A stretch of DNA of 37,026 nt from Minisyncoccota bacterium (GTDB taxonomy: Bacteria > Patescibacteriota > Minisyncoccia > Phycocordibacterales > UBA9973): contig JBBDZS010000001.1 in NCBI GenBank assembly GCA_040900015.1, positions 1 to 37,026 on the forward strand. The letters are read 5' to 3'. Of this stretch, positions 1-37,026 are shown in pieces. Below the pieces are notes generated by a model that had not been told where the DNA came from, made no database searches, and saw nothing but the letters and a program-made list of their open reading frames with translations. The position numbers were made by a program, and so were the translations under genes. Within the stretch, counting starts at the first letter, position 1, and every line of letters starts with the position of its first letter.

Positions 1-91
1 TTTTAATTCTTCTCGAAAAAAGTTCGAGCAAAGTGTATAATTACAGCACAAAAACTCGCAAGTAAATAAATTCACTTGCTTTATGTTTTTG

Positions 92-163
92 TGCCCTCGG
101 TAGGAATCGAACCTACATCGCAAACTCCGCAAGCTCGCATTCTATCCATTGAACTACGAGGGC
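92..163 (-). tRNA. tRNA-Arg, anticodon read as GCG
   Basis: The reverse complement folds as a 72 nt cloverleaf. Acceptor GCCCTCG/CGAGGGC with discriminator A, D arm GTTC..GAAT, anticodon stem CGAGC/GTTTG, loop TTGCGGA, T arm GTAGG-TTCGATT-CCTAC. The backbone is nearly identical to the tRNA-Arg(TCT) at 8051-8122. Confidence 0.8.
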
Positions 164-210
164 AATATTAATATATACAAAAACCCTATCAGTTTTTAAT
201 TAAAAGTCCA

Positions 211-675
211 CTAAAAGCCAAAAAAATCCATTATTTTTTCTGATGGATGCTCTTTCATTTCTTCTTCGATCACACCCTTAACCGTAAAAATTTCATGGAC
301 CTTTTCCACAAGATATGATTCGAGAGGAACGGAAATTATAGGCACAAAAATTCGGTCGGAACGGATGAATAAATTGGGTTTCTCTTGATCTATCCAAAAG
401 GATTTGATGCTCTGGTAAAGATAGATTTGGTCGTGGATCTTTATGCCTTTGTCATTGAGTTCGAAGGTCACCATATCTGGATGTTTGGTGGCGAAGTATC
501 CGAGTAGGATTCCGCTTAGGACTATGAGGAGAGCGAAAAAATAATTACCAAAAATTGCGGAGGCCGCCGCCGATGCGAAGACGATGACGCCAAGTGCCCA
601 AAACCAATCGTCGCTCCGTTCTGTATGTTCGTATTCTAGCGCGGACCAGGAAATTGTTTCGACTGGGGTATTCAT
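211..675 (-). CDS. Hypothetical membrane protein with two N-terminal TM helices and a small soluble C-terminal domain (possibly bacterial PH-like)
   Basis: 154 aa ORF with hydrophobic stretches WFWALGVIVFASAAASAIF and FFALLIVLSGILLGYF. TATACT lies exactly 6 nt upstream of the ATG on the minus strand (682-687). Confidence 0.6.
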   Translation of the reverse strand: MNTPVETISWSALEYEHTERSDDWFWALGVIVFASAAASAIFGNYFFALLIVLSGILLGYFATKHPDMVTFELNDKGIKIHDQIYLYQSIKSFWIDQEKPNLFIRSDRIFVPIISVPLESYLVEKVHEIFTVKGVIEEEMKEHPSEKIMDFFGF

Positions 676-710
676 TTATAAAGTATACAAAGTGGGAGAG
701 GATATGTCTA

Positions 711-1499
711 TTAGATTTTCGTGTCAATTTCTACCTTAACGGAGGTTTCTTCAATTATTGGTTCAATTTCGCTTACTTCTTCGAGCATGGGCCCCTCTTC
801 GATTGTTCCCTCAAGAAGATCTTCGCTTTTTTCCTCTTCCGTTTCTCCGACTTCCTGGGTGGGATCAGCCGGCAGAGAAACTTTGGCCCTTACGGTGTTT
901 TCCAAAATTGTGATTTCAATTTCTTGTTTTTTGTCTGTTGTGGTTTTTGCTTCTTTCAAGACATCCGCTTGCGAGTTTAGGGATTTTTCGAATGAATCGC
1001 GAATTGCATCAGTTTTCAGTTTGGGAACCTCTGCTTTTGTTTCTTCTGATTTGATGGTTTTATCAAATTCGAGCACGCTCTTATTGAAAAGAATTTCTAT
1101 TTCCGCTCGATGTTCGGCGGTGAATTTATTGCGTTCCACTAGCTTGGTCGCTTCATCCAGACGGCGAAGGGCTTTTTGGGCCTGCCATTTTACTTGCGAT
1201 TCGCCGCTTCGATTTAGTGCGCCTAAGACAGGCTCGGCTACACGGACTTTGAATTTATACAAACTATCCCCGGGGATGGATCCGAGCGAAGCGGAAGTGA
1301 CGCTACCGCCGCTCATTACAAGCAACAACAGCGAAGCGAGAGTGTACACCAAAGGACGATGGGTAAATTTCCATTTACTAGGAATCGGCGCGTAAGGGGA
1401 TCTAACTCGGGTAGTAGTGACACGCTCCAAAATGATCCGTCTTTCCGTCGGGTCGAGCTTGATATTTTTTATTTCATTTTGAATGTCTTTTATTTTCAT
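711..1499 (-). CDS. Membrane-anchored anti-sigma-like protein (DUF5667-like) downstream of the ECF sigma factor
   Basis: The ORF track extends to 1712, but that part overlaps the sigma gene. The internal ATG at 1499 (MKIKDIQNEI...) lies 5 nt after the sigma stop codon. One TM helix (LVYTLASLLLLVMSGG) is followed by a GDSLYKFKVRVAEPV segment typical of DUF5667-type proteins and an acidic C-terminus. Confidence 0.6.
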   Translation of the reverse strand: MKIKDIQNEIKNIKLDPTERRIILERVTTTRVRSPYAPIPSKWKFTHRPLVYTLASLLLLVMSGGSVTSASLGSIPGDSLYKFKVRVAEPVLGALNRSGESQVKWQAQKALRRLDEATKLVERNKFTAEHRAEIEILFNKSVLEFDKTIKSEETKAEVPKLKTDAIRDSFEKSLNSQADVLKEAKTTTDKKQEIEITILENTVRAKVSLPADPTQEVGETEEEKSEDLLEGTIEEGPMLEEVSEIEPIIEETSVKVEIDTKI

Positions 1500-1504
1500 A
1501 TATT

Positions 1505-2035
1505 TTATACTAAATCTTCTATGTTCAGATATTTTTGGAGTTTTTTGATGCCCCTGGTAATTCGAATGGAGATAGTATTCGCGTTGCTCTCCAGCATGCG
1601 GGCGATCTCGGGAGGGGAGAGATCTTCGATCAACCTCAAATACACGGGTTCGCGATAAGGATCCGGGAGGAAATTTATCGCTTCTATTATCTCGGTTACT
1701 TCCGCAGACCAAATGATGTCCTTGCTTGCTTTGGGGTCTTCTGGCTCGAAATTTTTTTCATCTTCTCTTCGATGCATCATCGCATCAAGCGAGACGGATT
1801 TTTTTTTGCGGTACCAGTCGATAATGCGGTTGCGAAGGACTGCAAAAAGGAAAGCTCGGGGGTTGCGGATATCTTCGTCTTTTTGGAGGGCTTGCCAGAG
1901 CTCGATAAATACTTCTTGCACTATGTCTATCGCTTGGGCGCGATTGCTTATTCGAAACAAACAATAACGAAATAAGGTATCTGCCTCGTTAGCGTAAATC
2001 TCCTCAAAATATTCTTTTGTGTTGGGAGCTTTCAT
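1505..2035 (-). CDS. ECF-type RNA polymerase sigma-70 family factor
   Basis: 176 aa. Region 2-like (IVQEVFIELWQ, RAFLFAVLRNRIIDWYRKK) and region 4-like (YREPVYLRLIEDLSPPEIARMLESNANTISIRITRGIKKL) segments. Confidence 0.9.
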   Translation of the reverse strand: MKAPNTKEYFEEIYANEADTLFRYCLFRISNRAQAIDIVQEVFIELWQALQKDEDIRNPRAFLFAVLRNRIIDWYRKKKSVSLDAMMHRREDEKNFEPEDPKASKDIIWSAEVTEIIEAINFLPDPYREPVYLRLIEDLSPPEIARMLESNANTISIRITRGIKKLQKYLNIEDLV

Positions 2036-2140
2036 ATATTAAAGACGAACTAGGCATGTTTTTCTTTCAAGAGCCGCGAGCCCCTAATATACAATTCTGC
2101 CATACGGCGAATCTACTTTTTCGAAAGTTTAGATGGTTTT

Positions 2141-2674
2141 TTATTCGACTTTGATCCAAGTTCCCCAGTAGCGAGGTTGGCCGAGACCGCTAGGGTCGTT
2201 GGCGATGAATCGTATTACTAATGTTTTGCCTTTGAGGCTAGCTGGAATGGTGATTGCTTGCGATACTGGCACATAGCCGGTGGTCATCCATTCTCCCTCT
2301 GCAGTTACTACGGTGTTTGGGAGTCCGTCTGCTCGGGTGCCGATGTTTACTTCTGTGAGTCCATCATACAACTTCATTTGAGTTTCCGCTTCAAAGAACA
2401 TGTAGCCTCGTACCTCCGCAGATATGGTATTGGTTCCCACCTTGAGAGTTTCTGGTTCTAAATTTCGCACGGCATCTGCTACGAATGGCCCCGGAGCAGG
2501 GGGCACGACCACTTCGCTACCCTCCTCCACTTCTTCTTGCTCTATAATAGTGTCATTAATTATTTCGTTATTATTTATCTCCGGTTCGGCTTCGGGCTGA
2601 TTGATAAGTACGATATATCCTACTAGAACAATCAAAAGAATTACAACGATCGAAACAATATGTTTTGTTTGCAT
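2141..2674 (-). CDS. Membrane-anchored protein with a C-terminal Gmad2-like immunoglobulin-like domain
   Basis: Start trimmed to the ATG at 2674 (MQTKHIVSIVVILLIVLVGYIVLI, a signal anchor). The C-terminus (AEGEWMTTGYVPVSQAITIPASLKGKTLVIRFIANDPSGLG) resembles Gmad2. It overlaps the upstream gene by 34 nt. Confidence 0.6.
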   Translation of the reverse strand: MQTKHIVSIVVILLIVLVGYIVLINQPEAEPEINNNEIINDTIIEQEEVEEGSEVVVPPAPGPFVADAVRNLEPETLKVGTNTISAEVRGYMFFEAETQMKLYDGLTEVNIGTRADGLPNTVVTAEGEWMTTGYVPVSQAITIPASLKGKTLVIRFIANDPSGLGQPRYWGTWIKVE

Positions 2675-3249
2675 TTGTTTATTATACCACAAAATACGAT
2701 AGTTATCACCGCTCCTATCAGAGCGAGAGCCATATCTTTCACCGCATCCCATGGGTCTGTGCCGCCGACGAACAAATATGCCAGCTCCGGCGGAAGGGTG
2801 GTCGTACTTATCCATTCGTAAATTTCATAAACCGCGGAAAAGGATATAATTATGTTTATTGGCAAAAAATAGCTCCAGAAGCCACCGATATTTGTTGCTT
2901 TAAGGAAAAATTCACGAACAGGGTAGACCATCAGTAAGCCGAAAAGAAAATGCATTAGGCGGTCGTACTGATTGCGTTCGCTTCCGGTCCAGTCGCCCAG
3001 AATTTCTCCGAAAGGCACAAAACCGTAATTGTAATGTGCGCCCACTAAATGAAGAATGAGAAAGACCGTAATAATAGTATATGAAATATTTGAGAGTTTA
3101 AAATACCTTCCTAATATGATAATGATCGGGACCCATAGAAAAACTATAAAATTTTCCTGGAGCCAATTTTGAGGAGTCGCCGGCCCTATCGCCGACAATA
3201 TCCAAGCAATGGTAAATATAGTAATTAAAAAATAGTGATATTTGGTCAT
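2641..3249 (-). CDS. DUF2238 (E. coli YjdF-like) inner membrane protein
   Basis: Multi-TM ORF with LILHLVGAHYNYGFVPFG and NQYDRLMHFLFGLL segments typical of DUF2238. The ATG at 3249 is preferred. The ORF track start at 3273 is a TTG and remains an alternative. Confidence 0.7.
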   Translation of the reverse strand: MTKYHYFLITIFTIAWILSAIGPATPQNWLQENFIVFLWVPIIIILGRYFKLSNISYTIITVFLILHLVGAHYNYGFVPFGEILGDWTGSERNQYDRLMHFLFGLLMVYPVREFFLKATNIGGFWSYFLPINIIISFSAVYEIYEWISTTTLPPELAYLFVGGTDPWDAVKDMALALIGAVITIVFCGIINKCKQNILFRSL

Positions 3250-3316
3250 GATAAAGTGCGTTATTTCCCCCAACTAGGCCTGCGTCTTATCCGCTCACAG
3301 TATTCTTAGTGTCTAT

Positions 3317-3325
3317 ATTATAGCA
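3317..3325 (-). promoter_or_regulatory. Extended -10 promoter candidate (TGcTATAAT on the minus strand) for the DUF2238 gene, implying a roughly 60 nt 5' UTR
   Basis: The reverse complement of 3317-3325 reads TGCTATAAT. No -35 was evaluated. Confidence 0.3.
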
Positions 3326-3439
3326 AATTTTTGATTTTATTTTCTTGCGGGCAGTCTTTCGTCGTGGCTCAGGATCTTTGATTTGGTACACAGTTGTCTG
3401 CCTGTGTAGGCAGGAAACTGGGTTGTTGGTGAATAAGTG

Positions 3440-3979
3440 TTAAATCAACCTATCAAGTAACGGAAACTCTTTATACGGCTGATTATAATAATTAGAACCC
3501 ATATGCCCTTCATGTAAAACAATCTGAATTCCTCCAAGTTTATCAAACATAATTCGTCCCTGTTTATCATCACAAGTCCAAGGATCATTGTCTGAATTAA
3601 TAAAAATTAATTCTTTACATTTACCTTGTATTTCAGTCCAATTAAAATCTTCAGTATTCTTTTCAGCATTTGGAGTCATTCGTAAGGCCTTTGCATATCC
3701 AGAAACCATAATTGCTTGTGTAATGGGAGTTTTAATATTCTCTAATATGCTTAAGATTAATTGTGCTCCAGCGGAATGTCCGATCAAAACTGTTTCTTCA
3801 TTAAATTTTCCATTCTCTAAAACAAAAGAAAGCCAATCTTTTAGGTTCGGGGTTTCAGCATTTGGAAGTTGAGGAAGCCATACCTCAAAACCTTTTTGTT
3901 CTAACTTTTCTTTAATATATGGAAACCAGAAATCAGTATTTTTGTCACCTGTACCATGGAGTATAATCGCATTTTTCAT
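3440..3979 (-). CDS. Alpha/beta serine hydrolase, YdeN/RBBP9-like
   Basis: 179 aa. ILHG near the N-terminus, nucleophile elbow GHSAG and a late HxGH segment (LHEGHMG). The minus-strand sequence TGgTAAACT lies 6 nt upstream of the ATG. Confidence 0.75.
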   Translation of the reverse strand: MKNAIILHGTGDKNTDFWFPYIKEKLEQKGFEVWLPQLPNAETPNLKDWLSFVLENGKFNEETVLIGHSAGAQLILSILENIKTPITQAIMVSGYAKALRMTPNAEKNTEDFNWTEIQGKCKELIFINSDNDPWTCDDKQGRIMFDKLGGIQIVLHEGHMGSNYYNQPYKEFPLLDRLI

Positions 3980-4005
3980 GTTTTCAGTTTACCATAAAAC
4001 CGTTG

Positions 4006-4090
4006 CGGAGGCGGTGAGATTCGAACTCACGGTGCCTTGCGGCACTCCTGTTTTCAAGACAGGTGCACTAAACCACTATGCGACGCCTCC
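4006..4090 (-). tRNA. tRNA-Ser (anticodon TGA), long variable arm
   Basis: The reverse complement is GGAGGCGTCGCATAGTGGTTTAGTGCACCTGTCTTGAAAACAGGAGTGCCGCAAGGCACCGTGAGTTCGAATCTCACCGCCTCCG. Anticodon loop CTTGAAA, variable arm GTGCCGCAAGGCAC. Confidence 0.9.
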
Positions 4091-4099
4091 GTTAATTTT

Positions 4100-4342
4100 T
4101 CAACAATCAAATAACTTTTTAAATTTTATACCTCCCTTATAACTCTTAAGTTCAAACTCTCTCTGATAAGCCTCTTGTTTGGTATTAAAAGTTTCTGTGT
4201 AAACAATATCCCAAGGCACACTGCTTTTAGTTGATTTCACCTGGCCACCGTTGTGCCTAGATAACCTATCATCTAAGTTGCCGGTATGTCCAATGTAATG
4301 CTTTTCATTTTTTATACTTTTCAAAATATAAACCTGGAACAT
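4100..4342 (-). CDS. Small GIY-YIG nuclease domain protein (UPF0213/YhbQ-like)
   Basis: 80 aa. VYILKS...HYIGHTGNLDDRLSRHN contains the GIY/YIG-type motifs and the conserved Arg. The ORF ends 9 nt upstream of tRNA-Ser. Confidence 0.85.
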   Translation of the reverse strand: MFQVYILKSIKNEKHYIGHTGNLDDRLSRHNGGQVKSTKSSVPWDIVYTETFNTKQEAYQREFELKSYKGGIKFKKLFDC

Positions 4343-4356
4343 ATATTTTCAATTGA

Positions 4357-4411
4357 ACTAAACCACCCACCGCAGAGCGGGGTCCAGCCGTGCGGGATAT
4401 GCGACTCCTCC
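4357..4411 (-). pseudogene. Pseudo tRNA-Ser 5' fragment (acceptor 5' strand plus D arm) interrupted by a 31 nt GC-rich insert
   Basis: The minus strand reads GGAGGAGTCGCATA + 31 nt (4367-4397) + GTGGTTTAGT. The intact tRNA-Ser 5' end reads GGAGGCGTCGCATA-GTGGTTTAGT, so 23 of 24 positions match. There is no anticodon arm, T arm or 3' acceptor strand. Confidence 0.65.
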
Positions 4412-4463
4412 CTAATACAAATCGATATTACCAAAAAAGAGCGTTTTATGCTAGTATTTTGAA

Positions 4464-4901
4464 ATGAGATTTCTCGGGATAGACTATGGAGAAAAGAGGA
4501 TTGGCATCGCAATTTCGGATGAAAATCTTAGCCTCGCATTTCCAAAAGAGATAATTCCAAATGATGCGAAACTACTCGGAAGGATAGGCGAAATATTAGA
4601 GGAAGAAAACATTTCGGAGATAGTGGTCGGTGAATCGGTCAATTTAGATGGTAGCCCGAATAAGATAGGGGAGAAGATAAACAGTTTTATCGAAGTGTTT
4701 AGAGAAAAATTTAATTTGCCCGTACATACAGAGAAGGAGTTTCTGACTTCTGTTGAAGCCAGAAAAAGTATTGAAGGGAAGAGCACTCTCAACACCAGTC
4801 AGGCGCACAGCAGGGCAAAAGAAGAAACAAGCGAGAGATATGACGCTAGTGCCGCGGCCCTAATCCTCCAGCGATTTTTGGACAAGAAGAATAAAAAATA
4901 A
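4464..4901 (+). CDS. ruvX: Holliday junction resolvase-like / pre-16S rRNA nuclease RuvX (YqgF)
   Basis: 145 aa starting MRFLGIDYGEKRIGIAISD, typical of YqgF. TGcTAGTAT lies 6 nt upstream of the ATG. Confidence 0.9.
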   Translation: MRFLGIDYGEKRIGIAISDENLSLAFPKEIIPNDAKLLGRIGEILEEENISEIVVGESVNLDGSPNKIGEKINSFIEVFREKFNLPVHTEKEFLTSVEARKSIEGKSTLNTSQAHSRAKEETSERYDASAAALILQRFLDKKNKK

Positions 4902-4902
4902 A

Positions 4903-5232
4903 ATGATAACTTTCGATGAATTCAAGAAAATAGAAATAAAGCTCGGGAAGATTCTATCTGCCGAGAAAGTGCCTGACACTGACAAACTGCTTAGGCTATC
5001 GGTCGACCTGGGAGAAGCGACGCCTAGGCAGATAATTTCCGGAATTTCTTTGTATTTTCCGGACTGTTCTGTCTTGGTTGGCAGAAAATGCATGTTCGTT
5101 GCCAATCTCGAGCCGCGCGTCATTCGTGGATTCGAAAGCCAGGGAATGATATTTGCTTTATCCACCGAAGACGGTGTTTTTTCTTTGCTCTCTCCAGACA
5201 TCGATTTACCTGTGGGCATGATAGCCAAATAA
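4903..5232 (+). CDS. tRNA-binding domain protein (CsaA / MetRS C-terminal EMAP-like OB fold)
   Basis: 109 aa. FKKIEIKLGKILSAEKVPDTDKLLRLSVDLGE...RQIISGI...VANLEPRVIRGFESQGMI matches the tRNA_bind pattern. It starts 1 nt after the ruvX stop codon. Confidence 0.85.
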   Translation: MITFDEFKKIEIKLGKILSAEKVPDTDKLLRLSVDLGEATPRQIISGISLYFPDCSVLVGRKCMFVANLEPRVIRGFESQGMIFALSTEDGVFSLLSPDIDLPVGMIAK

Positions 5233-5262
5233 GTGCAAAAAATTGTGGCGGTATATTAATGG

Positions 5263-6366
5263 ATGTCGTATAATAAAAGAGCGATGTCGAAAAATTTATT
5301 TAGCAGATTTTTCCCTACCCCAGTATTTTTATCTATGCCGTCTTTCGGCCTTGATCTCTCAGATGAATCATTGAAATTTTTGGAATTGCTGGATACCAAA
5401 GAAGGGCTGAAAGTGGGTAGGCACGGAGAACGCAAAATTCCTCCAGGTATCATCGAATCCGGTAAGATTATTGATTCCAAGCGCCTCGAAGAAGTGCTCA
5501 CTAGCCTGCGTAAAGAAGAAGGCATTCATTCGGTGCGCGTTTCTCTTCCTGAAGAGCAAGTCTATTTGTTTTCGATTCGTCTGGAAAAGGCGGGGCTGGT
5601 AAGCATACGCGAAGGCATTGAGCTCGCGCTCGAAGAACACATACCGATTCCCGCGGAGGATGCAATTTTCGATTACGAGGTTACCAACGAAGACGAAAAG
5701 ACAATATATTTGGAAGTGGCGGCAATTCCTAAGAATGTGATTGAAGAATATCTTTCAGTTTTTGCCCACTCGGCTATTTTTGTGAACGCGTTCGAGATCG
5801 AGGCTCAGGCTATATCGAGAGCAGTGATAAAAAAAGGAGATATGGGTACATATATGATAGTGGATTTCGGGGAAAAAAGGACAGGGATATTCATAATTTC
5901 GCGAGGGGTCGTGATGTTCGCTTCCACACTCGATGTGGGCGGGGTGATGCTTACCAATATGATCAAAAAGAGCTTCAATGTCAGTTATGAAGAAGCGGAG
6001 CAGATGAAAAAAACTTACGGACTCAAGCGTAATGCGGAAAATAAGGAAATATTTGCGGTATTATTAAACAGCGTTTCGATTCTGCGCGATGAAATTGTGA
6101 AGCATTTCCTGTATTGGCATACTCATAAAGATGAGGAGGGTAAGAACAATCCACCCATCAAGAGCATCATTCTCTGTGGAGGGGATTCAAATCTGATTGG
6201 TCTACCGGATTATTTTTCTGTAAGCATGCAAAATACAGTAGAAATGGCGGATGTGTGGGTCAACATAGATAATACCGCAAGGTCAGTGCCCGGAATAAAT
6301 TTCAAGCAGGCGCTTTCGTTCGCTGCATCTATCGGGCTTGCTTTGGCTAATTTCGAATACGATTAA
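5263..6366 (+). CDS. pilM: Type IV pilus assembly protein PilM (actin-like ATPase fold)
   Basis: 367 aa. GLDLSDESLKFLEL..., IVDFGEKRTGIFI and ILCGGDSNLIGLPDYF are typical of PilM, and PilN/PilO-like genes follow. The alternative start at 5284 (MSKNLF) is equally possible. Confidence 0.85.
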   Translation: MSYNKRAMSKNLFSRFFPTPVFLSMPSFGLDLSDESLKFLELLDTKEGLKVGRHGERKIPPGIIESGKIIDSKRLEEVLTSLRKEEGIHSVRVSLPEEQVYLFSIRLEKAGLVSIREGIELALEEHIPIPAEDAIFDYEVTNEDEKTIYLEVAAIPKNVIEEYLSVFAHSAIFVNAFEIEAQAISRAVIKKGDMGTYMIVDFGEKRTGIFIISRGVVMFASTLDVGGVMLTNMIKKSFNVSYEEAEQMKKTYGLKRNAENKEIFAVLLNSVSILRDEIVKHFLYWHTHKDEEGKNNPPIKSIILCGGDSNLIGLPDYFSVSMQNTVEMADVWVNIDNTARSVPGINFKQALSFAASIGLALANFEYD

Positions 6367-6369
6367 ATT

Positions 6370-6912
6370 ATGATTAATTTGATTCCAAATGAAGAGAAGA
6401 AGCGAATGAGGCGAGGATTTTATTATCGTCTGATGGTTGTGCTTTTACTCGCGCTTGCATCTGCGGTTTTCATATCAGTTGTCGCCATCACTCCGTCCTA
6501 CTTTATTTCTTCGATCAAAAAGAACCTAGCAGAGAGCAGATTGGAAAATCAAAGCAACGAGCCGGTACACCTGCCAGACCAGGCGACGGAAAAGTTGATA
6601 GCGGAGCTAAATCATAAGCTTACGATAATTGAGAACGAAAAGGGAAATACATTCTTTGTTTCCGAAAGAGTGGTAAATGAGATAGTTCTCAAAAAGCTTT
6701 CGGATATAAAAATACATCAAATATATTACGAGGATAGTCCAGCTGGTGGAAAAAAGATAACCATTCGCGGAGTGGCCCCTTCACGAGAACGCTTGCTCCG
6801 TTTCCGCAGAGCACTCGAGGACGATAGCTTTTTTAAGCAGGTCGACTTGCCGATATCAAATTTCGTAAGAGGCTCGAATATTCAATTTTCGCTTAGCCTC
6901 ATTCCCTCATAA
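6370..6912 (+). CDS. pilN: PilN-like pilus assembly protein
   Basis: 180 aa. The N-terminal INLIP motif is followed by a single TM helix. It starts 3 nt after the pilM stop codon. Confidence 0.7.
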   Translation: MINLIPNEEKKRMRRGFYYRLMVVLLLALASAVFISVVAITPSYFISSIKKNLAESRLENQSNEPVHLPDQATEKLIAELNHKLTIIENEKGNTFFVSERVVNEIVLKKLSDIKIHQIYYEDSPAGGKKITIRGVAPSRERLLRFRRALEDDSFFKQVDLPISNFVRGSNIQFSLSLIPS

Positions 6913-6960
6913 TTATGACCCATTCGATCAAACTCAGGGTCATGGTGATACAATAGAACC

Positions 6961-7488
6961 ATGAAAATAAATTTTAGAAAAATACCCTTTCTCATCTCGG
7001 TCACGCTACTTTTCGTCGCGGTTTTTGCTTTTTCAGCAATTTATATGAAGACAGCAGAAAATAATAGAGAAGCCGAAGAATTGATCGGACAATGGAGAGT
7101 AGAGCTCGATCGCAGAGAAGAAATTAAGTCTCTTGAGAGATCGATTCAGATGTTTGATGTGGAAATGAAGTCTCTCGACACCCATTTTGCCTACGGACAA
7201 GATGTGGTACCTTTCTTAAACACAGTTGAAAGCTTGGCCCGAGCCACAGGAGCCGACCCAGAGATACTTTCGGTGGCTACTTCGGAAGAGGAGGAAATCC
7301 TCATAGTCAGAATGTCCGCCGAGGGTAGTTTTGAATCATTGTACAAATTTCTAAAATTACTCGAAAATTCGCCATATGAACTCCGCTTTGCATTAGTTGA
7401 TTTGAGTTCGAAAGATGGGCCAAACGGTGTGAGAAGTGGCTCCTGGCAGTTGATGCTTAATTTCAAATTACTAACTTTTATCAGATAA
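6961..7488 (+). CDS. PilO-like pilus assembly protein
   Basis: 175 aa with an N-terminal TM helix, a coiled-coil segment and a ferredoxin-like C-terminus. The call rests on position after pilM/pilN. TGaTACAAT lies 6 nt upstream of the ATG. Confidence 0.55.
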   Translation: MKINFRKIPFLISVTLLFVAVFAFSAIYMKTAENNREAEELIGQWRVELDRREEIKSLERSIQMFDVEMKSLDTHFAYGQDVVPFLNTVESLARATGADPEILSVATSEEEEILIVRMSAEGSFESLYKFLKLLENSPYELRFALVDLSSKDGPNGVRSGSWQLMLNFKLLTFIR

Positions 7489-7492
7489 AATT

Positions 7493-7801
7493 ATGCAGAT
7501 TAAATTTTCAAAAAAGAAGAAGATTTTGCACAAAGGGACGGTGCATATAAATCCGGATATATACTGGCAGATGATCTGTTTATCCGCGCTCACTCTAGCC
7601 GTTTTGGGTTGCGTGTTCGGATTTTATCTTTTTACTAAGGTCAACAAGGATTTTATTTCTCTGGGAGAAGAAGACGCCAACACTGCAGAAAAAGTAAAAA
7701 AAGAAAGGCTAGATAGTGCTTTAGAGTATTTCCAGGAAAGAAAAGAGAGATCCTCGGATATTCTTTCCAGTCCGTCACCCATCGTTGACCCATCGCTCTA
7801 A
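7493..7801 (+). CDS. Small single-TM protein of unknown function, last gene of the pil cluster
   Basis: 102 aa with a TM helix (MICLSALTLAVLGCVFGFYLF). It starts 4 nt after the preceding stop codon. Confidence 0.5.
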   Translation: MQIKFSKKKKILHKGTVHINPDIYWQMICLSALTLAVLGCVFGFYLFTKVNKDFISLGEEDANTAEKVKKERLDSALEYFQERKERSSDILSSPSPIVDPSL

Positions 7802-7821
7802 AAATGGTAATTTAGTGCTAG

Positions 7822-7897
7822 GCGCGGTTAGCTCAGTTGGTAGAGCAATCCGTTTACACCGGAAAGGTCGTAGGTTCGAGTCCTACACCGCGCACCA
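7822..7897 (+). tRNA. tRNA-Val (anticodon TAC), CCA encoded
   Basis: GCGCGGT-TA-GCTCAGTTGGTAGAGC-A-ATCCG-TTTACAC-CGGAA-AGGTC-GTAGGTTCGAGTCCTAC-ACCGCGC-A-CCA. Confidence 0.9.
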
Positions 7898-7942
7898 TAT
7901 CATAGGAAATTAAACTGCTTTAATTTTTTATGATATGGTGCG
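7891..7942. repeat. 52 nt near-perfect hairpin whose 5' arm includes the last 7 nt (CGCACCA) of tRNA-Val
   Basis: CGCACCATATCATA (7891-7904) pairs perfectly with TATGATATGGTGCG (7929-7942). An inner 8 bp stem AAATTAAA/TTTAATTT closes a CTGC loop. Confidence 0.8.
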
Positions 7943-8050
7943 AGCCGGAGCCATGTTTTTTCAGCAGAATAAACAGGCGAGGCAGGGTCGTGAAATTTTG
8001 CGAGCGACGGCAAGCAAAATATTCCTGACCACCAAGGTCGCACTCTAATT

Positions 8051-8122
8051 GCCTTCGTAGTTCAATGGATAGAACAGGACTCTTCTAAGGTCTTGATGTA
8101 GGTTCGATTCCTACCGAAGGCA
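8051..8122 (+). tRNA. tRNA-Arg (anticodon TCT)
   Basis: GCCTTCG-TA-GTTCAATGGATAGAAC-A-GGACT-CTTCTAA-GGTCT-TGAT-GTAGGTTCGATTCCTAC-CGAAGGC-A. Confidence 0.9.
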
Positions 8123-8123
8123 C

Positions 8124-8825
8124 ATGAAAATTAAAATCTTATATGAAGACGCAAATATTCTAGTAGTAGACAAGCCGAGCGGGATAGCTGTGCATCCCGA
8201 TGGACGCACCAAAGAAAAAACTTTGACCGATTGGGTCATAAAAAATTACCCTAGAATGAAGAATGTGGGGGAGCCTCTTGGAGAAATATCGCGACCGGGA
8301 GTAGTACATCGGCTGGATCGCGACACTTCGGGGGTTCTTCTTCTTGCAAAAAACCAAAAGGCTTATGAATTCCTGAAGAATCAGTTTAAAGAGAGGAGCA
8401 TTAAAAAAATATATAACGCAATCGTCTCTGGTTGGCCGAAAAATGACCGGGGTGTGGTGAACAAGCCGATTGGTCGCAGTCCAAATGATTTTCGTCGGTG
8501 GCTGGCTGGGCGGGGTGCTCGCGGAGAGCTACGTGAATCTATAACCGAATATAAAGTTTTAAAAAGATTTAGTGATAAAAACGGAAAGTGGAGCTATCTG
8601 GAAATCAAGCCAAAGACCGGCCGAACTCATCAAATCCGCGTGCATATGAAGTATTTAAGTTTTCCTGTGGCGAATGATGCTTTGTACAATCCCGGTAAAA
8701 GAGGCCCCGTAGGTATCAAAAGGATGGCGCTTCATGCGCTGTCTATAGAGTTGAAAGATTTGAAGGGCAAAACGCTAAAAGTTGAATCCTCCTTACCAAA
8801 AGAATTCAAGGAGGTGCTAAAATAA
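8124..8825 (+). CDS. RluA-family pseudouridine synthase without an S4 domain
   Basis: 233 aa. ILVVDKPSGIAVHP, HRLDRDTSGVLLLAK and TGRTHQIRVH motifs. The ATG begins 1 nt after the tRNA-Arg discriminator base. Confidence 0.9.
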   Translation: MKIKILYEDANILVVDKPSGIAVHPDGRTKEKTLTDWVIKNYPRMKNVGEPLGEISRPGVVHRLDRDTSGVLLLAKNQKAYEFLKNQFKERSIKKIYNAIVSGWPKNDRGVVNKPIGRSPNDFRRWLAGRGARGELRESITEYKVLKRFSDKNGKWSYLEIKPKTGRTHQIRVHMKYLSFPVANDALYNPGKRGPVGIKRMALHALSIELKDLKGKTLKVESSLPKEFKEVLK

Positions 8826-8885
8826 AGCAATGCAAGCGGAAATCAAATCACATTCGCAAAGCTCAGTATCTACGACCTGTCAGAA

Positions 8886-8914
8886 TTGCAAAAGCAGAGG
8901 CTTTATGGTAAATT
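8886..8914 (+). promoter_or_regulatory. Sigma-70-like promoter for rplS (TTGCAA - 17 nt - TAAATT, with TGg upstream of the -10)
   Basis: Hexamers read at 8886-8891 and 8909-8914. The ATG is 9 nt downstream of the -10. Confidence 0.5.
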
Positions 8915-8923
8915 GAATCCACT

Positions 8924-9340
8924 ATGGCAGGGAGAAATATAAAATTCAGTCCGGTAGACATTGAGGAGCGAAAAAAGCTCAATTTTCAATCTGGCGACAC
9001 GGTACGAGTTTGGTCCAAGATTTTGGACGAGAAGGGTAAATCTCGCCTGCAGGCATTTGAGGGCACCGTGCTCGCCCGCAAGCATGGCTCGGAAGCCGGA
9101 GCGACTTTTACTGTTAGGAAGATTGCTTCCGGAGTAGGAGTCGAAAGAATCTTTCCTTTGTTTTCTCCGATGGTGGATCGAGTCGAGATCGTAAAAAAAT
9201 CTCGAGCTCGCAGATCCAAACTATACTATATAAGAACCAAAGCTGTCCGAGATGTCCGTCGTAAGATGCGCTCTGCCACATCTTTCTCTCTAGTTGAGGC
9301 TACTCCAGTTGAAGCAGTCGAAGAAACTAAGCCGGAATAA
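8924..9340 (+). CDS. rplS: 50S ribosomal protein L19
   Basis: 138 aa. FQSGDTVRVWSKI..GKSRLQAFEGTVLARKH...TFTVRKIASGVGVERIFPLFSP is the classic bL19 core. Confidence 0.95.
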   Translation: MAGRNIKFSPVDIEERKKLNFQSGDTVRVWSKILDEKGKSRLQAFEGTVLARKHGSEAGATFTVRKIASGVGVERIFPLFSPMVDRVEIVKKSRARRSKLYYIRTKAVRDVRRKMRSATSFSLVEATPVEAVEETKPE

Positions 9341-9344
9341 AAAT

Positions 9345-9428
9345 GCCCAGGTGGCGAAACTGGTAGACGTACTACCTTGAGGTGGTAGCGCCCGCAAGGG
9401 CATGGGAGTTCAAATCTCCCCCTGGGCA
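9345..9428 (+). tRNA. tRNA-Leu (anticodon GAG), long variable arm
   Basis: GCCCAGG...CTACC-TTGAGGT-GGTAG-CGCCCGCAAGGGCAT-GGGAGTTCAAATCTCCC-CCTGGGC-A. Confidence 0.9.
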
Positions 9429-9454
9429 CATTTAGCTGTGTTATAATAAGGTCA

Positions 9455-11596
9455 TTGAACAAGAAAATTACAAGAGAATTTCTTGATATTTTTAACATAA
9501 ACAAGTCCAAGTATCTTTTTTGGTTCTTTCTGATTGCCTGTTTGTATTTTATTTTAGGCTTGATGGGTCTTTTGTCGGACTCCGTTTCGGGTTTTACTTC
9601 TTTTATTTGGGCACCTACCGGCATATCCATCGCGCTTCTTTTTCTCTCTGGTTTGCGTTTCGCTCCGGCTTTGTTTTTGGGTGCGGTATTGATCAATCTC
9701 TCAATTGGGGCCTCTCTTTTTGTCGCCTTTAGCGTCGGACTAGGAAATATGTTGGAAGCGATCATTGCGGTTATGTTTCTTAGAAAATTTTCTTTCAACC
9801 CGTCGCTTTCCCGGATTCAGGATGTAATAATTTTAGTCATTCCCTCTATACTCTTCAGTACATTTGTGGCCTCTATTATAGGAGTAGCAGCACTTTCTTT
9901 TGGGGGAATTATTTCCCCGGAGAACTATGTTAATACCTGGGTCGCTTGGTGGGTGAGAGACACGATGGGAGCACTCGTTTTTGCCCCCGCGGTACTGGTT
10001 TGGTTTAGGCCGATAAAGGAAATAATAAACACAATACTTACTTGGGCGAAAAAAATGGAGGTGCTTAGCGCATTTCTACTTCTCATTCTTATTAATTTTG
10101 TGGTTTTCTTCTCAGTATCTGGTGATTTCTGGACCAACCATTCTTTTGCTTACCTAATATTTATTCCGCTCATATGGATCGCTCTTAGAATGGGCCAAAA
10201 AGGTTCAGTAACCGCTATTTTCATCACATCCATAATTGCTATATATAGTACGGCTACTGGGAGGGGCCCATTTATCGAGGAAACGCTCGGACAGGGATTG
10301 ATAACTCTGTATATATTCATGGGCACAGTTTCGCTCACGATGATGACTCTTGCAGCCACGGTTTCGGAAAAAATCACAGCCCTGGAAACTCTGAAAATAG
10401 AGGGCAAAAAACTTACCCAGGAAAAAGCCAGAACGGACGCTGTTTTTCTTTCTATCGGCGACGGTTTAGTAGTCACCGATAGGGAAGGCAGAATCACAAT
10501 GATCAACAAGGCCTTTGAACACTTGCTCGGATGGACCAAGGAGGAAGCTCTTGGAAAAGTTTTTGTTGATATTGTTCCAAAGGAAGATGAAAAGGGTGTT
10601 CGCATAATGAATGAAGATCGGACCACTCACAAGACACTTTCTGGCAACAAAACAGAAGTTTCTGGACCACACCAGATTCATTATCTTGTTCGCAAAGATG
10701 GGACTAGGTTCCCAGTCAGCATGACATCAAACGCAGTGCACGATGGCAATATGGAGGGGGTAGTCCAAGTATTTTGGGACATTACAAAAGAAAAAGAAAT
10801 TGATACAGCTAAAACAGAATTTGTCTCTCTTGCCTCCCATCAATTGCGTACACCCGCCACCAATATGAAGTGGTTCCTAGAAATGCTTCTTTCTGGTGAG
10901 GTGGGGGCTCTAAACAAAAAGCAAAAAGAATATTTCGACGAAGTGTACAAAAATAATCAGCGAATGATCGGACTCATTAACACCATACTAAATGTTTCCC
11001 GCATCGAGCTTGGTATATTTGAAGTGACGCCTATACCTACTGATATGAAATCGCTCATTAGCGGGATACTAGATGAGCATCAATCCCTTATTAAGGAAAA
11101 AAGTCTAATGGTCAGAGAATCTTACGCAAGCGACCTCTCCACAATATTGATAGATCCGAAGCTCGTTCGGATTGTCATACACAACCTTATTTCCAATGCG
11201 GTGAAATATACCCCGCCAAAAGGCCGGATTGACCTTGATGTATATATCAAGAAACGGGAAGAGAATGTCAGCGGGCGTAAAATGAAAAAAGATAGCATAA
11301 TCGTAGCGGTCCATGATACTGGATATGGAATACCCGCGAACCAAGTCAAAAAAATATTTACCAGGCTCTTTCGAGCAGATAATGTTCGGCAAAAAGATAC
11401 TGACGGTACGGGCTTGGGCTTGTACTTGGCCCGGATGATCGCGGAACACACCAAAGGGGATTTGTGGTGTGAGTCCACGATTCGTAAAGGGAGCACTTTC
11501 TACTTGGCTATGCCCACAGAAGGAATGAAGAAAAAATCTGGATTGAAAGAAATCGCCGTAGGTTCAATAAAACAAAGGCGAAATAGGCATTATTAA
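9455..11596 (+). CDS. Sensor histidine kinase with an N-terminal multi-TM MASE1-like module, a PAS domain, HisKA and HATPase_c
   Basis: 713 aa. FIWAPTGISIALLF is MASE1-like. The PAS segment reads DAVFLSIGDGLVVTDREGRITMINKAFEHLLGW, the H-box is SHQLRTP, the N-box is NLISNAVKYT and the G-boxes are DTGYGIP and GTGLGLY. The start codon is a TTG lying 7 nt after TGtTATAAT. The first in-frame ATG would truncate TM1. Confidence 0.85.
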   Translation: MNKKITREFLDIFNINKSKYLFWFFLIACLYFILGLMGLLSDSVSGFTSFIWAPTGISIALLFLSGLRFAPALFLGAVLINLSIGASLFVAFSVGLGNMLEAIIAVMFLRKFSFNPSLSRIQDVIILVIPSILFSTFVASIIGVAALSFGGIISPENYVNTWVAWWVRDTMGALVFAPAVLVWFRPIKEIINTILTWAKKMEVLSAFLLLILINFVVFFSVSGDFWTNHSFAYLIFIPLIWIALRMGQKGSVTAIFITSIIAIYSTATGRGPFIEETLGQGLITLYIFMGTVSLTMMTLAATVSEKITALETLKIEGKKLTQEKARTDAVFLSIGDGLVVTDREGRITMINKAFEHLLGWTKEEALGKVFVDIVPKEDEKGVRIMNEDRTTHKTLSGNKTEVSGPHQIHYLVRKDGTRFPVSMTSNAVHDGNMEGVVQVFWDITKEKEIDTAKTEFVSLASHQLRTPATNMKWFLEMLLSGEVGALNKKQKEYFDEVYKNNQRMIGLINTILNVSRIELGIFEVTPIPTDMKSLISGILDEHQSLIKEKSLMVRESYASDLSTILIDPKLVRIVIHNLISNAVKYTPPKGRIDLDVYIKKREENVSGRKMKKDSIIVAVHDTGYGIPANQVKKIFTRLFRADNVRQKDTDGTGLGLYLARMIAEHTKGDLWCESTIRKGSTFYLAMPTEGMKKKSGLKEIAVGSIKQRRNRHY

Positions 11597-11612
11597 ATCA
11601 TTATTAAAAATA

Positions 11613-11641
11613 TTTGATTTTTAATTTACAAGGTATTATAA
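11613..11641 (+). promoter_or_regulatory. Sigma-70-like promoter (TTGATT - 17 nt - TATAAA) for the response regulator
   Basis: Hexamers at 11613-11618 and 11636-11641. The ATG is 10 nt downstream. Confidence 0.45.
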
Positions 11642-11651
11642 TTGGTAAGTT

Positions 11652-12056
11652 ATGGATATGAGTATAAAAAAGAAAAAAGGGCACTCAATCGCGATTATAG
11701 AAGACGAAGCTTCTCAAAGGAAGGCGCTTTCGGAGAAGTTTGCCCGGGAAGGGTTCAAGGTTTTTGAAGCTAAGGACGGGGGTGAGGGACTGAAGCTTGT
11801 CCTCAAGGAGCGTCCTGACATAATACTGCTTGATATTATGATGCCGGACATAGACGGGCTCACTATGATGAAGAAACTCCGTAATTCCAATAAATGGGGC
11901 AAGACCGTGCCAGTAGTTCTTCTTACAAACCTAAGCGCGGATACTGACGATATAATAAAAAGAATTTCCGAAGATGAGCCATCTTACTATCTGCTTAAGG
12001 CCAACTGGTCAATCGGCGACGTGGTAGATAAAGTCAACGAGCGACTGTCTAGATAA
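11652..12056 (+). CDS. Stand-alone receiver-domain response regulator (CheY-like)
   Basis: 134 aa. IAIIEDE, phospho-acceptor context ILLDIMMPDIDG, LLTN and a conserved Lys (LLKA). There is no output domain. Confidence 0.9.
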   Translation: MDMSIKKKKGHSIAIIEDEASQRKALSEKFAREGFKVFEAKDGGEGLKLVLKERPDIILLDIMMPDIDGLTMMKKLRNSNKWGKTVPVVLLTNLSADTDDIIKRISEDEPSYYLLKANWSIGDVVDKVNERLSR

Positions 12057-12085
12057 ATTTTTTCCACAATTTAAATATATTTCAA

Positions 12086-12113
12086 TTGACTATTCTATAG
12101 GAATAGGTATTAT
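12086..12113 (+). promoter_or_regulatory. Strong sigma-70-like promoter (TTGACT - 16 nt - TATTAT) driving the GC-rich two-ORF island
   Basis: It shares AATTGACTATT and GTATTATT blocks with the promoter-like element at 20245-20276. Confidence 0.55.
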
Positions 12114-12142
12114 TTTCCTGTATGTACATCAAGGGAGGTGGA

Positions 12143-12364
12143 ATGGGAATTCCGTATTCCGACGCGGAGATGAGCCACAGACTGCATGTGGCGAAGACGA
12201 TCGCCGATCAGCGGCGGCTCCTGCTCGATCCGGCACATGCGTGCCGGGTCAGGCGGACGGTTGGCGACACGCGTGCCGAGGAGGCCCGCCAGCTCGCTGC
12301 AAGCGCGAGGGCGGTGATTTTCGCGCAGGCGCGGTCTGAACTCGCGAGGCTCAAGGTCGACTAG
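12143..12364 (+). CDS. Small hypothetical protein (73 aa), first gene of GC-rich island 1
   Basis: The ATG at 12143 is preceded by AAGGGAGGTGG. Third codon positions are predominantly G/C in this frame. The predicted protein is helical and Arg/Ala-rich. The ORF track start at 12122 is an alternative. Confidence 0.5.
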   Translation: MGIPYSDAEMSHRLHVAKTIADQRRLLLDPAHACRVRRTVGDTRAEEARQLAASARAVIFAQARSELARLKVD

Positions 12365-12366
12365 CC

Positions 12367-12561
12367 ATGGACAGGTTGGCCATGAGTAAGGAGACCTATG
12401 ACCGGGAAGAAGCCCGACGGGCGAAGGACCCTCAAGGCTTCATCGAACGCGGGCAGGAACTTGCTCGCAGGCGACGCGACGCAATCAAGACCGAAATCAG
12501 ACGGGTTCAGGTCAACGAGCAGCGCTGCGCCGAAGTGCGCCGGGCCCTCCAAGGGGAATAA
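12367..12561 (+). CDS. Small hypothetical protein (64 aa), second gene of GC-rich island 1
   Basis: It starts 2 nt after the stop codon of the previous ORF. The product is a charged helical protein (EEARRAKDPQGFIERGQELARRRRDAIKTEIRR). The ORF ends 22 nt before a GC hairpin terminator. The frame choice is not certain. Confidence 0.4.
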   Translation: MDRLAMSKETYDREEARRAKDPQGFIERGQELARRRRDAIKTEIRRVQVNEQRCAEVRRALQGE

Positions 12562-12583
12562 AATTCTCCTAATCGTAGAACAA

Positions 12584-12625
12584 CGCGCCGGTGGAGAGCA
12601 TTCTCCCCGGCGCGAAGTAATTTTC
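12584..12625 (+). terminator. GC-rich hairpin terminator closing GC island 1
   Basis: CGCGCCGG-t-GGAGA-gcat-TCTCC-CCGGCGCG (12584-12614) is followed by AAGTAATTTTCATTTC. Confidence 0.6.
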
Positions 12626-12657
12626 ATTTCATTTGTTGTCTGTGCTATACTAATTTT

Positions 12658-13131
12658 ATGATATTTTCGGAAGATATTTTGGCACGAGTAGCCATTTTTA
12701 TTTTAGCAGTCTGTGGATTTTTAGTAGCTAAGCATATTTATAAACACAAGAAGGCAAATGCAAAGCCATTGGTTTGCCCGATACGGTTCGATTGCGCTAC
12801 TGTGGTGCACAGCGATTACTCAAAGCTTTTCGGAATCCCCGTGGAGAAACTAGGAATGCTTTATTATGCTCTCGTGGCGATAGGATATTTGTTTTTAATT
12901 TTTTCCCCGGCTGCTTTACCAGAGAATGCGATCTTATTTCTGATATTACTATCTCTGATTGCCTTTCTCTTTTCTGCTTACCTTATAGGCATACAGATAT
13001 TTGTTCTAAAAAAAGGATGCTCCTGGTGCATAGTGTCCGCATTCATTTGTCTTTCAATTTTCCTGGTTACTGTCTTTACTTACGACATCGAGAGTATTTT
13101 ACGAAACTTAATTCAGGCAGTAGGAGCATAA
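12658..13131 (+). CDS. Vitamin K epoxide reductase (VKOR) family membrane protein
   Basis: 157 aa with four TM helices, a loop Cys pair (CPIRFDC) and the CSWC active-site motif. TGcTATACT lies 6 nt upstream of the ATG. Confidence 0.8.
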   Translation: MIFSEDILARVAIFILAVCGFLVAKHIYKHKKANAKPLVCPIRFDCATVVHSDYSKLFGIPVEKLGMLYYALVAIGYLFLIFSPAALPENAILFLILLSLIAFLFSAYLIGIQIFVLKKGCSWCIVSAFICLSIFLVTVFTYDIESILRNLIQAVGA

Positions 13132-13134
13132 GTA

Positions 13135-15744
13135 ATGCATAATGAAGCAAAAATATTCACGCAGCTCTGGGCGCTCTCCAAGGATGAAGTCCTAACAAAA
13201 CTGGATACAAGGGAAAAAGGGCTAAATGAAGAAGAAGCCAAATCCAGGCTCGCGCTCTATGGCAGTAATACCTTCCACTCTAAGGAAAGGGTAAATATAT
13301 TGTCTCTCTTCCTTAAGCAGTTTGTAAGCCCTCTTATTTTTCTCTTGGTTGGGGCTAGTATTATGACAGCGTTCTTGGGGGAATGGATTGACACTGGAGT
13401 CATTGCGTTTGCAGTTTTACTCAATGTCTTTCTCGGCTTTTACCACGAATACAATGCCGAGAGTACTCTGGATAAACTCAAGACTTACATAAAGGACAGA
13501 GCTAGGGTAGTGCGAGGAGGAATAGAACAAGAAGTAGATTCCGCGCTCTTAGTGCCCGGAGATTTGATTAAACTTGCCTATGGTTCCCGCATTCCGGCTG
13601 ATGCTCGAATCCTTGGTGTGAATAATTTTCAGGTTGATGAGGCAATTTTGACCGGAGAAGCCCTACCAATAGAGAAAAGCACCGAGGTAATACACGCATC
13701 GGCAGTAGTGGCGGACCGATTGAACATAGTACATGCCGGAACCTTAGTGGTGCAAGGTTTTGCCACGGCGGCCGTGTATGCCACTGGAAACAATACGGAA
13801 ATTGGACAGATAGCTGGTATTGTTTCGAGGACCAGCAGAATCAAGACACCTCTTCAAAAGGGGGTTTATAAGCTGGCCTGGTTGATATTCATAGTGGTTA
13901 ATATCATTATCATTGGGATTTTCGTCTTAGGGGTATCAAGAGGAGAGCCATTAGTCCCAATGTTGCTTCTTTCGGTGGCGGTAGCCGTTGGCGCTGTGCC
14001 CGAGAGCTTACCCATCGCTCTTACTGTCATTCTCGCGATTGGGTCGCTGCGAATTGCTGAGAAAAGAGGAATAATTAGGAAGCTTACCGCGGCGGAAACC
14101 TTGGGCTCGACGACTCTCATTATGACCGACAAGACAGGCACCCTCACTATGGCGGATATGCAGCTAGTAGGGATACATAGTTTGGAATCCATTCTAGCTC
14201 TTGAAAAAAATTCTATTGTAGAAGGTAGTTTTTCCCATGAACAAAAAAAACTTTTAGAGCTCGCTTTGCTTAATATCGATGTGTCAATCGAGAATCCGGA
14301 AGAAGACAAGAGCAAATGGATTTTTAAAGGTAGGCCGTTTGAGGTGAATATTGCGAAAGCCTGCCGTTTACATGACATACCTCTTGAGTCGGTACTATCT
14401 TCTATAACTCACTTAGTTCTGCCGTTTAATTCAACTAATAAGTTTTCAGTGGCGGAGGCCGATGAGATATATGTTGTAATGGGTGCTCCTGATATACTGC
14501 TCCGAAAATCCGGTATTTCTAAGGAGAAATATTTGGAAGTCGAATCTTGGATTGAGGCTACCAGCCGGGATGGCAAAAGATTGATTGGTATCGGAACTGT
14601 GCCTAAGAAGAAACATAAGGATTTGAATATTCACGAAATTGCCGACATAAAGTTCCTTGGCATATTTGCTTTCTTTGACCCTATCCGTCCCGAAGTTCCT
14701 AAGGCTATTAAAAATATTGAATCACACGGAATTAAAATGGTTCTAGTGACCGGAGATATGGTCGGCACGGCTTTGTCTGTGGCCAAAAGTTTGGATTGGA
14801 AAGTTTCCGAAGATGAGTCTCTTTCTGGCGTTGATATTCGAGCCTTTACTGATGAGGAGTTACTCAATCTGCTGTCCAAGATTAAGATTTTCGCTCGGGT
14901 CACACCCGAAGACAAGTTGCGCATCGGCCGCCTTTATCAACAACAAGGAGAGATAGTGGCAATGACTGGAGACGGAGTCAACGACGCTCCCGCTCTGAAG
15001 GCCATGGACATAGGCATTTCACTCGGGTCTGGAAGCGATGTGGCAAAGAGCGCGGCAGACCTTGTCCTACTCGATGATAATTTCGAAACAATCAGTTTGG
15101 CTATCGACGAAGGCAGGAAAATACTAGGGAACCTGAGAAAGACTTTTGTCTATCTGATGTCTAATTCGCTCGACCAGGTATTTCTGATCGGGGGGAGCCT
15201 GATTATGGGATTGGCATTGCCTCTTACAGCACTCCAGATCATTTGGGTGAACCTGTTTACAGGATCCTTGCCAGCCTTGTCCTTTGCTTTTGATACGGAT
15301 ATCGATCATGAAAGGTACAACGGGAAGGACCTGAAGCTGATTTTTACCAAGGAGGTAAAAATACTAACTTTCGGTATCGGTGTCCTATCCTCTACTTTGC
15401 TTTTCTTCCTTTATTATTTCCTGCTTCAGATAGGCGTCGAACTCCAGGCAGCCAGATCCATTCTCTTCGTGTGTTTTTCTTCCTATGTTCTGGTCATCGC
15501 TTTTTCATTTCGTAGTTTGCATCAACCACTATTCGCATACAAAGTTTTTTCAAATATGAAGCTCAATCTTAGTGTTTTACTTGCGGCGGGCCTCCTCATT
15601 TTTACTATGACCGTTCCGTTTATGCGTGAAATTTTCGGGCTGGCGCCGATGCCACTCTCTTGGTTACCTTTCATTATTTTTTGGCTCATTTTTAATATTA
15701 TCTTAGTAGAAGGAGCGAAATATATACTACGAAAAGCACGATAA
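13135..15744 (+). CDS. P-type (E1-E2) cation-transporting ATPase, type II-like (Ca2+/Mg2+ class)
   Basis: 869 aa. TGE, DKTGTLT, TGD and TGDGVNDAPALK motifs. AGGAG lies 8 nt upstream of the ATG. Confidence 0.9.
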   Translation: MHNEAKIFTQLWALSKDEVLTKLDTREKGLNEEEAKSRLALYGSNTFHSKERVNILSLFLKQFVSPLIFLLVGASIMTAFLGEWIDTGVIAFAVLLNVFLGFYHEYNAESTLDKLKTYIKDRARVVRGGIEQEVDSALLVPGDLIKLAYGSRIPADARILGVNNFQVDEAILTGEALPIEKSTEVIHASAVVADRLNIVHAGTLVVQGFATAAVYATGNNTEIGQIAGIVSRTSRIKTPLQKGVYKLAWLIFIVVNIIIIGIFVLGVSRGEPLVPMLLLSVAVAVGAVPESLPIALTVILAIGSLRIAEKRGIIRKLTAAETLGSTTLIMTDKTGTLTMADMQLVGIHSLESILALEKNSIVEGSFSHEQKKLLELALLNIDVSIENPEEDKSKWIFKGRPFEVNIAKACRLHDIPLESVLSSITHLVLPFNSTNKFSVAEADEIYVVMGAPDILLRKSGISKEKYLEVESWIEATSRDGKRLIGIGTVPKKKHKDLNIHEIADIKFLGIFAFFDPIRPEVPKAIKNIESHGIKMVLVTGDMVGTALSVAKSLDWKVSEDESLSGVDIRAFTDEELLNLLSKIKIFARVTPEDKLRIGRLYQQQGEIVAMTGDGVNDAPALKAMDIGISLGSGSDVAKSAADLVLLDDNFETISLAIDEGRKILGNLRKTFVYLMSNSLDQVFLIGGSLIMGLALPLTALQIIWVNLFTGSLPALSFAFDTDIDHERYNGKDLKLIFTKEVKILTFGIGVLSSTLLFFLYYFLLQIGVELQAARSILFVCFSSYVLVIAFSFRSLHQPLFAYKVFSNMKLNLSVLLAAGLLIFTMTVPFMREIFGLAPMPLSWLPFIIFWLIFNIILVEGAKYILRKAR

Positions 15745-15786
15745 ATTCGCATTTTTTCGAAATTTTTGCTATAACTAAAAACACAT

Positions 15787-15858
15787 GGTGGCTATGGTGT
15801 AGCGGCAGCACGCGAGCTTGTGGAGCTCTCAGTCTGGGTTCAACTCCCAGTAGCCACC
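15787..15858 (+). tRNA. tRNA-His (anticodon GTG) with an encoded G-1
   Basis: G-GTGGCTA...CGAGC-TTGTGGA-GCTCT...CTGGGTTCAACTCCCAG-TAGCCAC-C. G-1 can pair with the discriminator C. Confidence 0.85.
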
Positions 15859-15865
15859 CAATTTC

Positions 15866-17086
15866 ATGCAAACCTTCTTCTTTGGAATTTGGGAAAATAT
15901 CAAGCAGATTTTTTTTTGGCCGAATACCCTTTGGCACCTGTCGGCGATAGCGGTTACCTATTTTATTGTTATGTTTGGTCTAGATTGGAATTACTATGTA
16001 GCCACGCGGTTTATAGATTCAAAATGGTGGATGCCAGCGGGGCTTTTGGGCTTCTTCCTACCGGTTTTGGTGCCGATCGCACTGTATATATTTGGAAGAG
16101 ATCGGAATAACGCAAGAATATTAAATACTTCGTTTGCTTTGGGGCAAGCAGTAATCCTGGCATACTTTATATCTTCAATTTATAAAGCATTCACCGGGAG
16201 GATTCCGCCGGAGTTTAGCAATGCTCTAGTAGATATTAGCAATGGATTTCAGTTTGGTTTTTGGCGGGGAGGAATATTTAATGGCTGGCCTTCTTCCCAC
16301 ACTACTATTGCTTTTGCGATGATTGCTACACTAATAGTTTTATATCCGGAAAATAAAAAAGTCAAATATTTAGGAATTCTTTACGCTCTTTTTGTCGGGC
16401 TAGGAGCTTCTGTCGGTTTCCATTGGCTCTCGGAATTTATTGCCGGACTAATTTTCGGGGTATTGATCGGGATAGTAGTAGGGCGAAGCTTCAAAAACCG
16501 GATGGTAAAAAGCGTTTGGGATAATATAGATCTGATCAAAACACTCCAAAGCGGTGGAGTAGCGGTGATGCCTACGGATACTTTGTACGGCATCATCGGC
16601 AGCGCATTAAACAAAGAGTCAGTAGAACGAATTTATAAGATAAGAGGTAGGGACACAAGCAAGCCTTGCATAATTTTGATAGGGGATATGAACGACCTTG
16701 AGAAATTTTCTATAACACTTTCAAAACCCCAGGAATTTATAATTAAAAGTTTTACATCCTTCGACTCCACTCAGGACATTCGGCCGACAAGCTTCGTTCT
16801 AGATTGTCCTCTCGACTCGCTTTCATACTTGCACAGAGGTACCAGAACGCTTGCTTTTCGAATACCACAATTGGCACATTTGCATGATTTACTTTTAAAG
16901 ACTGGGCCCTTAGTGGCACCCTCTGCTAATACACAAGGAGAAGAGCCGGCCGGGGCGATAATAGAAGCGAAGAAATATTTTGGTGATAACGTAGATGTGT
17001 ATGTAGACGGAGGAGTTCTTTATGGTAGAGCATCAAAGGTTGTCCGACTAAGCCAGGACGGTTCGATTACTACTATCCGAGAATAG
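15866..17086 (+). CDS. Fusion protein: N-terminal PAP2-like membrane phosphatase domain plus C-terminal L-threonylcarbamoyladenylate synthase (TsaC/YrdC) domain
   Basis: A single 406 aa ORF. The N-terminal half has about 5-6 TM helices with KAFTGRIPP, PSSH and HWLSE, which are degenerate PAP2 motifs. The C-terminal half has GGVAVMPTDTLYGIIGSA, IYKIRGRDTSKPCIILI and LVAPSANTQGEEPA, the YrdC signature. Confidence 0.75.
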   Translation: MQTFFFGIWENIKQIFFWPNTLWHLSAIAVTYFIVMFGLDWNYYVATRFIDSKWWMPAGLLGFFLPVLVPIALYIFGRDRNNARILNTSFALGQAVILAYFISSIYKAFTGRIPPEFSNALVDISNGFQFGFWRGGIFNGWPSSHTTIAFAMIATLIVLYPENKKVKYLGILYALFVGLGASVGFHWLSEFIAGLIFGVLIGIVVGRSFKNRMVKSVWDNIDLIKTLQSGGVAVMPTDTLYGIIGSALNKESVERIYKIRGRDTSKPCIILIGDMNDLEKFSITLSKPQEFIIKSFTSFDSTQDIRPTSFVLDCPLDSLSYLHRGTRTLAFRIPQLAHLHDLLLKTGPLVAPSANTQGEEPAGAIIEAKKYFGDNVDVYVDGGVLYGRASKVVRLSQDGSITTIRE

Positions 17087-17118
17087 AAAGATTTAGCGGA
17101 ATATGTCATAATTCTTGA

Positions 17119-18378
17119 ATGAAGTGGAAGAAATACTGGAAGACCTTGGGGCCGGGGCTCACCACTGGTGCGGCAGATGACGACCCTTCGGGAATTGCCA
17201 CATATTCTCAGGTGGGTGCCGCTCGTGGATTTTCCCTGGCATGGCTCGCGCCATTTTCTTTGCCCTTACTCGGAGTTGCCCAAGAAATGAGTGCGCGCAT
17301 TGGCCTAGTGACTGGGGTCGGACTCGCGACCAATATTAAACGGCACCACTCAAGGCAGGCATTGTATGCCTGTACCACGCTTCTGCTCGTGGCTAATACT
17401 TTCAACATTGGAGCCAATCTGGGCGCAATGGCAGAGGTTTCGAAGTTAGTATATCCGTTTCTTAGTTTTCCTATGATGGTCATCTCTTTCGCACTTTTTT
17501 CGCTTATTTTGCAGGTTTTTGTATCCTATAAGAATTATGCGAAATATCTAAAGTATCTAGCCTTGAGTTTGTTTGCTTACATTTTCTCGGCTTTCGCTCT
17601 GGACATATCCTGGGGCGAAGTATTACGAAGCGTCGTTGTTCCGACGGTCAACTTTTCCAAAGAAGAAATAATTTTGATTTGTGCAGTATTGGGCACCACC
17701 ATCAGCCCATATTTATTTTTCTGGCAGAGCTCGCAGGAGGTAGAAGAAGAGATATTGCGTGGTGAGGTTACGGAGGAGGAGCGCCGAGGTAAAGCGACAA
17801 AGGAAGACATCAAAGATATGCGCGTGGATGTCTGGTCTGGAATGTTTATGTCAAATTTGGTGATGTTCTTTATTATTGTTACTTCTTCTGTTACCCTGTT
17901 TCAAAACGGTATAACAAATATTAATACCGCCGCGGATGCCGCAGAAGCTCTCCGCCCCATTGCCGGCAACTTCGCCTTTCTTTTATTTGCTTTAGGAATT
18001 ATTGGCACCGGGTTACTTTCGATTCCGGTATTAGCTGGCTCGGCTTCGTATGCGGTTTCCGAATCCTTTGGTTGGAAGGAAGGCCTATTTCAGAAGTTCA
18101 AGCAGGCAAGCGCATTCTACGGCGTTCTTATAGTGGCTATGATAATCGGAATTATGCTTAATTTCGTAGGACTTAATCCAATCAAAGCGCTTATCTATTC
18201 TGCGGTGATAAACGGCATTGTCTCGCCGATAATTTTATATTTTATTGTCAGTTTGAGCTCTAGAGAGGATGTTATGGGTGAGCACAAGAATAGAGTGCTC
18301 GGAAATATTTTCGGATGGGCCACCGTCGGCATTATGTGCTTGGTAAGTGCTTTCGCTATCATATTTATTTTGGTGTAG
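17119..18378 (+). CDS. mntH: NRAMP-family divalent metal transporter
   Basis: 419 aa. GPGLTTGAADDDPSGIATYSQVGA is the NRAMP N-terminal signature, and the protein is multi-TM. TGtCATAAT lies 6 nt upstream of the ATG. Confidence 0.85.
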   Translation: MKWKKYWKTLGPGLTTGAADDDPSGIATYSQVGAARGFSLAWLAPFSLPLLGVAQEMSARIGLVTGVGLATNIKRHHSRQALYACTTLLLVANTFNIGANLGAMAEVSKLVYPFLSFPMMVISFALFSLILQVFVSYKNYAKYLKYLALSLFAYIFSAFALDISWGEVLRSVVVPTVNFSKEEIILICAVLGTTISPYLFFWQSSQEVEEEILRGEVTEEERRGKATKEDIKDMRVDVWSGMFMSNLVMFFIIVTSSVTLFQNGITNINTAADAAEALRPIAGNFAFLLFALGIIGTGLLSIPVLAGSASYAVSESFGWKEGLFQKFKQASAFYGVLIVAMIIGIMLNFVGLNPIKALIYSAVINGIVSPIILYFIVSLSSREDVMGEHKNRVLGNIFGWATVGIMCLVSAFAIIFILV

Positions 18379-18387
18379 TATCTACAT

Positions 18388-19401
18388 ATGCAAATTTTAG
18401 AAAATTACAATATTAAGAGCCTTAATACTTTTGGCGTGCCTGCCATAGCCAGGTTTTTTGTGGAAGTCTGTTCAGAAGAAGACCTGAAGGATCTTTTTGA
18501 GAATTCAGTTTTCAAACATAACGACAGGGTGGTGCTTGGCGGTGGAAGTAATATTCTCTTCACAAAAAATTATGATGGGTTGATCATCCTAAATAAAATT
18601 AAGGGTATAGAAATTCTAAAGGAAGATGATGAGAGTGTATTCATCAAATCAATGGGTGGCGAAGTGTGGCATGACTTGGTGGAATTCGCGACATCTCGGG
18701 ACTATTGGGGTATTGAAAATCTCGCTCTTATCCCAGGAACGGTCGGCGCTGCTCCGATGCAGAATATTGGGGCATATGGAGCCGAACTGGAAGATACTCT
18801 CGTATCCATAGAAGGGTACAATATGGAAACTGGGAAAAAAGAAACATTCGATAAAGAAGAATGCGAGTTAGGCTACCGAGACAGTGTTTTTAAAAATGAA
18901 CTAAAGGAAAAATATTTCATTTCTTCAATAATTTTGAGATTGAGCAAGAAGGAAAATAAAAATTTAAATTATAAAATACTTCAGGAACACTTGGAGAAAA
19001 ATAAGATAGAAGTGAAAACTTCAAAAGACATCAGCGACGCAGTGTCGGAAATAAGAAGGAGTAAATTACCCGACCCGAAAATTATTGGGAACGCCGGCAG
19101 TTTTTTTAAGAATGTTTTTGTGACTCGGGATGAATTAGAGAGACTCCAGAAAGATTATCCCGAGATTCCATATTTTAAGGAAGTGGAAGCGTTTAAGATA
19201 CCAACTGCATGGCTAATCGAACAATCTGGCTGGAAGGGCAAAAAGATGGGGAACGCTGGTGTCCACGAGAAACAAGCCCTAGTTTTGGTCAATTTTGGCG
19301 GAGCAAAAGGGGAGGACATTAAGGAACTTTCTGAAAAGATAATCGATTCGGTATATAAAAAATTCGGAATCAAGTTAAACACGGAAGTCAATTTGATTTA
19401 G
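18388..19401 (+). CDS. murB: UDP-N-acetylenolpyruvoylglucosamine reductase
   Basis: 337 aa. LGGGSNILF, IPGTVGAAPMQNIGAYG, YRDSVFK and GNAGSFFKN motifs. Confidence 0.9.
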   Translation: MQILENYNIKSLNTFGVPAIARFFVEVCSEEDLKDLFENSVFKHNDRVVLGGGSNILFTKNYDGLIILNKIKGIEILKEDDESVFIKSMGGEVWHDLVEFATSRDYWGIENLALIPGTVGAAPMQNIGAYGAELEDTLVSIEGYNMETGKKETFDKEECELGYRDSVFKNELKEKYFISSIILRLSKKENKNLNYKILQEHLEKNKIEVKTSKDISDAVSEIRRSKLPDPKIIGNAGSFFKNVFVTRDELERLQKDYPEIPYFKEVEAFKIPTAWLIEQSGWKGKKMGNAGVHEKQALVLVNFGGAKGEDIKELSEKIIDSVYKKFGIKLNTEVNLI

Positions 19402-19470
19402 ACACTTTTCAGTGTACAATTAGCATATTACAATTAATTTTTCGCTCTCAAGCGGAGGAAATATAAATTT

Positions 19471-20229
19471 ATGGAAATTTCACAAGAATATAAGATAAAT
19501 ATCTATCGCGCTTTACTAGCTCTAATGGTTATCCTCTCTTTATACTTTGCGGTAAGGCTAGCGTCCGAATTCAGGGCATATGGAATGATTGGAAGCGCTG
19601 GCTCCCATACTATTACTCTTACTGGACATGGAGAAGTAATGGCCGTTCCGGACATCGCGAGTGTATATTTCACAATTTCCAAAGAAGCTAAGACGGTTAA
19701 AGAGGCTCAAGATGCCGTAGCGGTAGTCGAAAAAAAGGCCCTAGACTTTCTTAAAGAGAATGGAGTCGCAGAAAAAGACATCCAAGCATCAAATGCATCT
19801 TTTTACCCTAAATATGAATACAAAGCAAGGACACCCGCAATTTATGCTTATGAGGCTTCTGAGAGTATAACCGTAAAAGTTAGAAACACAGACGATGCGG
19901 GCAGGCTTATTCAAGGTCTAGGTACACTTGGTGTCAGCAATCTTAACGGACCGAATTTTACCATCGACGATGAAGAATCTTTGAAGGCCGAAGCACGCAA
20001 GGCGGCGATTGCCGAAGCGAAGACTAAGGCGGAAGTGCTGGCCAAAGACCTTGGAGTGAAACTCGGCCGAGTAGCGGAGTTTAGTGAGTCAGGCAATTAT
20101 CCTATGTACTATGCCAAGGACGCTAGGTTGTCTATCGGCGAGGCTCAGGCCAGCGATTCAGCCCCCGAGCTTCCGAAGGGAGAGAATACTGTAAGTGTCG
20201 ATGTTGTTATCACTTATGAGATAAGATAA
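19471..20229 (+). CDS. SIMPL (DUF541) domain protein
   Basis: 252 aa with an N-terminal TM anchor. ITLTGHGEVMAVPDIASVYFTI and the C-terminal ENTVSVDVVITYEI are typical of SIMPL. GGAGG lies upstream. Confidence 0.8.
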   Translation: MEISQEYKINIYRALLALMVILSLYFAVRLASEFRAYGMIGSAGSHTITLTGHGEVMAVPDIASVYFTISKEAKTVKEAQDAVAVVEKKALDFLKENGVAEKDIQASNASFYPKYEYKARTPAIYAYEASESITVKVRNTDDAGRLIQGLGTLGVSNLNGPNFTIDDEESLKAEARKAAIAEAKTKAEVLAKDLGVKLGRVAEFSESGNYPMYYAKDARLSIGEAQASDSAPELPKGENTVSVDVVITYEIR

Positions 20230-20246
20230 GTAATTTTGAGCACGAA

Positions 20247-20275
20247 TTGACTATTGTCAAGAATTGGAGTATTAT
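20247..20275 (+). promoter_or_regulatory. Promoter-like element TTGACT - 17 nt - TATTAT; its -35 lies within the 14-mer TTGACTATTGTCAA
   Basis: Hexamers at 20247-20252 and 20270-20275. The 14-mer recurs in reverse-complement form at 23641-23654. Confidence 0.5.
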
Positions 20276-20276
20276 T

Positions 20277-20305
20277 AAAAAAGCCCTTCGAAAGGGGGCT
20301 TTTTT
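20277..20305. terminator. Bidirectional-looking intrinsic terminator (A6 - GCCCTT/GGGGGC hairpin - T6) after the SIMPL gene
   Basis: AAAAAA-GCCCTTCGAAAGGGGGC-TTTTTT. It starts about 2 nt after the -10 of the promoter-like element above. Confidence 0.65.
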
Positions 20306-20334
20306 AAAAGATATAGGAAATTTTTTAAATTTGT

Positions 20335-20520
20335 ATGTCAAAAATAACTGATTATGTTAAAGAAACTAAGACTGAACTAAAGCATGTAATATGGCCTAGC
20401 AGGAATCAGACCTTGTACTATACCCTTATAGTCATAACGCTTTCCGTTCTGATCGCCTATTTCTTGGGTTTATTTGACTATATTTTCTCCAGAGGATTGG
20501 AGAAATTACTAGCCCTCTAA
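20335..20520 (+). CDS. secE: Preprotein translocase subunit SecE
   Basis: 61 aa. ETKTELKHVIWPSRNQ is followed by a single TM helix, and the gene lies immediately upstream of nusG. Confidence 0.9.
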   Translation: MSKITDYVKETKTELKHVIWPSRNQTLYYTLIVITLSVLIAYFLGLFDYIFSRGLEKLLAL

Positions 20521-20535
20521 TTTTCATTATTCTCT

Positions 20536-21081
20536 ATGTCCAAACAAGAAACTGAAGGAATAAGAAGTTGGTATGCCATTCATACTTATGCGGGCTATGA
20601 GAATGTGGTTCTTCGCAACCTAAAACAGCGCATAGACTCACTCGGAATGAACGACAAGATATTTAATGTTATCGTTCCGGTTGAAAAAAAAATAAAGATC
20701 AAAGGCGGTAAGAGAGTGGAAGTGGAAGAGAAGATTTATCCTGGATATGTGCTCGTGGATATGATCGTCACTGACGATTCTTGGTATGTAGTACGCAACA
20801 CTCCGAGAGTAACGGGCTTTGTCGGTGCCGGGGTGAATCCTGTGCCACTTCGCAAAGACGAAGTCGACTTCCTATTTAAGAAAATGGATACATCTACCGC
20901 CAAACATAACATTGACCTTACTCCCGGTGAAACTGTTTTGATCACTGACGGGCCATTCAAAGAGCTTGAAGGCAAGGTAAACTCTGTCGATATCGAGAGA
21001 GGCAAGATCAAGGTATTGGTCTCAATGTTCGGCCGCGAAACTCCAGTAGAACTCGATTTCTTGCAAGTCCGTAAAATTTAA
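20536..21081 (+). CDS. nusG: Transcription termination/antitermination factor NusG
   Basis: 181 aa. WYAIHTYAGYENVV (NGN domain) and a C-terminal KOW domain (GETVLITDGPFKELEGKV). Confidence 0.95.
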   Translation: MSKQETEGIRSWYAIHTYAGYENVVLRNLKQRIDSLGMNDKIFNVIVPVEKKIKIKGGKRVEVEEKIYPGYVLVDMIVTDDSWYVVRNTPRVTGFVGAGVNPVPLRKDEVDFLFKKMDTSTAKHNIDLTPGETVLITDGPFKELEGKVNSVDIERGKIKVLVSMFGRETPVELDFLQVRKI

Positions 21082-21095
21082 CGAACGCAGTGAGT

Positions 21096-21212
21096 ATAAA
21101 TTTGCCGACCCCGTCACAAATTTATTGATTATATAAAGTGAATATGATAGGGTAATTGAGTCAAGTATGTCCATAGGTTATATAGATTTATTAATAAATT
21201 TGATACGGGGTT
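21096..21212. repeat. Nested inverted repeats in the nusG-rplK spacer
   Basis: ATAAATTTG (21096-21104) pairs with CAAATTTAT (21117-21125). GACCCCGTCACAAATTTATT (21107-21126) is an imperfect inverted repeat of AATAAATTTGATACGGGGTT (21193-21212), with 17 of 20 positions pairing. Confidence 0.6.
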
Positions 21213-21249
21213 CATAATTTCCTAATTCGCTTCGCTCATAAGTAAATAT

Positions 21250-21672
21250 ATGAAGAAAATAACTAAAAAAATAAAACTTCAGATTCAGGCGGCCAAGGCT
21301 ACTCCGGCGCCACCTCTTGGGCCAGCACTTGGTCAGGCTGGTATCAATATTGGGGACTTCGTCACTAAGTTTAACGCAGCTACCCAAAAAATGGCCGGAG
21401 ACAAAGTATCCGTGCTTATTCATGTTTTCGAGGATCGTACTTATGATTTCATAATTAAGACACCACCAGTAACTGGACTAATTTTGAAAGCGGCTGGAGT
21501 CGAAAAAGGTTCTGGGAAAAACGCAACTACTAAAGTCGGTAAGATTACTCGAGCCCAAGCCTTGGAAATTGCAAACAAGAAACGAGCCGACCTAAATGCA
21601 AAGGATGATGACGGAGCGATTAATATCGTTGCTGGATCCGCAAGATCAATGGGTATTGAAGTTAAAGATTAG
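21250..21672 (+). CDS. rplK: 50S ribosomal protein L11
   Basis: 140 aa. KLQIQAAKATPAPPLGPALGQAGINI is the uL11 signature. Confidence 0.95.
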   Translation: MKKITKKIKLQIQAAKATPAPPLGPALGQAGINIGDFVTKFNAATQKMAGDKVSVLIHVFEDRTYDFIIKTPPVTGLILKAAGVEKGSGKNATTKVGKITRAQALEIANKKRADLNAKDDDGAINIVAGSARSMGIEVKD

Positions 21673-21696
21673 AAGTAATTGTGCTAAAATATCTAT

Positions 21697-22404
21697 ATGT
21701 CTAAAATAAAAAGTTATTTTTCGAAGAGGAACGTTCTTTTTATTATAATTTTTGCGGTTTTGGGGTTTATAGCTTTACAGATTCCGATAGCACAAATAGA
21801 AGGGTCTAAGGCGAAGTTTATGGTTTATGACGCTTTTGCTCCTATCGCCGGAGCTTTTATTGGCACATTCCCAGGAGTAGTCGCTGTATTTTTTATGCAG
21901 TTTGCGAACTTTCTGTTTCACGGAGCAGAAATCCTCGACGCTGGAACCATCATCAGGTTCTTTCCAATGCTTTTTGCTGCACTGTATTTTGCCAAGAAAG
22001 GCAAATTTAACGTTATCCTTCCAGTAATTGCTATCATTACTTTCGTTGCCCATCCTATCGGCCGAGAGGTTTGGTATTATACACTTTTCTGGACCATTCC
22101 TATTGCTGCTTATTTTTTTAGAGATAAATTTATTTTGGCGAGGGCACTCGGAGCCACCTTTACCGCCCATGCTGTCGGAGGAGCTTTGTGGATTTGGTTC
22201 TTCGCCTTACCAGCACAGGTTTGGATTTCACTTATTCCCGTCGTGGCTCTGGAGCGCGCTTTATTTGCCCTAGGAATCTGTGTTTCTTTTGTCCTAGTTA
22301 ATAATCTTTTAGCTTTACTAGAGAAGAAACAAATTCTCGATCCCGGTTTCACTATCGACCGTAAATATCTCTTCGGCAGTTTTCGCCATGAGCCAAAAGT
22401 CTAG
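21697..22404 (+). CDS. Multi-TM membrane protein of unknown function (possible substrate-capture or transporter component)
   Basis: 235 aa with about 6 TM helices. TGcTAAAAT lies 6 nt upstream of the ATG. Its 3' end overlaps the next gene by 17 nt. Confidence 0.6.
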   Translation: MSKIKSYFSKRNVLFIIIFAVLGFIALQIPIAQIEGSKAKFMVYDAFAPIAGAFIGTFPGVVAVFFMQFANFLFHGAEILDAGTIIRFFPMLFAALYFAKKGKFNVILPVIAIITFVAHPIGREVWYYTLFWTIPIAAYFFRDKFILARALGATFTAHAVGGALWIWFFALPAQVWISLIPVVALERALFALGICVSFVLVNNLLALLEKKQILDPGFTIDRKYLFGSFRHEPKV

Positions 22405-22930
22405 GTCTCAGTCTGAAGTAATTTATGTCGCTTATGTGGCCTCCAGTATTGATGGCCGCATCTCCGAAAGTAGTCGATCGAAACTAGGCTGGACCAGCAA
22501 AGAAGACTGGGATTTTTTTCAGAAATCGCTCCTGGGGTTTGATGCCGTAGTAGTCGGATACAATACCTATGAAATGGCTCGGAAAAATTTAAGCAAGAGA
22601 AACACAATAGTTTTCACTTCTAGGGTAAATACTCCAAATCGCTCAGGTTCAGTGACTTTTTTAAATCCAAAAAAATATGATTTAAATAAATTAATAAAAG
22701 AGAAAGGTTATAAAAAAATAGCTATTTTAGGCGGGCCGAAAATATATAACTACTTTTTGGAACAGAAACTGCTCAACGAGCTTTTTGTTACGATTGAGCC
22801 CTATGTTTTTACAAATGGGGTGTCCATGTTTGCGGGTGAGAGGTTTAGGAAATACAGATTTTCTTTGGAATGGGTTAAAAAACTTAATACGAAAGGCACT
22901 ATTTTATTAAAATATAAATATGGAAATTAA
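22388..22930 (+). CDS. RibD C-terminal domain / dihydrofolate reductase-like family protein
   Basis: 180 aa. YVASSIDGRIS...W.S.ED...F and VVGYNTYE match the RibD_C pattern. It overlaps both neighbouring genes. Confidence 0.75.
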   Translation: MSQKSRSQSEVIYVAYVASSIDGRISESSRSKLGWTSKEDWDFFQKSLLGFDAVVVGYNTYEMARKNLSKRNTIVFTSRVNTPNRSGSVTFLNPKKYDLNKLIKEKGYKKIAILGGPKIYNYFLEQKLLNELFVTIEPYVFTNGVSMFAGERFRKYRFSLEWVKKLNTKGTILLKYKYGN

Positions 22931-23639
22931 AGCTTTTAAAACTAAAATATTCGAAAAAGACCAGGATCTGGTGAAATTTATTCTGAAAAGCATTAAAAAA
23001 ATTCCAGAAAATTCGGTGCTTGTAATTACTTCCAAGATCGTCGCACTCTCCGAAGGGAGAGTCGAGAGAATTCTCGGAGAAAAAGAATTGGTCAGGCTTA
23101 TCAAAAAAGAATCCGATTTCGCTCTTAAAACCAAACATACCTGGCTGACAATTAAAGATGGAATGGTGATGGCATCGGCGGGCATAGACAAATCCAATGC
23201 AAACGGGGGCATGGTGCTCCTCCCGAGAGATAGTTTTGCCTCCGCTCGTTATTTGCGCGCAGTTCTTAAAAAGAAATTTAATCTTAAGAATTTTGGAGTC
23301 CTTATAACCGACAGTCGGCTTTTCCCTCTTCGCGCGGGGATAGTAGGGGTCGCTCTCGGTTACGCAGGATTTAAGGGGATAAAAAATTACATAGGCAAGA
23401 AAGATATTTTCGATCGGGTTATGAAGGTTTCCAAAACTGACATTGCGGATTCTCTGGCGACAGCAGCAGTATTGTTGATGGGAGAAGGCGACGAGAAACA
23501 ACCGCTTGCATTAATTACCGGTGCGCCCGTAGATTTTACAGATAGGGTAAATAGGAAAGAACTTATAATTGATCCCAAAAAAGATATTTATGCTCCTTTG
23601 TTTTCCGATTTAAAGGTAAAGAAATACAAAAATAAGTAA
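22920..23639 (+). CDS. CofE-like (F420-0:gamma-glutamyl ligase family) protein
   Basis: 239 aa. ITSKIVALSEGR, ASAGIDKSNA, LITDS and AAVLLMGEGDE are CofE-family hallmarks. Confidence 0.75.
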   Translation: MEIKAFKTKIFEKDQDLVKFILKSIKKIPENSVLVITSKIVALSEGRVERILGEKELVRLIKKESDFALKTKHTWLTIKDGMVMASAGIDKSNANGGMVLLPRDSFASARYLRAVLKKKFNLKNFGVLITDSRLFPLRAGIVGVALGYAGFKGIKNYIGKKDIFDRVMKVSKTDIADSLATAAVLLMGEGDEKQPLALITGAPVDFTDRVNRKELIIDPKKDIYAPLFSDLKVKKYKNK

Positions 23640-23640
23640 T

Positions 23641-23669
23641 TTGACAATAGTCAAACACAATTGTAGTCT
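23641..23669 (+). promoter_or_regulatory. Promoter-like element TTGACA - 17 nt - TAGTCT upstream of the ATP-grasp gene
   Basis: The -35 lies within TTGACAATAGTCAA, the exact reverse complement of the 14-mer at 20247-20260. An AAGGAAAG SD lies upstream of the ATG at 23719. Confidence 0.45.
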
Positions 23670-23718
23670 AAAAGCAGAAATTGGTTCCGGGCGCAAGTCC
23701 ATTTAAGGAAAGAAAATT

Positions 23719-24723
23719 ATGAAAAACATAAAAGAGTCGTGGGCGCTCGGCAGGATATTGAGGAAAATCGCTCCGAAAATCGGAGCGAGAGTCCTAACTG
23801 AGAGCGAGTGGGGGATCGCTGGTCAGATCACCTTCAAGAGTGGCAAGAGGTCGTATTTTAGGTACAACACGTTGGACCTTAACCCGATGGGATCTTCCGA
23901 GATCGCCAAGGACAAAGGGTACGCGACCTACTTTATGAAGGCCATGGGCTATCCCGTCATTTTGGGCCAGACGTTCTTTTCCAATCGATGGGCGAAGGCG
24001 ATAGGTTCGCCTCGAAATGTTGACGCTGCGTACCGGTATGCCAAGCGCTTAGGCTTTCCGGTTATTGTTAAGCCCAACAGCGGTAGTCAAGGGTCGGGGG
24101 TGGCCCTCGTGCACAACCAGCGAGAGTTCTACCGCGCAATGCGAGCCGTATACCAGAATGATAAGGTGGCTCTGGTGCAACGGCCCGTTCACGGGCGAGA
24201 TTATCGGCTGGTCGTGCTCGACCAGAAGGTAATTTCTGCCTACGAGCGTATTCCGCTTAGCGTCGTCGGCGATGGCAAGTCGAGCGTGCTCAGGCTTCTT
24301 AAGCAAAAGCAAAAGGAGTTTGCCTCGCTCGGTCGCGATACGCAGATCAAGCTCGACGATCCGCGGATTGCCTACAAGCTTAGGCATCAGGGCTTAGGGC
24401 TCAAGTCTGTTCTTGAGAAAGGGCAGAGACTGTACCTTCTCGACAATGCGAACCTTTCGACTGGCGGAGATTCGGTGGATGTTACAAAAAAAATCCACCC
24501 CGCTTTTCGACAGATCGCAGTGCGCCTGACTCACGACATGGGCTTGCGTCTCTGTGGCGTCGACCTCATGATCGCGGGAAGTATTGAGGACAAGCCCTCG
24601 GTCTACTGGGTGATCGAGATCAACTCTGCACCAGGTCTCGACCACTACGCCAAGATCGGTGACGCTCAGGAGAAAGTGGTCAAAAAGCTGTATCTCGAAG
24701 TTCTCAGACACATGGAGCGTTGA
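23719..24723 (+). CDS. ATP-grasp ligase (RimK / cyanophycin synthetase / GshF ATP-grasp-like), GC-elevated gene
   Basis: 334 aa. DKGYATYFMKAMGYPV, PVIVKPNSGSQGSGV, DYRLVVLD, NLSTGGDSVDVT and WVIEINSAPGL are ATP-grasp elements. The G+C content is visibly higher than in the neighbouring genes. Confidence 0.8.
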   Translation: MKNIKESWALGRILRKIAPKIGARVLTESEWGIAGQITFKSGKRSYFRYNTLDLNPMGSSEIAKDKGYATYFMKAMGYPVILGQTFFSNRWAKAIGSPRNVDAAYRYAKRLGFPVIVKPNSGSQGSGVALVHNQREFYRAMRAVYQNDKVALVQRPVHGRDYRLVVLDQKVISAYERIPLSVVGDGKSSVLRLLKQKQKEFASLGRDTQIKLDDPRIAYKLRHQGLGLKSVLEKGQRLYLLDNANLSTGGDSVDVTKKIHPAFRQIAVRLTHDMGLRLCGVDLMIAGSIEDKPSVYWVIEINSAPGLDHYAKIGDAQEKVVKKLYLEVLRHMER

Positions 24724-24738
24724 GGATTTTGTAAGTCA

Positions 24739-24779
24739 TATGCGGGTGCAGTGTTACTGCGCCCGCATACTTCGTTTTA
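24739..24779 (+). terminator. Intrinsic terminator after the ATP-grasp gene
   Basis: A 14 bp stem TATGCGGGTGCAGT / ACTGCGCCCGCATA (one G-U pair) with a GTT loop, followed by CTTCGTTTT. Confidence 0.7.
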
Positions 24780-24786
24780 GTCGTTA

Positions 24787-24815
24787 TTGGCTTTTAATAT
24801 GTTTGGGAGTATATT
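24787..24815 (+). promoter_or_regulatory. Promoter TTGGCT - 17 nt - TATATT; the ATG of the dCMP deaminase gene lies 6 nt after the -10
   Basis: Hexamers at 24787-24792 and 24810-24815. The ATG is at 24822. Confidence 0.55.
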
Positions 24816-24821
24816 AAATAA

Positions 24822-25328
24822 ATGAAAAGAGAGGTTTTAAAAAAGAGTAAAAACCCGAGACCTTCCTGGGACGAATATTTCATCGGCATGGCAAACTATG
24901 TCGGCACCCGGGCTACTTGCGACCGAGGCAGAAGTGGTTGTGTGATCGTCCGTGACAAGAGAGTAGTTTCTACTGGTTATGTGGGTTCACCTCCAGGACT
25001 ACCACATTGCGATGACGTCGGCCACGAGATGCATAAAGTTATAAACGAAAATGGAATAGAGTCAATGCATTGCATTCGTACTGCCCATGCGGAACAAAAC
25101 GCTATAGCTCAAGCTGCTCGCTTCGGGGTCTCACTCGAAGGATCGACATTATATTGCAAAATGGTACCTTGTTATGTTTGCGCCAAATTGACGATTACCG
25201 CCGGAATAAAAAGAGTGATAGCTGACAATGATTATCATGTATCGAAAAGGAGCAAGGAGATACTCAAGAAAGCTGGAGTAAAACTGGAGATTATTAACAA
25301 TAAGATAGAAAAATACGCTAAACAATAA
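24822..25328 (+). CDS. dCMP deaminase (ComEB/CMP-dCMP deaminase family)
   Basis: 168 aa. WDEYF, HAEQNAI and PCYVCAK zinc-binding motifs. Confidence 0.9.
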   Translation: MKREVLKKSKNPRPSWDEYFIGMANYVGTRATCDRGRSGCVIVRDKRVVSTGYVGSPPGLPHCDDVGHEMHKVINENGIESMHCIRTAHAEQNAIAQAARFGVSLEGSTLYCKMVPCYVCAKLTITAGIKRVIADNDYHVSKRSKEILKKAGVKLEIINNKIEKYAKQ

Positions 25329-25332
25329 TTTT

Positions 25333-25662
25333 ATGGTGAACCTCAAAGAGCTTCAAAAAGAAGTGATAAGAAATAAGATAGAGAAAGGTTTTAATATGAC
25401 CGATACCGCGCTCGAATTTTGTCGGGCCCACGAAGAGCTATCGGAAGCATTTTCCAAATATAATAAAGGGCAAGACGGCGTAGCCGAAGAGTTTGCGGAT
25501 GTGATGATTTTTATTTTAGGTATGTGCGAGACGATGGGTTTTGATTTGGAAAAAGAACTTACCACTAAGATCGAAAAAAACAAGAATCGAAAGTATCGAA
25601 AAGAGAAATCTCCAGACGGTAAGGATATTTTTATTCGGATTAAGACTGAGATAGATCCCTAA
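25333..25662 (+). CDS. Small MazG-like all-alpha nucleoside triphosphate pyrophosphohydrolase
   Basis: 109 aa. HEELSEA...EEFADVMIFILGMCE matches the EExxE/D MazG-type metal-binding pattern. Confidence 0.7.
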   Translation: MVNLKELQKEVIRNKIEKGFNMTDTALEFCRAHEELSEAFSKYNKGQDGVAEEFADVMIFILGMCETMGFDLEKELTTKIEKNKNRKYRKEKSPDGKDIFIRIKTEIDP

Positions 25663-26147
25663 AACCTTTCATACACAGAAAAAGTATAAGCATGGGCGTT
25701 CTTTTCGTCCCGCTTATGTTCTTCGTGTGATGTTTCGTTCCAAACAATGGGTATTATTTCTGGGAAGAATGTGTCAGCATCTTTTCGAGTGTCGTCCACA
25801 TGGGTAATATAAAGCCGATCCGCAAGATCGATGGACTGTCTATATATTTCTGCGCCGCCGATGATGAACACCTCCTCGTTTTTGTCTTTAGACAACCCCA
25901 ATGCTTCTTCTAATGAATGTACAACCTCCGCATTTTCTACTTTATAATTATTGTCTCTAGTGATTATGATATTCCTTCTTTTTGGCAGCGGCCTCCCGAT
26001 GGATTCGAATGTTTTGCGTCCCATAATTACGGGGTGTCCGGAGGTGGTTTTAATGAAATAGGACATGTCCGCGGGCAAAGACCAGAGAAGAGTATTGTTT
26101 TTACCGAGCTCGTTATTCTTACCAATTGCGGCAATGAGAGAAATCAT
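25659..26147 (-). CDS. folA: Dihydrofolate reductase
   Basis: 162 aa. ISLIAAIGKNNELGKNNTLLW, VIMGRKTFESIG and FIIGGAEIY. Confidence 0.95.
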   Translation of the reverse strand: MISLIAAIGKNNELGKNNTLLWSLPADMSYFIKTTSGHPVIMGRKTFESIGRPLPKRRNIIITRDNNYKVENAEVVHSLEEALGLSKDKNEEVFIIGGAEIYRQSIDLADRLYITHVDDTRKDADTFFPEIIPIVWNETSHEEHKRDEKNAHAYTFSVYERF

Positions 26148-26152
26148 AAAAT

Positions 26153-27094
26153 TTATACAGCTATCGGTGCCTTAATCGAATCATGTGGATTGTAATTTAC
26201 CAGCTCAAAATCTTCTATGGTGAATTCCTCAATCTTATTTTTATTCGGATTGATTTTAAGTTGCGGAAGTGGGCGAATGTCGTTCCTACGAGAGAGTTGT
26301 AGTTTTGCCTGCTCAAAATGATTGGAATATAGATGCACATCGCCACCAGTCCAGACGAATTCGCCGGCTCCTAGCCCGCATATTTGGGCGACGAGCATAG
26401 TAAAGGTGGCGTAGGAAGCTATGTTGAATGGCACGCCGAGAAAAGTGTCGCAGGAGCGTTGATAGAGTTGGCAGGAAAGCCTCCCGTTCGATACATAAAA
26501 CTGGAAAAAACAGTGACACGGAGGCAGGCCGGCTTTCTCCATCTCCTCTAAGTCCGCTACATTCCACGCGGACACGATCAGCCTGCGAGAGTCAGGATTA
26601 CTTTTTATCTGCTCTATCACTTGAGCTAGTTGGTCTATGTGTTTGCCGTTCGGAGCTGGCCAGCTTCGCCATTGGTATCCATAAATAGGCCCCAGGTTGC
26701 CGTAATCCTTCGCAAAATTCTCGTCCTTTTTTATTTTTTCAATAAATTCTTTTATGCCAGAGTTCCACTCATCGGACCCGGTGGGCGGTATGGGTAAATT
26801 ATTTCTTTTCAGGTATGCCTTGAAAGGCCATTCATCCCAAATGTGTACATTGTTATCGGCAAGATATTTTAAATTCGTGTCGCCACGCATAAACCATAGA
26901 AGTTCGTGGATTATCGATTTGATAGGCACTTTTTTAGTAGTAAGAAGGGGAAAGCCGTCCGCTAAGTCGAAACGCATTTGATAGCCAAGCACACTTTTCG
27001 TGCCTGTGCCCGTACGGTCGGTCTTTGCTGCCCCATTTTTCATTATGTGCTCCAGTAGATCCAGATAAGATTCATCTGCATGTTTGCTTTGCAT
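26153..27094 (-). CDS. thyA: Thymidylate synthase (ThyA type)
   Basis: 313 aa. [23 protein letters not shown] and DVHLYSNH. The minus-strand TACAAT lies 6 nt upstream of the ATG. Confidence 0.95.
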
Positions 27095-27132
27095 ATTGCT
27101 ATTGTAGCTTACGGGAAGGATTTAATAAAACA

Positions 27133-27161
27133 TTGACATTAACCGCTGAAAATGCTATACT
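27133..27161 (+). promoter_or_regulatory. Consensus-like promoter TTGACA - 17 nt - TGcTATACT for the DEAD-box helicase
   Basis: Hexamers at 27133-27138 and 27156-27161. A 43 nt leader follows, with a GGGAG SD before the ATG at 27205. Confidence 0.65.
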
Positions 27162-27204
27162 TTATATATCATTCTCACCTATACATATTTGGGAGTGACC
27201 CATT

Positions 27205-28461
27205 ATGTACGCAAACCATCCTAAAAAAGGACTAAAGAAATTTGGTCGTTCCGCATCGTCATTTAAATCCCCTGCCCGCGCAGGCGGGAAGCCTCGTTTT
27301 GGCGCGAGGCGTTTTCCTATTGCGAAGGGCAAGCGCTCCCGAGGAGAACGCATTGATTTTTCGCGTTTCATTAAGAAAGCCGAACATATCGAGGAGAGGC
27401 CGTATGTGGCTACTCATACTTTTGCCGATTTTCCTTTTAACGACCAAATTCAAGCGAATATTTTAAGGACTGGGTTTATCCATCCACGACCGATTCAGGA
27501 TCAGGCGATACCTACGGTGCTTCAAGGAGGGGATGTTTTCGGTATGGCAAATACGGGTACGGGTAAGACCGCGGCTTTTCTTCTACCACTCATCGAAAAA
27601 ATATACAGGACTAAGGGTAAGAGCAAGAGAGAAATTGTGCTAATAATGGCGCCGACTCGCGAGCTCGCGCTCCAGATCGAGGCAGACTTCAAGAAACTTG
27701 CTTTCGGGCTCGGAATGTTTTCTGTGTGTTGTGTTGGTGGTTTGCCGATAATGCGACAAATATCCGAGATTAAGAGAGGAGTTTCATTCGTCATAGGTAC
27801 ACCAGGCAGACTACGAGACCTGATCGAGAAAAAAGTTTTGGATCTGGCCACCTGCCACAGTGTGGTCTTAGACGAAGCGGACCGAATGCTAGATATGGGA
27901 TTTCGTGACGATATGATTTTTATTATCGGCAAGACGAGCGGGGAGAGGCAGACACTGTTTTTCTCTGCGACTCTTTCTCCGGAAATTAAGAAATTGACGG
28001 CTCAATATTTGAAGGACCCAGTTTTCATTTCTGTCATCTCGGGTGAAACAGCCAAGAATATAGATCAGGATGTGATCCGCACGCGTACTCGCGAAGAGAG
28101 GCTGGATCGATTGCATGAAGTACTCAAGGCAGATGGATCCGACAAGGTACTTATTTTCTGTGAAATGAAACACAGCGTGGATACCCTCACCAAGGATTTA
28201 GCCAAGTTTGGTTTTAAAGTAGGATGCATTCACGGCGACAAGAGAAGCCGGGAGCGTATTCGAACTTTGGATTTGTTCAAACAAGATAAAATAAATATTT
28301 TAATTGCGACCGATGTGGCGGCAAGAGGCTTAGACATTCCAGATGTGACTCACGTAATTAACTACGACGTGCCTCAGACTTACGATACTTATGTGCACCG
28401 TATCGGCCGAACTGGCCGTTCTGGCAAAAAAGGCACTGCGCTTACTTTCGTACCTGGGTAA
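27205..28461 (+). CDS. DEAD-box ATP-dependent RNA helicase with a basic N-terminal extension
   Basis: 418 aa. Q motif, ANTGTGKT, PTRELA, DEAD, SAT and HRIGRTGR. Confidence 0.9.
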   Translation: MYANHPKKGLKKFGRSASSFKSPARAGGKPRFGARRFPIAKGKRSRGERIDFSRFIKKAEHIEERPYVATHTFADFPFNDQIQANILRTGFIHPRPIQDQAIPTVLQGGDVFGMANTGTGKTAAFLLPLIEKIYRTKGKSKREIVLIMAPTRELALQIEADFKKLAFGLGMFSVCCVGGLPIMRQISEIKRGVSFVIGTPGRLRDLIEKKVLDLATCHSVVLDEADRMLDMGFRDDMIFIIGKTSGERQTLFFSATLSPEIKKLTAQYLKDPVFISVISGETAKNIDQDVIRTRTREERLDRLHEVLKADGSDKVLIFCEMKHSVDTLTKDLAKFGFKVGCIHGDKRSRERIRTLDLFKQDKINILIATDVAARGLDIPDVTHVINYDVPQTYDTYVHRIGRTGRSGKKGTALTFVPG

Positions 28462-28491
28462 TAATAAAGATTTTGTACTAAATAACCGACC

Positions 28492-28519
28492 TTGCTAGTG
28501 CCTCTTGTTTGTATATAAT
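28492..28519 (+). promoter_or_regulatory. Promoter TTGCTA - 16 nt - TATAAT; the ATG lies 6 nt after the -10
   Basis: Hexamers at 28492-28497 and 28514-28519. The ATG is at 28526. Confidence 0.55.
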
Positions 28520-28525
28520 TAGTAA

Positions 28526-29572
28526 ATGCTGGGCAATTTTACCTTTAAATTCGCACCTAAACCTTCTGCCACAAAAGAAGGTTTGCCACCAACTGAGGAA
28601 GGTCTGACTGAAAACTTGGAAGCTATATGGGCGAAAGAAAGAAAAGAAGGCGACCCAGAAATAAAGGTTTGTTTTGTTTTTGGTTATCATTACAACAATC
28701 TGGATCTAACAGAGCTTAAAAAAGAATACGCAGATGCAGACGTATTCATTCCTGAAAGTGCTGGTGCCGGAGATATCGGCGAAAAACTGTATCAAAATGT
28801 ATCTGCGGGTATTTGGTCGGTAGATGAGCTAGAAAAGAAAGTACCATACCTGGGAGATTTTACTTTTGCATTATTGCGAATGATTTATAACTCCAAAAAG
28901 TCTGTAGTAGTAGCCGATGTTCCTTCTAGGCATAGTTCTGTTGTGGAGCAAGAAGCAATTATAGAATTAAGCAAGAAGCAATTAGCTATCAAATCGCTAC
29001 AGGAGAAAGTATCTCTGATGAAAGAAAGCATCATTAGGCAAGTTGCAGCAAATACAGAAAGAGATAACTTTATAGCTCAACAGATACCCAGAAGACTTAG
29101 GAAGTTAATTGATGGTAATTCAAAAATAAGGACAAAGGCTTCACTTAAGGTTCTTGTTTTCCTTGGAATAATCCACACTCCTGTTTTTGCAAAAATGCAG
29201 AGGTCTAAAAAACCTGAAGTTTCAAGAAAATTTGAATTAGATGGGTCTAGCTTTTCCGTTTTCCAACATACTGACGAATTATTCAGAAGAATCATGGCTG
29301 GCCAGGTAGCTGATTCCATAAGTGCTGAGTTGTGGGAGAAAGCCGTATTTGGTTCTGAACTAGGTCATTACCTACTTGTTTATTATCGTTCCGAAATCAA
29401 AAAAATAAGCGGTAAAAAATTAATAGATATAGTACGCAAGATTCCAGAGTCTTTTACGAGAGATGATATTAGAACCGTATATAATTCAGTTGAAAAGGGC
29501 GAGAATTTTATGCTAGCATTTTTGGGTGTTTGCAAGTCTAAAAATATCGATGTAAGTGGTTTGTTTAACTAA
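28526..29572 (+). CDS. Hypothetical protein, 348 aa, no family recognised
   Basis: A long ORF with native AT-rich composition and a leaderless-type promoter. I can name no diagnostic motif. FGYHY...DVFIPESAG is only faintly reminiscent of TraB/GumN/Tiki-type proteins. Confidence 0.6.
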   Translation: MLGNFTFKFAPKPSATKEGLPPTEEGLTENLEAIWAKERKEGDPEIKVCFVFGYHYNNLDLTELKKEYADADVFIPESAGAGDIGEKLYQNVSAGIWSVDELEKKVPYLGDFTFALLRMIYNSKKSVVVADVPSRHSSVVEQEAIIELSKKQLAIKSLQEKVSLMKESIIRQVAANTERDNFIAQQIPRRLRKLIDGNSKIRTKASLKVLVFLGIIHTPVFAKMQRSKKPEVSRKFELDGSSFSVFQHTDELFRRIMAGQVADSISAELWEKAVFGSELGHYLLVYYRSEIKKISGKKLIDIVRKIPESFTRDDIRTVYNSVEKGENFMLAFLGVCKSKNIDVSGLFN

Positions 29573-29611
29573 ATTCGATTTATATTTTTTATTACTTACT
29601 CAACTTCCCAT

Positions 29612-29651
29612 CTAAAACCAAAGAAGCCCCGAAGACCCCTTTGGGACCTTC
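29612..29651 (-). terminator. Strand-specific hairpin plus T-rich tail downstream of the zinc-ribbon ORF
   Basis: The minus-strand RNA would form GAAGGUCCC-AAA-GGGGUCUUC (9 bp, two G-U pairs), followed by GGGGCTTCTTTGGTTTT. On the plus strand the same positions would be A-C mismatches. Confidence 0.4.
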
Positions 29652-29670
29652 AGGACTCGTTGCGGTCCGC

Positions 29671-29901
29671 CTAGTGGCGGACACGATTGCTCCTGCACCC
29701 CCGCGCGAACCAGAGCGCGCGACCGATGCATTCGTCGCCGCAGTAATCCCCCGGATGTGGGGGCCTGCCGTCTCTCCCCGCATCGTCGGGTGGGAGCTCG
29801 TAGTAGAGGACTCCGGTAGGAATCCTCCCATCACACCACCTACACTTGAGTGGCTTTTCAGCCTTTTTCCAAGCGCTGGCTTTTGTTGCTTCGATTTGCA
29901 T
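29671..29901 (-). CDS. Small Cys4 zinc-ribbon protein (TRASH/FCS-like spacing), GC-rich island 3
   Basis: 76 aa with CRWC...x29...CGDEC. GGAGG lies 6 nt upstream of the ATG. A promoter-like element and a hairpin flank the ORF. Confidence 0.55.
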   Translation of the reverse strand: MQIEATKASAWKKAEKPLKCRWCDGRIPTGVLYYELPPDDAGRDGRPPHPGDYCGDECIGRALWFARGCRSNRVRH

Positions 29902-29918
29902 CCGACGCCTCCGAAATT

Positions 29919-29946
29919 ACTATATACCCATTTAGGATTTTTTCAA
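29919..29946 (-). promoter_or_regulatory. Promoter-like element on the minus strand (TTGAAA - 16 nt - TATAGT) for the zinc-ribbon ORF
   Basis: The reverse complement of 29941-29946 reads TTGAAA, and that of 29919-29924 reads TATAGT. Confidence 0.45.
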
Positions 29947-29973
29947 GAAAACAAAAACCCCGTTTTGGCGGGG
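29947..29973 (-). terminator. Intrinsic terminator of rpmB
   Basis: The minus strand reads CCCCG-CCAAAA-CGGGG followed by TTTTTGTTTTCTT, 15 nt after the rpmB stop codon. Confidence 0.7.
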
Positions 29974-29987
29974 CTCTTGGAGGTTAA

Positions 29988-30239
29988 TTATTTAGCCTGG
30001 ATCAGTCCAGCTTTAAGGAGAGTGACATAGGCGCCTCTTTTCTTCATCGTGCGCATGCCCCTAGTAGTTATTTCTATGTTGACGGTCTTTCCAAGTTCAG
30101 GAATAAAAACCTTCTTCTTTTGAAGATTTATATATTTTCGTTTCTTGCCGGTAGGGTTGAACTGAGTCGCACGAGTACGATTTGAGTATCCGCCTCCGAC
30201 GATCGAGCCCTTATTTGTAACTGCGCATCTTTTCGCCAT
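29988..30239 (-). CDS. rpmB: 50S ribosomal protein L28
   Basis: 83 aa. MAKRCAVTNKG...GGGYSNRTRATQFNPTGKKRKYINLQKKK is bL28-like. Confidence 0.9.
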   Translation of the reverse strand: MAKRCAVTNKGSIVGGGYSNRTRATQFNPTGKKRKYINLQKKKVFIPELGKTVNIEITTRGMRTMKKRGAYVTLLKAGLIQAK

Positions 30240-30314
30240 CCCATTAAAAAATTAAAATAATAAATACTTTCATAAGCTTGCTCTATTTTTAACGGGACAC
30301 GGTAGTTTTTCTTG

Positions 30315-30344
30315 CCCCGTACAAAGCTTAGCTTTTGTATGGGG
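30315..30344. repeat. 13 bp hairpin in the divergent rpmB / M50 protease intergenic region
   Basis: CCCCGTACAAAGC-tta-GCTTTTGTATGGGG, with one bulged T and one G-U pair. No U-tract follows on either strand. Confidence 0.5.
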
Positions 30345-30369
30345 TTATGCTATCATTATAAATACGATT

Positions 30370-30990
30370 ATGCAAGCCATCGATGCGGTTTTTTATATAG
30401 CCATACTGGTAATGTCTATTGTCATACACGAGATATCGCACGGGTTTGCAGCCGAGTATTTCGGCGATAAGACAGCCCGTCATGCAGGCAGATTGACTCT
30501 AAATCCAATCAAGCATCTCGATCTTTTCGGCTCAATTTTATTACCAGCATTTTTGGTGCTTACGAAGGCAGGTTTTCTTTTCGGATGGGCCAAGCCGGTG
30601 CCTTACAATCCGGATAATTTGAGCAACCGCAAGTGGGGGAGCTTCGCCGTGGCCGCGGCAGGAATACTCGCTAACTTTTTCATTGCTATTATTTTCGGGC
30701 TGATAATTCGGTTTTCTGTAGGGGCAATAGATTCCGCACCGTTTTATTTCATCACTTCGACTATCGTTCTTTTGAACTTGGCTCTGGGTATATTTAACCT
30801 CATTCCCATACCGCCACTCGATGGATCGAAGATACTTTTCTCGCTTTTACCTTACTCATATCAAAATGTGATTGATTTTATCGAGCAGTATTCCCTTATT
30901 CTCTTGGTCGTCGTCGTAGTCTTTCTATCTAGGTTCTTGTTTCCGGTTTTGTCCTTCTTGTTCACTTTGCTTACTGGGCTGCCCATATAG
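30370..30990 (+). CDS. Site-2 protease family (peptidase M50) membrane metalloprotease
   Basis: 206 aa. HEISHG (HExxH) in TM1 and a NLIPIPPLDGSK motif. Confidence 0.9.
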   Translation: MQAIDAVFYIAILVMSIVIHEISHGFAAEYFGDKTARHAGRLTLNPIKHLDLFGSILLPAFLVLTKAGFLFGWAKPVPYNPDNLSNRKWGSFAVAAAGILANFFIAIIFGLIIRFSVGAIDSAPFYFITSTIVLLNLALGIFNLIPIPPLDGSKILFSLLPYSYQNVIDFIEQYSLILLVVVVVFLSRFLFPVLSFLFTLLTGLPI

Positions 30991-31085
30991 GGGGTCGCAG
31001 TTGCATTTTTAAGGCTTTTATAGTAGATTATTCTAGTGCTTAATTGGAGTCTTCGGACTCTTTTATTTTACGCAAACAGTATTTT

Positions 31086-31511
31086 ATGCCAACAATTAAC
31101 CAATTAATAAAGAAAAGTCGGGTCAAGACCCACCGCAAATCCAAGACTGTGGCATTGGCGCGCGGGTTCAATGTGCTTCAGAACCGCCCCGTATTCTTTC
31201 CTGCGCCTTTCAAGAGAGGGGTTTGCACCAAGGTTTCCACCACCACACCAAAAAAGCCTAACTCTGCGCTTCGAAAGATTGCTCGGGTAAGACTTACCAA
31301 CGGCATGGAGGTGACTGCATATATTCCCGGAGAAGGACACAATTTACAAGAACACTCTGTGGTAATGCTCCGAGGAGGACGCGTGAAGGACTTGATCGGA
31401 GTCCGATATCACATCGTGCGTGGTGTGCTCGACACCCAAGGAGTGGAGAAACGAAGACAGGGCCGATCTTTATACGGAAACAAGAAGCCTAAGGCTGGAG
31501 CAAAGAAATAA
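31086..31511 (+). CDS. rpsL: 30S ribosomal protein S12
   Basis: Start trimmed to the ATG at 31086 ([10 protein letters not shown]...). [10 protein letters not shown] and the C-terminal RGVLDTQGV are uS12 hallmarks. Confidence 0.95.
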
Positions 31512-31521
31512 TTTATAAAAT

Positions 31522-31992
31522 ATGAGACGCAAAGTAAAAAATAGAAATATAGTAGAACCGGATTTTATATACAACTCCCAAAAGTTGGAGAAATTTATCA
31601 ATTACATTATGTGGTCCGGCAAGAAGGAAACATCTCGCAAGGTCATGTACGCTGCACTCGACACTATCAAAGAAAAAACAGGCAACCCCAATCCTTTGGA
31701 AGTTTTCGATTTAGCTATGAAAAACGCCGGTCCGATGACCGAAGTTCGCTCCAAGAGAATCGGAGGCGCCAACTATCAGGTGCCTCGCGAAGTGCGCCCC
31801 GAGCGCAGGCTCGCTCTTGCTATGCGTTGGATTCGCGATGCCTCTCGAGGAGGCAAGGGCAAGCCTATGCACATCAAGCTCGCCGATGAACTTATCGCCG
31901 CTTCCAAGAACGAAGGCTCGGCAATCAAAAAGAAAGAAGATACTCACAAGATGGCCGAAGCCAACAAAGCCTTCGCCCACTTTGCTTGGTAG
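31522..31992 (+). CDS. rpsG: 30S ribosomal protein S7
   Basis: 156 aa. GKKETSRKVMYAAL, RIGGANYQVPREV and the C-terminal AFAHFAW. Confidence 0.95.
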   Translation: MRRKVKNRNIVEPDFIYNSQKLEKFINYIMWSGKKETSRKVMYAALDTIKEKTGNPNPLEVFDLAMKNAGPMTEVRSKRIGGANYQVPREVRPERRLALAMRWIRDASRGGKGKPMHIKLADELIAASKNEGSAIKKKEDTHKMAEANKAFAHFAW

Positions 31993-32037
31993 GGTTCGCT
32001 CACTGCTTTTGCAACTTTTATAATTAAAACACATTTT

Positions 32038-32067
32038 TACACATATACGCTATAGCGTATATGTGTA
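32038..32067. repeat. Perfect 30 bp palindrome (P1) immediately upstream of the Cas2-like ORF promoter
   Basis: TACACATATACGCTA|TAGCGTATATGTGTA. It ends 4 nt before TGaTATAAT. Confidence 0.9.
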
Positions 32068-32071
32068 TCTT

Positions 32072-32080
32072 TGATATAAT
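32072..32080 (+). promoter_or_regulatory. Extended -10 promoter TGaTATAAT; the ATG lies 6 nt downstream
   Basis: TG at 32072-32073, TATAAT at 32075-32080, ATG at 32087. Confidence 0.55.
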
Positions 32081-32086
32081 GTTTTT

Positions 32087-32473
32087 ATGAGGAAGAAGAC
32101 ATTTTACTATAAAGGCATTAAGGTAAATGCTTTTGGTCTACCGATATTATCTGAGAATAAAAAACGTCTAAAGAGAAAAAACCGCAAAAGAAATTTTTAT
32201 CATACTGCTTTTTCTTCGTCATTTAGCAAAGACTCTCCTAAAAATCTTATTTTAATGTACGATGTAGTAGAAGCTAAAAAGAAAGAAAGAGATTGGTTTC
32301 GCCGGCAGTTGAAAAATTTTAATTACATAATGATTCAGAGAAGCGTTTGGGTCGGCCCATCGCCTTTGCCAAAGGAGTTTTTGGATTATGTAAAGGAAAT
32401 TGGCTTACAAAGACACATAAAGACTTTCAAACTAGCCAAGCCGTACACAGGTAAAGAAAGTGTATTTAAATAA
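32087..32473 (+). CDS. Cas2-like / PaaX C-terminal-like ferredoxin-fold protein with a basic N-terminal extension (solo, no cas1 and no array)
   Basis: 128 aa. LILMYDVVEAKKKERDWFRRQLKNFNYIMIQRSVWVGPSPLP follows the beta-alpha-beta pattern (hydrophobic-YD-I/V ... R ... Q-x-SVW/F) that I associate with Cas2 and PaaX-C domains. The assignment comes from pattern memory only. Confidence 0.45.
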   Translation: MRKKTFYYKGIKVNAFGLPILSENKKRLKRKNRKRNFYHTAFSSSFSKDSPKNLILMYDVVEAKKKERDWFRRQLKNFNYIMIQRSVWVGPSPLPKEFLDYVKEIGLQRHIKTFKLAKPYTGKESVFK

Positions 32474-32478
32474 TATTT

Positions 32479-32506
32479 ACATATTTACGCTATCGCGCAT
32501 ATATGT
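32479..32506. repeat. Imperfect 28 bp palindrome (P2), a degenerate copy of P1, 5 nt after the Cas2-like ORF stop codon
   Basis: ACATATTTACGCTATCGCGCATATATGT. 11 of 14 arm positions pair. It shares ACATAT..TACGCTAT..GCG..ATAT.TGT with P1. Confidence 0.75.
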
Positions 32507-32580
32507 TATGTGAACAACCTAACTTGCCAATAGGTATTGGAGATATATACTTTAAGTATTATAAGTTAAATAATATTTTT

Positions 32581-32724
32581 ATGGCTAAAAGCGTAGATGA
32601 ATGCAGAAGAGAAATTCAACATTGGACAAGTGAATTGGACAAAGCTCAAAGAGAATTGAAATGGTGGACAGATGAGCTAGGTAAGGCAATCAGAGAGGAA
32701 AGTGATAGAACAAAAAATAAGTAG
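32581..32724 (+). CDS. 47 aa coiled-coil mini-protein with an internal tandem repeat
   Basis: Start trimmed to the ATG at 32581 (MAKSVDECRREIQHWTSELDKAQRELKWWTDELGKAIREESDRTKNK). The repeat units are HWTSELDKAQRE and WWTDELGKAIRE. Whether it is truly coding is uncertain. Confidence 0.35.
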   Translation: MAKSVDECRREIQHWTSELDKAQRELKWWTDELGKAIREESDRTKNK

Positions 32725-32757
32725 TATTATTAAGTTTTTAATTTAATCAATAAATTT

Positions 32758-33114
32758 ATGTCAATGGAAAATAATATGTCATCTGGCGACAGGAAACCAG
32801 GGCCAACCCCTGAACAGATAAAAGCACACGAAGAGATTGAAGCAAAAAAAGAGCGAAGGGAGTTGGAAGTGAAAACATATATAGATGAGATTGTTGCCTC
32901 CTTTTTAGAAGATAGTCCAGATGCAACAATAGACGATTTAAAGAGGGAAATTATTTATCAGAGAGAACTAGCGAGGGAAGCGGCTAATTATTTGTCCAAC
33001 AAACATCATACGGAAGTTGGTATGAAGCCAAAGAAATTAGTTGATTTCAAGGCTGGTCAAGATACCAGGAGCCCACATGATTGGATGAGTATTCCTTGGA
33101 ATAAAGGACACTAG
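32758..33114 (+). CDS. Hypothetical protein, 118 aa, no family recognised
   Basis: An ORF in an AT-rich cassette, charged and helical. The alternative start codons at residues 3 and 7 are equally possible. Confidence 0.45.
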   Translation: MSMENNMSSGDRKPGPTPEQIKAHEEIEAKKERRELEVKTYIDEIVASFLEDSPDATIDDLKREIIYQRELAREAANYLSNKHHTEVGMKPKKLVDFKAGQDTRSPHDWMSIPWNKGH

Positions 33115-33268
33115 TTTTTTGGCTAGCTAGGCAAGACTTAGCAAGTTAGTTTTAGTGCTTGCAATTCCGAAGCTTTAGCGTAGGACTGTGCATAACTCAT
33201 CCTTGCCAAGCCCTATCGGAGGGGGGTACACTTTGGGTATTATTAAATATAATTTATTTTAAAATATT

Positions 33269-33808
33269 ATGAGTACAGGAAATCCCAACTTTGATGAGCA
33301 AAATCCAGGTAGTGGAAAGCCAGAAAAAGTGGGACTCGAAGTTGATTATCGTAAGATATTCGATCATGAGCGTTCCAGAATGGATAGAAAATATCCTAAT
33401 TGTAATTTTGTTCCCGGCTCTCTAGAGGTTGTCGAAATTCACGATCGAGCGACTAAAAGAGCAGTGCAAGAAGTATTGGAAAACATGATTTGGGACGGAG
33501 AAATTAAAATATTGAGTTGGGGAAATATTGGAGAAGCTAGAGACAATAATAAAGATGAGGGAAGAAGAGAAGAAATAATAGAAACTCTTGCCTTTGGATA
33601 TACAAATGCTTTGGTTCATAATGGAGGTTTGACAATAACTTTAAGCAAAATGTTTCCTGAACTTTCTGAAACAGAAGCACAACAACTAGCGATTGATTTT
33701 AAAAAAATTCTAGATAGGGTTTCAGAACTAATCCCATCGGCACACTGGGAAGGCAGAATCGAAATTAAAACTCAAGGCGACAAGTTGTCGTTTTCAGCAA
33801 TTAAATAA
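33269..33808 (+). CDS. Hypothetical protein, 179 aa, no family recognised
   Basis: The last ORF of the cassette, followed by a hairpin plus T6. Confidence 0.5.
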   Translation: MSTGNPNFDEQNPGSGKPEKVGLEVDYRKIFDHERSRMDRKYPNCNFVPGSLEVVEIHDRATKRAVQEVLENMIWDGEIKILSWGNIGEARDNNKDEGRREEIIETLAFGYTNALVHNGGLTITLSKMFPELSETEAQQLAIDFKKILDRVSELIPSAHWEGRIEIKTQGDKLSFSAIK

Positions 33809-33818
33809 AAGTATTTAA

Positions 33819-33847
33819 TTGCAATTAAAAGGTTTTTAGTATATATT
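33819..33847 (+). promoter_or_regulatory. Promoter-like element TTGCAA - 17 nt - TATATT upstream of fusA
   Basis: Hexamers at 33819-33824 and 33842-33847. The -35 lies inside the perfect palindrome TTAATTGCAATTAA (33815-33828). Confidence 0.45.
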
Positions 33848-33852
33848 GTTCT

Positions 33853-33873
33853 GAGCGCATTTGGCGCTTTTTT
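33853..33873 (+). terminator. Hairpin plus T6 (terminator of the cassette, or a 5' stem-loop of the fusA leader)
   Basis: GAGCGC-atttg-GCGCTT followed by TTTT. It begins about 6 nt after the -10 element above. Confidence 0.55.
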
Positions 33874-33890
33874 ATTACCTAATCAAACAT

Positions 33891-36038
33891 ATGGAACGAG
33901 ATTATCCACTAGAGAAAGTTAGAAATTTTGGAATTATTGCGCATATTGATGCGGGCAAGACCACCACGACCGAGCGGGTGCTTTTTTATACTGGAGTTTC
34001 TCATAAAATAGGTGAGGTGCACGATGGTGAGACCACTACCGACTGGATGGAGCAGGAGCGCGAACGAGGTATCACGATCACTTCCGCTGCGGTGACTTGT
34101 TTCTGGACGCCAACATATGACCTTAAGAACAAAGCGCTCAAACATCGTTTTAATATTATTGATACTCCCGGACACATCGACTTTACCGTAGAGGTGAAGC
34201 GTTCTTTGCGAGTGCTCGACGGCGCAGTTGTCGTATTCGATGGGGTGGCCGGAGTGGAACCGCAGTCAGAGACTAATTGGAGATACGCGGACGAGGCCAA
34301 AGTTCCTCGCATATGTTTCATCAACAAACTCGACCGAACAGGAGCATCTTTCGAACATTCTTACGCGACCATTCTGGATAGATTGAGCAAGAGGGCTGTG
34401 CGCGTGCAAATTCCCATCGGGCTTGAGGAAAATTTCGAAGGTGTAGTTGACCTCCTAAAAATGAAAGCCTACTACTTTGAAGGTGAAATGGGCAATCAAG
34501 TTGTTGAAAAAGAAATTCCGGAAAACTTGAAAGCGGATGCTGAGAAATTTCACTCCGAGCTTGTGGAGAAAATAGTCGAGACCGACGACGCGATGATGAC
34601 TGAATATTTGGAAGGCATTGTCCCTAATCTCGAAGTACTCAAAAAGACTTTGCGTAAGGCTGTAATTGAAAATACCATTTTCCCAGTATTTGCTGGGAGC
34701 GCCCTTAAGAACAAGGGAGTTCAGCTCGTGCTCGACGCAGTCGTGGACTATCTACCCGCTCCGACGGATATTCCAGCTATCACCGGAATCAATGCTAACA
34801 CCGAAGAGCCAGAGGACAGACATGCATCTGATTCTGAGCCTTTTTCTGCACTTGCTTTTAAGATTGCGACCGACCCATTCGTCGGGCAAATCATCTTTTT
34901 CCGGGTTTACTCTGGACGACTAACAGCCGGAAGTTATGTTTACAATCCTCGCACTAGGAATAAGGAAAGAATTGGGCGCATACTGCGAATGCATGCCAAT
35001 GACCGCGAAGAAGTGAAAGAAGTTTTTGCTGGAGAAATTGCAGCTGCGGTGGGACTCAAGGACACTATCACTTCCGACACTCTTTGCGATGAAAACAACC
35101 CTATCATCTTGGATCGAATCGTCTTCCCTGAACCAGTCATCTCTCTCCGTATCGAGCCGAAGACCAAGGCCGACCAGGAAAAAATGGGTATGGCGCTCAA
35201 TCGCCTTGCGCAGGAAGATCCTACTTTCAAAGTTACAACAGATCAGGAGACGGGCGAAACTATTATTGCCGGTATGGGAGAATTGCATCTAGAAATAATT
35301 GTGGATCGAATGAAGAGAGAGTTTGCCGTAGAGGCGAACGTTGGCAAACCTCAGGTGGCATATCGCGAGACTATCAATGGCAGTAGCGAAGCCGAGGGCA
35401 AGTACATCAAGCAATCTGGAGGGCGTGGAAACTACGGCCACGTCAAGATCAAGGTCAGGCCGATGGAAATGCTTACCAAAGAAGAAATCGAAGATCTACC
35501 GAAGAACACCAAGCGTGCTCCCGGCTTCGAATTCGTCAATACTATCAAAGGTGGAGTCATTCCTCAGGAATATATTCCTGCCTGTGAAAAAGGATTTAAG
35601 GAAGGCCTCGACCGAGGTATTCTGGCTGGATTTAAAATGGTCAATGTTTCGGTGGAGCTCTGGGACGGAAGCTATCACGAAGTGGACTCCAACGAAATGG
35701 CATTCAAAATCGCAGCATCTATGGCTATCCAGGATGCTTGCCGTCGTGCGAACCCTGTCATCCTCGAGCCTATGATGAAAGTAGAAGTCGTCACTCCGGA
35801 CAAGTTTATGGGCGATGTCACCGGCAACCTGTCCTCCAAGCGAGGACTGATCGAAGGCATGGAAGATCGGGGTATGAACAAAGTGGTGAAGGCGATAGTG
35901 CCTCTGTCCGAAATGTTCGGATACATGACCGGCCTGCGCTCTATGACCGAAGGTCGCGCATCATTCACTATGGAATTCTTCCGCTACGACATAGTTCCAC
36001 AGAATGTAGCCGAAACTATTATCTCTGCAAGGAAATAA
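33891..36038 (+). CDS. fusA: Translation elongation factor G
   Basis: Start trimmed to the ATG at 33891 ([35 protein letters not shown]). DTPGHIDF and NKLDR are present, and all five domains are recognisable. The ORF track start at 33861 is a TTG that lies inside the hairpin. Confidence 0.95.
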
Positions 36039-36052
36039 GATATAATGGGGCT

Positions 36053-37026
36053 ATGCTCTATACTCCATTTTACGACCCCGAGAAAACCTACGAAGACAAC
36101 TATAACGAAGGTCCTTTTGGGGCCTTTGCCGATGGAGCAAAAATTACACAGGGGAACCCTGTGCAAAAATACGATTTTCTTGGATTTAAAGTAAATTCGC
36201 CTTTTGGTATTCCGGCCGGACCGCTCATTAACGGCAAGTTTGTGAAAGGAGCGCTCGATAAAGGTTTTGATGTTGTGACATACAAGACCGTACGGAGTGA
36301 AAAATATCCATGTCACCCATGGCCTAACGTTTTGTCGGTCAAAATTGACGGCGATCTGACCTTGGAAAAAGCGGAAGGTAAGCTGGTGGCGGACAGGAAT
36401 TACCACGAACCGCTTTCTATTACGAACTCTTTTGGTGTGCCTTCTCGGGGAAAAGAATTTTGGCAGAAGGATTTGACTGAGACGGTAAAAAGCGCACGCG
36501 AAGGACAGGTCGTCGTCGGATCTTTCCAAGGTACCAAGAAAGAAGGACAGAGCGGAGAGGAATATATAGATGATTATCGGATAACAGCCAAAATGCTTTT
36601 AGAAACGGGCGTCAAGGTAATGGAAGTAAATCTGAGCTGTCCGAACGAAGGCACCAATAACCTCCTTTGTTATGACACAGAAAGAAGTGTAAAGGTGGCA
36701 AAAGCAATTAAGGAAGTGATTGGTAATATTCCGCTGGTGATAAAAATAGCATACTTTAAAGATGAAGAAGAGCTTCGTAATTTGGTAAAGGAGATAGGTT
36801 CTGTTGTAGAAGGGATTTCTGCGATAAATACCATTTCTGCGGAAATCGTGGATGAGAACGGCAGTCAGGCGTTGCCGGGAGAAGGGAGATTGCGAAGTGG
36901 TGTCTGCGGGCATGCTATCCGGTGGGCTGGACTGGATATGGTTAAGAAATTAAAAAAATTGCGAGAGGAATTTGGCTATAACTATTCGATTATCGGTGTA
37001 GGGGGAGTGACCACAGCGGATGATTT
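36053..37026 (+). CDS. Dihydroorotate dehydrogenase-like (class 1 DHOD/DHPD family) protein, 3'-truncated by the window edge
   Basis: I translated this frame by hand: MLYTPFYDPEKTYEDNYNEGPFG...FKVNSPFGIPAGPL...VMEVNLSCPN...SIIGVGGV. It is not in the ORF track because no stop codon occurs before the window end. TATAAT lies 6 nt upstream of the ATG. Confidence 0.75.
   Translation, partial: MLYTPFYDPEKTYEDNYNEGPFGAFADGAKITQGNPVQKYDFLGFKVNSPFGIPAGPLINGKFVKGALDKGFDVVTYKTVRSEKYPCHPWPNVLSVKIDGDLTLEKAEGKLVADRNYHEPLSITNSFGVPSRGKEFWQKDLTETVKSAREGQVVVGSFQGTKKEGQSGEEYIDDYRITAKMLLETGVKVMEVNLSCPNEGTNNLLCYDTERSVKVAKAIKEVIGNIPLVIKIAYFKDEEELRNLVKEIGSVVEGISAINTISAEIVDENGSQALPGEGRLRSGVCGHAIRWAGLDMVKKLKKLREEFGYNYSIIGVGGVTTADD

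Follow-up and report, generated by a model that had tools for sequence, protein, structure and literature searches.

The stretch of DNA analysed here, referred to as the window throughout, is 37,026 nt long, and its host is a member of the Patescibacteria (CPR), Parcubacteria/Paceibacteria group, near Ca. Nomurabacteria. A preliminary description had listed 13 genes in which a −10-like hexamer is followed by exactly 6 nt and then by ATG, and we recovered hexamer, spacing and start codon at all 13. On the plus strand, these genes encode RuvX (4449–4466; TGcTAGTAT, ATG at 4464), a hypothetical protein of 175 aa (6946–6963; TGaTACAAT, ATG at 6961), VKOR (12643–12660; TGcTATACT, ATG at 12658), Nramp (17104–17121; TGtCATAAT, ATG at 17119, with a TAGAAA −35 at 17 nt), MurB (18376–18390; TAGTAT, ATG at 18388), a 235-aa protein without a family match that follows uL11 (21682–21699; TGcTAAAAT, ATG at 21697), dCMP deaminase (24810–24824; TTGGCT-17-TATATT, ATG at 24822), a hypothetical protein of 348 aa (28514–28528; TTGCTA-16-TATAAT, ATG at 28526), a Cas2-like/PaaX_M protein (32072–32089; TGaTATAAT, ATG at 32087) and dihydroorotate dehydrogenase (36041–36055; TATAAT, ATG at 36053). 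The minus strand carries a gene for a hypothetical 154-aa protein (673–687; TATACT at 682–687, ATG at 675, with a −35-like TAGACA 17 nt further upstream), a serine hydrolase gene located 25 nt after tRNA-Ser (3977–3994; TGgTAAACT, ATG at 3979) and thyA (27092–27106; TACAAT, ATG at 27094). The hexamer fits TANNNT in 12 of the 13 cases, the exception being 17107–17112, where CATAAT follows TGt. As had been described, exactly seven sites have the TGn of an extended −10 (ATGs at 4464, 6961, 12658, 17119, 21697 and 32087, and 3979 on the minus strand), and none of the 13 spacers contains a Shine–Dalgarno (SD) sequence.

Five further candidates were identified. Three had been missed: the F420-ligase-like gene (22908–22922; TAAAAT, 6 nt, ATG at 22920), whose promoter lies within the preceding gene and is present in 5/11 orthologues, and two minus-strand ATGs. 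The first of these, at 2674 (2672–2689; TGgTATAAT with the hexamer at 2681–2686, 6 nt, GTGATA −35 at 17 nt), is probably the true start of ORF 2141–2815; the second, at 1499 (1497–1512; TAGTAT at 1507–1512, 7 nt), is probably that of ORF 711–1712, a DUF5667 gene, and lies 5 nt past the stop of an ECF sigma-factor gene. The other two, pilM (5252–5265; TATATT, 5 nt, ATG at 5263) and a MASE1/PAS histidine kinase gene (9439–9457; TGtTATAAT, 7 nt, TTG at 9455), are among four near misses in the preliminary description, all of which match the sequence as described, as do its six SD sequences. The TTG start is doubtful because the spacer peak is confined to ATG (see below), and the Logan gene call places the start at ATG 9563. 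For the M50 peptidase (30348–30372; TATAAA, 7 nt, ATG at 30370), the conserved element is TGcTATCAT, not TATAAA; it lies 9–13 nt upstream in relatives, so that a short leader is predicted. The spacing of the fourth near miss, nusG (ATG at 20536), is not conserved among orthologues. Very short leaders are also predicted for bL19 (8906–8926; TGgTAAATT, 9 nt, ATG at 8924), where the 9-nt spacer is kept in four genomes and would give a leader of 2–3 nt, and for a response regulator (11637–11654; TTGATT-17-TATAAT, 9 nt, ATG at 11652).

TANNNT stands at a spacer of 6 nt before 14 of the 44 gene starts in the window, compared with 0–6 starts at each of the remaining spacers from 0 to 30. In 2000 dinucleotide-preserving shuffles, the mean was 1.64 and the maximum 6. 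The motif precedes 18 of 1054 non-start ATGs (1.7%) at this spacing, and the binomial P for the excess at start codons is ~1e-14. A search of the window that used no gene calls gave 10 matches to TGNTANNNT-N6-ATG and 0–4 for the other spacings. A generic −35/−10 scan of the window showed no enrichment over shuffles. In principle, such a list could also arise by chance, given an A/T-rich genome and start codons that the reader chose with a bias: the regions upstream of genes are rich in A and T, and the TANNNT pattern is permissive; the TACGAT at 6370 is probably one such chance match. This explanation has a negligible probability: it is refuted by the shuffles, by the non-start-ATG control and by the same peak in the gene-call-free tests, and the N-termini are confirmed by Pfam profiles and orthologues (the Pfam RuvX alignment, for instance, begins at residue 1 of the product of ATG 4464).

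The same geometry was observed in ~0.94 Mb of related contigs drawn from two syntenic neighbourhoods. In the window and relatives combined, a spacer of 6 or 7 nt was seen at 262 of 1040 genes, spread over 109 of 338 protein families, so the signal does not reflect pseudo-replication. Judged from upstream sequence, roughly 1 in 4 to 1 in 3 genes of this organism and its relatives have a promoter set for a predicted start on the ATG. When 817 kb of metagenome contigs from relatives were scanned independently of gene calls, 44 copies of TATAAT-N6-ATG leading into an ORF of 80 aa or more were found against a background of ~3, and TGNTANNNT precedes ATG 64 times at N6 and 37 times at N7, compared with ~5. 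When starts were predicted by a first-ATG rule, TANNNT stood at spacer 6 in 144 of 876 genes of related metagenome loci and in 22–62 at other spacers. The peak is specific to ATG (84 at N6 and 47 at N7 in the window and relatives), with no peak for GTG, TTG, AAG or ATA in the same set. Smaller peaks at spacers of 7 and 9 nt indicate that the geometry is not uniform. Among orthologues, the spacing is preserved while the letters of the spacer vary, as seen for VKOR (5/8 orthologues), murB (6 or 7 nt in 8/21), the gene at 21697 (4/4), the gene at 22920, the gene at 24822 and thyA (6 or 7 nt in 21/36 family members in relatives).

To characterize the motif, 181 sites were chosen on T−12, A−11 and T−7 alone and the remaining positions were then examined. 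An extended −10 was apparent (T−15 0.56, G−14 0.51), as were preferences in the −10 interior (T−10 0.55, A−9 0.70, A−8 0.61), in the −35 region (T−35 0.54, T−34 0.49, G−33 0.33) and at −1 (T 0.55, a pyrimidine). At least four of six −35 matches were present in 34% of the sites and in 14% of controls. TGnTANNNT also occurs at tRNA genes, where translation plays no part, 8 nt upstream of the mature 5′ end. Taken together, the TG at −15/−14, the TTG −35, the pyrimidine at −1 and the ATG specificity point to a sigma-70 promoter with +1 at the A of the start codon.

We also considered whether the A/T-rich hexamer might instead be an SD-independent translation signal within longer 5′ UTRs, for example a standby site that is unstructured or binds S1, comparable to the non-SD ribosome-binding sites of Bacteroidota (GeneMarkS-2 group B). 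The clade resembles group B in its little SD use, which could lead one to expect another mRNA signal, and in its A/T-rich upstream regions, which often end in aaattt ATG. However, the group B motif stands before all genes (PMC6028130) and cannot be a promoter, whereas the motif described here has the −35, extended −10 and −1 features of a promoter with a 17-nt spacer, is confined to unit-initial genes and is absent from translationally coupled, operon-internal genes. It also occurs before tRNA genes, several sites lie directly past terminator hairpins, and non-CPR control loci, mostly from Bacteroidota, gave a flat profile with no TANNNT peak. We therefore regard a translation signal as improbable.

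Somewhat less improbable, but still unlikely, is that genuine promoters are present but serve mainly as secondary or internal ones. Read-through or slightly upstream starts would then dominate, 5′-AUG mRNAs would be minor, and coupling or mRNAs with short leaders would account for most protein. The genes are tightly packed on one strand, the −10 overlaps the end or stop of the preceding gene at murB (18376–18381, across the Nramp stop codon) and at 22908–22913, and the enrichment of 7- and 9-nt spacers, with the 9-nt spacer conserved at bL19, would fit this reading. On the other hand, the distribution peaks sharply at exactly 6 nt and does so for ATG only, which is hard to explain unless a 5′-terminal AUG is under selection. 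Moreover, the sites at 4464, 27094 (minus strand), 24822 and 32087 lie past terminators or in divergent intergenic regions where read-through is impossible; the dCMP deaminase promoter directly follows a strong terminator hairpin (24739–24769) and the Cas2-like/PaaX_M promoter immediately follows the hairpin at 32038–32067.

Not all first genes have this arrangement. The window's best complete promoter, TTGACA-17-TGnTATACT at 27133–27161, precedes a DEAD-box helicase gene (27133–27207, ATG at 27205) with a leader of ~37 nt that carries the conserved block TTGGGAGTGACCCATT, and leaderless geometry was found in 0 of 19 members of this family. Together with uS12, EF-G, nusG, uL11 and bL28, the helicase belongs to a minority of first genes with SD-less leaders. 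At two loci, the start codon adjoins a tRNA. The acceptor stem of tRNA-Arg(tct) ends at 8121 and is followed by the discriminator A at 8122, by C and by the ATG at 8124 of an RluA-type pseudouridine synthase gene (8051–8126), with no −10 within the tRNA. The ATG of a PAP2-Sua5/TsaC fusion lies at 15866, 6 nt past tRNA-His (15788–15868), and a promoter-like TGcTATAAC is located upstream of this tRNA at 15768–15776. Five similar cases occur in relatives. tRNA excision, if it occurs, would leave an mRNA leader of at most ~7 nt. In mitochondria, tRNA punctuation yields leaderless mRNAs. The cases here are alike in that start codons lie between a 1-nt overlap with and 6 nt past the tRNA 3′ end with no promoter between, but they are few, several of them are orthologous, their processing is putative and most units have their own promoter.

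The preliminary description had opposed leaderless native genes to compositionally foreign genes with long leaders and strong SDs. The GC-rich genes do have SD-like motifs (3/3), but the long leaders did not hold up: at ORF 29671–29901 (minus strand, 76 aa; its gene at 29901), TATAGT lies just 6 nt before GGAGG. The contrast with SD-led foreign genes is only weakly supported. The mixed initiation regime that had been proposed calls for revision in its SD part: SD 4-mers at −18 to −5 are found in 9.9% of clade genes and in 7.7% of the control region. SD pairing appears to have almost no role in the clade, and the ribosomal-protein and translation-factor genes of the window have no SD, so the alternative to leaderless initiation would be mainly coupling and SD-less leaders. 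The window contains no 16S gene. With a validated query, no uL1 was found after uL11 in 62 related loci or in the window, the downstream sequence being sufficient in all. This absence and the near-absent SD use fit the Parcubacteria subgroup without uL1 and the anti-SD motif (Brown 2015; Tsurumaki et al, 2022, PMC9297842). Work on that subgroup described losses in rRNA and ribosomal proteins but did not settle what they mean for initiation; the likeness rests on uL1 and SD use, and the upstream regions studied here point to leaderless initiation.

A close parallel is GeneMarkS-2 group C, where a Pribnow-type TANNNT lies 6–8 nt before the start of operon-first genes and leaderless mRNAs are predicted to make up ~25–50% of transcripts (PMC6028130). 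Actinobacteria and Deinococcus-Thermus of this group (M. tuberculosis, D. deserti) show the same geometry and a share similar to that of the window and clade. Group C genomes with code 11 are, however, almost all high-GC (bioRxiv 10.1101/2022.07.25.500264) and their remaining genes use SD, whereas the lineage here is Patescibacteria with 31–51% GC, SD is essentially not enriched and the promoters are strongly extended −10 (TGn). Low-GC, code-4 group C genomes (Mycoplasma, MetaGeneMark-2), with a predicted leaderless share of 30–60% of transcripts (bioRxiv 10.1101/2022.07.25.500264), are likewise small and reduced. They differ in having an SD-type ribosome-binding site model for leadered genes; the window has long ORFs when read in code 11, and the clade shows no SD signal.

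Every in silico test run agrees with a −10 in register with the start codon and with leaderless promoter-proximal genes, and we consider it likely that a real leaderless regime operates in this organism and its clade. We propose that many units would be transcribed from a sigma-70-type −10 hexamer at −12 to −7, counted from the A of the start codon, often as an extended −10 (TGnTAtaaT) with a weak TTG −35 at 17 nt. From this position, RNA polymerase should start on the A of the ATG, leaving no 5′ UTR; as its choice of start varies by 1–2 nt, some transcripts may have leaders of 1–3 nt. The ribosome would then initiate directly on the 5′-terminal AUG without an SD interaction, a step for which Actinobacteria, Deinococcus, archaea and mitochondria provide the precedent. 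Downstream cistrons, which in the window begin between a 17-nt overlap with and 10 nt past the preceding stop, are probably translated through termination–reinitiation coupling. At several starts (18388, 22920, 36053), the promoter is located within the upstream gene or immediately past it, and leaderless mRNAs may there be accompanied by polycistronic read-through. We found no report of leaderless initiation for Parcubacteria in the literature. Transcription start and translation mechanism being predicted here from the DNA, the finding would represent a known kind of initiation without a ribosome-binding site in a new lineage.

The preliminary description listed 13 coding sequences in which a −10-like hexamer is followed, after exactly 6 nt, by the start ATG, and read them as leaderless. 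All 13 have the hexamer, spacer and ATG as described when checked in the window sequence. Twelve of the hexamers match TANNNT, the exception being CATAAT, with TGt ahead of it, before 17119 (sites are named by their start-codon coordinates). In seven cases the hexamer is part of a proper TGn extended −10, and none of the spacers contains a Shine-Dalgarno (SD) sequence; the near misses and SD sequences that had been reported are likewise present. Among 44 manually picked, non-overlapping ORF starts of the window, TANNNT with a 6-nt spacer was found at 14, compared with 0–6 at each other spacer from 0 to 30 nt. In 2,000 dinucleotide-preserving shuffles of the upstream regions, the motif turned up at 1.64 starts on average and never at more than 6. 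Of 1,054 non-start ATGs, 18 (1.7%) had the motif, which gives a binomial P of ~1e-14 for the real starts. The peak was also seen without gene calls: TGNTANNNT-N6-ATG occurs 10 times in the window versus 0–4 times at other spacings from 0 to 25, and 8 of the 10 sites begin an ORF of ≥80 aa.

Further sites were added at 22920 (TAAAAT, spacer 6), at 2674 on the minus strand (TGgTATAAT, spacer 6, −35 at 17 nt) and at 1499 on the minus strand (TAGTAT, spacer 7, 5 nt past the stop codon of the ECF sigma-factor gene that precedes it). A start at 2674(−) removes a 175-nt overlap between two ORFs. The geometry with a 5- to 7-nt spacer now covers ~18 of ~46 window genes. Two of the near misses fared less well. 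Upstream of nusG (20536) we saw no conservation, and the geometry is present in just 12 of the 82 members of its family, so this site was rejected; TTG 9455, given that TTG codons show no spacer peak, is a doubtful leaderless start.

In gene content the window looks like part of a typical small CPR genome, with ruvX, pilM, bL19, a histidine kinase, a response regulator, VKOR, a P-type ATPase, Nramp, murB, nusG, uL11, DHFR, thyA, a DEAD-box helicase, bL28, uS12, uS7 and EF-G. The closest relatives of its MurB (56–67% identity) come from genomes labelled 'Patescibacteria group', Ca. Nomurabacteria and Ca. Paceibacteria, with more distant matches in Bacteroidota and others, and the DNA was also found in the Logan assembly of SRR27977660. 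For comparison we sampled 7 CPR genome loci (121 kb) and 80 metagenome loci (817 kb) found with NusG at 73–93% identity; 17 non-CPR loci from the same NusG search, mostly Bacteroidota, served as controls. In the metagenome loci, TATAAT-N6-ATG opening an ORF of at least 80 aa occurred 44 times, versus ~3 at other spacings, and TGNTANNNT preceded ATG 64 times at N6 and 37 times at N7, versus ~5. Under a first-ATG rule, 144 of 876 metagenome-locus genes had TANNNT at spacer 6, compared with 22–62 at other spacers. No spacer peak was detected in the 17 non-CPR loci, where the profiles were flat.

After clustering of the proteins from the window and its relatives, a 6- or 7-nt spacer was found in 262 of 1,040 genes, with at least one member in 109 of 338 protein families, so the signal does not come from a few orthologous promoters counted repeatedly. 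Some families have the geometry consistently (thyA 21/36, dCMP deaminase 14/24, VKOR 6/13, F420-ligase-like 6/13) and others never (DEAD-box helicase 0/19, bL19 0/11, an ATP-grasp gene 0/10). Between orthologues the spacing is constant and the spacer nucleotides vary, as in VKOR (tgcTATACTaatttt, tgcTATACTatttcc, tgtTAGAATggcacc) and murB (TAGTATctacat, tgtCATAATtaaaat and TATACTtagaga-GTG). In the thyA orthologue of relative L002 the start codon has shifted and TATACT-6 nt-ATG is still kept. The geometry is thus real, highly non-random and a property of the lineage. At bL19 (8906–8926), a spacer of 9 nt between TGnTAAAnT and the start codon is conserved in four genomes (the window, L004, L015 and L009). 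A 9-nt spacing forms a secondary peak clade-wide, which suggests a class of leaders 2–3 nt long.

What kind of element is this? We chose 181 genes from the window and its relatives only on T−12, A−11 and T−7 and then examined the remaining positions. These had the rest of TATAAT (T−10 0.55, A−9 0.70, A−8 0.61), the extended −10 (T−15 0.56, G−14 0.51) and, at a 17-nt spacer, a −35 TTG (T−35 0.54, T−34 0.49, G−33 0.33). At least four of six −35 matches were present at 34% of sites versus 14% of other genes. With the hexamer at −12 to −7, the canonical start site falls on the A of the ATG, and T−1 had a frequency of 0.55, giving a pyrimidine at −1 and a purine at +1. Leaderless mRNAs need a 5′-terminal AUG. 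The specificity of the peak matches this requirement: in the window and relatives it comprises 84 ATGs at N6 and 47 at N7, and GTG, TTG, AAG and ATA show no peak.

The same element stands ahead of tRNA genes, where TGnTANNNT lies 8 nt before mature 5′ ends, for example TGgTAATTT at 7806–7814 ahead of tRNA-Val at 7822, and where the tRNA-Leu genes of five relatives (L004, L015, L057, L062 and L097) likewise have an extended −10 at 8 nt. As tRNAs are not translated, the element is a transcription signal, and its distance predicts tRNA 5′ leaders of ~1 nt. The tRNA-His genes have a conserved TGaTATAAA 11–12 nt upstream.

Two of the protein-coding sites lie directly 3′ of terminator hairpins (24739–24769 ahead of 24822; 32038–32067 ahead of 32087). 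The motif is missing from genes that begin between 17 nt before and 10 nt past the end of the preceding stop (4903, 7493, 13135, 22388, 25333, 26147(−) and 31522); TACGAT at the coupled gene 6370 is probably a chance match. A generic −35/−10 scan of the window gave no enrichment over shuffles (42 vs 35.6 expected; 36 vs 33.7), and only the register with ATG exposes the promoter signal. The best explanation, which we hold with good confidence from these sequence comparisons, is that in this Parcubacteria clade, which hardly uses SD sequences, sigma-70 promoters stand in register with the start codon and would give leaderless mRNAs. Within 711–2035(−), the gene for an ECF-type sigma factor (Sigma70_r2 and r4_2, 1505–2035(−)) precedes one for a DUF5667 protein that may be its anti-sigma partner; besides the sigma-70 type examined here, the organism thus has promoters of another kind.

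An upstream motif at fixed distance could instead be a ribosome-binding site, as in the GeneMarkS-2 genome class with a Bacteroidota-type non-SD RBS (group B). There, the first and the internal genes of operons share one non-SD motif; the window differs in that its coupled genes lack the motif, apart from the probable chance match at 6370. The clade resembles the leaderless class (group C), in which a Pribnow box lies 6–8 nt from the start of first operon genes and which comprises mostly Actinobacteria and Deinococcus-Thermus (PMC6028130). As in group C, the −10 lies ~6–8 nt upstream of unit-initial starts (14/44 window genes, 144/876 metagenome-locus genes), the motif behaves as a promoter element and not as an RBS (−35 and TG features, presence at tRNA genes, absence from coupled genes), and the start codon, in group C a 5′-terminal AUG and rarely GUG, shows a peak here for ATG only.

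The clade differs from group C in its use of SD sequences. Leadered and internal genes of group C genomes use an SD-type RBS, whereas here SD-like 4-mers were found at −18 to −5 in 9.9% of clade genes versus 7.7% in a control region, and SD 5-mers in 5.4% versus 3.4%. Rates this near the control indicate that SD is almost unused in this clade. In the window, no SD was detected ahead of the translation genes bL19, nusG, uL11, bL28, uS12, uS7 and EF-G. The preliminary description had proposed a mixed regime of leaderless and SD-led initiation; its leaderless part is supported, and the SD part does not agree with these frequencies or with the SD-less genes of the translation apparatus.

It had also held that compositionally foreign genes keep strong SDs and long leaders. 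SD-like motifs are indeed present at the GC outliers 12143 (66% GC), 29901(−) (60%) and 23719 (54%), but the leaders are short. What had been called the 'gene at 29901' is an ORF of 76 aa on the minus strand (29671–29901), with the arrangement TTGAAA-16-TATAGT-6 nt-GGAGG-6 nt-ATG. That foreign genes keep SD is weakly supported; clade-wide, strong-SD genes have a GC shift of +2.2% versus +0.6% (P = 0.03). Small ORFs behind strong SD-like motifs (GGGAGGTGG and GGAGG) lie in two GC-rich islands (12120–12640 and 29600–29900), where GC reaches 60–66% as against 42% for the window. On comparison these ORFs proved unrelated to each other, and the islands may be foreign insertions; as a structured RNA, 29600–29900 gave no meaningful Rfam match. 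The gene for the DEAD-box helicase is genuinely leadered. Its promoter (TTGACA-17-TGnTATACT, 27133–27161) is the best full one of the window, and its leader of ~37 nt contains a block, TTGGGAGTGACCCATT, conserved in the window, L002 and L015; this may be a regulatory 5′ UTR and not merely an SD.

A second arrangement would also place a start codon near an mRNA 5′ end. In the window, the discriminator base of tRNA-Arg (8122) is followed by C and then by the ATG of a pseudouridine synthase at 8124 (8051–8126), and tRNA-His is followed after 6 nt by the ATG of the PAP2-Sua5 gene at 15866 (15788–15868). The latter gene is a single 406-aa ORF (15866–17086) in which a PAP2 phosphatase domain is joined to Sua5/YciO/YrdC (TsaC); in most relatives the alignment covers the Sua5 half alone. 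Five further cases were found in relatives (L004 8276–8350, L031 1267–1345, L043 4118–4197, L088 1523–1600 and L015 3967–4055), one of them a tRNA-His with the ATG 1 nt past the ARAGORN 3′ end. Abutting start codons range from a 1-nt overlap to 6 nt past the tRNA 3′ end; from the tRNA folds, the ATG lies 1–7 nt past the discriminator base. Of 31 tRNA-to-CDS distances, 7 fell at −1 to 6 nt, none at 7–19 nt and 8 at 20–37 nt, compared with 15.3% of CDS-to-CDS pairs at 7–19 nt (P ~0.006 for the gap). Some of the 20–37 nt group have their own −10 at 6 nt, such as the genes after the window tRNA-Ser before 3979(−) and after tRNA-His in L087. We did not detect a −10 inside the abutting tRNAs or between tRNA and ATG. 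As far as sequence alone can tell, the window and relatives thus resemble tRNA punctuation, in which the start codon abuts the tRNA 3′ end with no promoter between. The simplest reading, suggestive given few and partly orthologous cases, is that excision of the tRNA from a co-transcript would leave an mRNA leader of at most 7 nt.

We searched for uL1 in sequences with >900 nt past uL11, reaching up to ~10 kb in related loci, with an E. coli uL1 query validated against Pfam (E = 2.9e-67). No match past uL11 was detected in 63 sequences, all of them loci (62 related loci and the window), and the clade would therefore fit the uL1-less Parcubacteria subgroup. The gene next to uL11 in the window (21250–22404) is not uL1 but a 235-aa ORF, with no Pfam match even at E = 0.1 and no PDB sequence match. 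Among the 62 related loci with sufficient sequence, this ORF was present in just 4, and we therefore rejected it as a general uL1 replacement. No rRNA genes were found in the window (Rfam) or in the 106 fetched loci (motif scans). In the analysis by Tsurumaki et al. (2022), no more than 48% of Parcubacteria had a detected anti-SD motif, and the lineages without it overlap the uL1-lacking group, a functional link being left open by the authors (PMC9297842). The near-absence of SD here fits anti-SD loss, and the leaderless geometry offers a possible mechanism of initiation.

More tentatively, and as a proposal that we regard as rather unlikely in its full form, the uL1-less clade would have all but abandoned SD initiation, which would explain how the ribosomes without anti-SD in about half of Parcubacteria locate their start codons. 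First cistrons would acquire a 5′-AUG by one of two routes: a promoter with its +1 on the A of the ATG, or a joint tRNA-mRNA transcript from which the upstream tRNA is cut out, as in the tRNA punctuation of mitochondria. Downstream cistrons would be translated by termination-reinitiation.

The geometry also bears on start calling. The longest-ORF rule mis-sets at least four window starts (2815/2674(−), 1712/1499(−), 31044/31086 and 33861/33891). Pfam alignment places the uS12 start at 31086 (MPTINQL) and that of EF-G at 33891 (MERDYPL), and the −10 geometry suggests true starts at 2674(−) and 1499(−). Gene callers built on standard RBS models will probably place starts wrongly in this clade. 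The str operon is broken up (31044–36038), with uS12 and uS7 split from EF-G by three low-GC genes (33–40% GC) at 32087 (Cas2-like/PaaX_M), 32758 and 33269; the uS12 and EF-G leaders each contain a hairpin followed by a U-tract (31046–31061; 33853–33869).

Initiation on leaderless mRNAs is an established feature of Actinobacteria, Deinococcus, archaea and mitochondria. In open-access full text, with subscription journals outside the search, we did not find it linked to Patescibacteria, CPR, Parcubacteria or Saccharibacteria; no paper in that search had both 'leaderless' and 'Parcubacteria', and in those examined of the few where 'leaderless' stands beside CPR terms, the mentions are passing ones. 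Group C genomes that use code 11 are almost all high-GC (bioRxiv 10.1101/2022.07.25.500264). GeneMarkS-2 may have silently classed CPR genomes as group C. The mechanism itself is familiar; what appears to be new is its predicted occurrence in this Parcubacteria clade. It provides a concrete, testable answer to how CPR ribosomes without anti-SD initiate, which the 2022 Parcubacteria study left open. The −10/6-nt rule could serve start-codon calling in CPR genomes, and for expression cassettes in CPR genetic tools a leaderless design on extended −10 promoters is probably advisable.

Follow-up and report, generated by a model that had tools for sequence, protein, structure and literature searches.

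A palindrome-flanked gene for a Cas2-like protein in the variable rpsG-fusA spacer of Nomurabacteria

The window, i.e., the whole stretch of DNA that was analysed (37 kb; 37,026 nucleotides), derives from Candidatus Nomurabacteria (Paceibacteria, CPR), a tiny groundwater bacterium. Between rpsG and fusA it contains a spacer of 1898 bp with a GC content of 33-37%, compared to 45-47% in the flanks. A previous interpretation of this DNA from its sequence alone (hereafter the sequence-only reading) had described such an AT-rich spacer of approximately 1.9 kb, and all of the spacer features listed in it were recovered in place. The locus is organised as follows.

31086-31511, plus strand: rpsL, assigned by Pfam
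31522-31992, plus strand: rpsG (ribosomal protein S7; PF00177, 2.6e-56), upstream boundary gene
32038-32067: P1, perfect 30-bp palindrome, TACACATATACGCTA/TAGCGTATATGTGTA, presumed operator over the -35 position of the ORF1 promoter
32072-32080, plus strand: extended -10 element TGATATAAT, its end located 6 nt 5' of the ORF1 ATG
32087-32473, plus strand: ORF1, 128 aa, pI 10.4, with matches to PF20803 and PF09827
32479-32506: P2, imperfect second copy of the palindrome, ACATATTTACGCTATCGCGCATATATGT, starting 6 nt past the ORF1 stop codon
32516-32580, plus strand: degenerate islet-promoter copy upstream of ORF2, sharing repeats D2 and D9 with 33202-33260
32581-32724, plus strand: ORF2, 47 aa, putative coiled-coil peptide with internal repeat, coding status uncertain
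32758-33114, plus strand: ORF3, 118 aa, acidic, ORFan, codon score 0.17 (best frame)
33188-33262, plus strand: conserved promoter with poly-G spacer and 5' leader, inside the 154-nt gap upstream of ORF4
33269-33808, plus strand: ORF4, 179 aa, acidic, very small family, codon score 0.19
33819-33875, plus strand: fusA promoter (TTGCAA, 17-nt spacer, TATATT), followed by the 5' hairpin GAGCGCATTTGGCGCT and T6
33891-36038, plus strand: fusA (EF-G), five EF-G/GTP_EFTU domains (Pfam), downstream boundary gene

fusA shares 62-91% identity with 80 Patescibacteria loci. Long fusA matches in L001 and other loci were considered as a possible intein and rejected, since they stem from tuf, located downstream, which aligns to the GTPase domain of the query. 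Directly 3' of fusA in the window, a DHO_dh gene was found, in agreement with the postulated DHOD-like gene in place of tuf, and the syntenic relative L171 is arranged alike. Family and repeat-array searches of the window for an integrase, a transposase, and a CRISPR-like repeat array remained empty, as anticipated, and cas1 was not detected in the window either.

The highest codon scores for ORF1, ORF3, and ORF4 were obtained in the frames of these genes themselves, at levels like those of known genes, and the 154-nt gap separating ORF3 from ORF4 is non-coding in all six frames, which bears out the untranslated stretch proposed there. In case of ORF2, the open reading frame exists as predicted, but its codon score is about 0 and is the best of the six frames by a thin margin, so that its coding potential is marginal. 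An alternative start, giving 73 aa, is located inside P2 and upstream of the presumed ORF2 promoter. Searches including Pfam, PADLOC, and PHROGs revealed no family match above threshold for ORF2, and PADLOC and PHROGs returned nothing for ORF3 and ORF4. A search of 5.8 billion proteins with ORF3 recovered ORF3 itself alone, and a word-indexed search with ORF4 likewise recovered only the query. Exhaustive comparison of ORF4 to 1.84 billion representatives yielded three distant relatives (P0123-P0125, E = 5e-6 to 2e-5), none of which adjoins an ORF1 unit. A further candidate, P0122, was treated as spurious, due to its eight weak repeat matches in segments that resemble BRC repeats. The single-sequence AF2 model of ORF4 has a pLDDT of 53. 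ORF2-4 are lineage-specific near-ORFans with putative promoters of their own.

Promoter-like sites were found for ORF1, ORF2, ORF4, and fusA individually. Upstream of ORF2, TTGCCA (32524-32529) and TATACT (32546-32551) are separated by 16 nt, with 10/12 matches in the promoter scan, and upstream of ORF4, TTGCCA (33203-33208) is followed by an 18-nt spacer ending in GGAGGGGGG and by TACACT (33227-33232). Rfam gave no match in 31900-34000 even at E = 1, and the RNA fold of the 154-nt gap is not significant (z = -0.29). The hairpin and T6, which had been assigned to the end of a cassette, are indeed located at 33853-33875, but they lie 3' of the fusA promoter, and this layout is kept in L001, which lacks the cassette, as well as in L085, L092, L099, L103, L106, L113, and L125. 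A function as cassette terminator was thus rejected, and the hairpin with T6 is part of the promoter and leader of fusA. Since fusA is preceded by a promoter and a leader hairpin that belong to it, the rpsG-fusA junction represents a genuine transcription-unit break in Nomurabacteria. In several relatives, a hairpin followed by a T-run is situated directly 3' of rpsG. Due to these hairpins and the individual promoter-like sites, the suggested co-expression of the spacer genes by read-through from the rpsL promoter appears unneeded and doubtful.

In accordance with the presumed accessory nature of the region, the content of the rpsG-fusA junction varies among relatives. In L001 and L004, the closest relatives in the genome collection, 92 bp and 12 bp, respectively, separate both genes, and the ORF1 unit is absent there. 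By sequence, the genes at the L002 junction look like a HicA/HicB pair and like genes for a nucleotidyltransferase and a DUF2283 protein, and in other Paceibacteria this site is filled by 0.5-2.4 kb of unrelated genes. The element that does recur is a unit of P1, TATAAT, 6-7 nt, the ORF1 reading frame from ATG to stop codon, and P2, present in 77 distinct Paceibacteria loci; a published description of this module was not found in the literature. At least 14 distinct related loci have ORF1 at the rpsG-fusA junction, and many Nomurabacteria hold the unit at this position, sometimes, as in L085, with nothing else. Further units occur beside infC/smpB, beside rpe/transketolase, and, in one context, 5' of a gene pair resembling gatC and gatA by sequence. 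The nearest ORF1 homologue (L081, 83%) resides in a different genomic context, with ORF1 alone in common with the window. No cluster of small ORFs generally accompanies ORF1 as a conserved partner, and homologues of ORF2-4 were not found in 170+ related loci. Because the recurrence is limited to ORF1 and its palindromes P1 and P2, and 137 of the 159 clusters of small ORFs beside ORF1 are singletons, the four ORFs do not constitute one module, and a co-occurrence of the four families was not observed. The spacer is composite; it is neither a single inserted four-gene cassette nor does it contain a recognisable defence system.

In ORF1, a beta-hairpin at the N-terminus and a basic linker precede a ferredoxin-fold domain resembling Cas2 and PaaX_M, and 15 of its first 50 residues are K or R. 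The proposed Cas2/PaaX-like character of the product was confirmed by matches to PF20803 PaaX_M (residues 55-118; 3.5e-13, 49.9 bits, cut-off 24) and PF09827 Cas2 (1.2e-6, 29.0 bits, cut-off 23.8); the score against TIGR01573 is 25.7 (cut-off 24.5). More than 2245 homologues were found. The AF2 model is of moderate confidence (pLDDT 76; 55-58 in the linker) and places just the beta-hairpin and the disordered basic linker before the core. The best PDB fold matches, i.e., Cas2, VapD, and PaaX, are all weak (E about 0.07), with type II-A Cas2 proteins at the top. A recognisable DNA-binding domain (wHTH, RHH) was not found in ORF1. Y58-D59 are situated at the end of strand 1, and D59, which we take as the counterpart of the Cas2 catalytic Asp, is invariant in an alignment of 41 sequences, which fits an enzyme equally as a regulator.

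ORF1 might be an active nuclease of the Cas2/VapD type, either a toxin or a site-specific endonuclease, with the palindromes as its substrates or tight self-control sites and the whole unit as a selfish, addiction-type, or defence element residing in the str region, which is the leading idea of the sequence-only reading. The invariance of Y58-D59, the scores of the Cas2 and TIGR01573 models just above their cut-offs, and the fold matches to Cas2 and VapD speak for such an activity, as do the lack of the unit in L001 and L004, the displaced position of the nearest homologue, and the resemblance of the L002 junction genes to toxin-antitoxin genes in sequence. However, no conserved neighbour would suit the role of an antitoxin or effector, and in addition to the negative searches of the window, neither cas1, other cas genes, nor a CRISPR array occurs in the annotated neighbourhoods of ORF1 homologues that were examined. 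PADLOC gave weak Cas2 models for ORF1 and no others, and nothing identifies the unit as the addiction or defence module suggested by the sequence-only reading. Furthermore, this explanation is at odds with the evolutionary behaviour of the gene.

The dN/dS ratios of ORF1, computable for three pairs alone due to saturated dS elsewhere, amount to 0.05-0.09, and ORF1 is under strong purifying selection. Its distances correlate with those of EF-G (r = 0.72). Relatives of ORF1 were not found in the collections of viral contigs, plasmids, and phages, and target-site duplications around the unit were not observed. A 7-bp GGATTAC repeat in L085, considered as such a duplication, is within chance expectation. 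Based on the low dN/dS, the correlation with EF-G, and the lack of mobile relatives and target-site duplications, ORF1 is regarded as a chromosomal, vertically inherited gene. A recent date for the colonisation considered in the sequence-only reading is not supported for ORF1 by these data and by the at least 14 loci sharing the same site, and the comparison of relatives brought up none of the marks of mobility. Strong, long-term purifying selection and a position that is stable across a clade are unlike typical mobile toxins, and, together with the divergence in parallel to EF-G and the absence from mobile elements, they render a nuclease of this kind unlikely.

The same observations bear on the idea of a cryptic mobile or recombination element, in which P1 and P2 would be the ends, comparable to IS200/IS605, REP/RAYT, or integron attC, and the ORFans the cargo. 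Two palindrome copies bracket the gene in every context, third copies, although rare across loci, sometimes bracket further genes (L098, L162), and several genomic contexts harbour the unit, the flanking genes being hypervariable. Nevertheless, a transposase, an integrase, or a HUH motif was not found, each locus carries one copy of the unit, and the palindrome does not occur in approximately 0.95 Mb of related loci without ORF1. Considering also the missing target duplications, the absence from viral and plasmid collections, and the congruence with EF-G, we assign a very low probability to this explanation.

P2 matches P1 by 82% over 34 nt and is thus a degenerate copy of it, as had been noticed along with the perfect palindrome P1 and the extended -10 element. 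Besides P1 and P2, the palindrome core is not present in the window (0 chance matches expected). At a divergence at which synonymous sites (dS) are saturated, P1 is 82-96% identical to the window copy in 13/13 compared relatives, and P2 is 93-100% identical in 10/13. Half-site positions 5, 6, 8, 12, and 14 are invariant or nearly so across 74 loci. Arm and core types of P1 and P2 co-vary locus by locus from lineage to lineage, i.e., both palindromes of a locus are of the same type (ACACATATACGCTATAGCG..., CCCCATATACGCCATGGCG..., CATTTCAACCATGGTTG..., ATATATGGCCCATGGGCC..., or CCCCAAGTTCGCCATGGCGAA...). The centre of P1 is located 34-35 bp 5' of the ORF1 ATG in 49/63 loci, and its end lies 5-8 nt upstream of the -10 element. 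A TATAAT-like hexamer 6-7 nt 5' of the ATG is kept in most of the 77 loci, suggesting a leaderless ORF1 transcript. P1 thus is a palindromic site at a fixed position that overlaps the promoter of ORF1 itself, as known from operators. The distance of P2 to the stop codon ranges from -8 to +44 across loci, and helical phasing of the P1-P2 distance, as would be indicative of DNA looping, was not observed.

Alternatively, the palindromes may act as nucleic acid structures or as sites of another factor, with P1 as a terminator or insulator, P2 as a 3' stabiliser or terminator, and a function of ORF1 unrelated to both. As RNA, P1 forms a very stable hairpin (-18.8 kcal/mol, z = -6.6) that was also flagged in the terminator scan, compensatory changes keep the arms complementary, and P2 is placed right behind the ORF1 stop codon. 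On the other hand, P2 is imperfect throughout the clade, none of its arm mismatches (T·T, A·C, and T·C, read from the sequence) is a G·U pair, its RNA fold is not significant (z = -1.15), and a T-run is missing after most palindrome copies. P1 is situated upstream of the presumed transcription start in all contexts and at a fixed distance to the -10 element, and simple terminators have no reason to share a lineage-specific type. Because of the invariant half-site positions, the identity of P1 and P2 at saturated dS, and the imperfect, non-folding P2, the palindromes are constrained in sequence across deep divergence, beyond structure alone. A purely structural or foreign role of the palindromes is for these reasons improbable.

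We consider the chances to be about even that ORF1 is a basic, dimeric DNA-binding autoregulator of Cas2 fold and the anchor of a variable islet where two transcription units meet. The core unit of P1, -10 element, probably leaderless ORF1, and P2 is self-contained and conserved throughout Paceibacteria. ORF1 would dimerise through its Cas2/PaaX_M-like ferredoxin domain and bind both flanking 28-30-bp palindromes as double-stranded DNA. On P1, at its own -35 position, it would repress its own transcription, and on P2 it may end or insulate its own transcript, modulate the next downstream promoter, or both. In Nomurabacteria, the unit resides at the rpsG-fusA transcription-unit break, and lineage-specific small genes (here ORF2-3 and ORF4) come and go around it, many of them driven by a conserved promoter type found only beside ORF1. 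Arguments for the autoregulator are the recurrence of the unit in different contexts, the fixed position of P1, the concerted change of both palindromes and their constraint in sequence, the basic ferredoxin-fold protein, its chromosomal, vertical inheritance, and the transcription break at fusA. Indirect indications of a binding of ORF1 to P1 and P2 are the concerted evolution of both sites and a geometrically sensible co-variation of residues with bases. Linker residues 26-37 vary with the outer bases of the half-sites, and K65, D69, and E62 on helix 1 with the inner ones. D69N is present in all three loci whose core is GGCCC, and the basic linker is rewritten in the single locus with AAGTTCGCC arms. 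This co-variation is confounded by phylogeny, as the deviant types of palindrome are essentially confined to one clade each. Against the autoregulator stand the lack of a recognisable DNA-binding domain, the moderate AF2 confidence, the invariant D59, and the variable distance of P2 to the stop codon. Moreover, a regulator of such conservation would be expected to have targets besides its own gene, but further copies of the palindrome are rare. Among the proposals of the sequence-only reading, a translation-linked regulatory system comes closest to this explanation, but the link to translation is given by nothing beyond position.

The promoter type in question has a run of G7-G10 and a spacer of 16-19 nt in at least 13 loci, with spacer lengths that vary between species; in the window the tract is interrupted (GGAGGGGGG). 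An nhmmer profile of this promoter gave 16 distinct matches, every one of them in a locus with ORF1, and L001-L080 gave none. The tract length is not polymorphic within three same-species groups of independent contigs from consensus assemblies (L081-84, L087/88/90/94, and L171/172). It is tempting to speculate that a solo Cas2-fold protein, common in Paceibacteria, became a sequence-specific DNA binder without a classical domain and the gatekeeper of an ORFan islet in the str region, including two co-evolving palindromes that bracket its own gene and islet genes on promoters with poly-G spacers, but we regard this far-reaching version as doubtful. If true, it would represent a previously undescribed class of regulators, possibly tied to the ancestry of PaaX and Cas2, and could point to a contingency locus of episymbiotic CPR bacteria. 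Binding of the palindromes by ORF1 as such would mean that a Cas2-fold core with a basic arm reads specific DNA, which bears on the relationship of PaaX and Cas2. One protein and a 28-bp site in several specificity types form a compact system that is testable in vitro, for a group of mostly unculturable organisms. Moreover, the str "operon" is split in Nomurabacteria, with a separate promoter and leader of fusA, and the split is a hotspot of gene turnover.

With regard to known systems, phase-variable promoters with a homopolymeric spacer tract are known in Neisseria, Haemophilus, and Mycoplasma. The islet promoter resembles them by its G7-G10 run between -35 and -10, but differs by tract lengths that are identical within species and by the interrupted tract of the window. 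In case of CRISPR Cas2, ORF1 shares the ferredoxin fold, the Asp at the end of strand 1, and model scores just over the cut-offs, whereas the ORF1 loci examined are devoid of cas1, other cas genes, and CRISPR arrays, and ORF1 has a basic N-terminal extension of 50 residues and belongs to a family specific to Paceibacteria. Databases name many members of this family "Cas2", and those listed as "CRISPR-associated endonuclease Cas2" are probably misannotated. Thousands of entries are labelled in this way or as "PaaX"; the evidence says neither, and CRISPR censuses of the CPR are affected. VapD (PDB 3ui3), a Cas2-like endoribonuclease toxin, is similar to ORF1 as a small stand-alone Cas2-fold protein outside CRISPR, with a weak fold match. 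In contrast to VapD, ORF1 has no conserved adjacent partner, and it is characterised by a stable chromosomal position, strong purifying selection, and conserved flanking palindromes.

PaaX (PDB 8a39) represses its target promoters by binding to a palindromic operator, and ORF1 would have a matching role. Its central Cas2-like domain is the best Pfam match of ORF1, and PaaX is among the fold matches. In ORF1, neither the winged helix of the PaaX N-terminus nor the C-terminal PaaX domain is present, with a score of 13.1 against the full-length model TIGR02277 (cut-off 264.55), so that binding would need the Cas2-like core and the basic N-terminal arm; its operator is located on both sides of the gene, and a phenylacetate pathway context is missing. 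From NikR and Lrp/AsnC, ORF1 differs in having neither RHH or HTH, nor detectable sequence homology, nor an evident ligand-binding role. Nevertheless, a Lrp protein is among its weak fold matches, and by analogy ORF1 may share with these regulators the contact to DNA by an N-terminal element, a dimer core of ferredoxin-like fold, and a palindromic operator of considerable length at its own promoter.

The window is a segment of a Patescibacteria (CPR) chromosome, and its EF-G shares 90-91% identity with EF-G from MAGs of Candidatus Nomurabacteria and Patescibacteria. The 1898-bp spacer between rpsG and fusA has a GC content of 33-37% versus 45-47% on both flanks, and contains four ORFs (ORF1-4), two palindromes (P1, P2), and promoter-like elements.

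Features of the rpsG-fusA region (window coordinates, except where a related locus, numbered L001 onwards, is named)
31086-31511: rpsL (Pfam)
31522-31992: rpsG (Pfam)
32038-32067: P1, a perfect 30-bp palindrome
32087-32473: ORF1, 128 aa; PF20803 (PaaX central Cas2-like domain) 3.5e-13, PF09827 (Cas2) 1.2e-6
32479-32506: P2, a direct copy of P1, 82% identical
32516-32580: islet promoter, degenerate copy before ORF2
33188-33262: islet promoter, good copy before ORF4, G tract interrupted
33819-33890: fusA promoter, GC-rich hairpin, and T-run (L001 5915-6000; L085 5450-5505)
33891-36038: fusA (Pfam)

The positions of ORF2 (47 aa), ORF3 (118 aa), a 154-nt gap, ORF4 (179 aa), and a hairpin with T6 agree with the sequence-only reading, which had described a four-ORF accessory cassette. 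By codon log-odds, trained on the window's long genes, ORF1, ORF3, and ORF4 score best in their annotated frames, at levels seen for genuine genes; the ORF2 score is marginal, and the 154-nt gap carries no coding signal in six frames. Among the remaining 36 window ORFs, Pfam identified housekeeping families only, with neither integrase nor transposase, as had been stated, and no cas1. Likewise, a CRISPR-like repeat array was not found in the window, and the gene after fusA is DHO_dh, in line with its description as DHOD-like. Elsewhere in the window, 9455-12056 encodes a MASE1-PAS histidine kinase together with a receiver-domain protein that stands alone, a sensor that is rather elaborate given the reduced size of CPR genomes, and a 348-aa ORF (28526-29572) matches no Pfam family. 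Upstream of rpmB (L28, minus strand), about 400 bp (29573-30030) contain only an implausible TTG-start ORF (29641-30030) and no Rfam RNA at gathering thresholds.

S12, S7, EF-G, and the four ORFs were mapped onto 80 fusA loci from GTDB species representatives (L001-L080). In the majority, fusA directly follows rpsG; this is so in L001 and L004, both among the closest relatives, where the gap measures 92 bp and 12 bp, respectively. Other loci carry unrelated genes (0.5-2.4 kb) at the junction. Judged by eye from translated ORFs, these are nucleotidyltransferase-, HicB-, HicA-, and DUF2283-like in L002 (2868-4180), also among the closest relatives (EF-G 91%) and with a small-gene set different from that of the window, and pilin-like in L026 and L032. 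The rpsG-fusA junction is thus a turnover hotspot, and the suspicion of an accessory, variable junction is borne out by the differing gap contents of the 80 loci.

ORF1 has more than 2245 homologues, many of them 80-85% identical, and contig look-ups of these show that many Nomurabacteria carry it in the rpsG-fusA gap. It is the sole gene in the gap on a 354-kb contig (L085), further small ORFs lie around it in L087, L171, and L174, and L171 shares the synteny of the window (L28, M50 peptidase, rpsL, rpsG, ORF1, fusA, DHOD, phosphoribosyltransferase). A metagenome scan yielded 80 additional loci, with ORF1 flanked by S7 and EF-G in 11 and, on short contigs, by either of the two in three more. 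Elsewhere, ORF1 adjoins infC and smpB in L081, which holds the closest ORF1 (83%), and rpe and transketolase in L173, and lies upstream of two genes reading as gatC and gatA by sequence in L162. Among the clusters of small flanking ORFs, 137 of 159 are singletons and no conserved neighbour gene of ORF1 was found. Since ORF2-4 moreover occur in none of the 80 fusA loci, the four ORFs do not form one module, and the supposed cassette in the str operon resolves into an ordinary variable islet of small genes around ORF1.

The hairpin with T6, formerly counted as a cassette element, belongs to the leader of fusA itself. It follows a conserved promoter (TTGCAA, 17-nt spacer, TATATT) and is situated downstream of the inferred transcription start and ahead of the fusA start codon (-8.3 kcal/mol, z = -2.1); promoter, hairpin, and T-run are kept in cassette-free L001 and in seven ORF1-bearing loci. 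The hairpin looks like a 5' attenuator or stabiliser of the EF-G mRNA. Due to the separate fusA promoter and leader, the junction in this clade separates two transcription units, and this explains the tolerance of insertions there. In several relatives, a hairpin followed by a T-run also occurs right after rpsG; with this and the fusA promoter, the proposed co-expression by read-through from the rpsL promoter becomes unnecessary.

Sequence searches mark ORF2-4 as lineage-specific. Among 5.8 billion proteins, ORF3 had no match but itself, and a word-indexed search with ORF4 likewise recovered the query alone; three distant relatives of ORF4 (92-166 aa) were recovered among 1.84 billion representatives. 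These relatives reside in variable contexts elsewhere, and one is adjacent to a gene pair that is RelE/ParE-like by sequence. The N-terminal motif of the family, NF.PGS.E.E.IHDRANKRAV.QAL, is located in ORF4 residues 15-67 (window 33311-33470). A 2088-aa protein with BRC-like repeats (P0122) gave eight weak matches to this motif (summed E 1e-18) and is rejected as probably a repeat-amplification artefact.

The 154-nt stretch between ORF3 and ORF4, described as untranslated, is indeed non-coding, and in addition it harbours a conserved promoter and leader. The consensus of this islet promoter comprises GTGCATAACTCATCC, TTGCCA or TTGACA, about 9 nt, TCG and then G7-G10, TAYACT, and a GGGTATTATTA-like leader. 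An nhmmer profile located it at 16 distinct places, all in ORF1-bearing loci and usually just downstream of P2, and did not find it in about 0.95 Mb of fusA loci without ORF1. G tracts are situated at window 33218-33226, L087 3796 and 5439, L092 4448, L097 4443, L103 4437, L112 4472, and L171 4468. Tract and spacer lengths (spacers 16-19 nt) vary between species and are identical across independent contigs of one species; because of the latter, phase variation is an idea and not a finding. The G7-G10 promoter may serve as a contingency promoter; alternatively, the tract itself may be functional within the promoter.

For the unit of P1, -10 hexamer, ORF1, and P2, the data establish the anatomy and spacing, the concerted evolution of the two palindromes, and selection. 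The palindrome core occurs at two sites only in 37 kb, P1 and P2, with none expected by chance, and the two bracket ORF1. Alignment of ORF1 flanks from 77 distinct loci revealed a common architecture. A palindrome of 28-30 bp is followed after 5-8 nt by a TATAAT-like hexamer and, 6-7 nt further on, by the ATG of ORF1 (about 125 aa); a second copy of the palindrome has its centre between -8 and +44 nt relative to the stop codon. The distance from the P1 centre to the ATG downstream is 34-35 bp in 49 of 63 loci, so that P1 covers position -35 of a promoter from which transcription would begin at or beside the ATG; going by this spacing, the ORF1 transcript would be leaderless.

P1 and P2 change together, each locus having one lineage-specific type, namely ACAC/ACAT arms with a CGCTATAGCG core, CCCC arms with a CGCCATGGCG core, CAACCATGGTTG, GGCCCATGGGCC, or AAGTTCGCC arms. 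Half-site positions 5, 6, 8, 12, and 14 are invariant or nearly so in 74 loci. Comparison of the window ORF1 with that of 13 relatives, the majority of which share its location, showed saturation at synonymous sites (dS at least 1.9, or not computable), with dN of 0.10-0.37 and dN/dS of 0.05-0.09 for the three computable pairs. P1 is 82-96% identical to the window copy in all 13, and P2 93-100% identical in 10, with 50-79% in the three most divergent. The palindromes might act as structural hairpins or be bound by a different factor. P1 folds significantly as RNA (z = -6.6); the P2 fold is not significant (z = -1.15), and clade-wide P2 is a conserved imperfect palindrome whose arm mismatches read as T·T, A·C, and T·C, with no G·U. 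Fixed spacing, concerted change, sequence constraint, and the mismatched P2 with its non-significant fold together indicate that the DNA sequence is read by a symmetric factor and that the sites are more than simple hairpins. ORF1 is the factor with which the sites are always linked, and we consider a structural role or another factor quite unlikely.

An AF2 model of ORF1 from 41 homologues (pLDDT 76) consists of an N-terminal beta-hairpin (6-13), a low-confidence basic linker (14-50), and a ferredoxin domain (52-114) in the order beta-alpha-beta-beta-alpha-beta. Top PDB fold matches are Cas2 proteins, SSO8090, VapD, and PaaX, all of them weak (E 0.07 or worse), and profile-sequence matches to PDB are also marginal. 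The protein is basic (pI 10.4), with 15 K/R among its first 50 residues. Invariant in the 41-sequence alignment are, among others, Y58-D59, R68-D69-W70, R72-R73, and the W88-VGPSPL motif; we take D59 to be the counterpart of the Cas2 catalytic Asp. In an association scan, outer half-site bases (positions 1-4 and 7) associate best with linker residues 26-37, inner bases (9-11) with E62, K65, and D69 of helix 1, and position 13 with R85. D69N occurs in three of three GGCCC-core loci, residue 65 is R in place of K in GGCCC-core and CAACC-core loci, and the linker is rewritten in the sole locus with AAGTTCGCC arms. The pattern is geometrically sensible and suggestive only, each variant type being essentially one clade.

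The sequence-only reading had offered an addiction or defence module as a candidate. With no conserved neighbour, cas1, or CRISPR array, and only weak Cas2 models from PADLOC, this is not supported. ORF1 relatives were not found in IMG/VR viral contigs, PLSDB plasmids, or INPHARED phages, and no positive evidence for a mobile, toxin, or defence role was obtained. The invariant Asp keeps an enzymatic role of ORF1 open; a nuclease or addiction element nevertheless appears unlikely. No target-site duplication was found (longest shared flank word 5.27 nt on average versus 5.24 nt in the null), and we regard a cryptic recombination element as very improbable. ORF1 and EF-G distances correlate (r = 0.72, 13 co-located loci), with ORF1 evolving about 2.8 times faster. 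Together with the absence of mobility, toxin, and defence signs, this argues for a long-standing, mostly vertically inherited chromosomal unit, which has relocated at least once (L081) and is missing from the rpsG-fusA site in L001 and L004.

We favour, at roughly even probability, a reading of ORF1 as a dimeric DNA-binding protein of the Cas2 fold. Bound at P1, it would repress its own leaderless promoter; at P2, it would terminate or insulate its own transcript or modulate the downstream promoter. Helix 1 (K65, R68, D69, R72, R73) is predicted to touch the CGC core, and linker residues 26-37 the outer arms. By our own sequence count, the P2 centre precedes the inferred start of the next promoter by about 66-69 or 84-87 bp in six measurable loci; the window conforms when the degenerate copy ahead of ORF2 is taken as that promoter. 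Predicted transcription starts in the window are the ORF1 ATG (32087) and sites near 32558, 33239, and 33854.

Third copies of a locus's own palindrome type are rare and hint at a small regulon: one occurs in L162 (7470-7540), about 70 bp upstream of a free-standing LAGLIDADG-like gene (by sequence), another in L098 (2245), beyond two genes that lie downstream of P2, one with an SLT-like motif and one for a membrane protein. Orphan copies of a different type were also seen. L085 carries a perfect 20-bp family palindrome (ATCTACGCCATGGCGTAGAT, 1785-1812) inside an annotated DHFR gene, of which no equivalent was found in the window's DHFR, and L139 has one between convergent genes (2452). A second ORF1 paralogue, encoded elsewhere in those genomes, may target these copies.

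Literature searches found no description of the ORF1 family or module. The palindrome-bracketed solo Cas2-like gene at the core of the islet is real, undescribed, experimentally tractable, and common in Paceibacteria. In contrast to CRISPR Cas2, ORF1 occurs without cas1 and without an array, and in contrast to VapD-type toxin-antitoxin systems without a partner gene. Its closest homology is to the PaaX central domain, from which it differs by lacking the winged helix and the C-terminal domain (TIGR02277 score 13 versus a cut-off of 264); in its working, ORF1 would most resemble a small autorepressor.
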